Assembly (NCBI GenBank): GCA_963718915.1 | Contig: CAVRAI010000013.1 | Location: forward strand, 30,001 to 62,000 | Reading direction: 5' to 3' | DNA from: an uncultured Chloroflexia bacterium | Lineage (GTDB): Bacteria > Chloroflexota > Ktedonobacteria > Ktedonobacterales > JADMIN01 | Length of the DNA stretch: 32,000 nt | Part shown: piece by piece, positions 1-32,000 of the stretch | Layout: each line of letters opens with the position of its first letter | Numbering within the stretch: position 1 is the stretch's first letter | Program-made: the position numbers and the translations under genes | The notes under the pieces: generated by a model | Told to the model about the DNA's origin: nothing | Database searches by the model: none | What the model saw: the letters and a program-made list of their open reading frames with translations, nothing else

Positions 1-139
1 TTATTACCACCTTGGAGCCGCTCCACCAACAGGTACTGGCTCTCCTTGGGGCATGCTGTGCGTGTTTCTACCGCGTCGATTGAGGACGGGACTACCTACG
101 GGTGGTAAAGCAGCGGGCGCCTCCTATTCAGCTTTCCAC

Positions 140-157
140 GTCAGCCAAGTCAGCCAA
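140..157. repeat. 9-bp tandem duplication (gtcagccaa x2) abutting the SDR stop codon
   Basis: Two perfect copies at 140-148 and 149-157. The stop codon (cta on + strand) is at 158-160. Confidence 0.9.
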
Positions 158-1096
158 CTAGCGATAGCCCATGTCAGTTGCTGGCAGGCCTGGGTCCTGC
201 ACCTCGACCGTATAGCGCCAGCAATCCGGTTGCGTTCCATCAATGTCCGTCACGCCATAGATGCGGGCCAAGTCCGCGCTCGAGAGCACCTGCCCGGCGT
301 ACTGACGACGTCCCGTGGGATCGGCCGCCAGCGTCACAATCCCGCGCGCCACGTAGGCGGGCGTCTCCGAGATGCAGAAGTGCGGCTCGTGCGCGAGCGC
401 ATCGCGCCAGTTCTCTTCCGTCACGCCAAAGTCCTCCAGCATCTGCTCCGAGCGCATCCAGCCGGGGGTCACCGCCACTGCTGTACAACTCTCGTCTTCG
501 AGTTCAGCCGCCAACGCCAGAGCGATCCGTTCGACGTTGGCCTTCACCAGATCGTAGTAGAAGCCGACATTGCGGCGAAAGGCCTTGTTGTACTCCGACG
601 TGCCATCGGTCATCTCGACTACCAGCCCATCGCCCGTCCGCAGGATGAGCGGGAGCGCTTTGGCGCTCGTGATGAGGTGGGTATGCACCCCCATGCGCAG
701 CATGTAGATCCCGCCCGTCAGGTCATGCTCCCAGAGCTTCTTCTCCCACTGCGTGTACTTGTGGCCACCGAAGATGTCATTGACGAGGATGTCCAACCGA
801 CCGCGCTCCGCCTCGATGCGGGCCACGAGATCCTCCACCGCCTCCACATCCAAGTGATCGACGCGCAGGGCGCTGCCCTCTCCACCAGTCGCCTGCATCA
901 GCTCGCCGGTTTCCTCGATGGTCTCAGGCCGATCCATATCTGACGAACCGGTCAAGCGACTGCTGCGCCCTGTGGCGTATACAAAAGCACCAGCTCTGCA
1001 GAGCTCAACGGCGATTGCGCGTCCTGCTCCGCGGGTAGCTCCGGCCACCAACGCGACCTTTCCCTGAAGTGAGCGGTCGACCAGCTGCTCTCCCAT
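158..1096 (-). CDS. SDR family NAD(P)-dependent oxidoreductase
   Basis: 312-aa ORF with the N-terminal Rossmann glycine motif GKVALVAGATRGAGRAIA, then YATGRS. The long opposite-strand ORF 53..943 is an Arg/Pro-rich shadow. ATG at 1094-1096. Confidence 0.85.
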   Translation of the reverse strand: MGEQLVDRSLQGKVALVAGATRGAGRAIAVELCRAGAFVYATGRSSRLTGSSDMDRPETIEETGELMQATGGEGSALRVDHLDVEAVEDLVARIEAERGRLDILVNDIFGGHKYTQWEKKLWEHDLTGGIYMLRMGVHTHLITSAKALPLILRTGDGLVVEMTDGTSEYNKAFRRNVGFYYDLVKANVERIALALAAELEDESCTAVAVTPGWMRSEQMLEDFGVTEENWRDALAHEPHFCISETPAYVARGIVTLAADPTGRRQYAGQVLSSADLARIYGVTDIDGTQPDCWRYTVEVQDPGLPATDMGYR

Positions 1097-1108
1097 GATT
1101 TACTCTCA

Positions 1109-1144
1109 CTTCTTCGGCTTCTTCGGCTTCTTCGGCTTCTTGGG
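1109..1144. repeat. 9-bp tandem repeat (cttcttcgg x3 plus cttcttggg) in the SDR 5' leader
   Basis: Three perfect copies and one imperfect copy, ending 12 nt upstream of the SDR ATG on the minus strand. Confidence 0.9.
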
Positions 1145-1502
1145 CTACTGTGGTTCTTGAGACTTCGACCTTTCTTTATGCTTCTTGCTCGGTGCGATAA
1201 GACTGGTAACCCACATGCCACATGCCGCCGTCTGACAGAAATCCCCCAAAGCGCCCCCCATGACTGCGGAATGTGAGATACGTGGGAATACGTACGCTGG
1301 TTGCTCAATTTGTTCGATGCAAGGGTGCTATTGAGCGAAGGCGCTGAAGCTGGTGGCGGCGTAGCAAGCTGGAGTGATGGCCGCATGGAGCGAGCTTGCA
1401 AGCAATTGGTTCCGCGCCGCAGAATGGGACGGCCAGGGGGCAGTCTCCAGATAACCCTGCCGTAGAAGAAGCCCGCGAGACACGGCTATACGCTGCTCGC
1501 TC

Positions 1503-2477
1503 CTACACGATCAAGACCGCCTTCCCGGTCACTCGACGCTGCGTGATGTCGTTGAGCGCGTCCGCTGCCTGTTCCAGGGGATACCTGGCCGAGATGTGCG
1601 GTGTGAGCTTGCCCTCCTGTAGCCATGTGAGGAGTTGGCGCAGATTCTCCTGATTGTGCTGGGGATCGCGGACGGTGAAACTGCCCCAGAAGACGCCAAC
1701 AATTGAACAGCCCTTGAGGAGTGGTAGGTTGAGGGGGATACGGGGGATGTCGCCCGTGGTGAAACCAATCACCAGGAAGCGCCCATTCCAGGCCATGCCG
1801 CGCAGCGCTGCCTCGGAGTAGGCGCCGCCGACGGGGTCCACGACAACATCGACTCCCTGGCCATTGGTGAGGGCCTTGATGCGCTCCTTCAGGTCTTCGC
1901 TGACATAGTTGATGGTGGCGTCCGCGCCGTATTGGCGGCATATCGCCAGTTTCTCGTCGCTGGAGGCGGCCGCGATGACCCGCGCGCCGAGCACCTTCCC
2001 TAGTTCGACCGCTGCCAGACCAATGCCTCCCGCCGCGCCCAGTACCAGGAGGGTTTCGCCTGGTTGGAGGTGCGCCCGATCGGTGAGCGCATGTAGATCG
2101 GTCCCATAGGTCATCGCAAAGCTTGCGGCAACGTCGAAGTCTAACGCGTCAGGCATGGGGATGACAGTGGCTGCCTCTGCGATCACCTCTTCCGCAAATC
2201 CTCCGTAGGCGGCAATGCTGATGACTCGGTCCCCAGGCGAAACATGTTCGACGCCCGCGCCGACGGCTTTGACGACGCCGGCCACTTCCGCGCCGGGCGA
2301 GAAGGGCAGGGGCGGCTTGAACTGGTAGAGGCCCTGGATGATCAGGGTGTCAGGGAAGTTGACGCCACAGGCTTTGACGCTGATCACTACCTGGCCAGGG
2401 CCTGGCGTCAGCGACTCAATCTCTTCGACCACCAGGCTCTCTGGCGGGCCATAGGCTTTGCAGATCACTGCCCTCAT
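1503..2477 (-). CDS. NADPH:quinone oxidoreductase, zinc-type alcohol dehydrogenase (MDR) superfamily
   Basis: Begins MRAVICKAYGPPESLVVEE and has the cofactor motif LVLGAAGGIGLAAVELGK. Of two in-frame ATGs (2486, 2477), the second has GAAGGGAG about 10 nt upstream, so it is preferred. Confidence 0.85.
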   Translation of the reverse strand: MRAVICKAYGPPESLVVEEIESLTPGPGQVVISVKACGVNFPDTLIIQGLYQFKPPLPFSPGAEVAGVVKAVGAGVEHVSPGDRVISIAAYGGFAEEVIAEAATVIPMPDALDFDVAASFAMTYGTDLHALTDRAHLQPGETLLVLGAAGGIGLAAVELGKVLGARVIAAASSDEKLAICRQYGADATINYVSEDLKERIKALTNGQGVDVVVDPVGGAYSEAALRGMAWNGRFLVIGFTTGDIPRIPLNLPLLKGCSIVGVFWGSFTVRDPQHNQENLRQLLTWLQEGKLTPHISARYPLEQAADALNDITQRRVTGKAVLIV

Positions 2478-2513
2478 GCTGCGCATGCTCCCTTCTCTCT
2501 CGCTCCCATGCTA

Positions 2514-3458
2514 CTAACTGGCAGCGAAGATGCTCATGGGTAGGAACGCGCCAACCACATAGTTGGGCATATCAACGACTTCGCAGAGTTTCAGGTCCAC
2601 CGCAACACTGCAGAGCATATATGCGTCGTCAGCAGACAAAGCATATGCGCGCGTTAGATAGTCGATCATGTGTCGGATAGCCTGGCGCGCGGCCTCACGG
2701 ATGTCCGGGTTGATGCCCTCGGTCACATGATAGGCATCTGTGTTTGTGCGCTGGGCGAGCGGGCCGGCCGTACGGAACTGCGGCTCCGCCACCGGGCGGT
2801 CTTTGTGAACAGTTAGGCGCACGACGGCACGCATCGGCGTCTCAATCGCCGTCCCGCAGACCTCGCCATCGCCTTGGGCAGCATGTCCGTCACCCATGGA
2901 AAAGAGCGCGCCCGCGACCTCCACCGGTAGGTAGAGTCTCGCGCCGCGCGTCAGATGCTTCGTATCCAGGTTGCCACCATGCCGGTAGGGTGGGATCGTC
3001 GAGAATGCGCCTTCAGCAGCTGGAGCGAGCCCCACCTCGCCACAGAAGGGTTCCAGCGGAATGCGAATGCCTGGCGCAAATTCGGCCCAACCATCCGAGA
3101 GACGCCAGACCTTGAGCGCAGGATCGGCGAACTCGTCCGCCAAGAGGCCGAATCCTGGGATCAACGCCGTCCAGCCCCAGTCGGCTGGCTGGAAGTCCAC
3201 GAATTCAACCTCAAGCGTATCGCCAGGCTCCGCACCCTCGACATAAATAGGGCCGTTGACCTGATCTACTTGCGAGAAATCGAGGGTCTGTAGGGTCTCC
3301 ACCGTGGCATCCGGTCCAATTTGCCCGCATGAGGCATCCAGGCAATCAAACTCAACGGTGGTGCCTGACGCGATGCGCGCGATGGGTGGGATGCTATGGT
3401 CCCAGGCAAGATGCCACTGCGCTCTCGCGACGTGAATGGTGCGTCCTGTAGTAGACAT
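2514..3458 (-). CDS. acetamidase/formamidase family protein
   Basis: 314-aa ORF. Its N-terminal TVEFDCLDASCGQIGPD and the GGNLDTKHL / GDGHAAQGDGEVCGTAIE segments are typical of the FmdA/AmdA family. AAAGGA lies 7 nt upstream of the ATG. It sits 27-36 nt upstream of the quinone oxidoreductase gene on the same strand. Confidence 0.8.
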   Translation of the reverse strand: MSTTGRTIHVARAQWHLAWDHSIPPIARIASGTTVEFDCLDASCGQIGPDATVETLQTLDFSQVDQVNGPIYVEGAEPGDTLEVEFVDFQPADWGWTALIPGFGLLADEFADPALKVWRLSDGWAEFAPGIRIPLEPFCGEVGLAPAAEGAFSTIPPYRHGGNLDTKHLTRGARLYLPVEVAGALFSMGDGHAAQGDGEVCGTAIETPMRAVVRLTVHKDRPVAEPQFRTAGPLAQRTNTDAYHVTEGINPDIREAARQAIRHMIDYLTRAYALSADDAYMLCSVAVDLKLCEVVDMPNYVVGAFLPMSIFAAS

Positions 3459-3789
3459 GGCTCTGTCCTTTCAGTTCTCGACCAGAAGTCGTCTCGACAC
3501 AGACTCCCGACGCCATACAGTTTCCAATGGAATTGCCTGAAAGGCATTGTAAGTTACTTTTGCGGTCAGCGCAGCCAGGTGTCAAGAGCCTGGCAATGCG
3601 CTCGTAAGGTTCGGCAGGGTAAGCCCGGTGATGGAGAAGCTCGGCTCGATGCGAAGATGCATCGTATGGGCTAGTTTGTTTTGGTTGTACGCTGCCTGTC
3701 GCTATGGCTTGAAGCGGGCGTTTGCGCTGTCCGCGCACAACACGCTACTCTAAGGTCACATTGGGCGAATTCTCCTGGTTGACCAGTGA

Positions 3790-6036
3790 TCAAAGGACAT
3801 CTTCGGGGCGAATCGGCAGACGTCGGACGCGCTTGCCCGTAGCGGCGAAGATGGCGTTCGCGACCGCCGGGGCGATTGGTGGGAGAGCAGGCTCACCCAG
3901 CCCTGATGGCGTGTCCCTGCCTGGTGCGAAATATACCTCGATGTCTGGCATCTCACGCAGCCGCAGCTGCTGGTAATCGTCGAAGTTGGCTTGCTGGACA
4001 CGACCACTTGCGAAGGTGATCTCGCTTTTGAGCGTGGCACTCAACCCCTGGACGATGCTGCCCTCGATCTGCGCTTCTGCCAAGGTGGGATTGATGACCA
4101 GACCGCAATCCACCGCGCACACCACGCGATGCACCTGAACAATCCCATCTGACCCGACCGAAACCTCTGCCACCTCCGCCATGTAGGTGTCGGCGTTACT
4201 GTAATAGTATGCTGCAATGCCTCGCCCCCAGCCGGTCGGTAGGGGCGAGTCCCAACCGGCTTTGCTTGCCGCCAGGTCCAGGACGGCCAGTAACGGCCCA
4301 TTGGACGCCAGAAGACCCCGGCGGAATCGGTAGGGATCGGCGCCGACTGCGGCAGCGATCTCATCGACGAAGCTCTCGATGGCAAAGGTGGTATAGGAGT
4401 ATTCGGCCCCGCGCCAGATCGTGACGGGAATGCCAAGCGCGGCGGTGGTTCCGGATGCCTGGGCAGCGGGAATCGCGTACGGCAGTTCAGCGCCCGCCCC
4501 GACATCGGAGCCCATGCTCTGTGCTGCAAGGTTGTGCTGCCAGCTTTGCACTTTGCCCGCCGCGTCCAGCGTTGCCTGCAGGCGATGGAACGCGGCAGGT
4601 CGATAGAAACCCGATTGTATGTCATCCTCTCGGGTCCACATTACCTGGACCGGCTTGCCGATCGCTTTTGCGACACTGGCTGCCTCGGTCACAACATCAC
4701 TGGCTGCGCGTCGGCCAAAGCCGCCACCGGAGGGCAGGACATGCACCATGACTTGTTGCAAGGGCACGCCGGTCGCCTGTGAGGCCGCGACCTGGGCTCC
4801 CTGGGGATCCTGTGTCCCGGTCCAGACCTCGCAGTGTCCATCCTGCAATCGCACCGTGCAATTGAGCGGCTCCATGGGGACATGTGTCTGATAGGGTGTC
4901 TCATAGATTGCGTCCACCACGCGCGTCGATCCCGGTACTGGGCCAGGCTGTGGCGTGTGTGCGGCGAGATACTGGCGCAGGGAGTTGCTTGTGAGCGAGG
5001 CATTTACGCCTTCGTTCCATCTGATATCCAGTGCGCGGCGACCCGCGATGGCTGCCCACGTATGGTCTGCTACCACGGCCATACCACTGGGAATCGGCAC
5101 AATCTGGCGCACACCGGGAATCGCTTGTGTTTGGGTCGCATCGAAGGTGGCGACCGTGCCTCCAGGCACAGGGCAGCGGGCTACGACAGCGAAGAGCATT
5201 CCTGGCAGGCGTACATCCAGGCCGAACTGGGCACTGCCATCAACCTTGGCTGGAGTGTCGAGCCGAGGAGCGCGGGCGCCAATCAGGCGGAACTGGCTCG
5301 CTTGCTTCAGTTGGCCTAGTGTGTATGGCTGCCTGGCCGCCGCGGCGGCGAGCTGGCCATAGGTAAGCTTGCGACCGCTGGAGGGATGGAAGACAACGCT
5401 ATCCTGGGTGCGACAGGTCGAAGCTTTCACGCCCCACGTCTGCGCCGCCGCCGCCACCAGCAACGCACGCGCCTCCGCGCCGGCGTATCGCAGCTTCGCA
5501 AACGAGCCGGAGATGCTGCCACTCCCGGTGGTGCGCTGGTTGCCATATTGTGGGTCTGGCGGGGCTAATTGGGCACGTACACGGCTCCAGTCAGCATCAA
5601 GCTCCTCGGCCACAATCATCGCCAGCCCAGTGAGTGTTCCCTGTCCCATCTCGGAACGAGCGACCGTGATCGTCACAGTGTTGTTGGGGTCAATGCGCAG
5701 CCAGATGTTTGGGCTGAACGGCTTGGTGGGCCGGAGCTGGTCCTGCTGTCGATTGTGCAGATTGAAACCAATGAGCAGACTGGCGCCCGCAGCACCTGTT
5801 ACGGCTGTGGCAATGAGCAACTGGCGGCGACTGAGCCGCAGAGCACGACTAGTGGAAGGAGGGAACGCTGGCGGTGGTTCGTCTGATTCGTCTGATATGT
5901 CATCTGATACCTTGTCGGAAGAGGAGTCGACATTTGAAGATTGGGGCTCACGATGCTCCGCCGTTGCTTCGAATGTGCTCGTCTCTTCTGAGTGATCCGT
6001 ATTCGGCTGCTCAGGTGAAGTGCTGGAGTCGCTCAT
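3790..6036 (-). CDS. xanthine dehydrogenase family molybdopterin-binding subunit (IorB / aldehyde oxidase-like), Tat-exported
   Basis: 748-aa ORF with the twin-arginine motif LSRRQLLIATAVTGAAGASLLIG. Family-typical segments are RSEMGQG, GGGFGRR and the C-terminal GLGEPALPPIAPAVANAI. AAGGGA lies 7 nt before the ATG, and the gene starts 21 nt downstream of the 2Fe-2S subunit gene. Confidence 0.85.
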   Translation of the reverse strand: MSDSSTSPEQPNTDHSEETSTFEATAEHREPQSSNVDSSSDKVSDDISDESDEPPPAFPPSTSRALRLSRRQLLIATAVTGAAGASLLIGFNLHNRQQDQLRPTKPFSPNIWLRIDPNNTVTITVARSEMGQGTLTGLAMIVAEELDADWSRVRAQLAPPDPQYGNQRTTGSGSISGSFAKLRYAGAEARALLVAAAAQTWGVKASTCRTQDSVVFHPSSGRKLTYGQLAAAAARQPYTLGQLKQASQFRLIGARAPRLDTPAKVDGSAQFGLDVRLPGMLFAVVARCPVPGGTVATFDATQTQAIPGVRQIVPIPSGMAVVADHTWAAIAGRRALDIRWNEGVNASLTSNSLRQYLAAHTPQPGPVPGSTRVVDAIYETPYQTHVPMEPLNCTVRLQDGHCEVWTGTQDPQGAQVAASQATGVPLQQVMVHVLPSGGGFGRRAASDVVTEAASVAKAIGKPVQVMWTREDDIQSGFYRPAAFHRLQATLDAAGKVQSWQHNLAAQSMGSDVGAGAELPYAIPAAQASGTTAALGIPVTIWRGAEYSYTTFAIESFVDEIAAAVGADPYRFRRGLLASNGPLLAVLDLAASKAGWDSPLPTGWGRGIAAYYYSNADTYMAEVAEVSVGSDGIVQVHRVVCAVDCGLVINPTLAEAQIEGSIVQGLSATLKSEITFASGRVQQANFDDYQQLRLREMPDIEVYFAPGRDTPSGLGEPALPPIAPAVANAIFAATGKRVRRLPIRPEDVL

Positions 6037-6057
6037 ATCGCTGTCCCTTTTTCCCGT

Positions 6058-6516
6058 TTATCCCTGTGCAGCGCGGTGAACTGCACGGCGAATGCGCTGG
6101 TACGTGCCGCAGCGGCAGAGGTTGCCAGAGAGCGCGGCATCAATGTCTGCATCGGACGGCAGGGGGATGCGCGCAAGGAGTGCCGCCGCAGCCATCAATT
6201 GGCCCGGCTGGCAATAGCCGCATGCTGGCACTTCCTCGGCAATCCAGGCGCGCTGCAATGAGGAGTTGCGGTCGGGAGAGAGTCCCTCGATGGTTGTCAC
6301 GGATTGACTGCCTACGGTCGAGATGGGAACCTGGCAGGAGTGATGGGGCAGGCCGTCAAGGTGCACGGTGCATGCGCCGCAAGCGCCTATGCCACAGCCA
6401 TACTTGGCACCGGTCAGCGCAAGCAGATCGCGCAAGACCCAGAGGAGCGGCATGGTCGGATCGTCCACCGTGATGGTATGGAGATGTCCGTTGACAGTCA
6501 GCTGCATGTCTGCCAT
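6058..6516 (-). CDS. (2Fe-2S)-binding small subunit (IorA-like) of the molybdoenzyme
   Basis: Two Fe-S cysteine clusters are present: [11 protein letters not shown] and CGYCQPG...CRCGTY. The ORF track starts at 6567, but the internal ATG at 6516 ([10 protein letters not shown]) has a GGGGGAG Shine-Dalgarno and gives the usual roughly 150-aa size. Confidence 0.85.
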
Positions 6517-6766
6517 GTGCTCCCCCTTCGTGATCACGCAATCATGTATCCTTCGGACGGAAGCCAAGCGCGCTCATTTACAGCTACTCGTGCGCAAAAA
6601 TACTGGGCGTGATGGACCGCCGCTGACATTCCTTAGTCTGAAGTCGGCGAGAGAAAGTAGAGAAGGTAGAGATGATCAGGTGTGGCAATGTGACATGATG
6701 CAGACCAGAGGCACTGCGAAGGGCAAAGACTGGTAAGGTGATACACAGCAGGGAAGGAGACGTCTG

Positions 6767-7369
6767 ATGTGCGGCAGATATGAGATCGTCGACGGCAAAC
6801 AGATTTTCGTCCGTTTCGGAGTCGCCAACGCGATACCGGAGATGCTGGCGAATCTCGATGTGCGACCGACACAGCAGGTACCGGTGCTCCTCACCGATCA
6901 CGAATTACAGTTGATGAAATGGGGGCTGGCGCCGTCGTGGGCCAAGGATGAGTCGGTCGGACACAAAATGATCAACGCTCGCTCCGAAGGAATCGCGGAG
7001 AAGCCCTCGTTCAAGAGGCCGCTACGCACCCAGCGCTGTCTGCTGCCTGCCTCAGCGTTCTTCGAGTGGCAGGGGGTGAAGGGAGCCAAGGTTAAATACC
7101 GCATTGGACGGAAGGACGGGGAGATGTTCGGGCTGGCGGGTCTGTATGATGTGTGGAAGAGTCCCGGTGGCTACGAACTGACGACGTGTACGATCATCAC
7201 ATGCCAGCCGAATGCGGTGCTGGCCCCGATTCACAATCGGATGCCGGTGATCCTGCTGCCTGAGGATGAGGATGCCTGGCTCGACCCGGACATGACCGAG
7301 GTGGAGGCGATCACGAGCTATCTGCGGCCTTACCCTGATGAGCTGCTGGAGGCGGTTCGGGCGGCGTAG
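6767..7369 (+). CDS. SOS response-associated peptidase (SRAP / YedK / HMCES family, DUF159)
   Basis: Starts MCGRY, which is the catalytic Cys2 signature. Also has NARSE, RCLLPASAFFEW and IHNRMPVIL segments. GGAAGGAG lies 8 nt upstream. Confidence 0.9.
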   Translation: MCGRYEIVDGKQIFVRFGVANAIPEMLANLDVRPTQQVPVLLTDHELQLMKWGLAPSWAKDESVGHKMINARSEGIAEKPSFKRPLRTQRCLLPASAFFEWQGVKGAKVKYRIGRKDGEMFGLAGLYDVWKSPGGYELTTCTIITCQPNAVLAPIHNRMPVILLPEDEDAWLDPDMTEVEAITSYLRPYPDELLEAVRAA

Positions 7370-7552
7370 AGCACGGGACGCACCGCTCTTACGCTTTGGT
7401 TTGGCAGGGCGCCGACACCAGCCTTTGCCTAGGCATGACAAGGCCACGCTCGCCAGTCTGCGGACGTGGCCCCATGCCCATGCCCGTGCCCGGTGGCGTC
7501 ACCTGCGTCCATGCGAGTCGCCCAACCTCTCACTGGCACATGTGGCAGCGCA

Positions 7553-8776
7553 TCAGGACTTTCCGTCCAATGAATGTGCATAGTAATCGCGCCAGATCAG
7601 CCGGTGAATGCCCAGGAACCGTGGAAGTCGATTGACGAGCGGGATGTAGGGGACGATGATGAGCAGCAGGGTTAGTACTGCCATGGTCAACCACACAGCA
7701 ATATCGGCGTTTGGTCCATTGTAGGGACCAGCGGGCACCTGGTACCAGAACGTATAGAGCCAGAGCCACGCCTGACCAGGATAGAGCCCTGCGCTATTCA
7801 TCATGCCCCACTGATCACCTACCAGTTTGAGTTGGTCGGCGCGATCTGGGAGGGCCTTTTCGTTCAGGAAGAGCAGTGGTTTGGTGAAATCCGTCTGGTA
7901 GAACTTGCCATCGATAGTGAGCAGGTACCCATCTAATCCGCCGCTGCGCGCAAGGTCGAGCAGCGAATCGAACATAGTTGGTAACGGGCCGAACGCGGCA
8001 TCGTGGGCGCCGTTCAGGTGGCCGTTCGCATCCAGCGTTCCATTAGCCTTGTTGAGCGCGTCCGCATAGGCTGTTGTCCACGCGGTTTGCTGGTCAGCGG
8101 ATGCCCCGGTATAGGTCGCCACGGCCGATTTCACGTTTTCGCTCTGCACAGTATCCAATGGGCCGACCACGTACACTTGTGCCCCGTCGATGGGAATGGT
8201 CACGCCAGCGCTTTGCTGTGGAGAAATAGGGCCGACATTCTGAACGGGACCTGTCCCATTGTTGTACGGAGGGCCGTAGTCAGCTAGCGCACTCGTACCT
8301 GCCAGCTCGGAGAGCGCCACAGTGGTGAAGCCGAGAGGGTCAGCTGTTGCAACGCTTTTGAGCGTGAGCGCCTTCTCATCGGGCGACGAGAATATGCCAG
8401 CGAGCGCGACGACCAGGATGAGTGCGATTGCTGACATGATTACCAGTTCTTTCAGGATGTCAAAGTTCTGCATCTTGACACCACTGTAGTACTGCTCTTG
8501 CGTCATGCCGCGCGTGTACTTTACCGGCGTCTCGCCTCTGCGCGGATACGGTCGCACAACTCCCATGACCCGAACCAGCACAACATGGAGGCCGATCAGG
8601 CCGACGAGCGCCAGCGGCAGGAGAATCACATGGAAACTGTACATTTGGCCAAAATTCAGGACGTTGAAGAAGCCACCGATGCCAATCGAGTTCATTGCGT
8701 CTTTGGCTGAGACGCCTATCCACTGCGAATCAAAGTTGGTCTGCGATAAGTAGCCGGTAAATAACGAACACATCAT
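7553..8776 (-). CDS. cytochrome b-like membrane protein (QcrB-type), lacking helices A-C as an intact ORF
   Basis: FTGYLSQ..W, then helix D as FHVILLPLALVGLIGLH, with the two His 15 apart as in b6/QcrB-type cytochromes b. A TM segment, a large extracytoplasmic loop with YGPPYNNG, and a C-terminal TM follow. The ORF begins inside what should be helix C. Confidence 0.7.
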   Translation of the reverse strand: MMCSLFTGYLSQTNFDSQWIGVSAKDAMNSIGIGGFFNVLNFGQMYSFHVILLPLALVGLIGLHVVLVRVMGVVRPYPRRGETPVKYTRGMTQEQYYSGVKMQNFDILKELVIMSAIALILVVALAGIFSSPDEKALTLKSVATADPLGFTTVALSELAGTSALADYGPPYNNGTGPVQNVGPISPQQSAGVTIPIDGAQVYVVGPLDTVQSENVKSAVATYTGASADQQTAWTTAYADALNKANGTLDANGHLNGAHDAAFGPLPTMFDSLLDLARSGGLDGYLLTIDGKFYQTDFTKPLLFLNEKALPDRADQLKLVGDQWGMMNSAGLYPGQAWLWLYTFWYQVPAGPYNGPNADIAVWLTMAVLTLLLIIVPYIPLVNRLPRFLGIHRLIWRDYYAHSLDGKS

Positions 8777-8995
8777 TCACCACGTGCAATAAGCGCCGTT
8801 GGTTCAGCAAATATGTGCCGCGAAGAAGATCCACCTCACCTGGAAGACAGACCTATGGCTGAAGAATGACTGGTATTCACCACGAATTGCGCGCATTGCG
8901 CATCGCGAGAACATGCAGGAGTTGACGACGTGACATTGCGACACGCACGCGCTATCTATCCATTTCCGCGATTCCGGCTCCACCGACCTGACCAA
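8777..8995 (-). pseudogene. degraded 5' part of the cytochrome b-like gene (same frame, two in-frame TGA)
   Basis: It is in the same frame as 7553..8776. The translation ...SHRSVFQVRWIFFAAHIC*TNGAYCTW*MMCSLFTGY has two His 14 apart, as the helix B heme ligands are. The first TGA (8804-8806) falls where the conserved Arg follows the second His; the second TGA is at 8777-8779. The helix C region is too short and no hydrophobic helix A lies upstream. Confidence 0.45.
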
Positions 8996-9015
8996 TGCCG
9001 AATGGGATCTGCTGG

Positions 9016-10122
9016 TTAACTGTCTCGGGCTCCTGCTGCAATGGCGTAGCCTGGAGCGCTTACGAGGTATTCCCAGTGTCGATGCGCTGTGGGGCAGGCT
9101 GGTTGGGACAACACGAGGGTTGGAAGCGGGCTCCAGTCGAGTCGGGCGCCACCACCTCCATACCCGTCACAGGTGATCGATTCCCAATAGAGCAGAAGCG
9201 CTTGCGCCATAGATGGCGCGTGGACGATAACCTGTGCGCCCTCATTCCGCAGCGAGAGCGCCCGATTCGTTGGTATCTGCGGATCAACGTGAAAGGAGAC
9301 GGACGGCCAGCGCCCGTCAAGAGGGCTGGCTTGGGGAGGCACGTCTCGCATTCCGCCCATCGTGATCGTGACCTCTCCGCTCTTAGTCACCGGCAGAAAG
9401 GAATGCAGAGTCAGCGTCTGACCAGGCGCTACGGTGGTTTTGAACAATGGCAGAGCACAGTCTATGGCGAGCCTGGGCAAGGTGTAGGTAGGGGCGCTGC
9501 CTGCAGTGATTTGTGCGCTCAAGGCCGAGGAATCACAGGCGCTGTCTGGTTTGTTCCCTCCAGAGAGCGCAAGGGGCTGACTGGTTTGATTGGTCAGGCC
9601 AAGGTCGACGGAGATCAATTCACGCAGAAAGTAGGGGCCTGGTGTCACTATATGGATTGATGCTTGCATACCGTCGACTTGAGAGACGGCGGTCGGCCCT
9701 GTCGAGGCGTTTGGAGGCTGCACGCCAGAAGGTCGCACCGCGGATCTGAACAGCAAAAGTGTTGCGCCAACGAGGATCCCGATGACCAGAATCGCGGCCA
9801 GATCCCGCGCAGTACGCGCGAGACGCCTTCTTCGCGAGGGCGTGCTCAGGATACGTTGGGATCTGGTCTGACTGGCCTGACTGGCTTGACTGGTCTGAAA
9901 CGGGCGCTGGTCGTCAGGCGGTTCTTCCGCCTGAGCAGTACGAGCACCGCCTTGCAGCAAGCGTTCTTGCACACGAGCAATGATTCTCGATTGTTCCAGG
10001 GGGGTGACGCCTGCTGGTTCACGCAGGCCGTGGTGGAGCAGAGCAATGAGTTGTGTATAGGGTTCCTGGCGCTCTTCAGGGATTCTCTCGTTATTCCCAG
10101 CGTTGTTCCTAGGGTCATCCAT
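9016..10122 (-). CDS. putative anti-sigma factor, single-pass membrane protein with unknown extracytoplasmic domain
   Basis: The ATG is 2 nt after the sigma factor stop, with GGAGGAG inside the sigma gene end. Architecture: cytoplasmic N-terminus, one TM (LAAILVIGILVGATLLLF), then a roughly 240-aa C-terminal domain. I recognise no motif in that domain. Confidence 0.55.
   Translation of the reverse strand: MDDPRNNAGNNERIPEERQEPYTQLIALLHHGLREPAGVTPLEQSRIIARVQERLLQGGARTAQAEEPPDDQRPFQTSQASQASQTRSQRILSTPSRRRRLARTARDLAAILVIGILVGATLLLFRSAVRPSGVQPPNASTGPTAVSQVDGMQASIHIVTPGPYFLRELISVDLGLTNQTSQPLALSGGNKPDSACDSSALSAQITAGSAPTYTLPRLAIDCALPLFKTTVAPGQTLTLHSFLPVTKSGEVTITMGGMRDVPPQASPLDGRWPSVSFHVDPQIPTNRALSLRNEGAQVIVHAPSMAQALLLYWESITCDGYGGGGARLDWSPLPTLVLSQPACPTAHRHWEYLVSAPGYAIAAGARDS
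9863..9898. repeat. 9-bp tandem repeat x4 inside the anti-sigma candidate
   Basis: The copies are ctggtctga, ctggcctga, ctggcttga and ctggtctga. On the minus strand they encode TSQASQASQTRSQ. Confidence 0.9.
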
Positions 10123-10124
10123 AG

Positions 10125-10802
10125 CTATTCTCCTCCCTCGTCCTGCTCGTAGAGCTGACGTATCCGACGCAGTGTGCGAGAGAGCAGCTTGCGCACCGTT
10201 CCCTCGGGTTTTCCGAACCGCTCTGCAATTTGGGTCAGCCGCAGGTCATGCCCGTAACGCAGCCGAAGCAATTCCTGCTGGATCGGAGGAAGTTGTCCAA
10301 TCACATGCGAGAGGCGCTCGTACGCCTGCCGTCGCTCGACCAGTTGTTGGGGAGTCAATTCCTCATCGGCCGTCTCTCTGGCTTGATCCAACGGTACCAG
10401 GGCCAAACGGGTTATGTGACGGTAACGGTCAATAGCCTTATTCCGCGCGACCCGGCGCAGCCAGGCCAGTTGTTGCCGAGACGGAAGGTTTAGGAGCAGG
10501 TCGCTGTTGAAGGCGGCCAGGAACACCTCTAAGAGCAGGTCTTCGGCATCTTGCGTATTTGACACCATCTCGCACAGATAGACCAGGATCGTCTGGGCAA
10601 AATCGCTGTAGAGGGCGCTTTTCTTTGCGCTTTGTAGGTCATCTTGCGTGAGATGGCGCATGCTTGTTCCTTGATAGGTGATGTCGCAGAGATAATCTCG
10701 TAGCAACTCGCTATAAATAAGATCGTTTGAAGGGGGGAAACGCGGCAAAGGAAGCCCAGAAACATCTTCATGACTCGGTGCTTCACCAGAAGACTCGGCC
10801 AC
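10125..10802 (-). CDS. RNA polymerase sigma-70 family, ECF-type sigma factor
   Basis: Region 2 is DAEDLLLEVFLAAF. Region 4 HTH is LPPIQQELLRLRYGHDLRLTQIAERFGKPEGTVRKLLSRTLRRI. The start is uncertain: the first 47 codons are AT3-rich, and Met48 (10661) would give a typical ECF length. Confidence 0.85.
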   Translation of the reverse strand: MAESSGEAPSHEDVSGLPLPRFPPSNDLIYSELLRDYLCDITYQGTSMRHLTQDDLQSAKKSALYSDFAQTILVYLCEMVSNTQDAEDLLLEVFLAAFNSDLLLNLPSRQQLAWLRRVARNKAIDRYRHITRLALVPLDQARETADEELTPQQLVERRQAYERLSHVIGQLPPIQQELLRLRYGHDLRLTQIAERFGKPEGTVRKLLSRTLRRIRQLYEQDEGGE

Positions 10803-11145
10803 TCAACCGTGTTCCCAAACCCTTACTTGACGTTCTAGGGCCTGTCTGACGAAGCATGTGCGGTTCGTCAAGGATGGAAGGATGGCGCCGAACGGCCGGA
10901 CCAAGGCGCAGCGCCCACTGCAGCTTGGCAGCGGGAGCGCGATGGCTCTCCACGCCTCCGCAGTCAATGCGCCGCGTCCTGGCATCTCGCGCCTGCCTCG
11001 TTCCGCCCTCGTCCAGTACGAGGGTAACATCTCTTGCGGTCGTTGACAGACAGGCTGTAGGCTGGTGAGGTGGACGCTTGTGCGGGCGGAATGGGAGCAT
11101 GGTCTGTCGCTCCCGCTACACCCAAGTTGAGTTCAGGAGCGTACG

Positions 11146-11634
11146 ATGCGGCAAGATGAACTGACGTTGACGCCGTTTTACCAGGGATGGGATACCTACC
11201 AAGCGGCGCTCGTTCGGGCGATTGCGCCCTTATCAGAGGAGCAGCTCGCGTTGCGCGCCGTCCCCTCGCTGCGCCGGGTGTGGCTGCTGGCGGCGCATAT
11301 CATCGGGTCGCGGGTGAGTAGCTTTCAGGACTCCATGGGAGAGGGAGATCCCGCCCTCGCCGCCCTCGAATCCTGGGATGCAGACGGCGCGCCACCGCGC
11401 ACCGCCGCCGAACTGGTTCAGGGATTGGAGGCGACGTGGCAGATGATGCGCGAGTGCCTCGACCACTGGACGCCAGACAATCTGGCCGACACCTTCGTCG
11501 AGCAGCAGGGCGAGCAGACCTACACCTATACGCGCCAGCGGATCATCTGGGGGATTCTCAAGCACGACCTGCACCACGGCGGCGAGCTGTTCCTGACGCT
11601 CGGCATGAATGGCCTGCCTACACCAGACGTGTAG
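11146..11634 (+). CDS. DinB family (DinB/YfiT-like four-helix bundle) protein
   Basis: 162 aa with the C-terminal HDLHHGGEL metal-binding signature of the DinB_2 superfamily. AGGAG lies 6 nt upstream. Confidence 0.85.
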   Translation: MRQDELTLTPFYQGWDTYQAALVRAIAPLSEEQLALRAVPSLRRVWLLAAHIIGSRVSSFQDSMGEGDPALAALESWDADGAPPRTAAELVQGLEATWQMMRECLDHWTPDNLADTFVEQQGEQTYTYTRQRIIWGILKHDLHHGGELFLTLGMNGLPTPDV

Positions 11635-11891
11635 CGATTGCCATCCAGATAGCCAGGATGACCTCTCCACCAGGACAAGCGCCTGCCTGACGACCGACGG
11701 TGACAAGGTAATGGGCGTCGCGCAAGGTGTGTCGCAGGTGGGCAGCGAGGGCTGGGGGGAGGGTCTGCGCGTTCATCACGGCTGTTTTGGCCCGTTCGGC
11801 TTTTGGCGCTTGGGGCGCTCAATGTTACCATGGCACAATGGGGTGGTAGACTGAACCCCTGGCGAATCGATTAGAGAGAGCAGCGATAGCA

Positions 11892-12584
11892 ATGAGGCGC
11901 CGATTCTCCTACCTGCTCGCACTCTCGCTCGTCGGCCTTTTCGTCGGTCTGTCCATCACGGGCTGCGGACCCGTGATGGCGGGAACAGCTCGTACGAGCG
12001 ACGGTTCGCCGCCAGCGACGGTATTCGCCAAAACTGACAGCACTCCAACGCCTTCACTGCCTCCAACTACTTCAACGCCTCCCTCTCAGGCTGCCGCTAG
12101 TCCTACCCCGACGCATGCATCTCAATCTCACGTCGCGCCCACGTCGGCGAGCGGCCTTGTTCCCACTCCTGCTCCTGCGAGCTTCGCCAGCCGCGCGCTC
12201 GCCAGGACGAACGCCTACCGCAGCCAGTTCAACTGTCCACCGCTCCATGAAAACGCGCAACTCGACCAAGCCGCGTTCGCGCATAGCCAGGATATGGCGT
12301 TGCATGGCTATTTCGACCACAACAGCCCCGCTGGCCAGACCCCGTGGGATCGTATACATGCCGCGGGCTACCAGTTCTCTATGGCCGCGGAGAATATCGC
12401 CGCTGGCTATCCGACGCCCGAAGCCGTCATTGACGCCTTCTTCCACGAGACGCCGCCCAATGATGGCCACCGCCGCAACCTGCTCAACTGCGCGCTGCGA
12501 GACGTCGGCTTCGCGTACTTCTATCAAAAGGGCAGCGCGTACGGCTCCTACTGGACCCAGGACTTCGCGACACCGCTCTCGTAG
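11892..12584 (+). CDS. CAP (SCP/PR-1, YkwD-like) domain lipoprotein
   Basis: Signal peptide with lipobox SITGC, then a Pro/Thr/Ser-rich linker. The CAP domain segments are AHSQDMALHGYFDHNSP, ENIAAGY and GHRRNLL. Confidence 0.85.
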   Translation: MRRRFSYLLALSLVGLFVGLSITGCGPVMAGTARTSDGSPPATVFAKTDSTPTPSLPPTTSTPPSQAAASPTPTHASQSHVAPTSASGLVPTPAPASFASRALARTNAYRSQFNCPPLHENAQLDQAAFAHSQDMALHGYFDHNSPAGQTPWDRIHAAGYQFSMAAENIAAGYPTPEAVIDAFFHETPPNDGHRRNLLNCALRDVGFAYFYQKGSAYGSYWTQDFATPLS

Positions 12585-12610
12585 GTCTCGTAGGTCTCGC
12601 AGGTCTCGCA
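12578..12610. repeat. 9-bp tandem repeat (gtaggtctc x2, gcaggtctc) containing the CAP gene stop codon
   Basis: The TAG stop at 12582-12584 lies inside copy 1 and is duplicated in copy 2. Confidence 0.9.
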
Positions 12611-12712
12611 AGAAGCGTGGTGAACCTTGGCTGTAGTTGGTACGGTTTGTGCAGCCTTGCCGGGGGGTCGGCAGTACACACCTGGGAGAACCGAGGAGGA
12701 GAACGAGCACCC

Positions 12713-13105
12713 ATGATCGATGCAGAGACCGATGCAGATCGTCGGGCCGCCATCGAGCGTCATTGGGCCGCATCGCAGGCCGGGGACGAGGCCGCGGAGC
12801 ATGCGATCTATGCCGATGATGCGGTTCTTGAGTATCCACAATCGGGCGAGCGGTTCCGCGGGCGACGCAACATCCAGGGCCAGCGTGGCCACCATCCGGC
12901 ACAGCGAGAGTTTGTCGTCCGGCGCGTGCGCGGCAGCGGCGAGTTGTGGATCACCGAACTGGTCATCACCTACGACGGGAAACCGTACGACACTGTGAGC
13001 ATCATGGAGTTTCGCGCGGCCCACGTCGTGCTCGAGGCGCAGTACTTCGCCGAGCCCTTTGCCGCCGCCGCCTGGCGGGCGCAGTGGGCCGAGCAGACAG
13101 GGTAA
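12713..13105 (+). CDS. NTF2-like (SnoaL / ketosteroid isomerase-like) family protein
   Basis: 130 aa from the ATG at 12713, with GAGGAGGAG upstream. The pattern AAIERHWAA..GD....IYADDAVLEYPQSGERFRG is typical of SnoaL-like small proteins. The upstream part of ORF 12617.. is not needed. Confidence 0.75.
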   Translation: MIDAETDADRRAAIERHWAASQAGDEAAEHAIYADDAVLEYPQSGERFRGRRNIQGQRGHHPAQREFVVRRVRGSGELWITELVITYDGKPYDTVSIMEFRAAHVVLEAQYFAEPFAAAAWRAQWAEQTG

Positions 13106-13122
13106 GTCAGGGTAAGTCAGGG
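13098..13122. repeat. 10-bp tandem repeat (ggtaagtcag x2.5) containing the NTF2-like gene stop codon
   Basis: The TAA stop at 13103-13105 lies inside copy 1. Confidence 0.9.
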
Positions 13123-13163
13123 AGGGCACGGGCGGTTCCTCTCTTCTCCCGGTATCGTTCCCG

Positions 13164-13185
13164 CTGGTTCTCCTGGTTCTCCTGG
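13164..13185. repeat. 9-bp tandem repeat (ctggttctc x2.4) upstream of the carbonic anhydrase gene
   Basis: Perfect copies at 13164-13172 and 13173-13181, then a partial copy. Confidence 0.85.
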
Positions 13186-13227
13186 CCGAAAAGACGTCAC
13201 AGCAGACATGAGCAGAAGGAGGCACCC

Positions 13228-13755
13228 ATGAGTCTTATTGATGAAGCGCTGCAAGCGAATGAGCAGGCGGCACAAACCTATGATGCGGCGTTCGGTCGCC
13301 CGCCCTCGCCCAAAATGGTCATTGTGACCTGCATGGATCCCAGGTTAAACAACATTTTACCCATGCTGGGTCTGCAACCCGGTGATGCCGACGTGATCAG
13401 GAATGCCGGCAATGTGATCACCGAAGATGTCTTGCGATCCCTCCTCGTCTCCACCCGCGTGCTGGGGTCACGAGAAATCATGATTATCAATCATACCGGG
13501 TGTGGGATGCAGACCTTCAAAGATGACGAGCTAGAGGCAAAGCTTCAGCAGCAGACGGGGACGGCGACAATTGTTCCTGAACGCTTCTACGCCTTCACCG
13601 ATTCAGAGACCCAAGTGCGCGAACAGATCCAAAAAGTGAAGGGGCATCCCTGGATACCCAAAGGCATTCCGGTTCGAGGATTCGTGTACGACGTCAACAC
13701 TGGGAGGCTGCGCGAGATTACACTGGCGCTTGACCCGGTTGAGACGCGGCGGTAG
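13228..13755 (+). CDS. beta-class carbonic anhydrase-like protein
   Basis: Zinc ligand motifs CMDPR and HTGCG are at the expected spacing. GAAGGAGG lies just upstream of the ATG at 13228. The long N-terminal extension of ORF 12946.. is Arg-rich and discarded. Confidence 0.8.
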   Translation: MSLIDEALQANEQAAQTYDAAFGRPPSPKMVIVTCMDPRLNNILPMLGLQPGDADVIRNAGNVITEDVLRSLLVSTRVLGSREIMIINHTGCGMQTFKDDELEAKLQQQTGTATIVPERFYAFTDSETQVREQIQKVKGHPWIPKGIPVRGFVYDVNTGRLREITLALDPVETRR

Positions 13756-13772
13756 GCGCGCCGAGAGCGTAT

Positions 13773-13816
13773 CCCTGCCAGCGTCTCGGTCACGGAGAAA
13801 GCTCCCCCTGGCAGGG
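13773..13816 (+). terminator. possible stem-loop downstream of the carbonic anhydrase gene
   Basis: CCCTGCCAG (13773-13781) and CTGGCAGGG (13808-13816) are perfect reverse complements separated by 26 nt. There is no U-tract, so an intrinsic terminator role is weak. Confidence 0.25.
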
Positions 13817-13974
13817 TTGCGCCCTCCCCTTCCTCATGGAACAGCGCCGTTGCTTCGCAGATAAGCAACTGTGCATGCGGCGCATCTTAAGATGACCGAT
13901 TATCCAGTTCATCAGGGCCATGGACTGTCAGTCTGTCATGCCGAAAACGACAATACCTTCGCACAACACCCTCT

Positions 13975-14164
13975 GACGACATATACGATCATCACGTGCC
14001 AGCCCAATGCCGTGCTGGCTACGATCCACAACTGGATGCCGGTGATTCTGCTGCCTGAGGATGAAGATGCCTGGCTCGATCCGGACATGACCGAGGTGGA
14101 GGCGATTACCAGCTATTTGCGGCCGTATCCAGATGAGTTGCTGGAGGCGGTGCGGGTGGCGTAG
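13975..14164 (+). pseudogene. 3' fragment of a second SRAP/YedK-type gene
   Basis: About 190 nt align without gaps to 7180-7369 with about 22 mismatches by eye, ending at the same TAG. It encodes LTTYTIITCQPNAVLATIHNWMPVILLPEDEDAWLDPDMTEVEAITSYLRPYPDELLEAVRVA. Homology stops abruptly at 13974/13975, so the catalytic Cys2 N-terminus is absent. Confidence 0.8.
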
Positions 14165-14676
14165 GGCTTGATATGGCCGTCGATGTTGAGTTGCCGCACC
14201 GAATGCAGAGCAGCGAAGTGTTACCTACCACAACACCCGTTATACAACACCCGTTCGTCGTCGCGCAGCAGGGGCGTTACCGCACAAGGCTGCCTCCCTC
14301 GCCGGACACGGGAGAGAGGTGAACGCTGCCGAGCCCGATCTCGTTCCTGTCGGGATTACGGTACGTCGTCTTGCGAATGACGTTCGCGTACATTTTGCTC
14401 GTCACGGGGTAGAGTAAGTGGGCTGCCTGACCTCAGATGATCCTGACCTGACGGGTGGGAGAGCCAAGGGCCGCTGAAGTCACTGATAGTGCTTGTGGCC
14501 AGCGTTCTTGCATAGACTCACTGCGCCCCTGGTGGCATCAATTCATACGGCATTTGTGCGCATGTTCCTAATATCTCCTGGTTCGTGAAACATTAGCCTT
14601 TACTGGCGCCAGCCAGCATTTGCGTACCTACCCAATGAAAGAGATAAGAGTGCGGCCAAAGCACTTTGAGGCGGTT

Positions 14677-14704
14677 GTGAGGCGGTTGTGAGGCGCTGAT
14701 GAGT
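14677..14704. repeat. 11-bp tandem repeat (gaggcggttgt x2.5)
   Basis: Perfect copies at 14677-14687 and 14688-14698, then a partial copy. It lies about 100 nt upstream of the DoxX-like gene. Confidence 0.85.
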
Positions 14705-14803
14705 CGTCGTGATGTTTTTGTGATCTGGGATTTCCATACTACGACTGTACGGTAAACGTTCTCTTTCGGAGGCGAGGCTCTACGTCGTGAGGAGGTGTGT
14801 CTG

Positions 14804-15598
14804 ATGTCACGTCAAACAAGCAAGATGGTTCAGTGGGCGTCGCTCGCACTCTGTGCCATCGCTGGAATCTGGACTGTCTCCCACATCATCTGGAACCTGC
14901 AGAAGCAGACCGCCGATGATTATTGGGGGCAAGCGCTCTTCGTCCTGTTCATCCTTGCGCTCATTCTGGCATTCGTCCGCTATTTCCAGAATCGCTCCGC
15001 ACTTGCTGCCCCAGCTACCTCGACCTCCAACGAGGAATTTCCTGAACCCGCTATCGCCAAGTTCTTCCTCGGCTCAACAGGGGCTGCCGCACTCTGGTTC
15101 GTCGTCCGTATGAATGTCGGCGCCCAGTGGTTCCTTGCTGGATGGGAAAAAGTACAAGACCCGACCTGGGGGACCAGTGGTGTCGCGCTCAAGGGCTTCG
15201 TGACGGCGGCCATCGCCAAGACTGGTGGCGCTCACCCGTCCGTACAGGGGTGGTATGGCAATTTCTTACATGATTTTGTGCTCCCGAATGTTGGACTCGT
15301 CTCGTTCCTGGTCACCTGGGGCGAAGTGGCCGTCGGTCTCGGCGTATTGGTCGGCGCATTGACCGGGATCGCCGCAGGCTTCGGCGTGCTCATGAACCTG
15401 AATTATCTGCTCGCGGGCACGGTCAGTATCAATCCTATTCTGGGGGCGTTCGGCTTGTTCCTCTGCTTCGCCTGGCGTGTCGCGGGCCAGATCGGGCTTG
15501 ATCGCTGGTTATTGCCTGCCCTGGGCCTGCCCTGGAAACCGGGGACGCTCTTCCAAGCGTCCACCGAGACGAAGGCGGGCCCTACCCCCACCTCGTAA
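14804..15598 (+). CDS. DoxX-like integral membrane protein
   Basis: Multi-pass membrane ORF. The segment WGEVAVGLGVLVGALTGIAAGFGVLMNLNYLLAG resembles DoxX/DoxD family proteins. GGAGG lies 8 nt before the ATG at 14804; the track start 14795 is a GTG. Confidence 0.6.
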   Translation: MSRQTSKMVQWASLALCAIAGIWTVSHIIWNLQKQTADDYWGQALFVLFILALILAFVRYFQNRSALAAPATSTSNEEFPEPAIAKFFLGSTGAAALWFVVRMNVGAQWFLAGWEKVQDPTWGTSGVALKGFVTAAIAKTGGAHPSVQGWYGNFLHDFVLPNVGLVSFLVTWGEVAVGLGVLVGALTGIAAGFGVLMNLNYLLAGTVSINPILGAFGLFLCFAWRVAGQIGLDRWLLPALGLPWKPGTLFQASTETKAGPTPTS

Positions 15599-15958
15599 AC
15601 CAGCCTTCGTGTGGTCAGCCCTCGGCAGACGATAAGTGTTCGCGATGGGTGCTCAGCGTGTGATGCTGGGCATCCATCGGCGCCAGGATCGGAGGCGGAA
15701 GCTTCCACGGCTCGGTGTGCTGTTCCTCCAATTAGGAAGCACAAGGCTAGCCTCGTCGTATAGATCCCAATATTATGCAGGGTTCCATTCGTCGTTTCCG
15801 CCCCTGTCCCCTAGGTTGTTGGCAGGATGGGTGTCAGTGTCAGTTCAATCATTCTGACCTAACACCACCAGCCTTGCCGCCGGAGTGGGACCAGCTGCAC
15901 TCACCGAGACTCCTCGCGCGCGAGATGCCGCTGAAACGAGGCGCTCGACCCACCGTCC

Positions 15959-15979
15959 ATTACTCACTATTACTCAGCA
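15959..15979. repeat. 10-bp tandem duplication containing the Dyp stop codon
   Basis: The copies are ttactcacta and ttactcagca. The minus strand reads GAG TAA TAG TGA GTA A, which puts three consecutive in-frame stops at the gene end. Confidence 0.8.
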
Positions 15980-16932
15980 AGGCCCTGGAGTAGATCGTTG
16001 GACGGGACGAAGAAGGTCGTCCCTGTGACAGCCGTCGAGAAGTCGAGGATGCGGTCGTACGAGCCAACGGGATCACCGACGAACATATTGCGCAGCATCT
16101 GTTCGATGACTGAGAGGTCGCGTGTATACCCGATGAAATAGGTGCCGAATTCCCCCTGACCCGGGCGCCCAAAGGGCATGTTGTCCCGCAGGATGTCATG
16201 CTCGACCCCATGCGCGTCGACGATGGTATTGAGACGTTTGTGCGACTTCCGCGTGTTCAGATCGTTCAGATCATCCAGTTCGACGTTGTCGACTTTGGTA
16301 CGACCGATGATCGCCTCCTGCTCCGCGACCGAGAGGTTGCCCCAGGTGGTCAGGTTGTGGAAGTACTTCTGCACGACGACGTAGGAGCCTCCAGTGAAAT
16401 CGGGATCCTCGTCGCCAATGAGGGTGGCCTGATACATGGAGGCGCCAGTCGGGTTTTCCGTACCGTCGACGAAGCCGAGCAGATCGCGGGCATCGAAATA
16501 GCGAAAGCCTTGCACTTCGTCCACGACAGTGACCGCGTCGCCAAGGGCAGCGAGGAGCAGTTTCTCCAACTCGAAGCACATATCACTGCGCTCGGCGCGG
16601 ATATGGAAGAGCAGATCTCCTGGTGTCGAGACAGCGGTGTGGACGTCCCCTGGTATCTCTGTAAACGCACGCAACTGCGCCGGGCGTTTGTCCTGTCCCA
16701 GGCGATCCCAGGCCATGCTGCCGATGCCCACATTACAGGAGAGGTGGCCATCGAGGTCGCGGAACCCGACCGCACGGACGAGCCCGCCAATAGCCGCAAT
16801 GACAGCTCGCGCCTTGGTTATCGCCTCATCGCCGGGTTGAATCGTCACGACCAGGAACATCGCTATCCGCGAGAGCGGGGCATCGACGCTTTGCGGCTCT
16901 ATGGGCACACGATCCCGAGTAGCACGTTGCAT
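15970..16932 (-). CDS. Dyp-type (dye-decolorizing) heme peroxidase
   Basis: Contains FGFVDGTENP-like LLGFVDGTENP, plus GGSYVVVQKY, SHKRLN, ILRDNMPFG and FIGYTRD. The ATG at 16932 (MQRATRD) has GGAGGTG 7 nt upstream. The 60 upstream codons of the track ORF are not Dyp-like. Confidence 0.9.
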   Translation of the reverse strand: MQRATRDRVPIEPQSVDAPLSRIAMFLVVTIQPGDEAITKARAVIAAIGGLVRAVGFRDLDGHLSCNVGIGSMAWDRLGQDKRPAQLRAFTEIPGDVHTAVSTPGDLLFHIRAERSDMCFELEKLLLAALGDAVTVVDEVQGFRYFDARDLLGFVDGTENPTGASMYQATLIGDEDPDFTGGSYVVVQKYFHNLTTWGNLSVAEQEAIIGRTKVDNVELDDLNDLNTRKSHKRLNTIVDAHGVEHDILRDNMPFGRPGQGEFGTYFIGYTRDLSVIEQMLRNMFVGDPVGSYDRILDFSTAVTGTTFFVPSNDLLQGLAE

Positions 16933-16951
16933 GGCTGCCCACCTCCGGTAA

Positions 16952-16974
16952 CCTGCTTGACCTGCTTGACCTGA
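16952..16974. repeat. 9-bp tandem repeat (cctgcttga x2.5) in the Dyp 5' leader
   Basis: Perfect copies at 16952-16960 and 16961-16969, immediately upstream of the GGAGGTG Shine-Dalgarno on the minus strand. Confidence 0.85.
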
Positions 16975-17157
16975 TCGGACGAAGCAAGGACATCCAAGAA
17001 CCTCCAAGAATCTCGCTATGACTATAGCAAGAACGGGCAATGCTGGAGCAAACAAGTGGCGCCTGTAGCCGTCGTCACGATGACGCTCGACGAAATACCG
17101 CTCCAGTAGCATCTATGAGCTGGGAGAGTGCCCAGAACACGACCCTCCTATGATTCG

Positions 17158-17466
17158 TTATCGTGCTTCGGGAGGTATTCCTTGAATTGATGCAGCGAAG
17201 GCCTCATGTTCCGCTCTATCAACAACCCGACGCGTCACTTTTTGAGAAGGCGGATAGACTCCTACGTAGTTATCCCCCTTCCAGTTCGTTTTCGGGCGGA
17301 TGGGGCGCGAGCAGAATCCCCCACCGCAATTGGGGCAGACATTATGTAGCACATGGTCGACACAATCCGTGCAGAAGGTACATTCAAACGAGCAAATCAT
17401 CGCCTCTGTTGATTCTGGCGGCAACGCCTTGCCGCAATTTTCACAGCTCGGTCGTAGTTCAAGCAT
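17158..17466 (-). CDS. DUF1272 domain zinc-ribbon protein
   Basis: MLELRPSCENCGKALPPES..AMICSFECTFCTDCV....CPNCGG is the characteristic DUF1272 cysteine pattern. AGGAG lies 6 nt upstream. Confidence 0.8.
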   Translation of the reverse strand: MLELRPSCENCGKALPPESTEAMICSFECTFCTDCVDHVLHNVCPNCGGGFCSRPIRPKTNWKGDNYVGVYPPSQKVTRRVVDRAEHEAFAASIQGIPPEAR

Positions 17467-17546
17467 GTTGTACTCCTACTCCCCTCACTGACAACGGCAA
17501 CGCGTACCAGAACGGCTGCCGTGGCCTATGAAACAGGAGGATCTGT

Positions 17547-17960
17547 ATGCAGAAGTCCCATCGAGCACCAACACCGGACGCGATTGCGCCGGATGGCATT
17601 GCGATCCGCCATCTGATCGATGAGGCGCAAGGCGCAAAGAAGCTGAGTCTCGCCGAGGGGGCGCTCGGGCCGAATCAGCGCTCGGCTAAGGTCTACCATA
17701 CCACCTATGAGGAGATCTGGTACTTCCTTCAAGGAGAGGGCATCTTCCACCTGCATGTGCCAGGCATTGACGCTGAAGAGGCGACGCACGTGAGGCCTGG
17801 AGACGCGCTGCTCATCCCGCCCCACCATGGCTTCTGGGTGGAGAATACCGGCACGGACGAGCTGGTCGTCCTCCTGGCTGGTTCTCCGCCCTGGGGAGCT
17901 GGTCAGGGGGTCCACCCATGGCCGCCTTTGGGCCCGCCGGAAGGTGAGAGACCATGCTAG
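17547..17960 (+). CDS. cupin domain protein
   Basis: EIWYFLQGEG......VRPGDALLIPPHHGFWVENTG is a cupin_2-type motif pair. AGGAGG lies 7 nt upstream. The Pro/Gly-rich C-terminal tail abuts the rearranged region at about 17960-18170. Confidence 0.75.
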   Translation: MQKSHRAPTPDAIAPDGIAIRHLIDEAQGAKKLSLAEGALGPNQRSAKVYHTTYEEIWYFLQGEGIFHLHVPGIDAEEATHVRPGDALLIPPHHGFWVENTGTDELVVLLAGSPPWGAGQGVHPWPPLGPPEGERPC

Positions 17961-18068
17961 AAATTTCGAGGTGGTTCCAAGCAGGAACCAGGAGTCGCAC
18001 GTGCAAGGTCAGGTAGGGAGGAGGTTGGAGCGCGTTTAGGCGGAGTGGGTGTTGTCGTTCCGCTCCGG

Positions 18069-18166
18069 CCACGCCGATGAGTTGAAAGGCCCAGAGGGAG
18101 CGGTACCAGCGGACACGCTCCAGGCGACCGACGGCGACGAGGTAGTGGGTGGCGCGCAGGTCGTGG
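18069..18166 (-). pseudogene. about 100-bp fragment of a dnaE2 3' end
   Basis: It aligns to 24138-24250 of the intact dnaE2. Both encode YLVAVGRLERVRWYRSLWAFQLIGV. There are a few mismatches and one roughly 12-nt deletion, and no similarity beyond either end. Confidence 0.7.
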
Positions 18167-18445
18167 CGTGAAGGCGGCTTCGCCACGCTCGGCATACTCA
18201 TGTCGCCACCGGGCGAGGAGACTCTCGGACAACTGCTGTTCGCGGCACATCTGAGCGGGGCGCTTGGCCCCGTTCGCCAGTTGCCGAACCACCTCCAGTT
18301 TGAACTCGCGCGTAAACGTTCGTCCTGGCATGGCATTCCTCGCTTTCTCGGCTTTCTCGCCTGCGGTGTCTGTCGTCAGTCTACCGCAAGGTGATGGCTG
18401 AGTTGTTGCCTTGCCTCACTGGTCCGGGATTCGGGGTTCACTCCA
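18160..18445 (-). mobile_element. IS3-family insertion sequence remnant (left end plus the first ~58 codons of orfA)
   Basis: MPGRTFTREFKLEVVRQLANGAKRPAQMCREQQLSESLLARWRHEYAERGEAAF matches the HTH N-terminus of IS3/IS911-type OrfA. About 110 nt upstream, TGGAGTGAACCCCGAATCCCGGACC (reverse complement of 18421-18445) looks like an IS3-family terminal inverted repeat starting with TG. There is no orfB, no frameshift site and no right end. Confidence 0.65.
18342..18359. repeat. 9-bp tandem duplication (gctttctcg x2) just upstream of the IS3 orfA remnant ATG
   Basis: Perfect copies at 18342-18350 and 18351-18359. Confidence 0.85.
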
Positions 18446-18649
18446 CACGTACGTGATACTGGTTATCCTCACCTAAGGACGTGGACCATATCCCCTATTC
18501 TGAGCCAACCAGAAGTCTGATGCAGCACAGTCGTAACAGCGCTATACTTGGCTTGCCGCGGCAAACGATGAGGAGTCGACCGATCCGTTACTACAACGGT
18601 TTCGCAGCAGGAGTGCAATCACAAGCTACAACACATCAGGAGGTTAGTC

Positions 18650-19069
18650 ATGAAACCACTCTCTGAGCAACTGGCAGACTTGTCCGCCCGCGCGAAGAAG
18701 GCGGAGGATGATGCGGCGGCGGCGCGCAGGGAGGCGCGTGACAAAATTCAGGAGCGCGTTGACCAGCTTGACGCGGATGCCAAAACGCGCACTGCCCAGA
18801 TGAAAGCGACCGCGACCCAGGCCAAGGACACGGTGGAAGGGCAATGGGCCGACTTGCAGGCGACGACGAGGCAACGGACCGCCAAATTCAAGGCTGACAT
18901 CAATGCGAAGAAGGCGGAGATGGATGCGAAGCGCGCGGAACACAAGGCGGAGGATGCCGAGGACAACGCGTCGTGGGCAATCGTGTATGCGTATGATGCG
19001 GTTGACTACGCTGAGTCAGCGGTGCTGGACGCAATCACCGCCCGTTCGGATGCCGACGCCCTGGCGTAA
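18650..19069 (+). CDS. hypothetical alpha-helical (coiled-coil-like) Ala/Lys/Asp/Glu-rich protein
   Basis: 139-aa ORF with AGGAGG 7 nt upstream. It is strongly helical and low in complexity, with a C-terminal WAIVYAYDAVDYAESAVLDAITAR segment. I recognise no family. Confidence 0.6.
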   Translation: MKPLSEQLADLSARAKKAEDDAAAARREARDKIQERVDQLDADAKTRTAQMKATATQAKDTVEGQWADLQATTRQRTAKFKADINAKKAEMDAKRAEHKAEDAEDNASWAIVYAYDAVDYAESAVLDAITARSDADALA

Positions 19070-19281
19070 CCCATAACTCAGGTGTGTCACCCGACCCAGC
19101 GGCGCGGTCAGCCTACGTCACGTCGCATGTCAGGATCAGGCATCGTAGGGCATCGTGCAAGGCCCGTACCACTTCGTTGTGAAGATGTGGATGTGCTTCT
19201 TCTTAGCCTTGGGCTCTCGGACTCTTGGGCTCATGTACGCGCTCCGAGCCAAGCAGTGGTACGGCACTCAACGTGATCTGG

Positions 19282-19303
19282 TTAAAGGCGACTTAAAGGC
19301 GTC
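19282..19303. repeat. 11-bp tandem duplication containing the DUF1345 stop codon
   Basis: The copies are ttaaaggcgac and ttaaaggcgtc. The stop (tta on + strand) is at 19293-19295 and is duplicated at 19282-19284. Confidence 0.85.
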
Positions 19304-20123
19304 CGGCGATCAGACTGATCGCCAGTGCAACGATCGTGGTGTTGTAGACGAATGAGAGCAGTGCATGGACCAATACCACCCGCCGCATGCGCTGTGTAGT
19401 GACGCCGGTGTCCGATGTCTGGAAGGCCATGCCAATGGTGAACGCGAAGTAGGCAAAATCGATGTCGTTCGGCGGCACGCCAGCAAATGCTAAGCCGCTC
19501 GCCTGGCTGTCCGCCGGGGTCTCCGCCTGGTTATCGGCGCCAGCATAGTTGGCATAGTTGGCATAGTAATACAGGTGCGCGTAGCGCATCGTGTACGCGG
19601 TATGCAGTAGCAGCCATGAAGAGGCGATCGCGACAATCCCGAGTACGAGGTCCAACGCGGTTTGTGCCGTAGAGGTACCAGGGACTTCAGGACGCAACAA
19701 CCAGACCGCGGCGACGAGGCCAGCAATGCTGACGAGCAGCCTGATGAGGCCGAAGGTCGTACGACCGGGAAAGTCCGCAGCCGCTCGTTGGCGCGTCTGC
19801 TGGGAGTTGGACGTGAGGATGATGAGCCAGGGATGGAGGAGCGAGCAGAGCATTGCAACGTCCAACGCCGCGCCCAGCCGCACACTCCATCCCTGGCCCA
19901 ACGGGTTGAGCAGGGCGAGAACCAGGCCAAAGATGGCCCCGATTGCCAGACCGAGCCCCGGCTCAAGATGAGCCATCAGCGGTAGTTTGCGGGGAGGGAA
20001 CGTCGCCGCCCCTCGTGCTCGGGTTTCGCTCACCACTTGGCCTCCTCGTCGCTGCGGATGCGTGTCCCTCGCCCGCAGAAAACTTCCTCGCTGCGGCATG
20101 AAGGGGTGACCTGTGTCTGCCAT
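19293..20123 (-). CDS. DUF1345 domain membrane protein
   Basis: LLHTAYTMRYAHLYY and the FAYFAFTIGMAFQTSD...LLSFVYNTTIVALAI segments are typical of DUF1345. The start is uncertain: Met50 at 19976 would give the usual size, but no clear Shine-Dalgarno precedes any candidate. Confidence 0.75.
   Translation of the reverse strand: MADTGHPFMPQRGSFLRARDTHPQRRGGQVVSETRARGAATFPPRKLPLMAHLEPGLGLAIGAIFGLVLALLNPLGQGWSVRLGAALDVAMLCSLLHPWLIILTSNSQQTRQRAAADFPGRTTFGLIRLLVSIAGLVAAVWLLRPEVPGTSTAQTALDLVLGIVAIASSWLLLHTAYTMRYAHLYYYANYANYAGADNQAETPADSQASGLAFAGVPPNDIDFAYFAFTIGMAFQTSDTGVTTQRMRRVVLVHALLSFVYNTTIVALAISLIAGRL
19543..19569. repeat. 9-bp tandem repeat x3 inside the DUF1345 gene
   Basis: gcatagttg x2 plus gcatagtaa. 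It encodes YANYANYA. Confidence 0.85.
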
Positions 20124-20595
20124 CGTGGATCGTACGGCTAGCGTCGTCGCGCTAGGCCTAGCCTGCTTGCGAGTCAGCCGGCCAGGCTTAGATTATTACA
20201 TAGTGTACAATGGCAATCTGTAATTCTCTCAGGATGCGCCCTGCCTGCTCACGAAAGAGCTAATGGCGCAGAATATATATCACATATTGGATTTCAGATA
20301 CCCCTCAGGCCACAGCGCTGCAAATCAGCGCTCAACATGCAAAGATAACACTTCGTGGTATCGCGGCACGCCGCCGCGGCAGGTGGGGTGTGTATATGTA
20401 CAGGGCAGAGCCTGCGACCGTCGTTCGTGAGAGCACACTGCTTCTCCTTTCGCTTCGACTTGCGGATAGAGTATTGTACGCTGATAGGTGGAGTGCGGAT
20501 TCGCTGCGGACTTCTGCCTGATGTGAGCGCAACCATTCCTCCGCGCTCCGCGCCCCGTGGAGACACAGAGCAATCCGGGAGCCTCGCAAGACGAG

Positions 20596-20935
20596 AGGCG
20601 GGCCGTAGCAGTGTTGGCACGGCTTGTGCGGCCTCCCCGGAGGGGTCGGCAGTGCACACCGAGGAGGAGTTCACGCACCATTACAGATGCAGATATTCGG
20701 GCCGCCATCGAGCGGCATTGGGCCGGATTGCAGACGGGAGACGAAGCCGCGGAATATGCGATCTATGCCGATGATGTGGTCCTGGAGTATCCACAACCGG
20801 GCGAGCGGTTCCGCGGGCGACGCAACATCCAGGGCCAGCGTGGCTACCACCCGGCACGGTGCGAGTTTGTCGTCCGACGTGTGCGCGGCAGCGGCGATCT
20901 GTGGATCACCGAACTGGTCATCACCTACGGCGGTG
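20596..20935 (+). pseudogene. truncated copy of the NTF2-like gene plus its 5' leader
   Basis: It aligns to about 12626-12975 with roughly 85-90 percent identity by eye. The ATG context is lost (ACC ATT ACA GAT here versus ATG ATC GAT in the intact gene). Similarity ends after VITY, so the last third of the fold is replaced by unrelated sequence running into the yoaK-like gene. Confidence 0.7.
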
Positions 20936-21054
20936 AGGACGTTGGAGGCCCGCGCGCACCCATAGGTCGTGCTGGCGCTCGTGGGCGTTGGGGAGCATGA
21001 CGAGGAGGCGTGACCAAGCACGTGGCAAGGGCTTGACACGCAACCAAGGAAATT

Positions 21055-21801
21055 GTGATGATGATCCTGCTCGACGCATGGCAGTTGATCGCGCCGCCGC
21101 CCAACGACCGGCACGGCCCACTCGCGCCGCTCCTGCTGTCGCTGACGTTCCTCACGGGGCTCGTGGACGCCTTCAGCTACTTGGCTCTCGGACATGTGTT
21201 CGTGGCGAACATGACCGGCAACATCGTGTTCCTGGCCTTTGCCCTGGCGGGCGCCAAGGGCTTCTCCATTGCTGCCTCGCTGCTCGCCCTCGCCGCCTTC
21301 GCCCTTGGAGCGTTTGTCGGTGGCCGATTGAATACCGAGCTGGGTGGACACCGCGGTCGTCTGCTCACCATAGCAAGCGCCATTGAGGCAATCCTCGTCG
21401 CTGGCGCTCTGATCCTCGCCGAGGTCAGCGCTCCGTCGCGACTCGGGAGTGGCAGCGGACCGGAGCAGTACGGCCTTATCGTCCTGCTCGGCCTGGCGAT
21501 GGGCCTGCAGAACGCTACCGCTCGCCACCTGGCGGTGCCCGATCTTACGACCACCGTCTTGACCCTGACGATCACCGGGATCGCCGCCGATTCTCACCTG
21601 ACTGGCGGCGCTGGGTCGCGGCTGGGTCGGCGTGGCGTTGCGGTGCTAGCCATGTTTCTTGGCGCAGTGATAGGCGGCTTGCTTGTGGTCGGTGGCAGGG
21701 CCATGATCAGCCTGGTTCTCGCACTCCTCGTGCTGGGCATAGTTGCTGCCAACGCTGCGGCCGTCTCCAGGGCTAACCCGCCCTGGGCGCATGCCCCGTG
21801 A
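21055..21801 (+). CDS. YoaK family (DUF1275) membrane protein
   Basis: LLLSLTFLTGLVDAFSYLALGHVFVANMTGNIVFLAFAL is the family-typical N-terminus, followed by multiple TM segments. AAGGA lies 8 nt upstream. Opposite-strand ORF 20671..21597 is a shadow. Confidence 0.8.
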   Translation: MMMILLDAWQLIAPPPNDRHGPLAPLLLSLTFLTGLVDAFSYLALGHVFVANMTGNIVFLAFALAGAKGFSIAASLLALAAFALGAFVGGRLNTELGGHRGRLLTIASAIEAILVAGALILAEVSAPSRLGSGSGPEQYGLIVLLGLAMGLQNATARHLAVPDLTTTVLTLTITGIAADSHLTGGAGSRLGRRGVAVLAMFLGAVIGGLLVVGGRAMISLVLALLVLGIVAANAAAVSRANPPWAHAP

Positions 21802-21905
21802 GCGCGTCGCATGATGATCGTGTCTTCTTGGTCGCGCTGACCGGCCGGATCAGGTGCGGTGTACAGGTAGATTCAGAGACAGAGATAAGAGAGGCAACAA
21901 GAACA

Positions 21906-22880
21906 ATGAAGTACACGCAGCTTGGACAGACAGACCTGCGCGTCTCGACCATCGCGTACGGCACCTGGCAGTTTGGCGGGGACTGGGGCAGCGTTGATAT
22001 GCAGGACGGGCAGGCGGCTATCCGGCGCGCCCTCGAATCAGGTATTACACTCTTCGATACCGCCCAGGCCTACGGGTTCGGCGCTTCCGAGCGGGTTCTA
22101 GGCGAGGCGCTCAAGCCCGAACTCACGAGTAGACGTGACACGATCATCCTGGCCACCAAGGGTGGCTTGCGCATGGAAGGTAACAAGCTTCTGCGCGACG
22201 CGAGCGCTGGCTGGCTGCGCCAGGGCGTCGAGCAGAGCCTTCGGAACCTCGGTGTCGACTACATCGACCTCTATCAACTCCATTGGCCAGATCCCCATAC
22301 GCCAATCGAGGAGACGGCCAGCGCCCTGGCGCAGCTGGCGCATGAGAGTAAGATCCGCTATGTCGGCCTCTCGAACTTCGATGTCGAGCACATGCAGGCG
22401 TTCGAGCGCACGCGCAAAATCGACACACTCCAGCCGCCCTACGATATCTTCCGGCGCGACATCGAGCGTGCGATCCTCCCCTACTGTCAGGAGCACGCTA
22501 TCGGTGTGCTCGTGTACGGCCCACTCGGACATGGGCTGCTCGCCGGGGGATATACACCGCAGACAACCTTCGCCAGCGATGATTGGCGCAGCAAGAATTC
22601 CGCCTTCCAGGGTGACCTCTTCGCGCGGAATCTGGCCGTTGTCGAGCGGCTCAAGGGTGTGGCCGAACGGCAGGGCATCACGGTGGCGCAGTTGGCCGTC
22701 GCCTGGGTGCTAGCCAATCCAGCCGTGGACGTCGCCATCGTCGGGGCTCGCCGCCCGCGCCAGATCGAACAAACGTCGCCAGCAGCAGACATTCAGCTGA
22801 AGCCCGAGACGCTGGGCGAGATCGAGCAGATCATGCGGGATGCGACGCCCATCGGTGGGCCCTCGCCCGAGACCATGTAG
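21906..22880 (+). CDS. aldo/keto reductase
   Basis: MKYTQLGQTDLRVSTIAYGTWQFGGDWG, LFDTAQAYG, DLYQLHWPD and LSNF segments. The internal ATG at 21906 matches the canonical AKR N-terminus. Confidence 0.9.
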   Translation: MKYTQLGQTDLRVSTIAYGTWQFGGDWGSVDMQDGQAAIRRALESGITLFDTAQAYGFGASERVLGEALKPELTSRRDTIILATKGGLRMEGNKLLRDASAGWLRQGVEQSLRNLGVDYIDLYQLHWPDPHTPIEETASALAQLAHESKIRYVGLSNFDVEHMQAFERTRKIDTLQPPYDIFRRDIERAILPYCQEHAIGVLVYGPLGHGLLAGGYTPQTTFASDDWRSKNSAFQGDLFARNLAVVERLKGVAERQGITVAQLAVAWVLANPAVDVAIVGARRPRQIEQTSPAADIQLKPETLGEIEQIMRDATPIGGPSPETM

Positions 22881-23009
22881 GTCGTTGCCAGGAAGGAAGA
22901 TGTCTGACCGCCGTCGCAGGGCATGAGGAATGCGCCTGGAATAGGTCTGCGCCCCGCGGCGCCCCTCGAAGAGGGTGATTGCGCTCATCTCAATAAACGG
23001 TAGCGGCGA

Positions 23010-23035
23010 AGCAGTACCATTCAGCAGTACCATTC
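23010..23035. repeat. 13-bp tandem duplication (agcagtaccattc x2) upstream of the HIBADH-like gene
   Basis: Perfect copies at 23010-23022 and 23023-23035. Confidence 0.85.
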
Positions 23036-23062
23036 TATCGAACCCAGAAAGGATGCACGAGA

Positions 23063-24004
23063 GTGAACACGACCATCAACACGACAAGCCACGGTGAAGA
23101 GCAGAAGAAACCCAACGTGGGCTTCATCGGCATGGGGCACATGGGCAGCCGCCTAGCCGCGCGCCTCCTCGACGCAGGCTACCCCCTCACGGTCTACGAC
23201 CGCACGCCCGAGCACACGCAGCCGCTTGCCCAGCGCGGCGCTAAGACCGCAGCCACCCCCGCCGAGATAGCGTCGGTGTCCACCATTGTCTTATCCAGCC
23301 TTGCCGACGATGCCGCCGTGGAAGCGGTGCTGCTCGGCCCAGAGGGCGCCGTTGCGGCGGCTCGCCCCGGCACAACCTTCATCGAGATGAGCACCATCCT
23401 GCCGGAGACGTCGCGCAAGCTCGCTGCGGCCGCACAAGAACATGGGCTAACCGCGTTGGACGCCGCCATATCCGGCAGCACACCCCAGGCGGAGGCGGGT
23501 ACGCTCGTCGTGCTCGTCGGTGGGGAGCAGGCGGCCTACGACCGCTGCCTGCCGGTCCTCTCGGCGCTTGGCCAACGCGTGTTCTACATGGGCCAAAGCG
23601 GGATGGGCACAACGATGAAGCTGGTCGTCAACACGCTGCTGGGCGTGGACATCCAGGTACTGGCGGAGGCCGTCTCCCTAGGCGAAAAGGCGGGCCTGGA
23701 GAAAGGACGTCTTCTCGACGTGCTCGGCCAGACGGCCGTGATTTCGCCCCGTCAGAAACTCGCCATGGAGAACGTCCGGCGGGAACACTATCCCGTCACC
23801 TTCGCACTCGAGCTCATGCACAAGGACTTCGGGCTGATCTTGCGTGAGGCGGAGGCGCTGCGTGTCGCGATGCCGGTGACGGCGGCTGCCGAGCAGGTCG
23901 CCACCGTCGAGCTGTCCAGCCGGGCGGGTGGTGATATCACAGAAACGATCCGCTGGATGGAGGAGCTGGCGGGGGTGCTAGCACCGGAAGGGACGACGAG
24001 GTAA
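23063..24004 (+). CDS. NAD(P)-dependent oxidoreductase, beta-hydroxyacid (3-hydroxyisobutyrate / 6-phosphogluconate) dehydrogenase family
   Basis: VGFIGMGHMGSRLAARLL dinucleotide-binding motif, then GTTMKLVVNTL and a downstream helical domain. The apparent start is a GTG at 23063. Confidence 0.85.
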   Translation: MNTTINTTSHGEEQKKPNVGFIGMGHMGSRLAARLLDAGYPLTVYDRTPEHTQPLAQRGAKTAATPAEIASVSTIVLSSLADDAAVEAVLLGPEGAVAAARPGTTFIEMSTILPETSRKLAAAAQEHGLTALDAAISGSTPQAEAGTLVVLVGGEQAAYDRCLPVLSALGQRVFYMGQSGMGTTMKLVVNTLLGVDIQVLAEAVSLGEKAGLEKGRLLDVLGQTAVISPRQKLAMENVRREHYPVTFALELMHKDFGLILREAEALRVAMPVTAAAEQVATVELSSRAGGDITETIRWMEELAGVLAPEGTTR

Positions 24005-24052
24005 GCTAATCAATCAATGGACATGCGGCCGCAAACACGCCTGGCGTACTAA

Positions 24053-27000
24053 TTAAGTGTTTGAAAGGCCTTCTTTGCTAGGTTTGTGCCAGGCGAGTGA
24101 GCAGAAGCCGGATGCCGAATGTGCGGATGCATTCTTTCGCACGCCGATGAGCTGGAAGGCCCAGAGGGAGCGGTACCAGCGGACGCGCTCCAGGCGACCA
24201 ACGGCGACCAGGTAGCGGGCGTCACGCAGGGTGCGGCGCAGGTCGTGGGCGAGGGCAGGCGCCATGGCCAGGGGGAGGCGTCCCGTCTCATCCTCCAGGA
24301 CTACGAAACCGACGCCTTTGGCGGTTGGTGGGCGTTGGGCGGAGATGGGCCAGCCCGCCACACGCACAACCCGCCCCTCCGCCACGTGTGCCAGATCGGA
24401 GATGCGCAACACCCCCCGGCGATCCAGTTGCGGGCGGTAATGGCGCATCGGATGTGGGCGTGTGGAGAGGCCGAGCAGCTGGTAGTCCAGCGCGTCACGC
24501 TCAAAGGCCGTGAGGGCTGGCAGGGTGGGGACATCCGCGAGCGCATCGAGTGGCATCTCCCAGGTGAGGGTCAGTTGTTGCGGATGTTCGGCAGTTGTAT
24601 CTGCCATGGCCGTGGCATTGCTGCGGCGTCGCTTCGCGCCTTTGGGATGGGGGTCTACCAGTGGCCAAAGTTCGCGGAGTTGCCAGAGGCGTTGCCGCCG
24701 GTCCATGCGCGGGGCGAGGCCGTCGCAGGCGCCTGACCAGACGAGCGCTTCAGCGGCGTCACGGGTGAGTCCAGCGGGACGGAGGCGGACGAGCAGATCC
24801 CAGAGCGAGGTAAAGGGGCGCTCGTGGAGGTGGCCGGACTCGTCGAGGGTACGACGTTCCCACAGGATGGCGCGCGCGAGATCCTCGCCGATCTGGCTGA
24901 CCTGACGCAGCCCAACCCGAATGCCCCAGCGCCTCCCACCGGGCGCATGTCCACTCCCTACGCTGCCAGCGGGTTCCACCGAGAAGCGGTCCTCACTGGC
25001 GTTCACATGCACGGGGAGAACGGGGATGCGGAGGCGTTTCGCCTCCTCCAGCACCACATGCGGCGGGAAGTAGCCCGCGGGTTGGGCGGAGAGGAAGGCG
25101 GCGAGATAGTGGGCGGGGTAGTGCGCCTTGAGCCAGGCGGTCTGGTAGATGGTGCGGGCAAACTCGGCGGCGTGGCTTTTGCAGAATCCGTAGCCAACGA
25201 AGGCGGAGACGGCCTCGAAGACACGATCCGCCGCCTCGTGTGTCTCGCCACGGGCCAGCGCGCCCCCGACGAAGCGCTGGCGCATCGCCTCCATCTCGCG
25301 GCGGCTGCGCTGGTGGGACATGGCGCGGCGGAAGCCATCCGCGTCGGCGTAGCTCAGCCCAGCGAAGCGGTGGGCAATTTCAAGGATCTGCTCCTGGAAG
25401 AGCAGGATGCCCTCGCTCTCGGCCAGGATGGGGCCGAGGACGGGGTGGGCCGTCCAGAAGTCGTCGGTTGGCGTGCCCTTCCAGGGGGTCTGCACGGCAT
25501 CTCGCTGTTGCCGAATATAGCGCGCCGCCTGTGCGCCCTGCGCAGATTGCTTGGAGTCTTGGGCCTGCTTGTCCAGGCGGCGTTCGATGTAGGGATGGAC
25601 GAAGCCGCCCTGGATGGGGCCGGGGCGAAAGAGCGCGGTCTGGACGATGAGATCGTTGAAGGTGGTGGGCTGAGTCTGGGCGAGCAGATGCCATTGGCCG
25701 GGACTCTCGATCTGGAAGACCGCCAGCGTCTGGCCGCTGCGGATGAGGGCCATCGTGCGCGGATCAGGGGGCGTGGTGGGCAAATGGTCGATGTCGGGCC
25801 GCTCGCCAGTGGTTCGCTCGATAAGGGTGAGCGCCTCCTCGACAGCGCCGAGGGTGCGCAGGCCCAGCAGGTCAAACTTGATGAGGCCGAGACGTTCGAC
25901 GTCGTCTTTATCGATCTCCAAGGCGCGCACGCCATTGGCTGAGACGCGCACGGGCAGCAAGGTGGCCAGCGGCTCACGGGTGAGCACCATGCCGCCGTTA
26001 TGGAGGCTGAGGTGGCGTGGCAAGCCGAGGAGCTTCGGAGCGATCTGTAGCAGGAGGGGCAGCCGTTCCAGGCAGCGAGCGCGGACAGATGCGTTGGGGA
26101 GCGTAGAGAATGTGGCGATAACCTGGCGTAGCTCGCTTTCGTGGCTGAGCAACTCCTCGGCGTCGGCGTGGTGTGAGAGCCGTTTGGTCATGCGGTTGAC
26201 CAGTTCCAGGGGGTAGCTGAGGGCTTTGGCGGCGTCGCGCAGGGCACTCCTGGCCCGGTAGGTGATGACATTGGCGACCATAGCGGCGTGGGCCTCGCTG
26301 TAGGTGCGCTCGACGTAGCGGATCAGTTCGTCGCGGCGGTCGGACTGGACATCGACATCGATATCGGGCATGCCGCCGCGGTCAGGGTTGAGGAAACGCT
26401 CGAAGAGGAGCTTATGGTGGATCGGGTCAACGCCAGTGATGCCCAGGCAGTAGGCGACCAGACTATTGGCGGCGCTGCCCCGACCGCTGACGCGGATGCC
26501 CATGGCGCGGGCGGCGTGCATGATGTCGTGGACGCAGAGGAAGAATTCTTCAAGCTGCAATTGCGCGATAACGGACAGTTCGTGGTCGAGTTGTGTGCGC
26601 TGGGGGCTGCCGGGGAGCAGCGCCTCAGGTAGATTGGCATAGCGGGTTGCGAGGCCGGACTCGCTGAGGGCGCGCAGATGGGTAGTGGGTGTTGCGCCCT
26701 CTGGCAGGGAGACCTGGGGCGCGGTGCAGGCGCCTTTGAGCAGAGAGAGGTGACAGCGCGTTGCGATCTCGCCGCTGGCGCGCAGGGCGGCGCGGCCTTG
26801 GGGAACGCGCGCAAAGAGGGATGCCAGCGCGCGCGCGGACTTGAGGTGCGCCTCGTCGTTGCGGGGGCGTTCGGCGTGGGGCTGATCCACGGTGAGGCCG
26901 AGGCGCGTACAGGTCATGAGGTCGTAGAGGGCGCAGTCGGCGCGGGATGCGTAGTGCACCCCATTGGTGGCGACGTAGCGGAGACCTGCCTCCTCGGCGA

Positions 27001-27646
27001 GCTCGGCAAGTTGATGGAGCAGGATCAGGGTATCGGGCAGCTTGTGGTGTTGCAGCTCGACGAAAATCCGGTCAGGCCCGAAGGCGTCATAGTAGCGACG
27101 CGCGGCCTCCATGGCGGCCTGGCGCCTGCCCGCGAGCAGGAGTCGCATCAGGGTTCCGTCACGTCCGCCGGTGAGCAGGATCAGACCGTCTGGTTCCGCG
27201 GCCAAGTCTCGCCAGGGGATGACTGGGGCATCGGGGTGGGCGAGGTTGGCGTCGGTGAGCAGGCGGCAGAGTCGAGCATAACCGGTGGCGTTCTCGGCCA
27301 GTGCGACGGGGTGGGTGGGGAGAGGCGAGATGCCGAAGATGGGTTCGGCAACGGCTAGCTCTACGCCGATGATGGGCTGAATGGCGTATGAGGCGCAGGC
27401 GGTTTGGAAGCGGACGACGCCAGCGAGGGTCATGTGGTCGGTGAGGGCGAGGCTGCGCATGCCGAGCGCAGCTGCCCGCGCGACCAACGCCTCAGGCGAG
27501 GAACTGCCACGGAGGAAGCTGAACGCGCTGGCCAGGTGCAGCTCGACGTAGGCAGTGTGGGCGTTACGGTTGGTGGCAGGATGCTGGTCGGCATGATGTG
27601 TAGCGAGCGTATTAGGCGTATCACTCAGGTCAGTCAGGTCAGTCAT
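24053..27646 (-). CDS. dnaE2: error-prone DNA polymerase III alpha-type subunit DnaE2
   Basis: PHP domain YVELHLASAFSFLRGSS...LALTDH, polymerase core segments (PDIDVDV, GLIKFDLLGL, FQIESPG, YGFCKSHA) and an OB-fold region. I place the start at the ATG at 27644-27646 (MTDLTDL), which overlaps the upstream small ORF by 8 nt. The track start 27841 lies inside that ORF. Confidence 0.9.
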   Translation of the reverse strand: MTDLTDLSDTPNTLATHHADQHPATNRNAHTAYVELHLASAFSFLRGSSSPEALVARAAALGMRSLALTDHMTLAGVVRFQTACASYAIQPIIGVELAVAEPIFGISPLPTHPVALAENATGYARLCRLLTDANLAHPDAPVIPWRDLAAEPDGLILLTGGRDGTLMRLLLAGRRQAAMEAARRYYDAFGPDRIFVELQHHKLPDTLILLHQLAELAEEAGLRYVATNGVHYASRADCALYDLMTCTRLGLTVDQPHAERPRNDEAHLKSARALASLFARVPQGRAALRASGEIATRCHLSLLKGACTAPQVSLPEGATPTTHLRALSESGLATRYANLPEALLPGSPQRTQLDHELSVIAQLQLEEFFLCVHDIMHAARAMGIRVSGRGSAANSLVAYCLGITGVDPIHHKLLFERFLNPDRGGMPDIDVDVQSDRRDELIRYVERTYSEAHAAMVANVITYRARSALRDAAKALSYPLELVNRMTKRLSHHADAEELLSHESELRQVIATFSTLPNASVRARCLERLPLLLQIAPKLLGLPRHLSLHNGGMVLTREPLATLLPVRVSANGVRALEIDKDDVERLGLIKFDLLGLRTLGAVEEALTLIERTTGERPDIDHLPTTPPDPRTMALIRSGQTLAVFQIESPGQWHLLAQTQPTTFNDLIVQTALFRPGPIQGGFVHPYIERRLDKQAQDSKQSAQGAQAARYIRQQRDAVQTPWKGTPTDDFWTAHPVLGPILAESEGILLFQEQILEIAHRFAGLSYADADGFRRAMSHQRSRREMEAMRQRFVGGALARGETHEAADRVFEAVSAFVGYGFCKSHAAEFARTIYQTAWLKAHYPAHYLAAFLSAQPAGYFPPHVVLEEAKRLRIPVLPVHVNASEDRFSVEPAGSVGSGHAPGGRRWGIRVGLRQVSQIGEDLARAILWERRTLDESGHLHERPFTSLWDLLVRLRPAGLTRDAAEALVWSGACDGLAPRMDRRQRLWQLRELWPLVDPHPKGAKRRRSNATAMADTTAEHPQQLTLTWEMPLDALADVPTLPALTAFERDALDYQLLGLSTRPHPMRHYRPQLDRRGVLRISDLAHVAEGRVVRVAGWPISAQRPPTAKGVGFVVLEDETGRLPLAMAPALAHDLRRTLRDARYLVAVGRLERVRWYRSLWAFQLIGVRKNASAHSASGFCSLAWHKPSKEGLSNT
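27625..27645. repeat. 9-bp tandem repeat at the small ORF stop / dnaE2 start overlap
   Basis: tcaggtcag x2 plus tca on the + strand. The minus strand reads ATG ACTGACCTG ACTGACCTG, encoding MTDLTDL, and includes the TGA of the upstream ORF. Confidence 0.85.
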
Positions 27647-27941
27647 AGACACGTTCCAGGATCCACACTTCGCCGATAGCCTCGTAGTAGATGTCGCAGA
27701 CGAGGTCTTCATGCGCGGAGGCGCAGCGTAGTCGGTAGTAGGTGCGCTCACTGCGGCCCTTGTGATCCTTGCGATCCTTGCCCCCTGCGCCACGTACGCT
27801 GTGCTGCTCCCACCAGCGATCCATGAGGCGCCACGGCTCATTGACCTCCAGCACGCGGTAGGTGAGGCCGCGCCAGTGGATGGTGGCGGGCTTGCCGTCG
27901 GCGAGTGTCACCCTGATGGGGTGGTAATAGACGTGGGTCAT
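27639..27941 (-). CDS. small conserved-looking protein of unknown function between imuB and dnaE2
   Basis: 100 aa from the ATG at 27941, with GAGGTGAT upstream. MTHVYYHPIRVTLADGKPATIHWRGLTYRVLEVNEPWRLMDRWWE...RTYYRLRC..EDLVCDIYYEAIGEVWILERVYD has a beta-rich, Trp/Tyr-rich pattern. It starts 30 nt after the imuB stop, and its TGA overlaps the dnaE2 ATG (TATGACTGA). It may belong to a DUF family associated with Y-family polymerase / dnaE2 loci, but I cannot verify that. Confidence 0.65.
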   Translation of the reverse strand: MTHVYYHPIRVTLADGKPATIHWRGLTYRVLEVNEPWRLMDRWWEQHSVRGAGGKDRKDHKGRSERTYYRLRCASAHEDLVCDIYYEAIGEVWILERVYD

Positions 27942-27970
27942 GGATATATCACCTCGTATCGCACCGTCTC

Positions 27971-29296
27971 TTACCACCGATGGATGCCATGGGGGATCTC
28001 GTCCGAAGCATCATCGGTGTCAGAGTCGGCGACATCGGCGGCGGGGCGCGCAGGATGCCCCAGTCCTTCAGCCACATCAGCCAGGTCGGCCACATCGGCG
28101 CCCAGGGGTGCGAGACGGGAGCGGTCCTGGTCGAAGATAGCGTCGGGGGCGGTGAGCAGGCTCTGAAACAGGAGGGGCTTGCCGTGGCGACGGGCGAGGA
28201 GGTCGGCAAGCTCCTGAGTGGCGGTGATGCGGCGGGCGCGTTGGGGCCAGAAGGCATGTTGCGCGGGATAGCGCGGAGTGAGATGAGAGACGATGAGATG
28301 TAGATCCTCGATGGCTTCATGGGCATGAACGCGGGATTGAAAGAGCGGGGCAAGCATGCGTTCCAGCGTCTCCGTCAGGGCATGGCCACCGGAGAGGGGT
28401 TGTGGGAGTGTGCGCGTGATCGTGGTGATGCGCTCGGCATTGCCCTGGGAGTTGGCCGTTGATCCACCCTCCCAGTAGAGACGCAGTTCCAGCGTGTGTC
28501 CGTGGAGGCCACGGCGCGCGAGACGAGATGCGACCTCACAGGAGAAGGGCGCCAGGCCGAGCAGCAGACGGTCAGGGGTGACGGGGGCCGTCAGGCGGAG
28601 GCGGAAACGCAGATGTAGTGGCGCAGCCGTGGGCTGGAGGGACAGGGGATCCTCACCGCGAGCGATGGTGGCGAGCAGGACGCCGAGGTGGGCGCCGAAC
28701 TGGCGACGGAGATCGTTTTCGTCGAGCCGCGTGAGGTGCAGGAGGGTACGGGCGCCATAGTCTTCCAGCCGGGAGACGGCCTGGGCGAGCGTGTGAGGAG
28801 TAAAGATGGTCGGGTTGGCGAATTGGAGATGTTCGAGCGCGGCGATGGGCAGGCGGCGTAGCAGGTCGGCGGTCTGCTCACGGGTCAGAACGGTCACTGG
28901 CGCAGGTGTGCGCAGCAGGTCTACGAGGGCGAGCTGGGCGAGGATGCCGCTGGGGGCAATGGCGGCGCGTAGCGTGATCCGCTGGTTGGCCAGGCGGGTG
29001 ATGAGCGCCTGGACGACGGCGACGGCCTCGGTGTCGGTGCAGGGTCCGAGGTCAAGGAGGGCGCTGTCGTCTCCGAACCGCTGGAGGTATGGCGTCAGCT
29101 GATAGCAGGCGGTGAGCCACGCGGGCCATTGATCGTCGCCGACGTGTTTTGTGTGCGAGAGGCAGCGGACCCAGGCCAGGTGGCGGGAGACACCAGCCTC
29201 TGATGAGAGAGACGAGAGAGACGAGAGAGACGAGAGAGATGCTTGGGAAGATAGAGCAGCCAGGAAATCAGGCTTTCTCGTAGGCATTGTCGGCAC
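27971..29296 (-). CDS. imuB: ImuB-like catalytically inactive Y-family DNA polymerase
   Basis: Y-family thumb/HhH and little-finger patterns are present: AAIAPSGILAQLA, LLRRLPIAALE, LRRQFGAHLGVLLATIARGEDP. The acidic catalytic DxD/E palm residues are absent. The track ORF begins with a TTG at 29377, which is the -35 of the predicted promoter. I place the start at the GTG at 29296 (GGGGAAGGGGAG 9 nt upstream) or the ATG at 29287. Confidence 0.75.
   Translation of the reverse strand: MPTMPTRKPDFLAALSSQASLSSLSSLSSLSSEAGVSRHLAWVRCLSHTKHVGDDQWPAWLTACYQLTPYLQRFGDDSALLDLGPCTDTEAVAVVQALITRLANQRITLRAAIAPSGILAQLALVDLLRTPAPVTVLTREQTADLLRRLPIAALEHLQFANPTIFTPHTLAQAVSRLEDYGARTLLHLTRLDENDLRRQFGAHLGVLLATIARGEDPLSLQPTAAPLHLRFRLRLTAPVTPDRLLLGLAPFSCEVASRLARRGLHGHTLELRLYWEGGSTANSQGNAERITTITRTLPQPLSGGHALTETLERMLAPLFQSRVHAHEAIEDLHLIVSHLTPRYPAQHAFWPQRARRITATQELADLLARRHGKPLLFQSLLTAPDAIFDQDRSRLAPLGADVADLADVAEGLGHPARPAADVADSDTDDASDEIPHGIHRW
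29205..29240. repeat. 9-bp tandem repeat x4 in the imuB N-terminal region
   Basis: gagagagac x3 plus gagagagat. It encodes SLSSLSSLSSLSS on the minus strand. Confidence 0.9.
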
Positions 29297-29331
29297 AGGC
29301 AGCGTCTCCCCTTCCCCATATCGTTGAACAA

Positions 29332-29343
29332 GAACATCCGTTC
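29332..29343 (-). promoter_or_regulatory. LexA-type SOS box (Cheo-box core GAAC-N4-GTTC)
   Basis: The + strand reads a GAAC atcc GTTC c at 29331-29344, a perfect palindromic core. It lies 6 nt downstream of the predicted -10 of the imuB operon promoter. Confidence 0.6.
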
Positions 29344-29349
29344 CACTAG

Positions 29350-29377
29350 AGTATCGGCGCGGGGGGATGGCGGTCAA
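29350..29377 (-). promoter_or_regulatory. sigma70-like promoter of the imuB - small ORF - dnaE2 operon
   Basis: The minus strand reads TTGACC (29377-29372), a 16-nt spacer, then GATACT (29355-29350). Confidence 0.5.
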
Positions 29378-29380
29378 GCG

Positions 29381-29400
29381 ACAGAGACGGACAGAGACGG
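29381..29400. repeat. 10-bp tandem duplication (acagagacgg x2) immediately upstream of the imuB promoter -35
   Basis: Perfect copies at 29381-29390 and 29391-29400. Confidence 0.85.
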
Positions 29401-29751
29401 CGACTGCGTTGTTGGAAGCGGAAAGTCGTGGGCTGGACTGTCGAGAGATGTAGGGAGCTGGGACTTGCTGAGGATGATAGGAGCTAGCGAGGGGAGACCG
29501 AGGAATTGAGCGCCGTCACTTAGAGTGTGGAGCATGGCAGAGTTACAACTCTCTGAAGTCTTTTTGCCGTCGAGGGTCGCAAACGTTGACTGGTTCTGTA
29601 GAATGATGCTGACGAACAAGCAGCGATGAGTGTTGAGATGATGCGACGCATGCGATGCACATGCAGTGATGCACAGGCAGTGGTGAGATTCGCCAGGCCG
29701 TTTATGACGCTTGACGTGGCATCCTCGTGGGTTGAAGTGAGTCTCGTGCGA

Positions 29752-29770
29752 GAGGAGAGAGGAGAGAGGA
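29752..29770. repeat. 7-bp purine repeat (gaggaga x2.7) forming the ribosome-binding region of the 29772 gene
   Basis: The sequence is gaggaga gaggaga gaggat, directly followed by the ATG at 29772. Confidence 0.8.
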
Positions 29771-29771
29771 T

Positions 29772-30668
29772 ATGGGCAGGGAGCAGGCGTATTCCTCAGA
29801 GTTGTCGCAGTACCTTGATGGCGCCATTGCCGATGCTGAGAAACAGCGCGCAAGCGCCACCCAACCGACATCTGCCCAAGCTGGCGGAGTTGTCGGGGAA
29901 GCGGTCACAATGACCGTATGGGACTCGATGCGAGCAGCACTGAGTCGCGCTGTGCGGCGTTCCCTCCTGAGGACAATTGTCGCACTCTTTCCGCTCCTCG
30001 CGCTTGTGGCCAGTACAGCATTGCAGGCATTTGGGCAGGGCGCGCTGTGGACTATCCCGGCGCGTGTGGTCCTGACCGGACTGACGCTCTTCCTGCTCTG
30101 GCATGCCTGGCAAGTCGTACGTTACGTGCGGGGAAGAATGCCCCAGCGCCTCCTGCGACGGCGTGTGCAGCCTGGTCGTTACTATGAACCACCTACCGCG
30201 TCGGAGATGTTCATGCCGCTCATCGTTGGAGTTCTTGACCTGCCTGCATTGCTGAGTCTCTCCTTCGCTGTGAGTCAGCCACATCTCGTGCTCGCCGCTC
30301 TGATAGCACTTCCGGTAGTGGTCTTGGTCCTTGTTACAGTGGTCATCGCCGCCGTGTCGGGTTTCGGCGCTGTTGGGGCGGTTGGAGGGCTCGATCAGGT
30401 GTCACATGCGCCAGCTCGACCTGTGTCGGTGGCCTCGTTGGCTGCGTTGGACGAGCGGATTACGCGTCTCTCGCAGATACGCGAATGGCTAGGTGACGAC
30501 ACGCTCCGAGCGATGGTGGACGATGTGATTGGGCAACAGGTGAGGTCAGCGGCGAGACGACAGGTGACGTTTTCGTTTCTCATTGGGGTTATTTCGTTGG
30601 TGTCCGGATGGTTGCTCTCTGCGGTGAGTCCTGTCGCGACGCTGACCAACCTTTTTCCGGGACGTTGA
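29772..30668 (+). CDS. hypothetical multi-pass membrane protein
   Basis: 298-aa ORF preceded by a GAGGAGA x3 tract. It has four or more hydrophobic segments (IVALFPLLALVASTALQAF, VVLTGLTLFLLW, LVLAALIALPVVVLVLVTVVIAAV, FSFLIGVISLVSGWLL). I recognise no family. It is divergent from imuB. Confidence 0.6.
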   Translation: MGREQAYSSELSQYLDGAIADAEKQRASATQPTSAQAGGVVGEAVTMTVWDSMRAALSRAVRRSLLRTIVALFPLLALVASTALQAFGQGALWTIPARVVLTGLTLFLLWHAWQVVRYVRGRMPQRLLRRRVQPGRYYEPPTASEMFMPLIVGVLDLPALLSLSFAVSQPHLVLAALIALPVVVLVLVTVVIAAVSGFGAVGAVGGLDQVSHAPARPVSVASLAALDERITRLSQIREWLGDDTLRAMVDDVIGQQVRSAARRQVTFSFLIGVISLVSGWLLSAVSPVATLTNLFPGR

Positions 30669-30758
30669 TGCTGAGGCGACATGCAGACATGAAGTGTCCT
30701 CGACGGTGTTGGCTATTACCCCAGGCGAGGTGGCTCACGACGGACACGGACCGGGGAC

Positions 30759-30784
30759 ATGGGCGGGAGAGATGGGCGGGAGAG
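30759..30784. repeat. 13-bp tandem duplication (atgggcgggagag x2)
   Basis: Perfect copies at 30759-30771 and 30772-30784, in the spacer between the two unknown genes. Confidence 0.85.
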
Positions 30785-30940
30785 AGGCGATGAAACCAGT
30801 AGGAGCATGATTGGTCACCAGATGGTAGACAGCTCCCAGATAGTCTGATTAGCGGGTCGCTCTGTTTGTCTTGACGTGCTCGGACGGTGTGTGTGTACGT
30901 AAGAGGGTAGGGCAGTCCTGAGGCAGGAAGGCAGCGCACA

Positions 30941-31861
30941 ATGTCTGGCATCACCAATTGGAGCGAGGCCCTGGCTGATCCCTGCTTTTGGGTCGGCCGC
31001 TATGCGCAAAATCGTCCTGGGGACAGGGACGTGGAGAAGGATATCGAGGCGTTTTTTGGGCGTTCATTTGAGGCCTGCGAACCGTTTCATCTGCGTCTGT
31101 ATGGAAACATTGATTACGACACGCCGCTGTTCGCAGACGATGCGGACGATGAGACGGAGCCGCCTGCTTCTCCCGATGAGGAGTATGACTACAGTGACTA
31201 TGATGACCAGATCCCACCGACGAGCATCCTCAGACTGCCCTTCCCCGAAAGCTATACCTGGCAGCTAGAATTTGCCGATTACCAGGTCACTCATCTGATT
31301 TATCATCCTGAGGTGTATCCTGGCGGTCGTGCAATCGCGGTGGAGGGTCACACGAGTCTCTTGCCTGGCTTGCGCTGGGCTGAATTGAAGCAGATGGTGG
31401 CCTGCCTCTTGCCACCGGACTGGTCGCCGGTGTTTGACCCGCACATCCTGTATCCACTACTCTACCCCATCGTCGATCCGGTCACGTTGGCTGAGTATGA
31501 CGAGGTGCGCCAGACGCTGCGCGCGGCCTGGGGAGCCTTGCGGATTGTGCCTCCATTGCAGCTTGAGCCGTGGCTCGATGTGAGAATCAACGTCTTTGAG
31601 AACGGTCGTCTGTTGGCCCACGACGAGACGCTGGAGTGGAACGATCGCGCTACGCGACGCGCTCCAGCAGACATCCAAGATCCCAAAGTCATCGAGACTG
31701 ACTGGACAGTTGTCGCAGGAGATATGTGGGCTCGTGACCCCGATGGTGGTTGGTTTATCCACTGGCCGGTCTGGCAACCGGCGACCTCGCGCACCAATGA
31801 TGCTGGCAGCTTCGCGCCTTTTTTCGAGATGTTGGAGCGCCAGACGCAGCCTCACTCGTAA
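30941..31861 (+). CDS. hypothetical cytoplasmic protein with an acidic linker
   Basis: 306-aa ORF with GC3-biased codons. It has an acidic DDADDETEPPASPDEEYDYSDYDD linker and a Trp/Pro-rich C-terminal domain. I recognise no motif. Confidence 0.55.
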   Translation: MSGITNWSEALADPCFWVGRYAQNRPGDRDVEKDIEAFFGRSFEACEPFHLRLYGNIDYDTPLFADDADDETEPPASPDEEYDYSDYDDQIPPTSILRLPFPESYTWQLEFADYQVTHLIYHPEVYPGGRAIAVEGHTSLLPGLRWAELKQMVACLLPPDWSPVFDPHILYPLLYPIVDPVTLAEYDEVRQTLRAAWGALRIVPPLQLEPWLDVRINVFENGRLLAHDETLEWNDRATRRAPADIQDPKVIETDWTVVAGDMWARDPDGGWFIHWPVWQPATSRTNDAGSFAPFFEMLERQTQPHS

Positions 31862-32000
31862 CACGTGCAAGGCAGCTTGTCGATTTCCCTGTTGAGCATT
31901 GTGCGCGAAGACCTGTACCCGAAAACATCTCCTGTTACTTCAACTGGCCTGAACACCTTCTCCTCGCGAAGTCATTACAGAGGCGGCGAGTGAGGTGTTG

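Follow-up and report, generated by a model that had tools for sequence, protein, structure and literature searches.

Dense short tandem duplications in a Ktedonobacterales genome: a probable, unusually active duplication process filtered by reading frame

The window analysed here is a 32,000-nucleotide stretch of DNA from an uncultured Ktedonobacterales lineage (Chloroflexota), with its nearest DnaE2 at 85% identity. A search of the whole window with Tandem Repeats Finder (TRF), combined with our own exact-period scan, revealed short head-to-tail arrays at a density of about one per 1.5 kb. Dense short tandem duplications had been reported in a preliminary description, essentially all of whose listed repeats were recovered; most stood as given, but three (14230-14255, 15959-15979 and 19282-19303) are imperfect and one 11-bp array lies at 14667-14695 rather than 14677-14704. 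Arrays missing from that first list were found at 11351-11368, 15514-15535, 10870-10885 and 16985-17014, together with imperfect 9-bp arrays at 4163, 6650, 21285, 28068 and 29641. Orthologous arrays excepted, the unit sequences are unrelated and form no dispersed repeat family, as the same description had stated. Three sets of material served for comparison: Markov simulations of order 1, 3 and 5 (200 per order), 433 kb of natural bacterial sequence covering eight other taxa, and about 400 kb of loci from relatives (numbered L001, L002 and so on), every one of which flanks dnaE2. Genes in the relatives were called mostly by a codon-usage heuristic, some loci having database gene calls.

At the left end of the window, two 9-bp arrays flank an SDR gene (158-1096, minus strand): GTCAGCCAA at 136..157 (2 perfect copies; 2.4 by TRF), non-coding and directly 3' of the stop codon, and CTTCTTCGG at 1109..1146 (3.7 perfect copies; 4.2 by TRF), non-coding, with the SDR start codon 13 nt downstream. 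The iorB-like molybdopterin subunit ORF (3790-6036, minus) contains an imperfect 9-bp array detected by TRF at 4163..4181 (2.1 copies, 90% matches) and, in frame at approximately codons 47-53 of its N-terminal region, a 9-bp array of 2.1 copies (5878..5896). Between the iorA-like and SRAP genes lies an imperfect 9-bp array (6650..6672; 2.6 copies, 92% matches). ORF 9016-10122 (minus), which has no Pfam match and neighbours a sigma-70 gene, carries four in-frame 9-bp copies at 9863..9898 (85% matches, perfect core 9868-9885), and the non-coding DNA upstream of the sigma-factor gene (start at 10802) has two 8-bp copies about 68 nt away, at 10870..10885. Two 9-bp copies at 11351..11368 are in frame within a DinB_2-family gene (11146-11634, plus). 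An array of 3.6 9-bp units, TCTCGTAGG, TCTCGCAGG and TCTCGCAAG, at 12577..12610 runs over the TAG stop of a CAP-domain gene (11892-12584) and the spacer to a SnoaL-like gene (12617-13105, plus), whose own stop codon (13103-13105) is covered by 2.5 copies of a 10-bp unit (13098..13122). The 2.4 copies of a 9-bp unit at 13164..13185 are probably non-coding, between the SnoaL-like gene and a carbonic-anhydrase domain (Pfam match from ~13316).

Further along, an imperfect intergenic pair at 14230..14255 has a 14-bp period, the 12-mer ACAACACCCGTT recurring after a 2-bp difference, and the 11-bp unit TGAGGCGGTTG is present in 2.6 copies at 14667..14695, in non-coding DNA about 100 nt upstream of ORF 14795-15598. 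Two copies of an 11-bp unit (15514..15535) fall in the final 28 codons of this membrane-protein ORF and change only its C-terminal tail. The gene for a Dyp peroxidase has an imperfect 10-bp pair, with a mismatch, at its stop codon (15959..15979; stop 15970-15972) and, within its coding sequence, two 9-bp copies encoding DLN-DLN (16255..16272); the counterpart of the latter in L002 is an imperfect two-copy array, which makes this duplication an older one. A 9-bp array of 2.6 copies at 16951..16973, previously placed in the Dyp coding sequence, belongs instead to the 5' leader, the probable start being the ATG at 16932 preceded by GGAGG. Its counterpart in L002 is equally long but degenerate, with a 9-bp periodicity, and differs at 9 of 23 positions. 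Also in the leader are three copies of a 10-bp unit (16985..17014, 85% matches), where 14 nt are missing in L002. Two 9-bp copies at 18342..18359 lie in the spacer that separates the cupin gene from ORF 18650-19069. The DUF1345 gene (19293-20123, minus) has an 11-bp pair with one mismatch over its stop codon (19282..19303; stop 19293-19295) and 2.8 in-frame copies of a 9-bp unit (19543..19567). An imperfect 9-bp array found by TRF lies within the DUF1275 gene (21285..21303; 2.1 copies, 90% matches), and two 13-bp copies (23010..23035) are intergenic, upstream of an NAD-binding dehydrogenase gene (23063-24004).

In the dnaE2-imuB region, several arrays called for a revised assignment to genes. 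The true start of dnaE2 is the ATG at 27646. One array (27621..27645; 9 bp, 2.3-2.8 copies), first reported at 27625, lies where the DUF6504 stop codon (27639-27641) overlaps dnaE2 codons 1-8 and is present as one copy in L035, L001 and L002. Another (27758..27781; 9 bp, 2-2.7 copies), reported at 27764 and assigned to dnaE2, is instead within the DUF6504 gene (27639-27977, minus); it is single in L035, and the segment is missing from L001 and L002. The imuB C-terminal region contains a degenerate 9-bp periodic stretch (28068..28099, 75% matches) of Ala-Asp-Val type repeats common to relatives. The 3.9 copies of GAGAGAGAC (9 bp) at 29205..29239, a 30-42 nt insertion relative to L001 and L002, had been assigned to the body of imuB; they fall within the imuB N-terminal extension or, with greater probability, 5' of the true start codon (ATG at ~29129). 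A 10-bp array at 29380..29400 (2.1 copies), two-copy in L001 and L002 as well, is probably likewise upstream, and both of its copies in the window carry an identical C-to-T change. TRF detected an imperfect 9-bp array overlapping a 14-bp array, each of 2.1 copies, at 29641..29682. Three copies of a 7-bp unit (29750..29770) belong either to the unannotated ORF 29374-29871 or to the DNA upstream of it, and a 13-bp array of 2.1 copies (30759..30785) is intergenic.

Counting only perfect duplications with two or more copies, the window has 15 with a 9-bp unit, 2 each with units of 10, 11 and 13 bp, 1 with an 8-bp unit and none with a 12-bp unit; 19 distinct period-9 arrays appear in the TRF output. 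The Markov-control comparison proposed in the preliminary description, run on the window, set the 15 perfect 9-bp duplications against about 0.2 predicted: the expectation is 0.12-0.24 at 9 bp across orders 1, 3 and 5, with a maximum of 2, and falls to about 0.06 for 10-bp units and to 0 for units of 12 bp or longer. The excess over these nulls is approximately 100-fold. In their 433 kb the control bacteria yielded 14 duplications with units of 9 bp or more, 8 of them of exactly 9 bp, so that the density in the window is about 25 times higher at 9 bp and about 20 times higher at 9 bp or more (Poisson p < 1e-15). Enrichment in both comparisons points to the lineage, and not to base composition, as the cause.

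Unit length differs with genic context. Pooling the Ktedonobacterales loci gives 29 arrays with 9-bp units inside genes, against 3 with 10-bp, 1 with 11-bp and 2 with 12-bp units; between genes the corresponding counts are 8, 8, 5 and 3, and 3 more arrays have 13-bp units. The contrast between 9 bp and 10-11 bp (29:4 in interiors, 8:13 in intergenic DNA; Fisher p = 2e-4) bears out the earlier proposal of a high-rate duplication process filtered by selection; a further Fisher test on the two spectra gave p = 9e-5, and loci with database gene calls present the identical pattern of frame filtering. Units not divisible by 3 had been said to occur only between genes or at gene ends. In the window this holds: such units are found in spacers, over stop codons or, at 15514, in a C-terminal tail that is dispensable.

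A mechanism specific to exactly 9 bp, also suggested earlier, finds no support in these data. In pooled non-coding DNA, 9-bp units are about as frequent as 10-bp units, with 11, 12 and 13 bp falling away. Nine bp is the commonest non-coding length in the window (4-7 arrays, varying with gene starts), but its share, 4/8 versus 4/19 in relatives, is not significantly higher (p = 0.18). Control bacteria too peak at 9 bp (8/14 events of at least 9 bp), as a generic frame filter predicts. The broad non-coding spectrum, the near-exclusive 9-bp units of gene interiors and the peak in controls together indicate that the 9-bp peak mostly reflects a frame-filtered process of 9-13 bp, 9 bp being dominant mainly as the shortest favoured length that keeps the frame. 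A dip at 8 bp in intergenic DNA, where interpolation between the adjacent lengths gives about 8.6 arrays and 2 were counted (p ~0.009), hints at a distinct component beginning at 9 bp, which simple slippage does not predict.

Relatives carry the same feature at widely differing intensity, and it is found in independently assembled genomes, MAGs from Illumina as well as nanopore data. In L010, 23.7 kb contain 13 arrays of 9 bp. Copy-number differences at orthologous loci, which the preliminary description had suggested looking for, are present. In L010 there are 10.8 perfect copies of CAGCATACT; its sister genome L003 has about 4.8 variant copies at this site, and the flanking sequences are ~95% identical. 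The Dyp leader, otherwise ~90% identical over ~300 bp, has undergone two expansions in the window and one in L002 (11 bp, 2.9 copies against a single copy in the window). The arrays at 27625, 27764 and 29205 are single-copy or absent in L035, L001 and L002; in dnaE2-imuB, 9-bp indels between the window and L001/L002 (11) are more frequent than those of 6 bp (5) or 12 bp (7). Arrays also turn over internally, as seen in the 16951 array compared with L002 and in the common substitution of the 29380 copies.

We propose, with a probability of about 0.6, that these are short VNTR-like arrays produced by lineage-specific, unusually active tandem duplication with gain and loss of whole units, rather than a repeat family or a functional element. 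Head-to-tail duplication of units of ~9-13 bp, some shorter, occurs anywhere in the genome; copy number then shifts in one-unit steps and point changes build up. Selection purges frame-breaking lengths from gene interiors, where nearly only 9-bp units persist; units of 10, 11 and 13 bp remain between genes, over stop codons and in dispensable tails. Slipped-strand mispairing in replication or repair may alter copy number, and the gap in intensity between close relatives could reflect a putative change in a trans-acting replication/repair factor or in the balance of gain and loss. The founding duplication often appears to be independent of microhomology and may be another step than later expansion. 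Classical slippage requires junction microhomology; among 60 two-copy events with units of at least 9 bp, junction microhomology was 0 bp in 28, 1 bp in 9 and 2 bp in 2, no more than chance extension would give, so founding duplications may not come from slippage.

These junctions would also suit staggered-break fill-in, in which strands cut 9-13 nt apart by a transposase or integrase (insertion then excision, or abortive transposition), an RNA-guided nuclease or closely opposed nicks have their overhangs filled and are joined without homology, in an NHEJ-like manner, slippage merely expanding some arrays. Zero microhomology in about half of the two-copy events, with 0-2 bp at 28:9:2, fits blunt duplication, and the intergenic spectrum seems to begin at 9 bp, after the 8-bp dip. 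Target-site duplications of IS4-type elements are typically 9-13 bp. Ktedonobacter is very rich in transposases (PMC3236041), and in eukaryotes overhang fill-in followed by end joining has been implicated in short tandem duplications (PMC9879193). We nevertheless regard this origin as unlikely. No convincing element with terminal inverted repeats and a flanking 4-13 bp duplication was found in ~300 kb of loci, and the exact 9- and 10-mers reveal neither a target motif nor palindromy (0.21 against ~0.25 by chance). Unit length is not fixed, and arrays reach 3-10.8 copies. Transposases near the relatives' dnaE2 are of the DDE_Tnp_1, DDE_3 and IS605 OrfB types, which give duplications of 0-4 bp. 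The earlier suggestion of footprints of 9-bp target-site duplications meets the same obstacles, with 3-4 copies in the window and 10.8 in L010, orthologous arrays that vary in copy number and no matching element. The commonest transposase group of K. racemifer is COG0675, of the IS605 OrfB type (PMC3236041). Sinorhizobium meliloti, despite several Ku/LigD systems (PMC6379672), is almost without such duplications, and the control bacteria share microhomology-poor junctions at a 20-fold lower density, so this type of junction is not peculiar to the lineage.

That the arrays were selected as useful three-residue protein repeats or as repeated DNA motifs close to gene ends (flexible linkers, regulatory direct repeats or switchable contingency loci, for example) seems improbable. 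Many do lie where genes begin or end or in linker regions; three lineages retain the 10-mer pair upstream of imuB, its two copies bearing matching changes; and several relatives have a 9-bp periodicity in the C-terminal region of imuB. However, purifying selection on random insertions predicts the same terminal placement, the unit sequences are mutually unrelated and spread over all kinds of genes and spacers, and most arrays are lineage-specific insertions missing from the nearest relatives; contingency loci are recognisable by long tracts of short units in the promoters or 5' coding parts of surface genes, and such tracts are absent. That the arrays are an assembly or polishing artefact, or stem from base composition, is scarcely credible: Markov nulls of order 1-5 yield 0.1-0.2 events at 9 bp, intragenic arrays keep reading frames, and like arrays, several of them orthologous, occur in independent assemblies from different platforms and samples.

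[quoted passage not shown] Demonstrations of it are confined to eukaryotes and to engineered breaks whose overhangs measure 43-50 nt, whereas nothing in our data indicates breaks, Ku/LigD or a primase-polymerase. A survey of prokaryotic phyla (Genome Biol 2025, PMC12699852) reported that short tandem repeats with units of 6-9 bp are generally enriched; as here, long-unit repeats exceed simulation and multiples of 3 are favoured in coding DNA, but its units end at 9 bp and it mentions neither Chloroflexota nor Ktedonobacteria, while the effect in the window is 20-25 times that in the control bacteria and, outside coding sequence, reaches units of 13 bp. The target-site duplications left as excision footprints by DDE transposons are also direct duplications of ~9-13 bp, and about half of our two-copy junctions similarly lack microhomology; the window differs in having no fixed length, resident matching element or target preference, and many of its arrays exceed two copies and copy number changes at orthologous sites. 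Bacterial VNTR or short-minisatellite loci, used in MLVA typing, include in-frame coding repeats of 9-12 bp such as the vrr loci of Bacillus anthracis. They share with our arrays head-to-tail units of ~9-13 bp, copy numbers that vary among related genomes, frame-keeping units within genes, decay of copies by point changes and units that are unrelated between loci. Our arrays differ in having mostly 2-4 copies, a far higher density (~1 per 1.5 kb) and a distribution across all gene classes and spacers instead of a few hypervariable loci. They represent an extreme, specific to this lineage, of a repeat type that is already known.

Tandem Repeats Finder returned 46 rows for the window, among them 19 distinct period-9 arrays. 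An exact-period scan for perfect duplications of at least two copies found one of 8 bp, 15 of 9 bp, two each of 10, 11 and 13 bp, and none of 12 bp. Markov simulations of the window (orders 1, 3 and 5; 200 each) yielded only 0.12-0.24 events per window at 9 bp, with a maximum of two, and essentially zero events at 10 bp or more, so that the enrichment proposed in the preliminary description of this DNA holds against Markov-matched sequences. Almost all of the coordinates in that description were confirmed, the exception being an 11-bp array that lies about 10 bp away, at 14667-14695. Three entries of its list of perfect or near-perfect duplications are imperfect repeats, and the list was incomplete: it lacked the arrays starting at 11351 (9 bp, two copies), 15514 (11 bp, two copies), 10870 (8 bp, two copies) and 16985 (10 bp, three copies), as well as five imperfect 9-bp arrays (arrays are designated here by their start coordinate).

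The window arrays consist of spacer-less, head-to-tail copies of a single unit, as VNTR loci do. Four of them have 3.6-4.2 copies according to Tandem Repeats Finder and, in a set pooled with loci from relatives, 12 of 72 arrays have at least three perfect copies, up to 10.8. Unit sequences are unrelated between loci, as had been described from the sequence; exact unit matches between loci were limited to an orthologous pair and a probable coincidence. A scan of the whole window against Rfam gave zero matches, and a dispersed repeat family (REP, MITE, CRISPR) was ruled out, since no sequence recurs at many loci and none matches Rfam. A tRNA scan of the whole window found zero genes. The observation of the arrays itself is solid.

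The DnaE2 protein assigns the window to an uncultured lineage of Ktedonobacterales (Chloroflexota), with up to 81-82% identity to species-representative genomes and 85% identity to the closest DnaE2 in a large protein collection. Relatives were sampled through 26 dnaE2-flanking loci from genomes and metagenomes and six others with database gene calls; the total sample is about 400 kb, all of it flanks dnaE2, and most gene calls in these loci are heuristic. The controls, 433 kb in all, comprised S. meliloti pSymA and pSymB, E. coli K-12, Rhodococcus pRHL1, Deinococcus MP1, a Ralstonia megaplasmid and three distant dnaE2 loci. Perfect duplications in these controls number 8 with a 9-bp unit and 14 with units of at least 9 bp; the density in the window is about 25-fold higher for the former and about 20-fold higher for the latter (Poisson p < 1e-15). 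The mode of the control spectrum is 9 bp (8 bp, 7; 9 bp, 8; 10 bp, 2; 11 bp, 1; 12 bp, 2; 13 bp, 1).

Expressed as perfect arrays of at least 9 bp per 100 kb, intensity is about 66 in the window, about 68 in the related locus L010 and about 47 in L012; it is 16-31 in L001, L003, L004, L005 and L035, 8-13 in L002, L037 and L039, and 0-4 in L038 and L040, with about 3 in the controls. The relatives carry the same kind of repeat at widely different intensities, and with assemblies obtained on different platforms and from different samples, it is very unlikely that the arrays are an artefact of assembly. Two tandem-duplication-poor loci have transposase genes near dnaE2, at 15572-16389 and 20912-22005 in L037 and at 469-2482, 14015-14812 and 21047-21892 in L040, with DDE_Tnp_1, DDE_3 and IS605 OrfB/TnpB types represented across the two; the window has no transposase gene.

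Unit lengths were compared by gene context after pooling the window with the Ktedonobacterales loci and removing duplicates (270 kb). Gene interiors (200 kb) hold 7 arrays of 8 bp, 29 of 9 bp, 3 of 10 bp, 1 of 11 bp, 2 of 12 bp and 1 of 15 bp, whereas intergenic DNA (53 kb) holds 10 of 7 bp, 2 of 8 bp, 8 of 9 bp, 8 of 10 bp, 5 of 11 bp, 3 of 12 bp, 3 of 13 bp and one each of 14 and 15 bp, with a Markov expectation below 0.3 for units of at least 9 bp. The contrast is significant both for 9 bp against 10-11 bp (29 versus 4 in gene interiors, 8 versus 13 in intergenic DNA; p = 2e-4) and for units divisible by 3 against all others (p = 9e-5). In the loci with database gene calls, seven coding arrays are of 9 bp and none of 10-13 bp, and intergenic arrays number three at 9 bp and three at 10 bp. 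In L010, 11 of the 13 9-bp arrays are in gene interiors, and the spacers hold one array each of 7, 8, 9, 10 and 11 bp. Since the coding spectrum is confined almost exclusively to 9 bp and the intergenic one is broad, the 9-bp peak is mostly the product of a broad process, whose non-coding mode is 9-10 bp with a tail reaching about 13-15 bp, as it appears once selection has removed frame-breaking unit lengths from the genes of a gene-dense genome. The frame selection postulated earlier is therefore supported; the non-coding spectrum does not support the mechanism specific to 9 bp that had been suggested with it. The share of 9-bp units among non-coding events of 9-13 bp, 4 of 8 in the window against 4 of 19 in the relatives, does not differ significantly (p = 0.18). 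The intergenic dip at 8 bp (2 observed against about 8.6 interpolated from neighbouring lengths; p ~0.009) may mark a distinct component starting at 9 bp.

Gene assignment combined Pfam searches, a codon-usage gene caller trained on Pfam-supported genes and alignments to relatives. Several earlier assignments were corrected in this way, the arrays having blurred gene-start and alignment calls. The true start of dnaE2 is the ATG at 27646, and the mechanical ORF 24053-27841 overstates the gene by 65 codons. The upstream extension of this ORF shares its DNA with a conserved DUF6504 gene read in a different frame (27639-27977, minus strand), and the 27764 array thus lies within DUF6504. This gene is flanked by imuB (27971-29377) and dnaE2 (24053-27646), and the order imuB-DUF6504-dnaE2 is common to all relatives examined. 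The DUF6504 stop codon overlaps the dnaE2 start (ATGACTGA), and the 27625 array covers this stop codon and the first dnaE2 codons. The probable Dyp start codon is the ATG at 16932, which follows GGAGG by nine bases. Upstream of this ATG, the sequence differs from L002 by indels of 14 and 22 nt, which would not be tolerable in coding DNA, so that the 16951 and 16985 arrays belong to the Dyp leader. The arrays at 12577, 13098, 15959 and 19282 each span a stop codon, and the 11-bp duplication at 15514 falls in the last 28 codons of an ORF and rewrites its tail only. The true gene-interior arrays (5878, 9863, 11351, 16255, 19543 and 27764) all have 9-bp units, so that the restriction of CDS bodies to such units is borne out for the true gene interiors of the window; imperfect 9-bp arrays inside genes were found at 4163 and 21285.

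Several other features of the window were noted. Upstream of the probable imuB start (ATG near 29129), the region 29130-29490 is 81-88% identical to L001 and L002 and holds a conserved 10-mer pair; two frames are open there in the window, yet it is called intergenic in the related locus L036. Possible identities for this region are a conserved leader, a regulatory element-bearing region and a small ORF missed by annotation. A full-length gene for SRAP (SOS-response-associated peptidase) is accompanied by a separate fragment with only the C-terminal third of the domain; L001 and L002 have a single SRAP gene, with which the two, at 6767-7369 and 13865-14164, can both be aligned, and the fragment is probably a pseudogene remnant in the repeat-rich, poorly coding stretch 12600-14800. 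DNA identity between the window and L002 is 86-94% in Dyp-cupin (15938-17980) and acetamidase (2733-3499) and 79% in dnaE2-imuB, an unevenness that might be due to differing constraint or to a recent exchange between lineages. Over 24000-31000, where the dnaE2-imuB block is transcribed from the minus strand, GC skew has strongly positive values (0.13-0.25).

Copy number was found to differ in whole units at orthologous loci, both between L010 and L003 and between the window and L002, L001 and L035. L010 carries 10.8 perfect copies of CAGCATACT where L003, with flanks about 95% identical, has about 4.8 variant copies. This L010 array (9169-9315) is bracketed by an inverted repeat (CCTGCCCTGG ... 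CAGGGCAGG); across all arrays, flanking inverted repeats are no commoner than at random positions. Apart from three independent tandem-repeat indels, the Dyp leaders of the window and L002 share about 90% identity. Two of these indels are expansions in the window, and the third is an 11-bp array of 2.9 copies in L002 that is single-copy in the window. The 27625, 27764 and 29205 arrays of the window have one copy or none in L035, the relative closest to the window, and in L001 and L002. Older arrays, present in relatives, include the Dyp DLN-DLN pair and the 10-mer pair at 29380-29400 (8454-8473 in L001, about 8430-8450 in L002). This last pair is CGTCTCTGTC twice in the window and CGCCTCTGTC twice in L001, with a C-to-T change shared by both window copies, a match that suggests either homogenisation between neighbouring copies or repeated duplication events in one register. 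The 16951 array and its degenerate version in L002 are of equal length and differ at 9 of 23 positions; taken with the 29380 pair, this is a sign that arrays undergo internal turnover or homogenisation.

In the dnaE2-imuB alignments, indels of 9 bp (11) are more numerous than those of 6 bp (5) or 12 bp (7). In the 78%-identical alignment of L010 with L003 over this region, L010 has seven insertions of 9 bp and one of 18 bp and L003 has one of 9 bp, which suggests an insertion bias in the array-rich lineage L010. Among near-identical loci, L003 and L011 are identical, L005 and L006 (99.8% identity) differ by one 9-bp indel that is not a tandem copy, and the indels between L007 and L015 have lengths that are not multiples of 3. 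These genomes owe a major part of their indels and three-residue insertions to the arrays, which would also be usable as strain-typing markers for this uncultured soil group.

Existing arrays gain and lose whole units, as is classic for slipped-strand mispairing, and on this ground that process is taken as the best-supported engine of their expansion and turnover. Slippage accounts less well for how arrays first arise: the microhomology on which slippage models depend is missing from most events, both here and in the controls. In 60 two-copy arrays with units of at least 9 bp, junction microhomology was 0 bp in 28, 1 bp in 9, 2 bp in 2 and at least 3 bp in 21, and the distribution from 0 to 2 bp fits blunt duplication with chance extension. 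As the 14 control events have junctions like those of the Ktedonobacterales arrays, microhomology-poor short duplications seem to be the bacterial norm, about 20 times more numerous in this lineage. Repeat units contain CTGA/TCAG 16 times where 5.8 would be expected, a marginal 2.8-fold excess (p = 3e-4 uncorrected, ~0.04 corrected), and GAGA, AGCA and CAGA are also somewhat over-represented.

Blunt, microhomology-free junctions would fit founding duplications made by staggered breaks and fill-in, including the transposon target-site duplications evoked in the preliminary description, but several observations argue against this as the main source. Unit lengths are not fixed (9:8, 10:8, 11:5, 12:3 and 13:3 in non-coding DNA), many arrays have more than two copies, and the exact 9- and 10-mers show no target-site motif, palindromy or other symmetry. 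Screening the window and 23 loci from relatives for terminal inverted repeats with direct-repeat flanks of 4-13 bp revealed no flanked element beyond two weak hits, whose flanks are 4 and 6 bp long. The transposases near dnaE2 in relatives are of DDE_Tnp_1, DDE_3 and IS605 OrfB types, and the commonest transposase group of K. racemifer is COG0675 (PMC3236041). Transposon footprints were accordingly rejected. NHEJ was rejected as a sufficient cause, the NHEJ-rich control S. meliloti having almost zero signal. Contingency (phase-variation) loci, whose long tracts of 1-8 bp units lie in promoters or 5' coding regions and switch frame or expression, were also rejected, as the arrays have two to four copies of 9-13 bp units, are frame-neutral in genes and occur in housekeeping and enzyme genes.

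The large differences in intensity between close relatives might stem from a change in a replication or repair factor. If they do reflect a heritable change of this kind, these lineages would offer a natural system for studying the origins of short duplications in bacteria. It is improbable that the window genome and L010 carry a dedicated or derepressed activity producing microhomology-free duplications from about 9 bp. Candidates for such an activity would be a staggered-cutting nuclease or transposase-derived enzyme coupled to fill-in and blunt joining or, alternatively, a replication or repair defect with a loop-size threshold of about 9 nt; it would constitute a built-in generator of three-residue insertions and spacer-length variation genome-wide.

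No paper on such arrays in Ktedonobacteria was found in the literature. The closest known systems are bacterial VNTR loci, which share with the window arrays both head-to-tail units and whole-unit copy-number change between related genomes, and the prokaryotic excess of repeats with units of 6-9 bp documented in a tree-of-life survey that covers units only up to 9 bp and does not mention the phylum of the window (PMC12699852). Set beside these systems, the window arrays are an extreme case of an already known kind of repeat.

Follow-up and report, generated by a model that had tools for sequence, protein, structure and literature searches.

The window, by which we mean the whole 32-kb (32,000-nt) stretch of DNA analysed, derives from a Ktedonobacterales (Chloroflexota) genome. 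Its minus strand carries a single promoter and LexA box followed by three co-oriented genes, which encode a Y-family polymerase homolog (iPolY, or ImuY), a 100-aa protein and DnaE2 (Table 1).

Table 1. Positions of genes, regulatory elements and protein motifs of the operon in the window
Feature	Position	Strand	Remarks
-35-like hexamer TTGACC	29372..29377	(-)	CTTGAC invariant in 6 related loci
-10-like hexamer GATACT	29350..29355	(-)	16-nt spacer from -35; GATAYT kept in related loci
LexA (Cheo-type) box GAACGGATGTTC	29332..29343	(-)	GAAC-N4-GTTC, 6 nt 3' of -10
Inactive Y-family polymerase homolog gene (iPolY / ImuY)	27971..29287	(-)	438 aa; ImuB minus C-terminal domain
PAQHAFW, candidate beta-clamp-binding motif of iPolY	28247..28267	(-)	Qxx[LF]W type; conservation and profile alignment
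Putative RecA-NT-like motif of iPolY, TATQELADLLARRHGKPLLFQ	28163..28225	(-)	conservation and alignment
Acidic disordered C-terminal extension of iPolY	27974..28093	(-)	lineage-specific; ends PHGIHRW (family consensus PHGIHWW)
Ribosome-binding site of imuB-C, GAGGTG	27950..27955	(-)	read from sequence, in 29-nt spacer 3' of iPolY stop
imuB-C, standalone ImuB C-terminal domain protein	27639..27941	(-)	100 aa; own ATG; Pfam DUF6504
dnaE2 start / imuB-C stop overlap, ATGACTGA		(-)	8 nt
dnaE2, error-prone C-family DNA polymerase	24053..27646	(-)	1197 aa; NCBIfam and Pfam

Operon layout and regulatory region

The mechanically called ORF of the Y-family gene spans 27971..29377 (468 aa, TTG start). 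Alignment with 21 homologs starting MPxxxPAS instead places the true start at the ATG at 29287 (MPTRKP...). The promoter and LexA-type box were found where an earlier note on this DNA had located them (29332-29377), directly 5' of the ImuB-like gene with which the operon begins, and both are conserved in related loci. TTGACC-16 nt-GATACT is the sole promoter-like site of this kind in 23800-29900. The GAAC-N4-GTTC sequence, which PMC3323433 defines as the LexA-binding site in Firmicutes and Actinobacteria, is present in one copy in the 32-kb window against a chance expectation of 0.37; since at least one copy appeared in 32 of 100 shuffles, a single occurrence in 32 kb is not significant alone. 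The assignment carries weight because the box is perfectly conserved at the equivalent position 5' of the Y-family gene in loci L010, L011, L013, L014, L012 and the distant L001.

Upstream of the operon, neither Pfam nor NCBIfam gave a match for the ORF 29374..29871, which, because the DNA past ~29510 is not alignable among relatives, represents no conserved gene, in agreement with its earlier description as not protein-like. No RecA/ImuA/SulA-like or LexA gene was found among the other ORFs of the 32-kb window, so the absence of an imuA-type gene from the operon, noted before, holds for the window as well. At the downstream end, the GAGGTG site lies 8 nt from the imuB-C ATG, and the overlap of imuB-C with dnaE2 is identical in L001, L010, L011 and L013. 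The dnaE2 3' end recurs as a stray copy at two further places in the window, 18070-18168 and 11691-11755.

The best NCBIfam match of DnaE2 was 'error-prone DNA polymerase' NF004225 (E 2.9e-261), with a score of 869.9, slightly under the NCBIfam cut-off of 939. Pfam detected the PHP, DNA_pol3_alpha, finger and HHH_6 domains, and the PDIDVD and KFDLLGL catalytic motifs are intact. In a crude NJ tree the DnaE2s of split systems separated from five DnaE2s linked to ImuA and fused ImuB, which only suggests that the Ktedonobacterales DnaE2 may belong to the DnaE2X clade.

An ImuB divided between two polypeptides

Pfam recognition of iPolY was confined to the little-finger domain (IMS_C, E 4.7e-6) and a weak thumb HhH match; the palm (IMS) domain gave none. 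The hhalign comparison with canonical ImuB (99.3%, E 1.4e-20) covered ImuB columns 88-400 of 499, and the AF2 model of iPolY (pLDDT 79.5) hit PDB structures of Y-family polymerases with E-values from 1e-16 to 1e-12. Where the catalytic SxDEAxLD motif would be expected, iPolY has xxALLDLG, and no conserved acidic residue was found in strand 1 in the alignment of homologs. The alignment shows that the catalytic residues are lost and marks iPolY as catalytically dead. The earlier identification of an SOS-type DnaE2 mutasome cassette is borne out.

The C-terminal part of iPolY holds two putative interaction motifs. In PAQHAFW, which coincides with the 'RQxS(L)' position of ImuB in the profile alignment, P341, Q343 and W347 are (nearly) invariant in 34 homologs, and the motif may bind the clamp. 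The RecA-NT-like motif, in which A361, L364 and R367 are invariant among homologs, lines up with the part of ImuB that carries its RecA-NT motif; the N-terminus of Ktedonobacter RecA (QALQQIERRFGKGAIMKL) and the Dehalogenimonas iPolY motif (PMC6511836 supplement) served as comparators, and the segment is a candidate for RecA binding. The extension that follows is predicted with pLDDT <50 over residues 399-438 of the AF2 model, with positions H436, W437 and W438 conserved among homologs.

The small ORF had been regarded as unknown and its gene as unrelated to its neighbours, and neither description stood. Although an NCBIfam search gave no name for the 100-aa protein, Pfam assigned it to DUF6504 with E 6.4e-8 and 33.2 bits (cut-off 24.2 bits). 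The DUF6504 model also matches residues 431-501 of Paracoccus ImuB, a canonical ImuB of an imuA-imuB-dnaE2 operon, and the reduced ImuB P0148 (322 aa) combines IMS_C with a C-terminal DUF6504 (E 1.5e-10). Aligned by hhalign, 63 standalone small proteins matched five fused ImuB C-termini with 96.8% probability (E 2.1e-10), both groups ending at the protein C-terminus. Against the family HMM, the published ImuB-C of Sphaerobacter, that of Dehalogenimonas and a third published ImuB-C, ACV58046, scored 43.5, 42.2 and 30.5 bits. The AF2 model of the small protein is all-beta (pLDDT 85.4), and a Foldseek search with it against the PDB gave no match. These profile comparisons show that DUF6504 corresponds to the ImuB-C domain and that the 100-aa protein is an ImuB-C encoded separately. 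As iPolY aligns with ImuB up to the expected start of ImuB-C, iPolY and the small protein together constitute a split ImuB. In the literature searched, we found no experimentally shown role for standalone ImuB-C in any organism.

The same gene order was identified in the Ktedonobacterales loci L001, L010, L011, L013, L014, L017, L018 and L019, on a plasmid of Deinococcus sp. QL22 (lexA-PolY-DUF6504-dnaE2) and on an Abditibacteriota plasmid. Linkage of the small ORF to an imuB-type gene and dnaE2, for which the earlier note had proposed a neighbourhood check, is thereby conserved, and in at least 10 loci from three phyla the split persists, the small gene having a start codon and RBS to itself. 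Gene neighbours differ between all loci, so the triad alone is conserved.

Relation to described mutasomes

The layout had been put forward as a variant architecture of the mutasome, but imuA-less iPolY/ImuY, ImuB-C, DnaE2 operons are already described for Deinococcus, Kyrpidia and other Chloroflexi (Deinococcus deserti genetics; Aravind 2013; Timinskas and Venclovas 2019; NAR 2026; PMC3765255, PMC6511836, PMC8072749, PMC12926913). In D. deserti, whose genome is without imuA, the operon is under RecA/LexA control and UV mutagenesis requires ImuY, DnaE2 and RecA (PMC8072749). The present cassette shares with Deinococcus the inactive iPolY, a separately encoded ImuB-C of ~80-100 aa, DnaE2, the identical order and the lack of imuA, along with SOS (RecA/LexA) control, predicted here from the LexA box; the QL22 small protein is also DUF6504. 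The differences are several. While lexA lies in the operon of Deinococcus, Dehalogenimonas and Abditibacteriota, only a LexA box is present here; iPolY has undergone further reduction (the Pfam IMS palm model, at E 3e-5 in Deinococcus, gives no match) and bears the extra acidic tail; DnaE2 identity to Deinococcus is only ~36%; and the Deinococcus system is backed by genetics, whereas the Ktedonobacterales cassette is known here from sequence.

Composition, order and the RecA-NT motif on an inactive PolY all match the Kyrpidia tusciae type, or 'DnaE2X-iPolY-ImuBC-RecA' (PMC6511836, PMC12926913). Two Chloroflexi, Sphaerobacter thermophilus and Dehalogenimonas lykanthroporepellens, are among the published members of this type, and their ImuB-C match our profile; the iPolY tail past the RecA-NT motif is ~45 aa longer here than in Kyrpidia-type members. 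The data sets of PMC6511836 and PMC12926913 hold no Ktedonobacteria member; the sole Ktedonobacteria genome listed, Ktedonosporobacter rubrisoli, seems from its supplement row to lack DnaE2. AlphaFold models of DnaE2X-iPolY-ImuBC-RecA have been published, as has a contact of ImuB-C with the DnaE2 PHP domain (PMC12926913).

The canonical ImuA(ImuA')-ImuB-DnaE2 system of Caulobacter, Pseudomonas and Mycobacterium tuberculosis is built of equal modules: a catalytically inactive Y-family scaffold bearing motifs for the clamp and RecA-NT, an ImuB-C barrel, DnaE2 as catalytic subunit and SOS control. iPolY and ImuB-C together align end to end with canonical ImuB. In contrast to that system, the ImuA/ImuA' gene is missing here, ImuB is two polypeptides and RecA presumably occupies the ImuA position. 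E. coli Pol V (UmuD'2C-RecA-ATP) likewise pairs a Y-family subunit, induced by SOS and carrying a RecA-binding motif, with a small beta-rich accessory (PMC6511836), but its Y-family subunit is the active polymerase and DnaE2 does not take part; moreover, the core of UmuD' is SH3-like, and ImuB-C is reported to adopt a beta-barrel that is novel and distinct from it (PMC12926913).

Proposed mutasome and alternative readings

In light of these data, the locus is very probably an operon under LexA repression that encodes a 'split-ImuB' translesion mutasome of the iPolY(ImuY)-ImuB-C-DnaE2 type. We regard the triad as a genuine error-prone polymerase operon, and by homology it would be DNA damage-inducible. 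In the undamaged cell, LexA would sit on the GAAC-N4-GTTC box just 3' of the -10 hexamer and block transcription; upon DNA damage, RecA-stimulated self-cleavage of LexA would free the promoter, and a single mRNA would give three proteins, the second and third by coupled translation. iPolY would act as a dead, N-terminally reduced scaffold retaining the thumb, the little finger, the clamp-type QxxFW and the RecA-NT-like motif, the second protein would contribute the ImuB-C beta-barrel, and DnaE2, as the sole active polymerase, would perform error-prone lesion bypass. Since the Y-family partner bears a RecA-NT motif, cellular RecA, bound through that motif, is the putative substitute for ImuA, as proposed by Timinskas and Venclovas (PMC6511836). 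From the published systems we infer that the three proteins may form a complex, bind the clamp and RecA and support damage-induced mutagenesis.

Among the alternatives, it is improbable that a canonical ImuA/ImuA' encoded elsewhere in the genome works with this cassette, which would then amount in function to an ImuA-ImuB-DnaE2 system whose genes are scattered. Some bacteria do have scattered cassette genes (PMC8072749), Thermomicrobium roseum of the wider Chloroflexota/Thermomicrobiota has a RecA-like gene and fused ImuB adjoining dnaE2, and the absence of imuA here was established for the 32-kb window. On the other hand, no imuA was found in the iPolY-ImuB-C-DnaE2 operons or genomes analysed in PMC6511836, nor in D. 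deserti, and no RecA-like gene lies within 5-7 kb in any of the 10 related loci.

Slightly less credible still is that the cassette is decaying or silent and no longer functions in this genome. Decayed copies do occur in related genomes, where L012 is split over many frames while L016 and L020 are fragments beside IS genes, and stray dnaE2 3' ends lie in the window; yet none of the three ORFs is interrupted, DnaE2 retains its catalytic motifs, and orthologs at 57-85% protein identity share the promoter, the LexA box, the RBS and the 8-nt overlap.

The earlier reading, which takes the small protein for a novel, unrelated adaptor that replaces ImuA in a new architecture, we consider very unlikely. 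It could draw on the missing imuA, the tight coupling of the small gene to dnaE2 and the lack of an NCBIfam name, but it is contradicted by DUF6504 in ImuB C-termini, the hhalign match and the published ImuB-C scores, by an all-beta model with no resemblance to the RecA/ImuA fold, by the RecA-NT motif on the Y-family partner (PMC6511836) and by an architecture already in print. The published candidate for the ImuA stand-in is RecA, and those papers do not put forward the small protein for that role; what stands of the earlier proposal is a conserved, coupled accessory.

That a sequencing or assembly frameshift cut a fused imuB in two, an outcome the earlier note had itself envisaged, is correct as to the ImuB-C domain and hardly conceivable as to the frameshift: the ORFs are adjacent, in different frames and sum to one ImuB, but they are separated by the 29-nt spacer with a stop codon, the GAGGTG RBS and a dedicated ATG, the small ORF frame has a stop 12 codons 5' of this ATG, iPolY has its own conserved tail PHGIHWW, nearly all of the best 150 of 406 family representatives are standalone proteins of 80-140 aa, and the same split recurs in independent assemblies, being conserved in at least eight Ktedonobacterales loci and on the Deinococcus and Abditibacteriota plasmids, and is therefore no frameshift artefact.

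The small protein as a separately encoded domain

The three-gene cassette was confirmed as it had been read from the sequence, with the gene order, the promoter and the LexA-type box all present. The earlier note had regarded the 100-aa gene between the imuB-like gene and dnaE2 as unknown and unrelated, a view overturned by the DUF6504 match of its product, by hhalign and by the scores of published ImuB-C proteins. Sequence comparison identifies its product as the ImuB-C domain already defined by Aravind et al. (2013), encoded here as a separate gene. It scored 33.2 bits against Pfam DUF6504, for which the gathering score is 24.2. The same Pfam family matched residues 431–501 of the 506-aa ImuB from Paracoccus (E 4.4e-4), and P0148, a reduced 322-aa ImuB used for comparison, is composed of IMS_C and a C-terminal DUF6504 (E 1.5e-10). 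Fused ImuB C-termini carry the same signature, WRG...WW...R.Y...W.hHG.F, as the standalone proteins; hhalign of 63 standalone proteins with five fused ImuB C-termini gave 96.8% (E 2.1e-10) over 72 columns, both sides running to the protein C-terminus. With the family HMM, the published standalone ImuB-C proteins of Sphaerobacter (ACZ39476) and Dehalogenimonas (ADJ25744) obtained 43.5 and 42.2 bits, respectively, and ACV58046 obtained 30.5 bits.

Coordinates of the cassette, its control elements and other features of the window
Feature	Position	Strand	Length	Remarks
dnaE2	24053–27646	minus	1197 aa	NCBIfam NF004225 'error-prone DNA polymerase', E 2.9e-261
Small ORF (imuB-C)	27639–27941	minus	100 aa	own ATG, GAGGTG ahead, 29-nt spacer after the iPolY stop
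iPolY gene	27971–29287	minus	438 aa	mechanical ORF from TTG at 29377; start by homolog alignment, ATG 29287; begins MPTRKP (homologs MPxxxPAS)
iPolY acidic extension	27974–28093	minus	residues 399–438	disordered, ADVAD-like repeats, ends PHGIHRW
LexA-type box GAACGGATGTTC	29343–29332	minus		six bases downstream of the -10; overlaps the promoter region
Conserved upstream block	29378–29510	minus	~140 nt	just upstream of the -35; from DNA alignment with relatives
Stray dnaE2 3′ end	18070–18168		99 nt	88% identity; encodes ...YLVAVGRLERVRWYRSLWAFQLIGV
Stray dnaE2 3′ end	11691–11755		65 nt	78% identity
SRAP gene (SOS-response-associated peptidase, YedK/HMCES family)	6767–7369	plus		starts MCGR; Pfam E 5e-62
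DinB_2/DinB-superfamily gene	11146–11634	plus		damage-inducible, mycothiol-S-transferase-like; no kinship with Pol IV despite the name

Close homologs of the small protein numbered 57, one of them labelled Ktedonobacterales by source. An exhaustive profile search with the family gave 406 cluster representatives, and nearly all of the best 150 were standalone proteins of 80–140 aa ending in W-x-L-x-R-V-x-D. Across 63 sequences R66 and W93 do not vary, and W23, W37, W43 and W44 hardly do; the features of the ImuB-C family (C-terminal Trp, basic residues, mostly beta structure) are all present in the small protein. Its AF2 model is all-beta with seven strands (pLDDT 85.4) and has a disordered, basic and Gly-rich loop at 41–64. 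Searched by sequence against the PDB, the ImuB-C profile gave only chance-level ETS-domain matches (E 0.05 or worse), and Foldseek of the model against PDB gave nothing at E <= 0.001, in agreement with the novel beta-barrel, or novel fold, described for ImuB-C (PMC12926913). A literature search for 'DUF6504' found no paper naming it. The locus directly demonstrates the identity of this Pfam 'domain of unknown function' with ImuB-C and, since the literature searched makes no mention of DUF6504, the link is worth adding to the database annotation.

The inactive polymerase homolog and DnaE2

The first protein of the operon (iPolY, an inactive Y-family polymerase homolog also called ImuY) is, judged by profile comparison, an ImuB that lacks ImuB-C. 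With its start placed at the ATG, the promoter and operator lie outside the gene. Pfam matched the little finger (IMS_C, E 4.7e-6) and, weakly, the thumb HhH, with no palm domain among the matches, and the NCBIfam matches were to DinB only and far below threshold. The AF2 model (pLDDT 79.5, residues 1–29 and 399–438 disordered) resembles Rev1, Dpo4, DinB, Pol kappa and Pol eta (PDB matches, E 1e-16 to 1e-12). Profile-profile comparison with canonical ImuBs (99.3%, E 1.4e-20) spans the palm remnant, thumb, little finger, clamp-motif position and RecA-NT motif, and the matched ImuB columns stop at 400/499, exactly ahead of ImuB-C. In the disordered N-terminus, (SLS)n is encoded by a tandem TCTCTCTCG repeat (window ~29205–29240), and homologs differ there in length.

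Alignment and model predict iPolY to be catalytically inactive through loss of the conserved Asp/Asp/Glu. Against DNA polymerase IV (7yll), gdDSAlLD stands opposite siDEAyLD, so that Glu is replaced by Ser in the window protein. In the family the catalytic SxDEAxLD appears as xxALLDLG, with D/N/R/H at the Asp position and S/A/G/T at the Glu position. No acidic residue of strand 1 (RHLAWVRCL) is conserved across the family alignment, and the fingers region has shrunk to ~13 residues. Candidate interaction motifs are retained: PAQHAFW, in which P, Q and W are conserved, occupies the clamp-motif position, and ELADLLARRHGKPLLF, C-terminal to the little finger, is a RecA-NT-like motif that aligns with the ImuB RecA-NT region. 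Its core residues are invariant among iPolY homologs, and similar sequences are tabulated in PMC6511836 as RecA N-termini and iPolY motifs; the corresponding Ktedonobacter RecA sequence is QIERRFGKGAIMKL.

The protein ends in a family-specific acidic extension of ~45 residues with the consensus tip PHGIHWW, whose H and WW are conserved in 34 homologs. The published iPolY proteins of Dehalogenimonas and Sphaerobacter have no such extension in their tails. It brings to mind the acidic tail of SSB with its aromatic tip; candidate roles are recruitment of another partner and docking on ImuB-C or DnaE2.

DnaE2 comprises the Pfam domains PHP, alpha, finger and HhH, and its catalytic motifs are intact (PDIDVD at 427, KFDLLGL at 590). 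The start of its gene and the stop of the small ORF overlap by 8 nt (ATGACTGA), an overlap kept in four related loci. We built a crude NJ tree of 12 DnaE2 sequences, without bootstrap and with no reference DnaE2X, DnaE2A or DnaE2B set. In it the window DnaE2 grouped with the split-system DnaE2s of Abditibacteriota and Deinococcus, and the split-system DnaE2s stood apart from five linked to ImuA and fused ImuB; this placement may point to the DnaE2X clade of PMC12926913.

Promoter, LexA-type box and upstream block

TTGACC-16-GATACT (29377–29350, minus strand) was the only sigma-70-like site in 23800–29900. GAAC-N4-GTTC occurs once in the window, as the GAACGGATGTTC box. Because 32 of 100 shuffles contain it at least once, a single copy in 32 kb carries no significance alone. 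Five Ktedonobacterales loci, however, retain the box without change at the corresponding position; in the far more distant locus L001, TAGAACTAAAGTTCTA stands there. The motif is reportedly used by the Chloroflexi member Dehalococcoides. In Firmicutes and Actinobacteria it is the LexA site (PMC3323433). A known LexA-site motif conserved at the promoter makes the predicted SOS (LexA) control of the cassette well supported in silico.

Just upstream of the -35, the conserved block was found in the window, L010, L013, L014 and L012, and partly in L011, all related loci; DNA farther upstream could not be aligned. Tandem GYCTCTGTC repeats, GTCTCTGTC(C)GTCTCTGTC, abut the -35; this tandem is unique in the window, and L012 has more copies. 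The block also holds CTCGACA and CACGACTTTC. An Rfam scan of 23900–30000, block included, gave no match. The block is a candidate site for a second regulator other than LexA. It is unlikely, in our estimation, that the iPolY acidic tail and this block give the Ktedonobacterales version an extra layer missing from the published split systems.

No imuA in the window, and relation to known cassettes

None of the window ORFs showed a RecA-, ImuA- or SulA-like domain in Pfam and NCBIfam, which bears out, for the operon and the window, the claim of a cassette without imuA. No conserved coding sequence was found upstream of the cassette promoter; ORF 29374..29871 was ruled out as a cryptic imuA, as it has no family match and is unconserved in relatives. 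Among the neighbours of related split loci, no RecA-, ImuA- or LexA-like genes were found except lexA on the Deinococcus and Abditibacteriota plasmids.

The canonical cassettes used came from plasmids: an imuA-type gene accompanies a fused imuB and dnaE2 in Paracoccus, Rhodanobacter, Komagataeibacter and Kitasatospora alike. In Thermomicrobium roseum, which we also compared, the gene next to fused ImuB and dnaE2 is RecA-like. Unlike in canonical ImuA-ImuB-DnaE2 systems, no ImuA/ImuA′ gene precedes the imuB-like gene in the window, and ImuB-C, fused to ImuB there, is a separate gene here. The proposed novelty of this architecture did not stand, as it has been published repeatedly (PMC6511836, PMC8072749, PMC12926913). 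In D. deserti, a lexA-imuY-(80-aa gene)-dnaE2 operon is under RecA/LexA control, UV mutagenesis requires ImuY, DnaE2 and RecA, the genome has no imuA, and the product of the 80-aa gene has since been identified as ImuB-C (PMC8072749). Operons of the order iPolY->ImuB-C->DnaE2 were listed by Timinskas and Venclovas (2019) for Kyrpidia, Deinococcus and Dehalogenimonas, among others; they found none of these genomes to carry imuA and suggested that RecA, bound at the RecA-NT motif, takes the place of ImuA (PMC6511836). A 2026 survey named the type DnaE2X-iPolY-ImuBC-RecA, modelled the complex with AlphaFold, where the DnaE2 PHP domain is contacted chiefly by ImuB-C, and viewed iPolY and ImuB-C as a split ImuB, possibly ancestral to ImuA-ImuB-DnaE2 (PMC12926913). 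Every testable defining feature of this type was found in the window locus: a Y-family homolog with its catalytic residues lost and a RecA-NT-like motif, a separate ImuB-C gene, an adjacent DnaE2 with an intact active site, and no imuA in the operon. The earlier interpretation stands as to an imuA-less cassette with the small protein as an accessory subunit, but not as to the identity of that protein or the novelty of the arrangement.

Ktedonobacterales is a lineage without an entry in the published tables of the split cassette, and the locus widens its known range accordingly; the architecture itself is published. With the imuA-less split-ImuB mutasome already catalogued and its Deinococcus version genetically supported, the locus matters little as a discovery, and it brings the role of standalone ImuB-C, or of RecA as a proposed stand-in for ImuA, no nearer than the Deinococcus systems do. 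Its particular features are minor: in contrast to the Deinococcus and Abditibacteriota plasmid operons, which have lexA ahead, there is no lexA in the operon; iPolY is strongly reduced at the N-terminus; and the tail and upstream block are added.

The order iPolY, ImuB-C, DnaE2 recurs in L001, L010, L011, L013, L014, L017, L018 and L019, loci of Ktedonobacterales and Chloroflexia MAGs with flanks unrelated to each other (L010 and L015 are the same contig), and also, with lexA ahead, on a Deinococcus and an Abditibacteriota plasmid. Such recurrence indicates that the split is ancient and conserved, and rules out a frameshift artefact as its cause. The related-locus search, run with a narrower alignment, yielded only Ktedonobacterales and Chloroflexia MAGs.

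We also read five distant DUF6504 neighbourhoods, two of them on contigs too short to be informative. At L026:3–5542, ImuB-C is flanked by genes for a LonB-like protease and DnaE2 and no Y-family gene is present; actinobacterial L025:5001–5291 is a solo ImuB-C with no polymerase nearby. The remaining DUF6504 gene has an unannotated 304-aa gene on one side and, on the other, a 1003-aa gene, probably DnaE2, cut by the contig end.

As to other damage-related genes, no LexA box was found upstream of the window SRAP gene. In L001 an SRAP gene immediately precedes the cassette; in L012, SRAP fragments are found downstream.

Decayed and partial cassettes were observed as well. In L012 the whole cassette has decayed, iPolY and DnaE2 being broken into many frames; fragmentary copies occur in related MAGs (L016:4259–4914 and L020:6001–6246, the ImuB-C fragment in L020 standing beside an IstB (IS21) remnant), and two related MAGs hold two cassette copies each. 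The longer stray dnaE2 end of the window abuts ORF 17957–18331 (minus strand), the N-terminus of which we take to resemble an IS3-type transposase OrfA. Short DnaE2 C-terminal matches are also located 1–2 kb downstream of dnaE2 in L010, L013 and L014. The stray ends and these matches suggest that rearrangement took place in the past, or that extra cassette copies have decayed.

Follow-up and report, generated by a model that had tools for sequence, protein, structure and literature searches.

We found that the window, by which we mean the whole 32,000-nucleotide stretch of DNA analyzed here, carries a new example of a known system, the published iPolY/ImuY–ImuB-C–DnaE2 "split ImuB" cassette. 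A 100-aa open reading frame (ORF) that the original prediction had listed as unknown belongs to the Pfam family DUF6504, the ImuB C-terminal domain (ImuB-C), the stand-alone form of which has been in the literature since 2013. We put the probability of our whole explanation at roughly 0.88. It holds that the ORF encodes a stand-alone ImuB-C that completes a split ImuB, is cotranscribed with dnaE2 under LexA control, is translationally coupled to it, and acts as a noncatalytic adaptor. The features on which this reading is built are collected in Table 1.

Table 1. Positions of the cassette genes and their signals in the window
Feature	Position	Strand	Basis
dnaE2, error-prone C-family DNA polymerase, 1197 aa	24053..27646	-	Pfam + NCBIfam
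8-nt overlap ATGACTGA, dnaE2 start codon within the last imuB-C codons and stop	27639..27646	-	direct reading
imuB-C, predicted stand-alone ImuB C-terminal domain protein (DUF6504 / PF20114), 100 aa	27639..27941	-	
9-bp tandem repeat CAAGGATCG/CAAGGATCA/CAAGGGCCG, encodes KDRKDHKGR	27758..27781	-	TRF: period 9, 2.7 copies
Shine-Dalgarno GAGGTGAT of imuB-C	27948..27955	-	direct reading; 6 nt 5' of ATG 27941
Y-family polymerase homologue (PolY), predicted catalytically inactive (iPolY / ImuY-like, N-terminal half of split ImuB)	27971..29296	-	
Putative LexA operator (SOS box) GAACGGATGTTC, perfect palindrome GAAC-N4-GTTC	29332..29343	.	exact match
Sigma-70-like promoter: -35 TTGACC (29377-29372), 16-nt spacer, -10 GATACT (29355-29350)	29350..29377	-	

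The ORF runs from ATG 27941 to TGA 27641-27639 and encodes MTHVYY...ERVYD. The upstream PolY gene stops at TAA 27973-27971, and the imuB-C ATG follows 30 nt on, leaving a 29-nt spacer. The Shine-Dalgarno sequence, the 30-nt distance, the 8-nt overlap with dnaE2, and the 9-bp duplication in a basic loop had all been read from the sequence beforehand, and we saw each of them. In a Pfam scan, the ORF matched PF20114 over residues 13 to 98 of 100 (E value, 6.4e-8; 33.2 bits, where the gathering threshold is 24.2 bits), while none of the NCBIfam models matched it. Searches retrieved 57 close homologues and, at greater distance, more than 700. The frame was 31 to 82% identical across 31 related loci and was conserved in the more than 700 proteins as well. 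Its dN/dS of 0.13 to 0.28 indicates purifying selection, and the reading frame is kept in related genomes. Because the Pfam match lies above the gathering score, the homologues are numerous, and dN/dS is low, the ORF is not a chance frame. We read it from its sequence as a real, separately translated small gene, as had been proposed.

In the window, no stop codon interrupts the dnaE2 frame between the ATG at 27646 and an in-frame ATG farther upstream, at 27841. This would allow dnaE2 to begin there, so that the region would encode additional N-terminal residues of DnaE2 in a different frame and the ORF would be no gene at all. We give this next to no credence. The imuB-C frame has the Pfam match, the conservation in 31 loci, and the selection described above, and in five related loci (L014, L016, L019, L011, and L009) the dnaE2 frame is closed by stop codons only a few codons away from the junction. 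In addition, similarity among homologues begins only around residue 31 of DnaE2 counted from 27646, where the PHP domain starts. The original prediction had named this upstream start as the finding that would overturn the ORF; the conservation data refute that start, and the ORF stands.

The identity of the domain was followed through its relatives. All 57 close homologues are stand-alone proteins, nearly all carry a precomputed PF20114 match, and some bear the name "DUF6504 family protein." A full-text literature search did not find the name "DUF6504"; the name used in the literature is ImuB-C. Canonical ImuB from Paracoccus, which comes from an operon of imuA-like, imuB, and dnaE2 genes, matches PF20114 at aa 431 to 501 (E value, 4e-4). 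A query with the C-terminal 112 aa of this protein retrieved 258 proteins, and among the best 120 of these, most have PF20114 and many carry the label "protein ImuB" or "DNA polymerase Y family." A profile-profile comparison, a search for fusions, and structure prediction had been suggested as checks, and all were run. Using hhalign, the alignment of stand-alone ImuB-C proteins matched canonical ImuB C termini with 92.3% probability (E value, 5.5e-7). The same domain sits at the C terminus of ImuB in other genomes, and two natural IMS_C plus DUF6504 fusions were found (P0169 and P0220). When PolY tails were concatenated with the ORF, the products were collinear with the canonical ImuB C terminus across the gene junction over 173 columns (91.4%; E value, 9e-7). 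Five further architectures were set aside. P0191 and P0238, which have long DUF6504 matches made of 8 to 12 short stretches, are low-complexity artifacts. In P0168 (DUF6504 plus PHP), P0185 (transposase plus DUF6504), and P0258 (DUF6504 plus response regulator), the domains are truncated, and these three seem to be chimeric gene predictions. Taken together, these comparisons identify the predicted product as the ImuB C-terminal domain, a described family, encoded here as a separate gene. Annotation pipelines may call such a gene "DUF6504" or "hypothetical" alone, and once DUF6504 is tied to ImuB-C and the split-ImuB mutasome, a role of the gene in damage-induced mutagenesis can be put to the test.

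AF2 modeled the ImuB-C protein as an all-beta fold of seven strands (pLDDT, 81; 62 residues at 90 or higher). A Foldseek search of this model against the PDB returned no relative (best E value, 0.84; TM below 0.35), and the family profile, run against PDB sequences, gave nothing but a chance match to ETV6 (E value, 1.1). These results agree with a published report that ImuB-C is all-beta, has no PDB relative, and is not an SH3-like barrel (PMC12926913). In the homologue alignments, W93, R66, R70, W23, W37, and W44 are invariant and R24 is invariant or nearly so. There is no His, Asp, Cys, or Ser catalytic pattern among the conserved positions, which bears out the earlier remark that the protein lacks a catalytic motif. 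The protein fits the published hallmarks of ImuB-C, namely, a conserved C-terminal Trp, basic residues, and no catalytic signature (Aravind 2013, PMC3765255).

The KDRKDHKGR repeat had been singled out as a central basic element of the protein. It lies within the loop at residues 44 to 61, where pLDDT falls below 50 and both length and composition differ among homologues; it is a hypervariable, disordered insert. Exact 9-bp tandem duplications number 15 in the 32-kb window, a window-wide excess, and therefore the one in imuB-C is not special to this gene. We rejected the basic loop and its repeat as a functional motif.

The gene upstream had been called imuB, and this label did not survive. 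PolY had weak IMS_C and thumb matches in Pfam with no IMS palm match, weak Pol IV matches in NCBIfam, and, by phmmer against the PDB, marginal similarity to the REV1 thumb and nothing more. With hhalign, PolY aligned to Escherichia coli DinB with 95% probability. At the position of DinB D103-E104, the window PolY has D-S, and 21 other aligned PolYs have nonacidic, unconserved residues. With this conserved Asp-Glu pair lost, PolY is predicted to be catalytically inactive; the region of the N-terminal Asp (DinB D8) is not reliably alignable. The TTG with which the longest PolY ORF opens belongs to the -35 hexamer of the promoter, and translation probably begins at GTG 29296 or ATG 29287. The C-terminal tail has, in order, a putative RecA-NT-like helix (ELADLLARRHGKPLLF), PDAIF.EER, and a terminal PhgIHRW. 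Its conserved segment E(L/V)A..LA.RHG.p.LL is predicted to be helical and, compared as strings, resembles published sequences from Dehalogenimonas (...LELRMGTPPLFRVE) and RecA (...IEKQFGKGSIM). In this the window PolY may be like the published Dehalogenimonas iPolY, in which a RecA-NT-like motif precedes a ...PERRY/EER... tail. When a chimera of the window PolY tail and ImuB-C was modeled from an alignment with ImuB-C and ImuB homologues, the tail had a pLDDT of 40 to 60 and made no confident contact.

The canonical mutasome is organized by a dead Y-family scaffold and an ImuB-C barrel, and the PolY tail and the ORF are collinear with the C terminus of its ImuB. Compared with canonical ImuB, the protein in the window is split exactly before the first barrel strand (HWW-stop, then MTHxY, versus HWPRPSRLL..PEPIE). 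Since a stop codon and the 29-nt spacer separate PolY from ImuB-C, and imuA is not adjacent, the pair is not a canonical ImuB gene; PolY is the ImuY-like half of a split ImuB that lacks ImuB-C.

The three genes lie on one strand in the order PolY, ImuB-C, and DnaE2, with the spacer at the first junction and the overlap at the second. Among the 31 Ktedonobacterales/Chloroflexota loci, dnaE2 lies downstream of imuB-C on the same strand in 23, and PolY lies upstream in 22 of those 23. A Pfam scan of 24 window proteins, including all long ORFs near the cassette, found no RecA/ImuA-like domain. Several papers report an ImuB-C that is encoded on its own between iPolY and DnaE2 (PMC3765255 [Aravind 2013], PMC6511836, PMC8072749, and PMC12926913). 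The supplement of PMC6511836 (Timinskas and Venclovas 2019) gives the order LexA, iPolY, ImuB-C, DnaE2 in Dehalogenimonas, a member of the Chloroflexi, and PMC12926913 (Timinskas and Venclovas 2026) describes "DnaE2X-iPolY-ImuBC-RecA," modeled for Sphaerobacter. An annotated Deinococcus plasmid has lexA, a Y-family polymerase, DUF6504, and dnaE.

The window operon shares with the published cassette the three genes, their order and strand, the PolY Asp-Glu loss, and the LexA box, and it may likewise lack imuA, which was not seen among the 24 window proteins scanned. It differs in that lexA is not the first gene. Ktedonobacterales are not recorded with the cassette in the published tables, where the sole representative of the order, Ktedonosporobacter rubrisoli, lacks the system (DnaE2X = 0). 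The window extends the cassette to this order and leaves the current understanding of the split-ImuB system unchanged.

The third gene encodes a DnaE2 with PHP, DNA_pol3_alpha, finger, HHH_6, and OB domains in Pfam and a best NCBIfam match to NF004225, "error-prone DNA polymerase" (870 bits). Its pairwise identity to DnaE2 proteins of ImuA-type and ImuY-type operons is alike, at 36 to 41%. The imuB-C stop lies in tATGACTGA, where ATG 27646 opens the dnaE2 frame, and no good Shine-Dalgarno sequence precedes that ATG. The window and 13 related loci (14 in total) share this [CT]ATGA[CT]TGA (ATGAYTGA) junction, with the ATG in frame with dnaE2. The original prediction had recognized in this overlap a geometry typical of translational coupling, and its recurrence agrees with that view.

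Of the promoter-like sites sought on both strands between 23800 and 29900, TTGACC/GATACT was the only one found. The palindrome GAACGGATGTTC is the sole exact GAAC-N4-GTTC in the 32-kb window and lies 6 nt 3' of the -10 element. GAAC-N4-GTTC is the SOS box of the Bacillus subtilis type (PMC4234289). In 407 kb of related loci, we counted 23 exact boxes, of which 14 are at the 5' end of a PolY gene (14 loci, including the window). At the sequence level, the cassette is predicted to be under SOS (LexA) control. The ATGAYTGA junction, the exact split point of ImuB, the conserved ..HWW tail of PolY, and the B. subtilis-type LexA box together form comparative data that could guide the biochemistry of the ImuB halves and of their assembly with DnaE2.

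We propose that iPolY, ImuB-C, and DnaE2 would be cotranscribed from the promoter governed by the LexA box, and that DNA damage would lead to the production of all three proteins together. The overlap ATGACTGA would tie dnaE2 translation to imuB-C termination and could set the stoichiometry of the two products. By analogy with canonical ImuB, ImuB-C would be a noncatalytic adaptor, likely a small β-barrel that binds the DnaE2 PHP domain. The C-terminal region of canonical ImuB, as cited in PMC6511836, is essential and interacts with DnaE2 and ImuA', with the protein contacts coming from two-hybrid work. [quoted passage not shown] UV mutagenesis in Deinococcus deserti and Deinococcus ficus requires ImuY and DnaE2 of the same cassette type (PMC8072749).

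The canonical ImuA(ImuA')-ImuB-DnaE2 systems of Mycobacterium, Caulobacter, Pseudomonas, and Paracoccus would have the same function as the window cassette, namely, SOS-induced, DnaE2-dependent translesion synthesis and mutagenesis. We infer the physical contacts and the mutagenesis phenotype from such parallels. Unlike those systems, the window encodes no ImuA nearby, and RecA, following PMC6511836, presumably substitutes. UmuD' and YolD-YqjX, the small subunits of Pol V-type mutasomes, offer an analogous role, being small beta-rich accessories coexpressed with a Y-family protein under LexA control, but ImuB-C has an unrelated fold, lacks an autoproteolysis motif, and has the C-family DnaE2 as its partner polymerase.

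The closest counterparts are the stand-alone ImuB-C proteins of D. deserti (Deide_1p01890, 80 aa) and the Geobacter GSU0042-like type, which are likewise small (80 to 130 aa) and all-beta, with a C-terminal Trp and basic residues. Their position is also alike, 3' of an inactive Y-family polymerase and 5' of an overlapping dnaE2 under SOS control. The window protein has modest similarity to the Pfam model (33 bits). Ktedonobacterales ImuB-C differs in its invariant C terminus, ...W.L(E/D)R(V/I)(Y/H)D, and in the long loop, hypervariable and prone to repeats, that joins strands 4 and 5. Compared with the Deinococcus type, the window operon has the operator but no lexA gene.

Not every ImuB-C gene stands beside a polymerase. 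Six of the 23 boxes lie 43 to 161 nt upstream of solitary imuB-C genes with no PolY or dnaE2 match, and a genome may have up to five imuB-C copies. The domain can therefore act outside the DnaE2 operon. In the original proposal for ImuB-C (Aravind et al. 2013, PMC3765255), the protein would be mainly a DNA-binding or damage-sensing module that recognizes lesions or stalled structures and guides the nearest repair enzyme, rather than a dedicated DnaE2 adaptor. The conserved R24, R66, R70, W23, W37, W44, and W93 with no catalytic pattern, the SOS-box-preceded solitary genes, and the gene neighborhoods with Pol IV, Ku/ligase, and SplB reported in PMC3765255 would all suit such a module. However, the published models have the barrel on proteins and not on DNA, the two-hybrid contacts of the canonical domain cited in PMC6511836 are between proteins, and the linkage of imuB-C to dnaE2 is tight and often overlapping. 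We regard DNA binding as an unlikely main role, and it and the adaptor role are not mutually exclusive.

The same solitary genes, several per genome and SOS regulated, could also be decoys that tune the mutasome, with ImuB-C being a regulator or brake that masks the DnaE2 PHP domain or competes with the replicative polymerase. Some DnaE2 groups are associated with ImuB-C alone (PMC12926913), and the hypervariable loop could give partner specificity. Against this, the domain is needed for mutagenesis in canonical ImuB, a positive role (cited in PMC6511836), and direct evidence of inhibition is found nowhere. We consider a brake very unlikely and retain the adaptor as our preferred reading.

Most solitary imuB-C genes examined follow a LexA box of their own, and the copies differ mainly in the hypervariable, repeat-prone loop. 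One quite unlikely extension is that Ktedonobacterales ImuB-C forms an expandable SOS-induced family, with one DnaE2-coupled copy and up to four solitary ones per genome serving as interchangeable adaptors or competitive decoys for the DnaE2 PHP domain or other repair enzymes. If true, induced mutagenesis would be subject to an undescribed level of control that can be tuned.

The 100-aa ORF between the Y-family polymerase homologue (PolY) and dnaE2 had been noted as unknown. [quoted passage not shown] A search among 5.8 billion proteins gave 57 close relatives (34 to 82% identity), all stand-alone proteins of 72 to 164 aa, several of them, one from Ktedonobacterales, named “DUF6504 family protein.” Among 1.84 billion cluster representatives, a profile search gave 722 matches (E ≤ 1e-3); of the best 150 of these, nearly all were stand-alone proteins of 80 to 130 aa. 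Pairwise Nei-Gojobori comparison of the window with the three closest orthologous loci gave dN/dS values of 0.13 to 0.28; the imuB-C reading frame is therefore conserved and under purifying selection. Taken together, the Pfam match, the many homologues, and the dN/dS values indicate that imuB-C is a real gene. On rereading of the sequence, the original prediction was correct as to the ORF, Shine-Dalgarno sequence, spacing, overlap, and repeat; the PolY stop is TAA 27973-27971, and the imuB-C ATG lies 30 nt further downstream. A dnaE2 start at the upstream ATG 27841 was ruled out, the conserved frame being that of imuB-C. It is also contradicted by several related loci, where stops no more than a few codons from the junction close the dnaE2 frame, and by DnaE2 similarity: in the protein starting at 27646, this is absent before about residue 31, where the PHP domain starts.

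Coordinates of the cassette features (window) and of loop expansions in related loci (coordinates of each locus)
Feature	Position	Strand	Details
imuB-C ORF	ATG 27941 to TGA 27641-27639	minus	100 aa, MTHVYYHPIRV…WILERVYD
imuB-C Shine-Dalgarno GAGGTGAT	27955-27948	minus	6 nt 5' of ATG
imuB-C/dnaE2 overlap, 8 nt	dnaE2 ATG 27646	minus	tATGACTGA holds imuB-C stop and dnaE2 ATG
Sigma-70-like promoter	-35 TTGACC 29377-29372; -10 GATACT 29355-29350	minus	sole such match within 23800-29900
Putative LexA box GAACGGATGTTC	29343-29332		6 nt downstream of -10; perfect palindrome; sole exact GAAC-N4-GTTC in window
KDRKDHKGR-coding repeat CAAGGATCG/CAAGGATCA/CAAGGGCCG	27758-27781	minus	TRF period 9, 2.7 copies
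ImuB-C loop expansion, L020	6592-6936		APST/APSI x6, APSTAPSTAPSTAPSIAPSIAPSI
ImuB-C loop expansion, L014	4880-5197		EADAS x2, EADASEADAS
ImuB-C loop expansion, L017	7001-7339		PGQPG-rich

A full-text search did not find the name DUF6504 in the literature, where “ImuB-C” is the name for this domain, conserved at the C-terminus of ImuB and also found as a stand-alone neighbor of translesion polymerases (Aravind et al. 2013, PMC3765255; Timinskas and Venclovas 2019, PMC6511836). In the canonical operon of a Paracoccus plasmid, annotated as a damage-inducible protein (imuA-like), a Y-family polymerase (506 aa), and an error-prone polymerase, residues 431 to 501 of ImuB match PF20114. The last 112 residues of this ImuB retrieved 258 proteins; PF20114 is present in most of the best 120, many of which bear the name “protein ImuB” or “DNA polymerase Y family protein.” Our alignment of stand-alone ImuB-C proteins matched that of canonical ImuB C-termini with 92.3% probability (profile-profile; E 5.5e-7), and two proteins (P0169 and P0220) are natural IMS_C-DUF6504 fusions. 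Thus, the same domain is indeed fused to the C-terminus of ImuB elsewhere. We then took each Ktedonobacterales PolY and concatenated its last 115 residues with the downstream ORF. The resulting profile aligned collinearly with the canonical ImuB C-terminus across the gene junction (173 columns, 91.4%, E 9e-7), the PolY end …vP..lHWW* followed by MTHxY..PI.V pairing with canonical …WP.HWPRPSRLL..PEPIE. PolY and imuB-C together therefore correspond to one ImuB, and the split point in the alignment falls exactly ahead of strand 1 of the C-terminal barrel.

PolY itself is a very divergent Y-family homologue, with weak Pfam matches to the little-finger and thumb domains only and none to the palm domain. 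When 22 Ktedonobacterales PolYs were aligned with E. coli DinB by hhalign (95% probability), the catalytic D103-E104 of DinB corresponded to D-S in the window and to variable nonacidic residues in the 21 others. Judged by its sequence, PolY is an inactive “iPolY.” The name “imuB” first given to this gene thus does not fit it as a whole; it is one half of a split ImuB and has no ImuB-C domain. The PolY tail holds a conserved helical segment, E(L/V)A..LA.RHG.p.LL, followed by PDAIF.EER. By comparison of motif strings, it is close to the Dehalogenimonas iPolY entry of the 2019 supplement (PMC6511836), which gives a RecA-NT-like motif and tail. The ending ..vP..lHWW* is found in 18 of the 22 PolYs (window 27971-28330; loci L002-L030) and aligns with “WP.HWPRP” of canonical ImuB, just ahead of the ImuB-C barrel. 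It is missing from L024 and from L008, L012, and L015; in the latter three the PolY stop and imuB-C start overlap as ATGA. The HWW tail could be a tether between the two ImuB halves; a chimeric AF2 model of the PolY tail and ImuB-C was uninformative on this.

The downstream gene (27646→24053) encodes a complete DnaE2-type polymerase with PHP, pol3-alpha, finger, HhH, and OB domains (Pfam), and its best NCBIfam match is “error-prone DNA polymerase.” Conservation among loci is poor in its N-terminus ahead of the PHP domain (~30 aa). Scanning GTDB genomes gave 31 related loci, nearly all from Ktedonobacterales or uncultured Chloroflexia. In 23 of them dnaE2 lies downstream of imuB-C on the same strand, and PolY is also upstream in 22 (in the exception, L026, the upstream sequence is too short to tell). 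The window and 13 of these loci share the junction [CT]ATGA[CT]TGA, in which the ATG is that of the dnaE2 frame; short spacers take its place in the others. In four loci an ATGA overlap joins PolY and imuB-C. No good Shine-Dalgarno sequence precedes the dnaE2 ATG. Junction conservation and this lack make translational coupling of dnaE2 to imuB-C a reasonable inference. The same overlaps recur on an annotated Deinococcus plasmid that carries lexA, a Y-family polymerase, DUF6504 (81 aa), and dnaE. In D. deserti and D. ficus, UV mutagenesis depends on ImuY and DnaE2 of the Deinococcus cassette (PMC8072749). In L001 (ERZ25039458 contig_47359, 6599-11975), the orthologous cassette consists of many short gene calls, with PolY and DnaE2 each over several frames and imuB-C intact; these breaks are probably long-read frameshift errors.

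GAAC-N4-GTTC is the B. subtilis-type LexA box (PMC4234289). The related loci (407 kb) hold 23 exact boxes, with ~6 expected if bases were equally frequent. Fourteen lie at the 5' end of a PolY gene, a position kept in 13 related loci, and seven lie 43 to 161 nt upstream of an imuB-C gene, solitary in six cases. The concentration at 5' ends is therefore far above chance, and the PolY-imuB-C-dnaE2 operon is very likely SOS-regulated. The longest PolY ORF begins at a TTG (29377) that, from the placement of the promoter and box, actually belongs to the -35 hexamer; the true PolY start is probably GTG 29296, which has GGGGAG 9 nt before it, or ATG 29287.

The AlphaFold2 model of ImuB-C (43 homologues) is all-beta with seven strands (mean pLDDT, 81; 62 residues ≥ 90). 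Neither sequence search nor Foldseek found a relative in the PDB, in agreement with the 2026 survey, in which ImuB-C is a beta-barrel whose fold is apparently novel (PMC12926913). Conservation is seen at W23, R24, W37, L39, D41, W44, R66, Y68, R70, and W93 and in the C-terminal …R(V/I)(Y/H)D. As predicted, there is no catalytic motif, and these residues fit the 2013 description of a conserved C-terminal Trp and basic residues with no catalytic pattern (PMC3765255). The central basic KDRKDHKGR loop was not borne out as a conserved functional feature. It falls in the region of pLDDT < 50 (residues 44 to 61) and is the sole part varying in length and composition among homologues. Separate tandem-repeat or low-complexity expansions occurred in other lineages (L020, L014, and L017), so the site has been expanded recurrently; the loop is a tolerant insert site with no conserved basic motif.

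In the mechanism we propose, LexA cleavage would lead to co-production of iPolY, ImuB-C, and DnaE2. ImuB-C would dock on the DnaE2 PHP domain, the iPolY thumb would contact DnaE2, and the iPolY RecA-NT motif would bind RecA, substituting for the missing ImuA; the assembled complex would then perform error-prone lesion bypass. These contacts are drawn from two-hybrid data on canonical ImuB, as cited in PMC6511836, and from published AlphaFold models, which include “DnaE2X-iPolY-ImuBC-RecA” complexes from two Chloroflexi (PMC12926913). Pfam scanning of 24 window proteins found no imuA, recA, or lexA.

Six loci (L007, L010, L018, L021, L022, and L025) have a solitary imuB-C behind its own exact box, at position ~7001 in most, and no PolY or dnaE2 match was found in them. 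Neighbors were unrelated (TPR, HIT, metallo-beta-lactamase, and HTH) in the three loci examined (L007, L018, and L025). Such paralogues lend some support to ImuB-C being a DNA damage sensor (Aravind 2013, PMC3765255) and likewise to its being a regulator or decoy. Co-production and docking, modeled on canonical ImuB, appears the most likely mechanism of the cassette. One MAG (MFD02579.bin.2.68) has five imuB-C copies, one in a cassette. In L018, a short DnaE2 C-terminus remnant (aa 1111-1168) and then a partial second imuB-C (aa 63-100) lie at 8445-8730, 3' of the solitary gene; this looks like a decayed or rearranged cassette.

Earlier papers already describe the ImuB-C family and its stand-alone form, as well as the cassette and its interpretation as a “split ImuB.” Our additions are small: the cassette in Ktedonobacterales, whose sole representative in the 2026 survey was without it (PMC12926913); the conserved overlap junction, defined split point, and conserved PolY …HWW tail; and the link of solitary imuB-C paralogues to SOS boxes.

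A full-length SRAP (SOS-response-associated peptidase) gene (6767-7369, plus strand; PF02586, E 5e-62) lies ~17 kb from the cassette, with no GAAC-N4-GTTC box nearby at up to 1 mismatch; L001 has SRAP fragments directly 3' of dnaE2. Divergent from the cassette are two plus-strand ORFs with no Pfam match, one of 298 aa and membrane-like (29772-30668) and one of 306 aa with an acidic N-terminal region (30941-31861).

Tandem duplications of 9 bp are in strong excess in the window: 15 are exact (~0.1 expected by chance), where period 8 gives 1, period 10 gives 2, and period 12 gives 0. Examples are at 1109-1146, 9863-9898, 12577-12608, 19543-19567, 27621-27645, 27758-27781, and 29205-29239. The first dnaE2 codons (MTDLTDLSD, 27621-27645) are such a repeat (CCTGACTGA x2.8), beginning inside the imuB-C overlap. 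The perfect repeat at 29205-29239 (x3.9) encodes SLSSLSSLSSLS near the PolY N-terminus, and most of it is missing in the relatives L002 and L003. Related Ktedonobacterales loci have no such excess, these two closest relatives holding zero. One idea is that the duplications may be footprints of a transposon with 9-bp target duplication or may come from genome-specific slippage.
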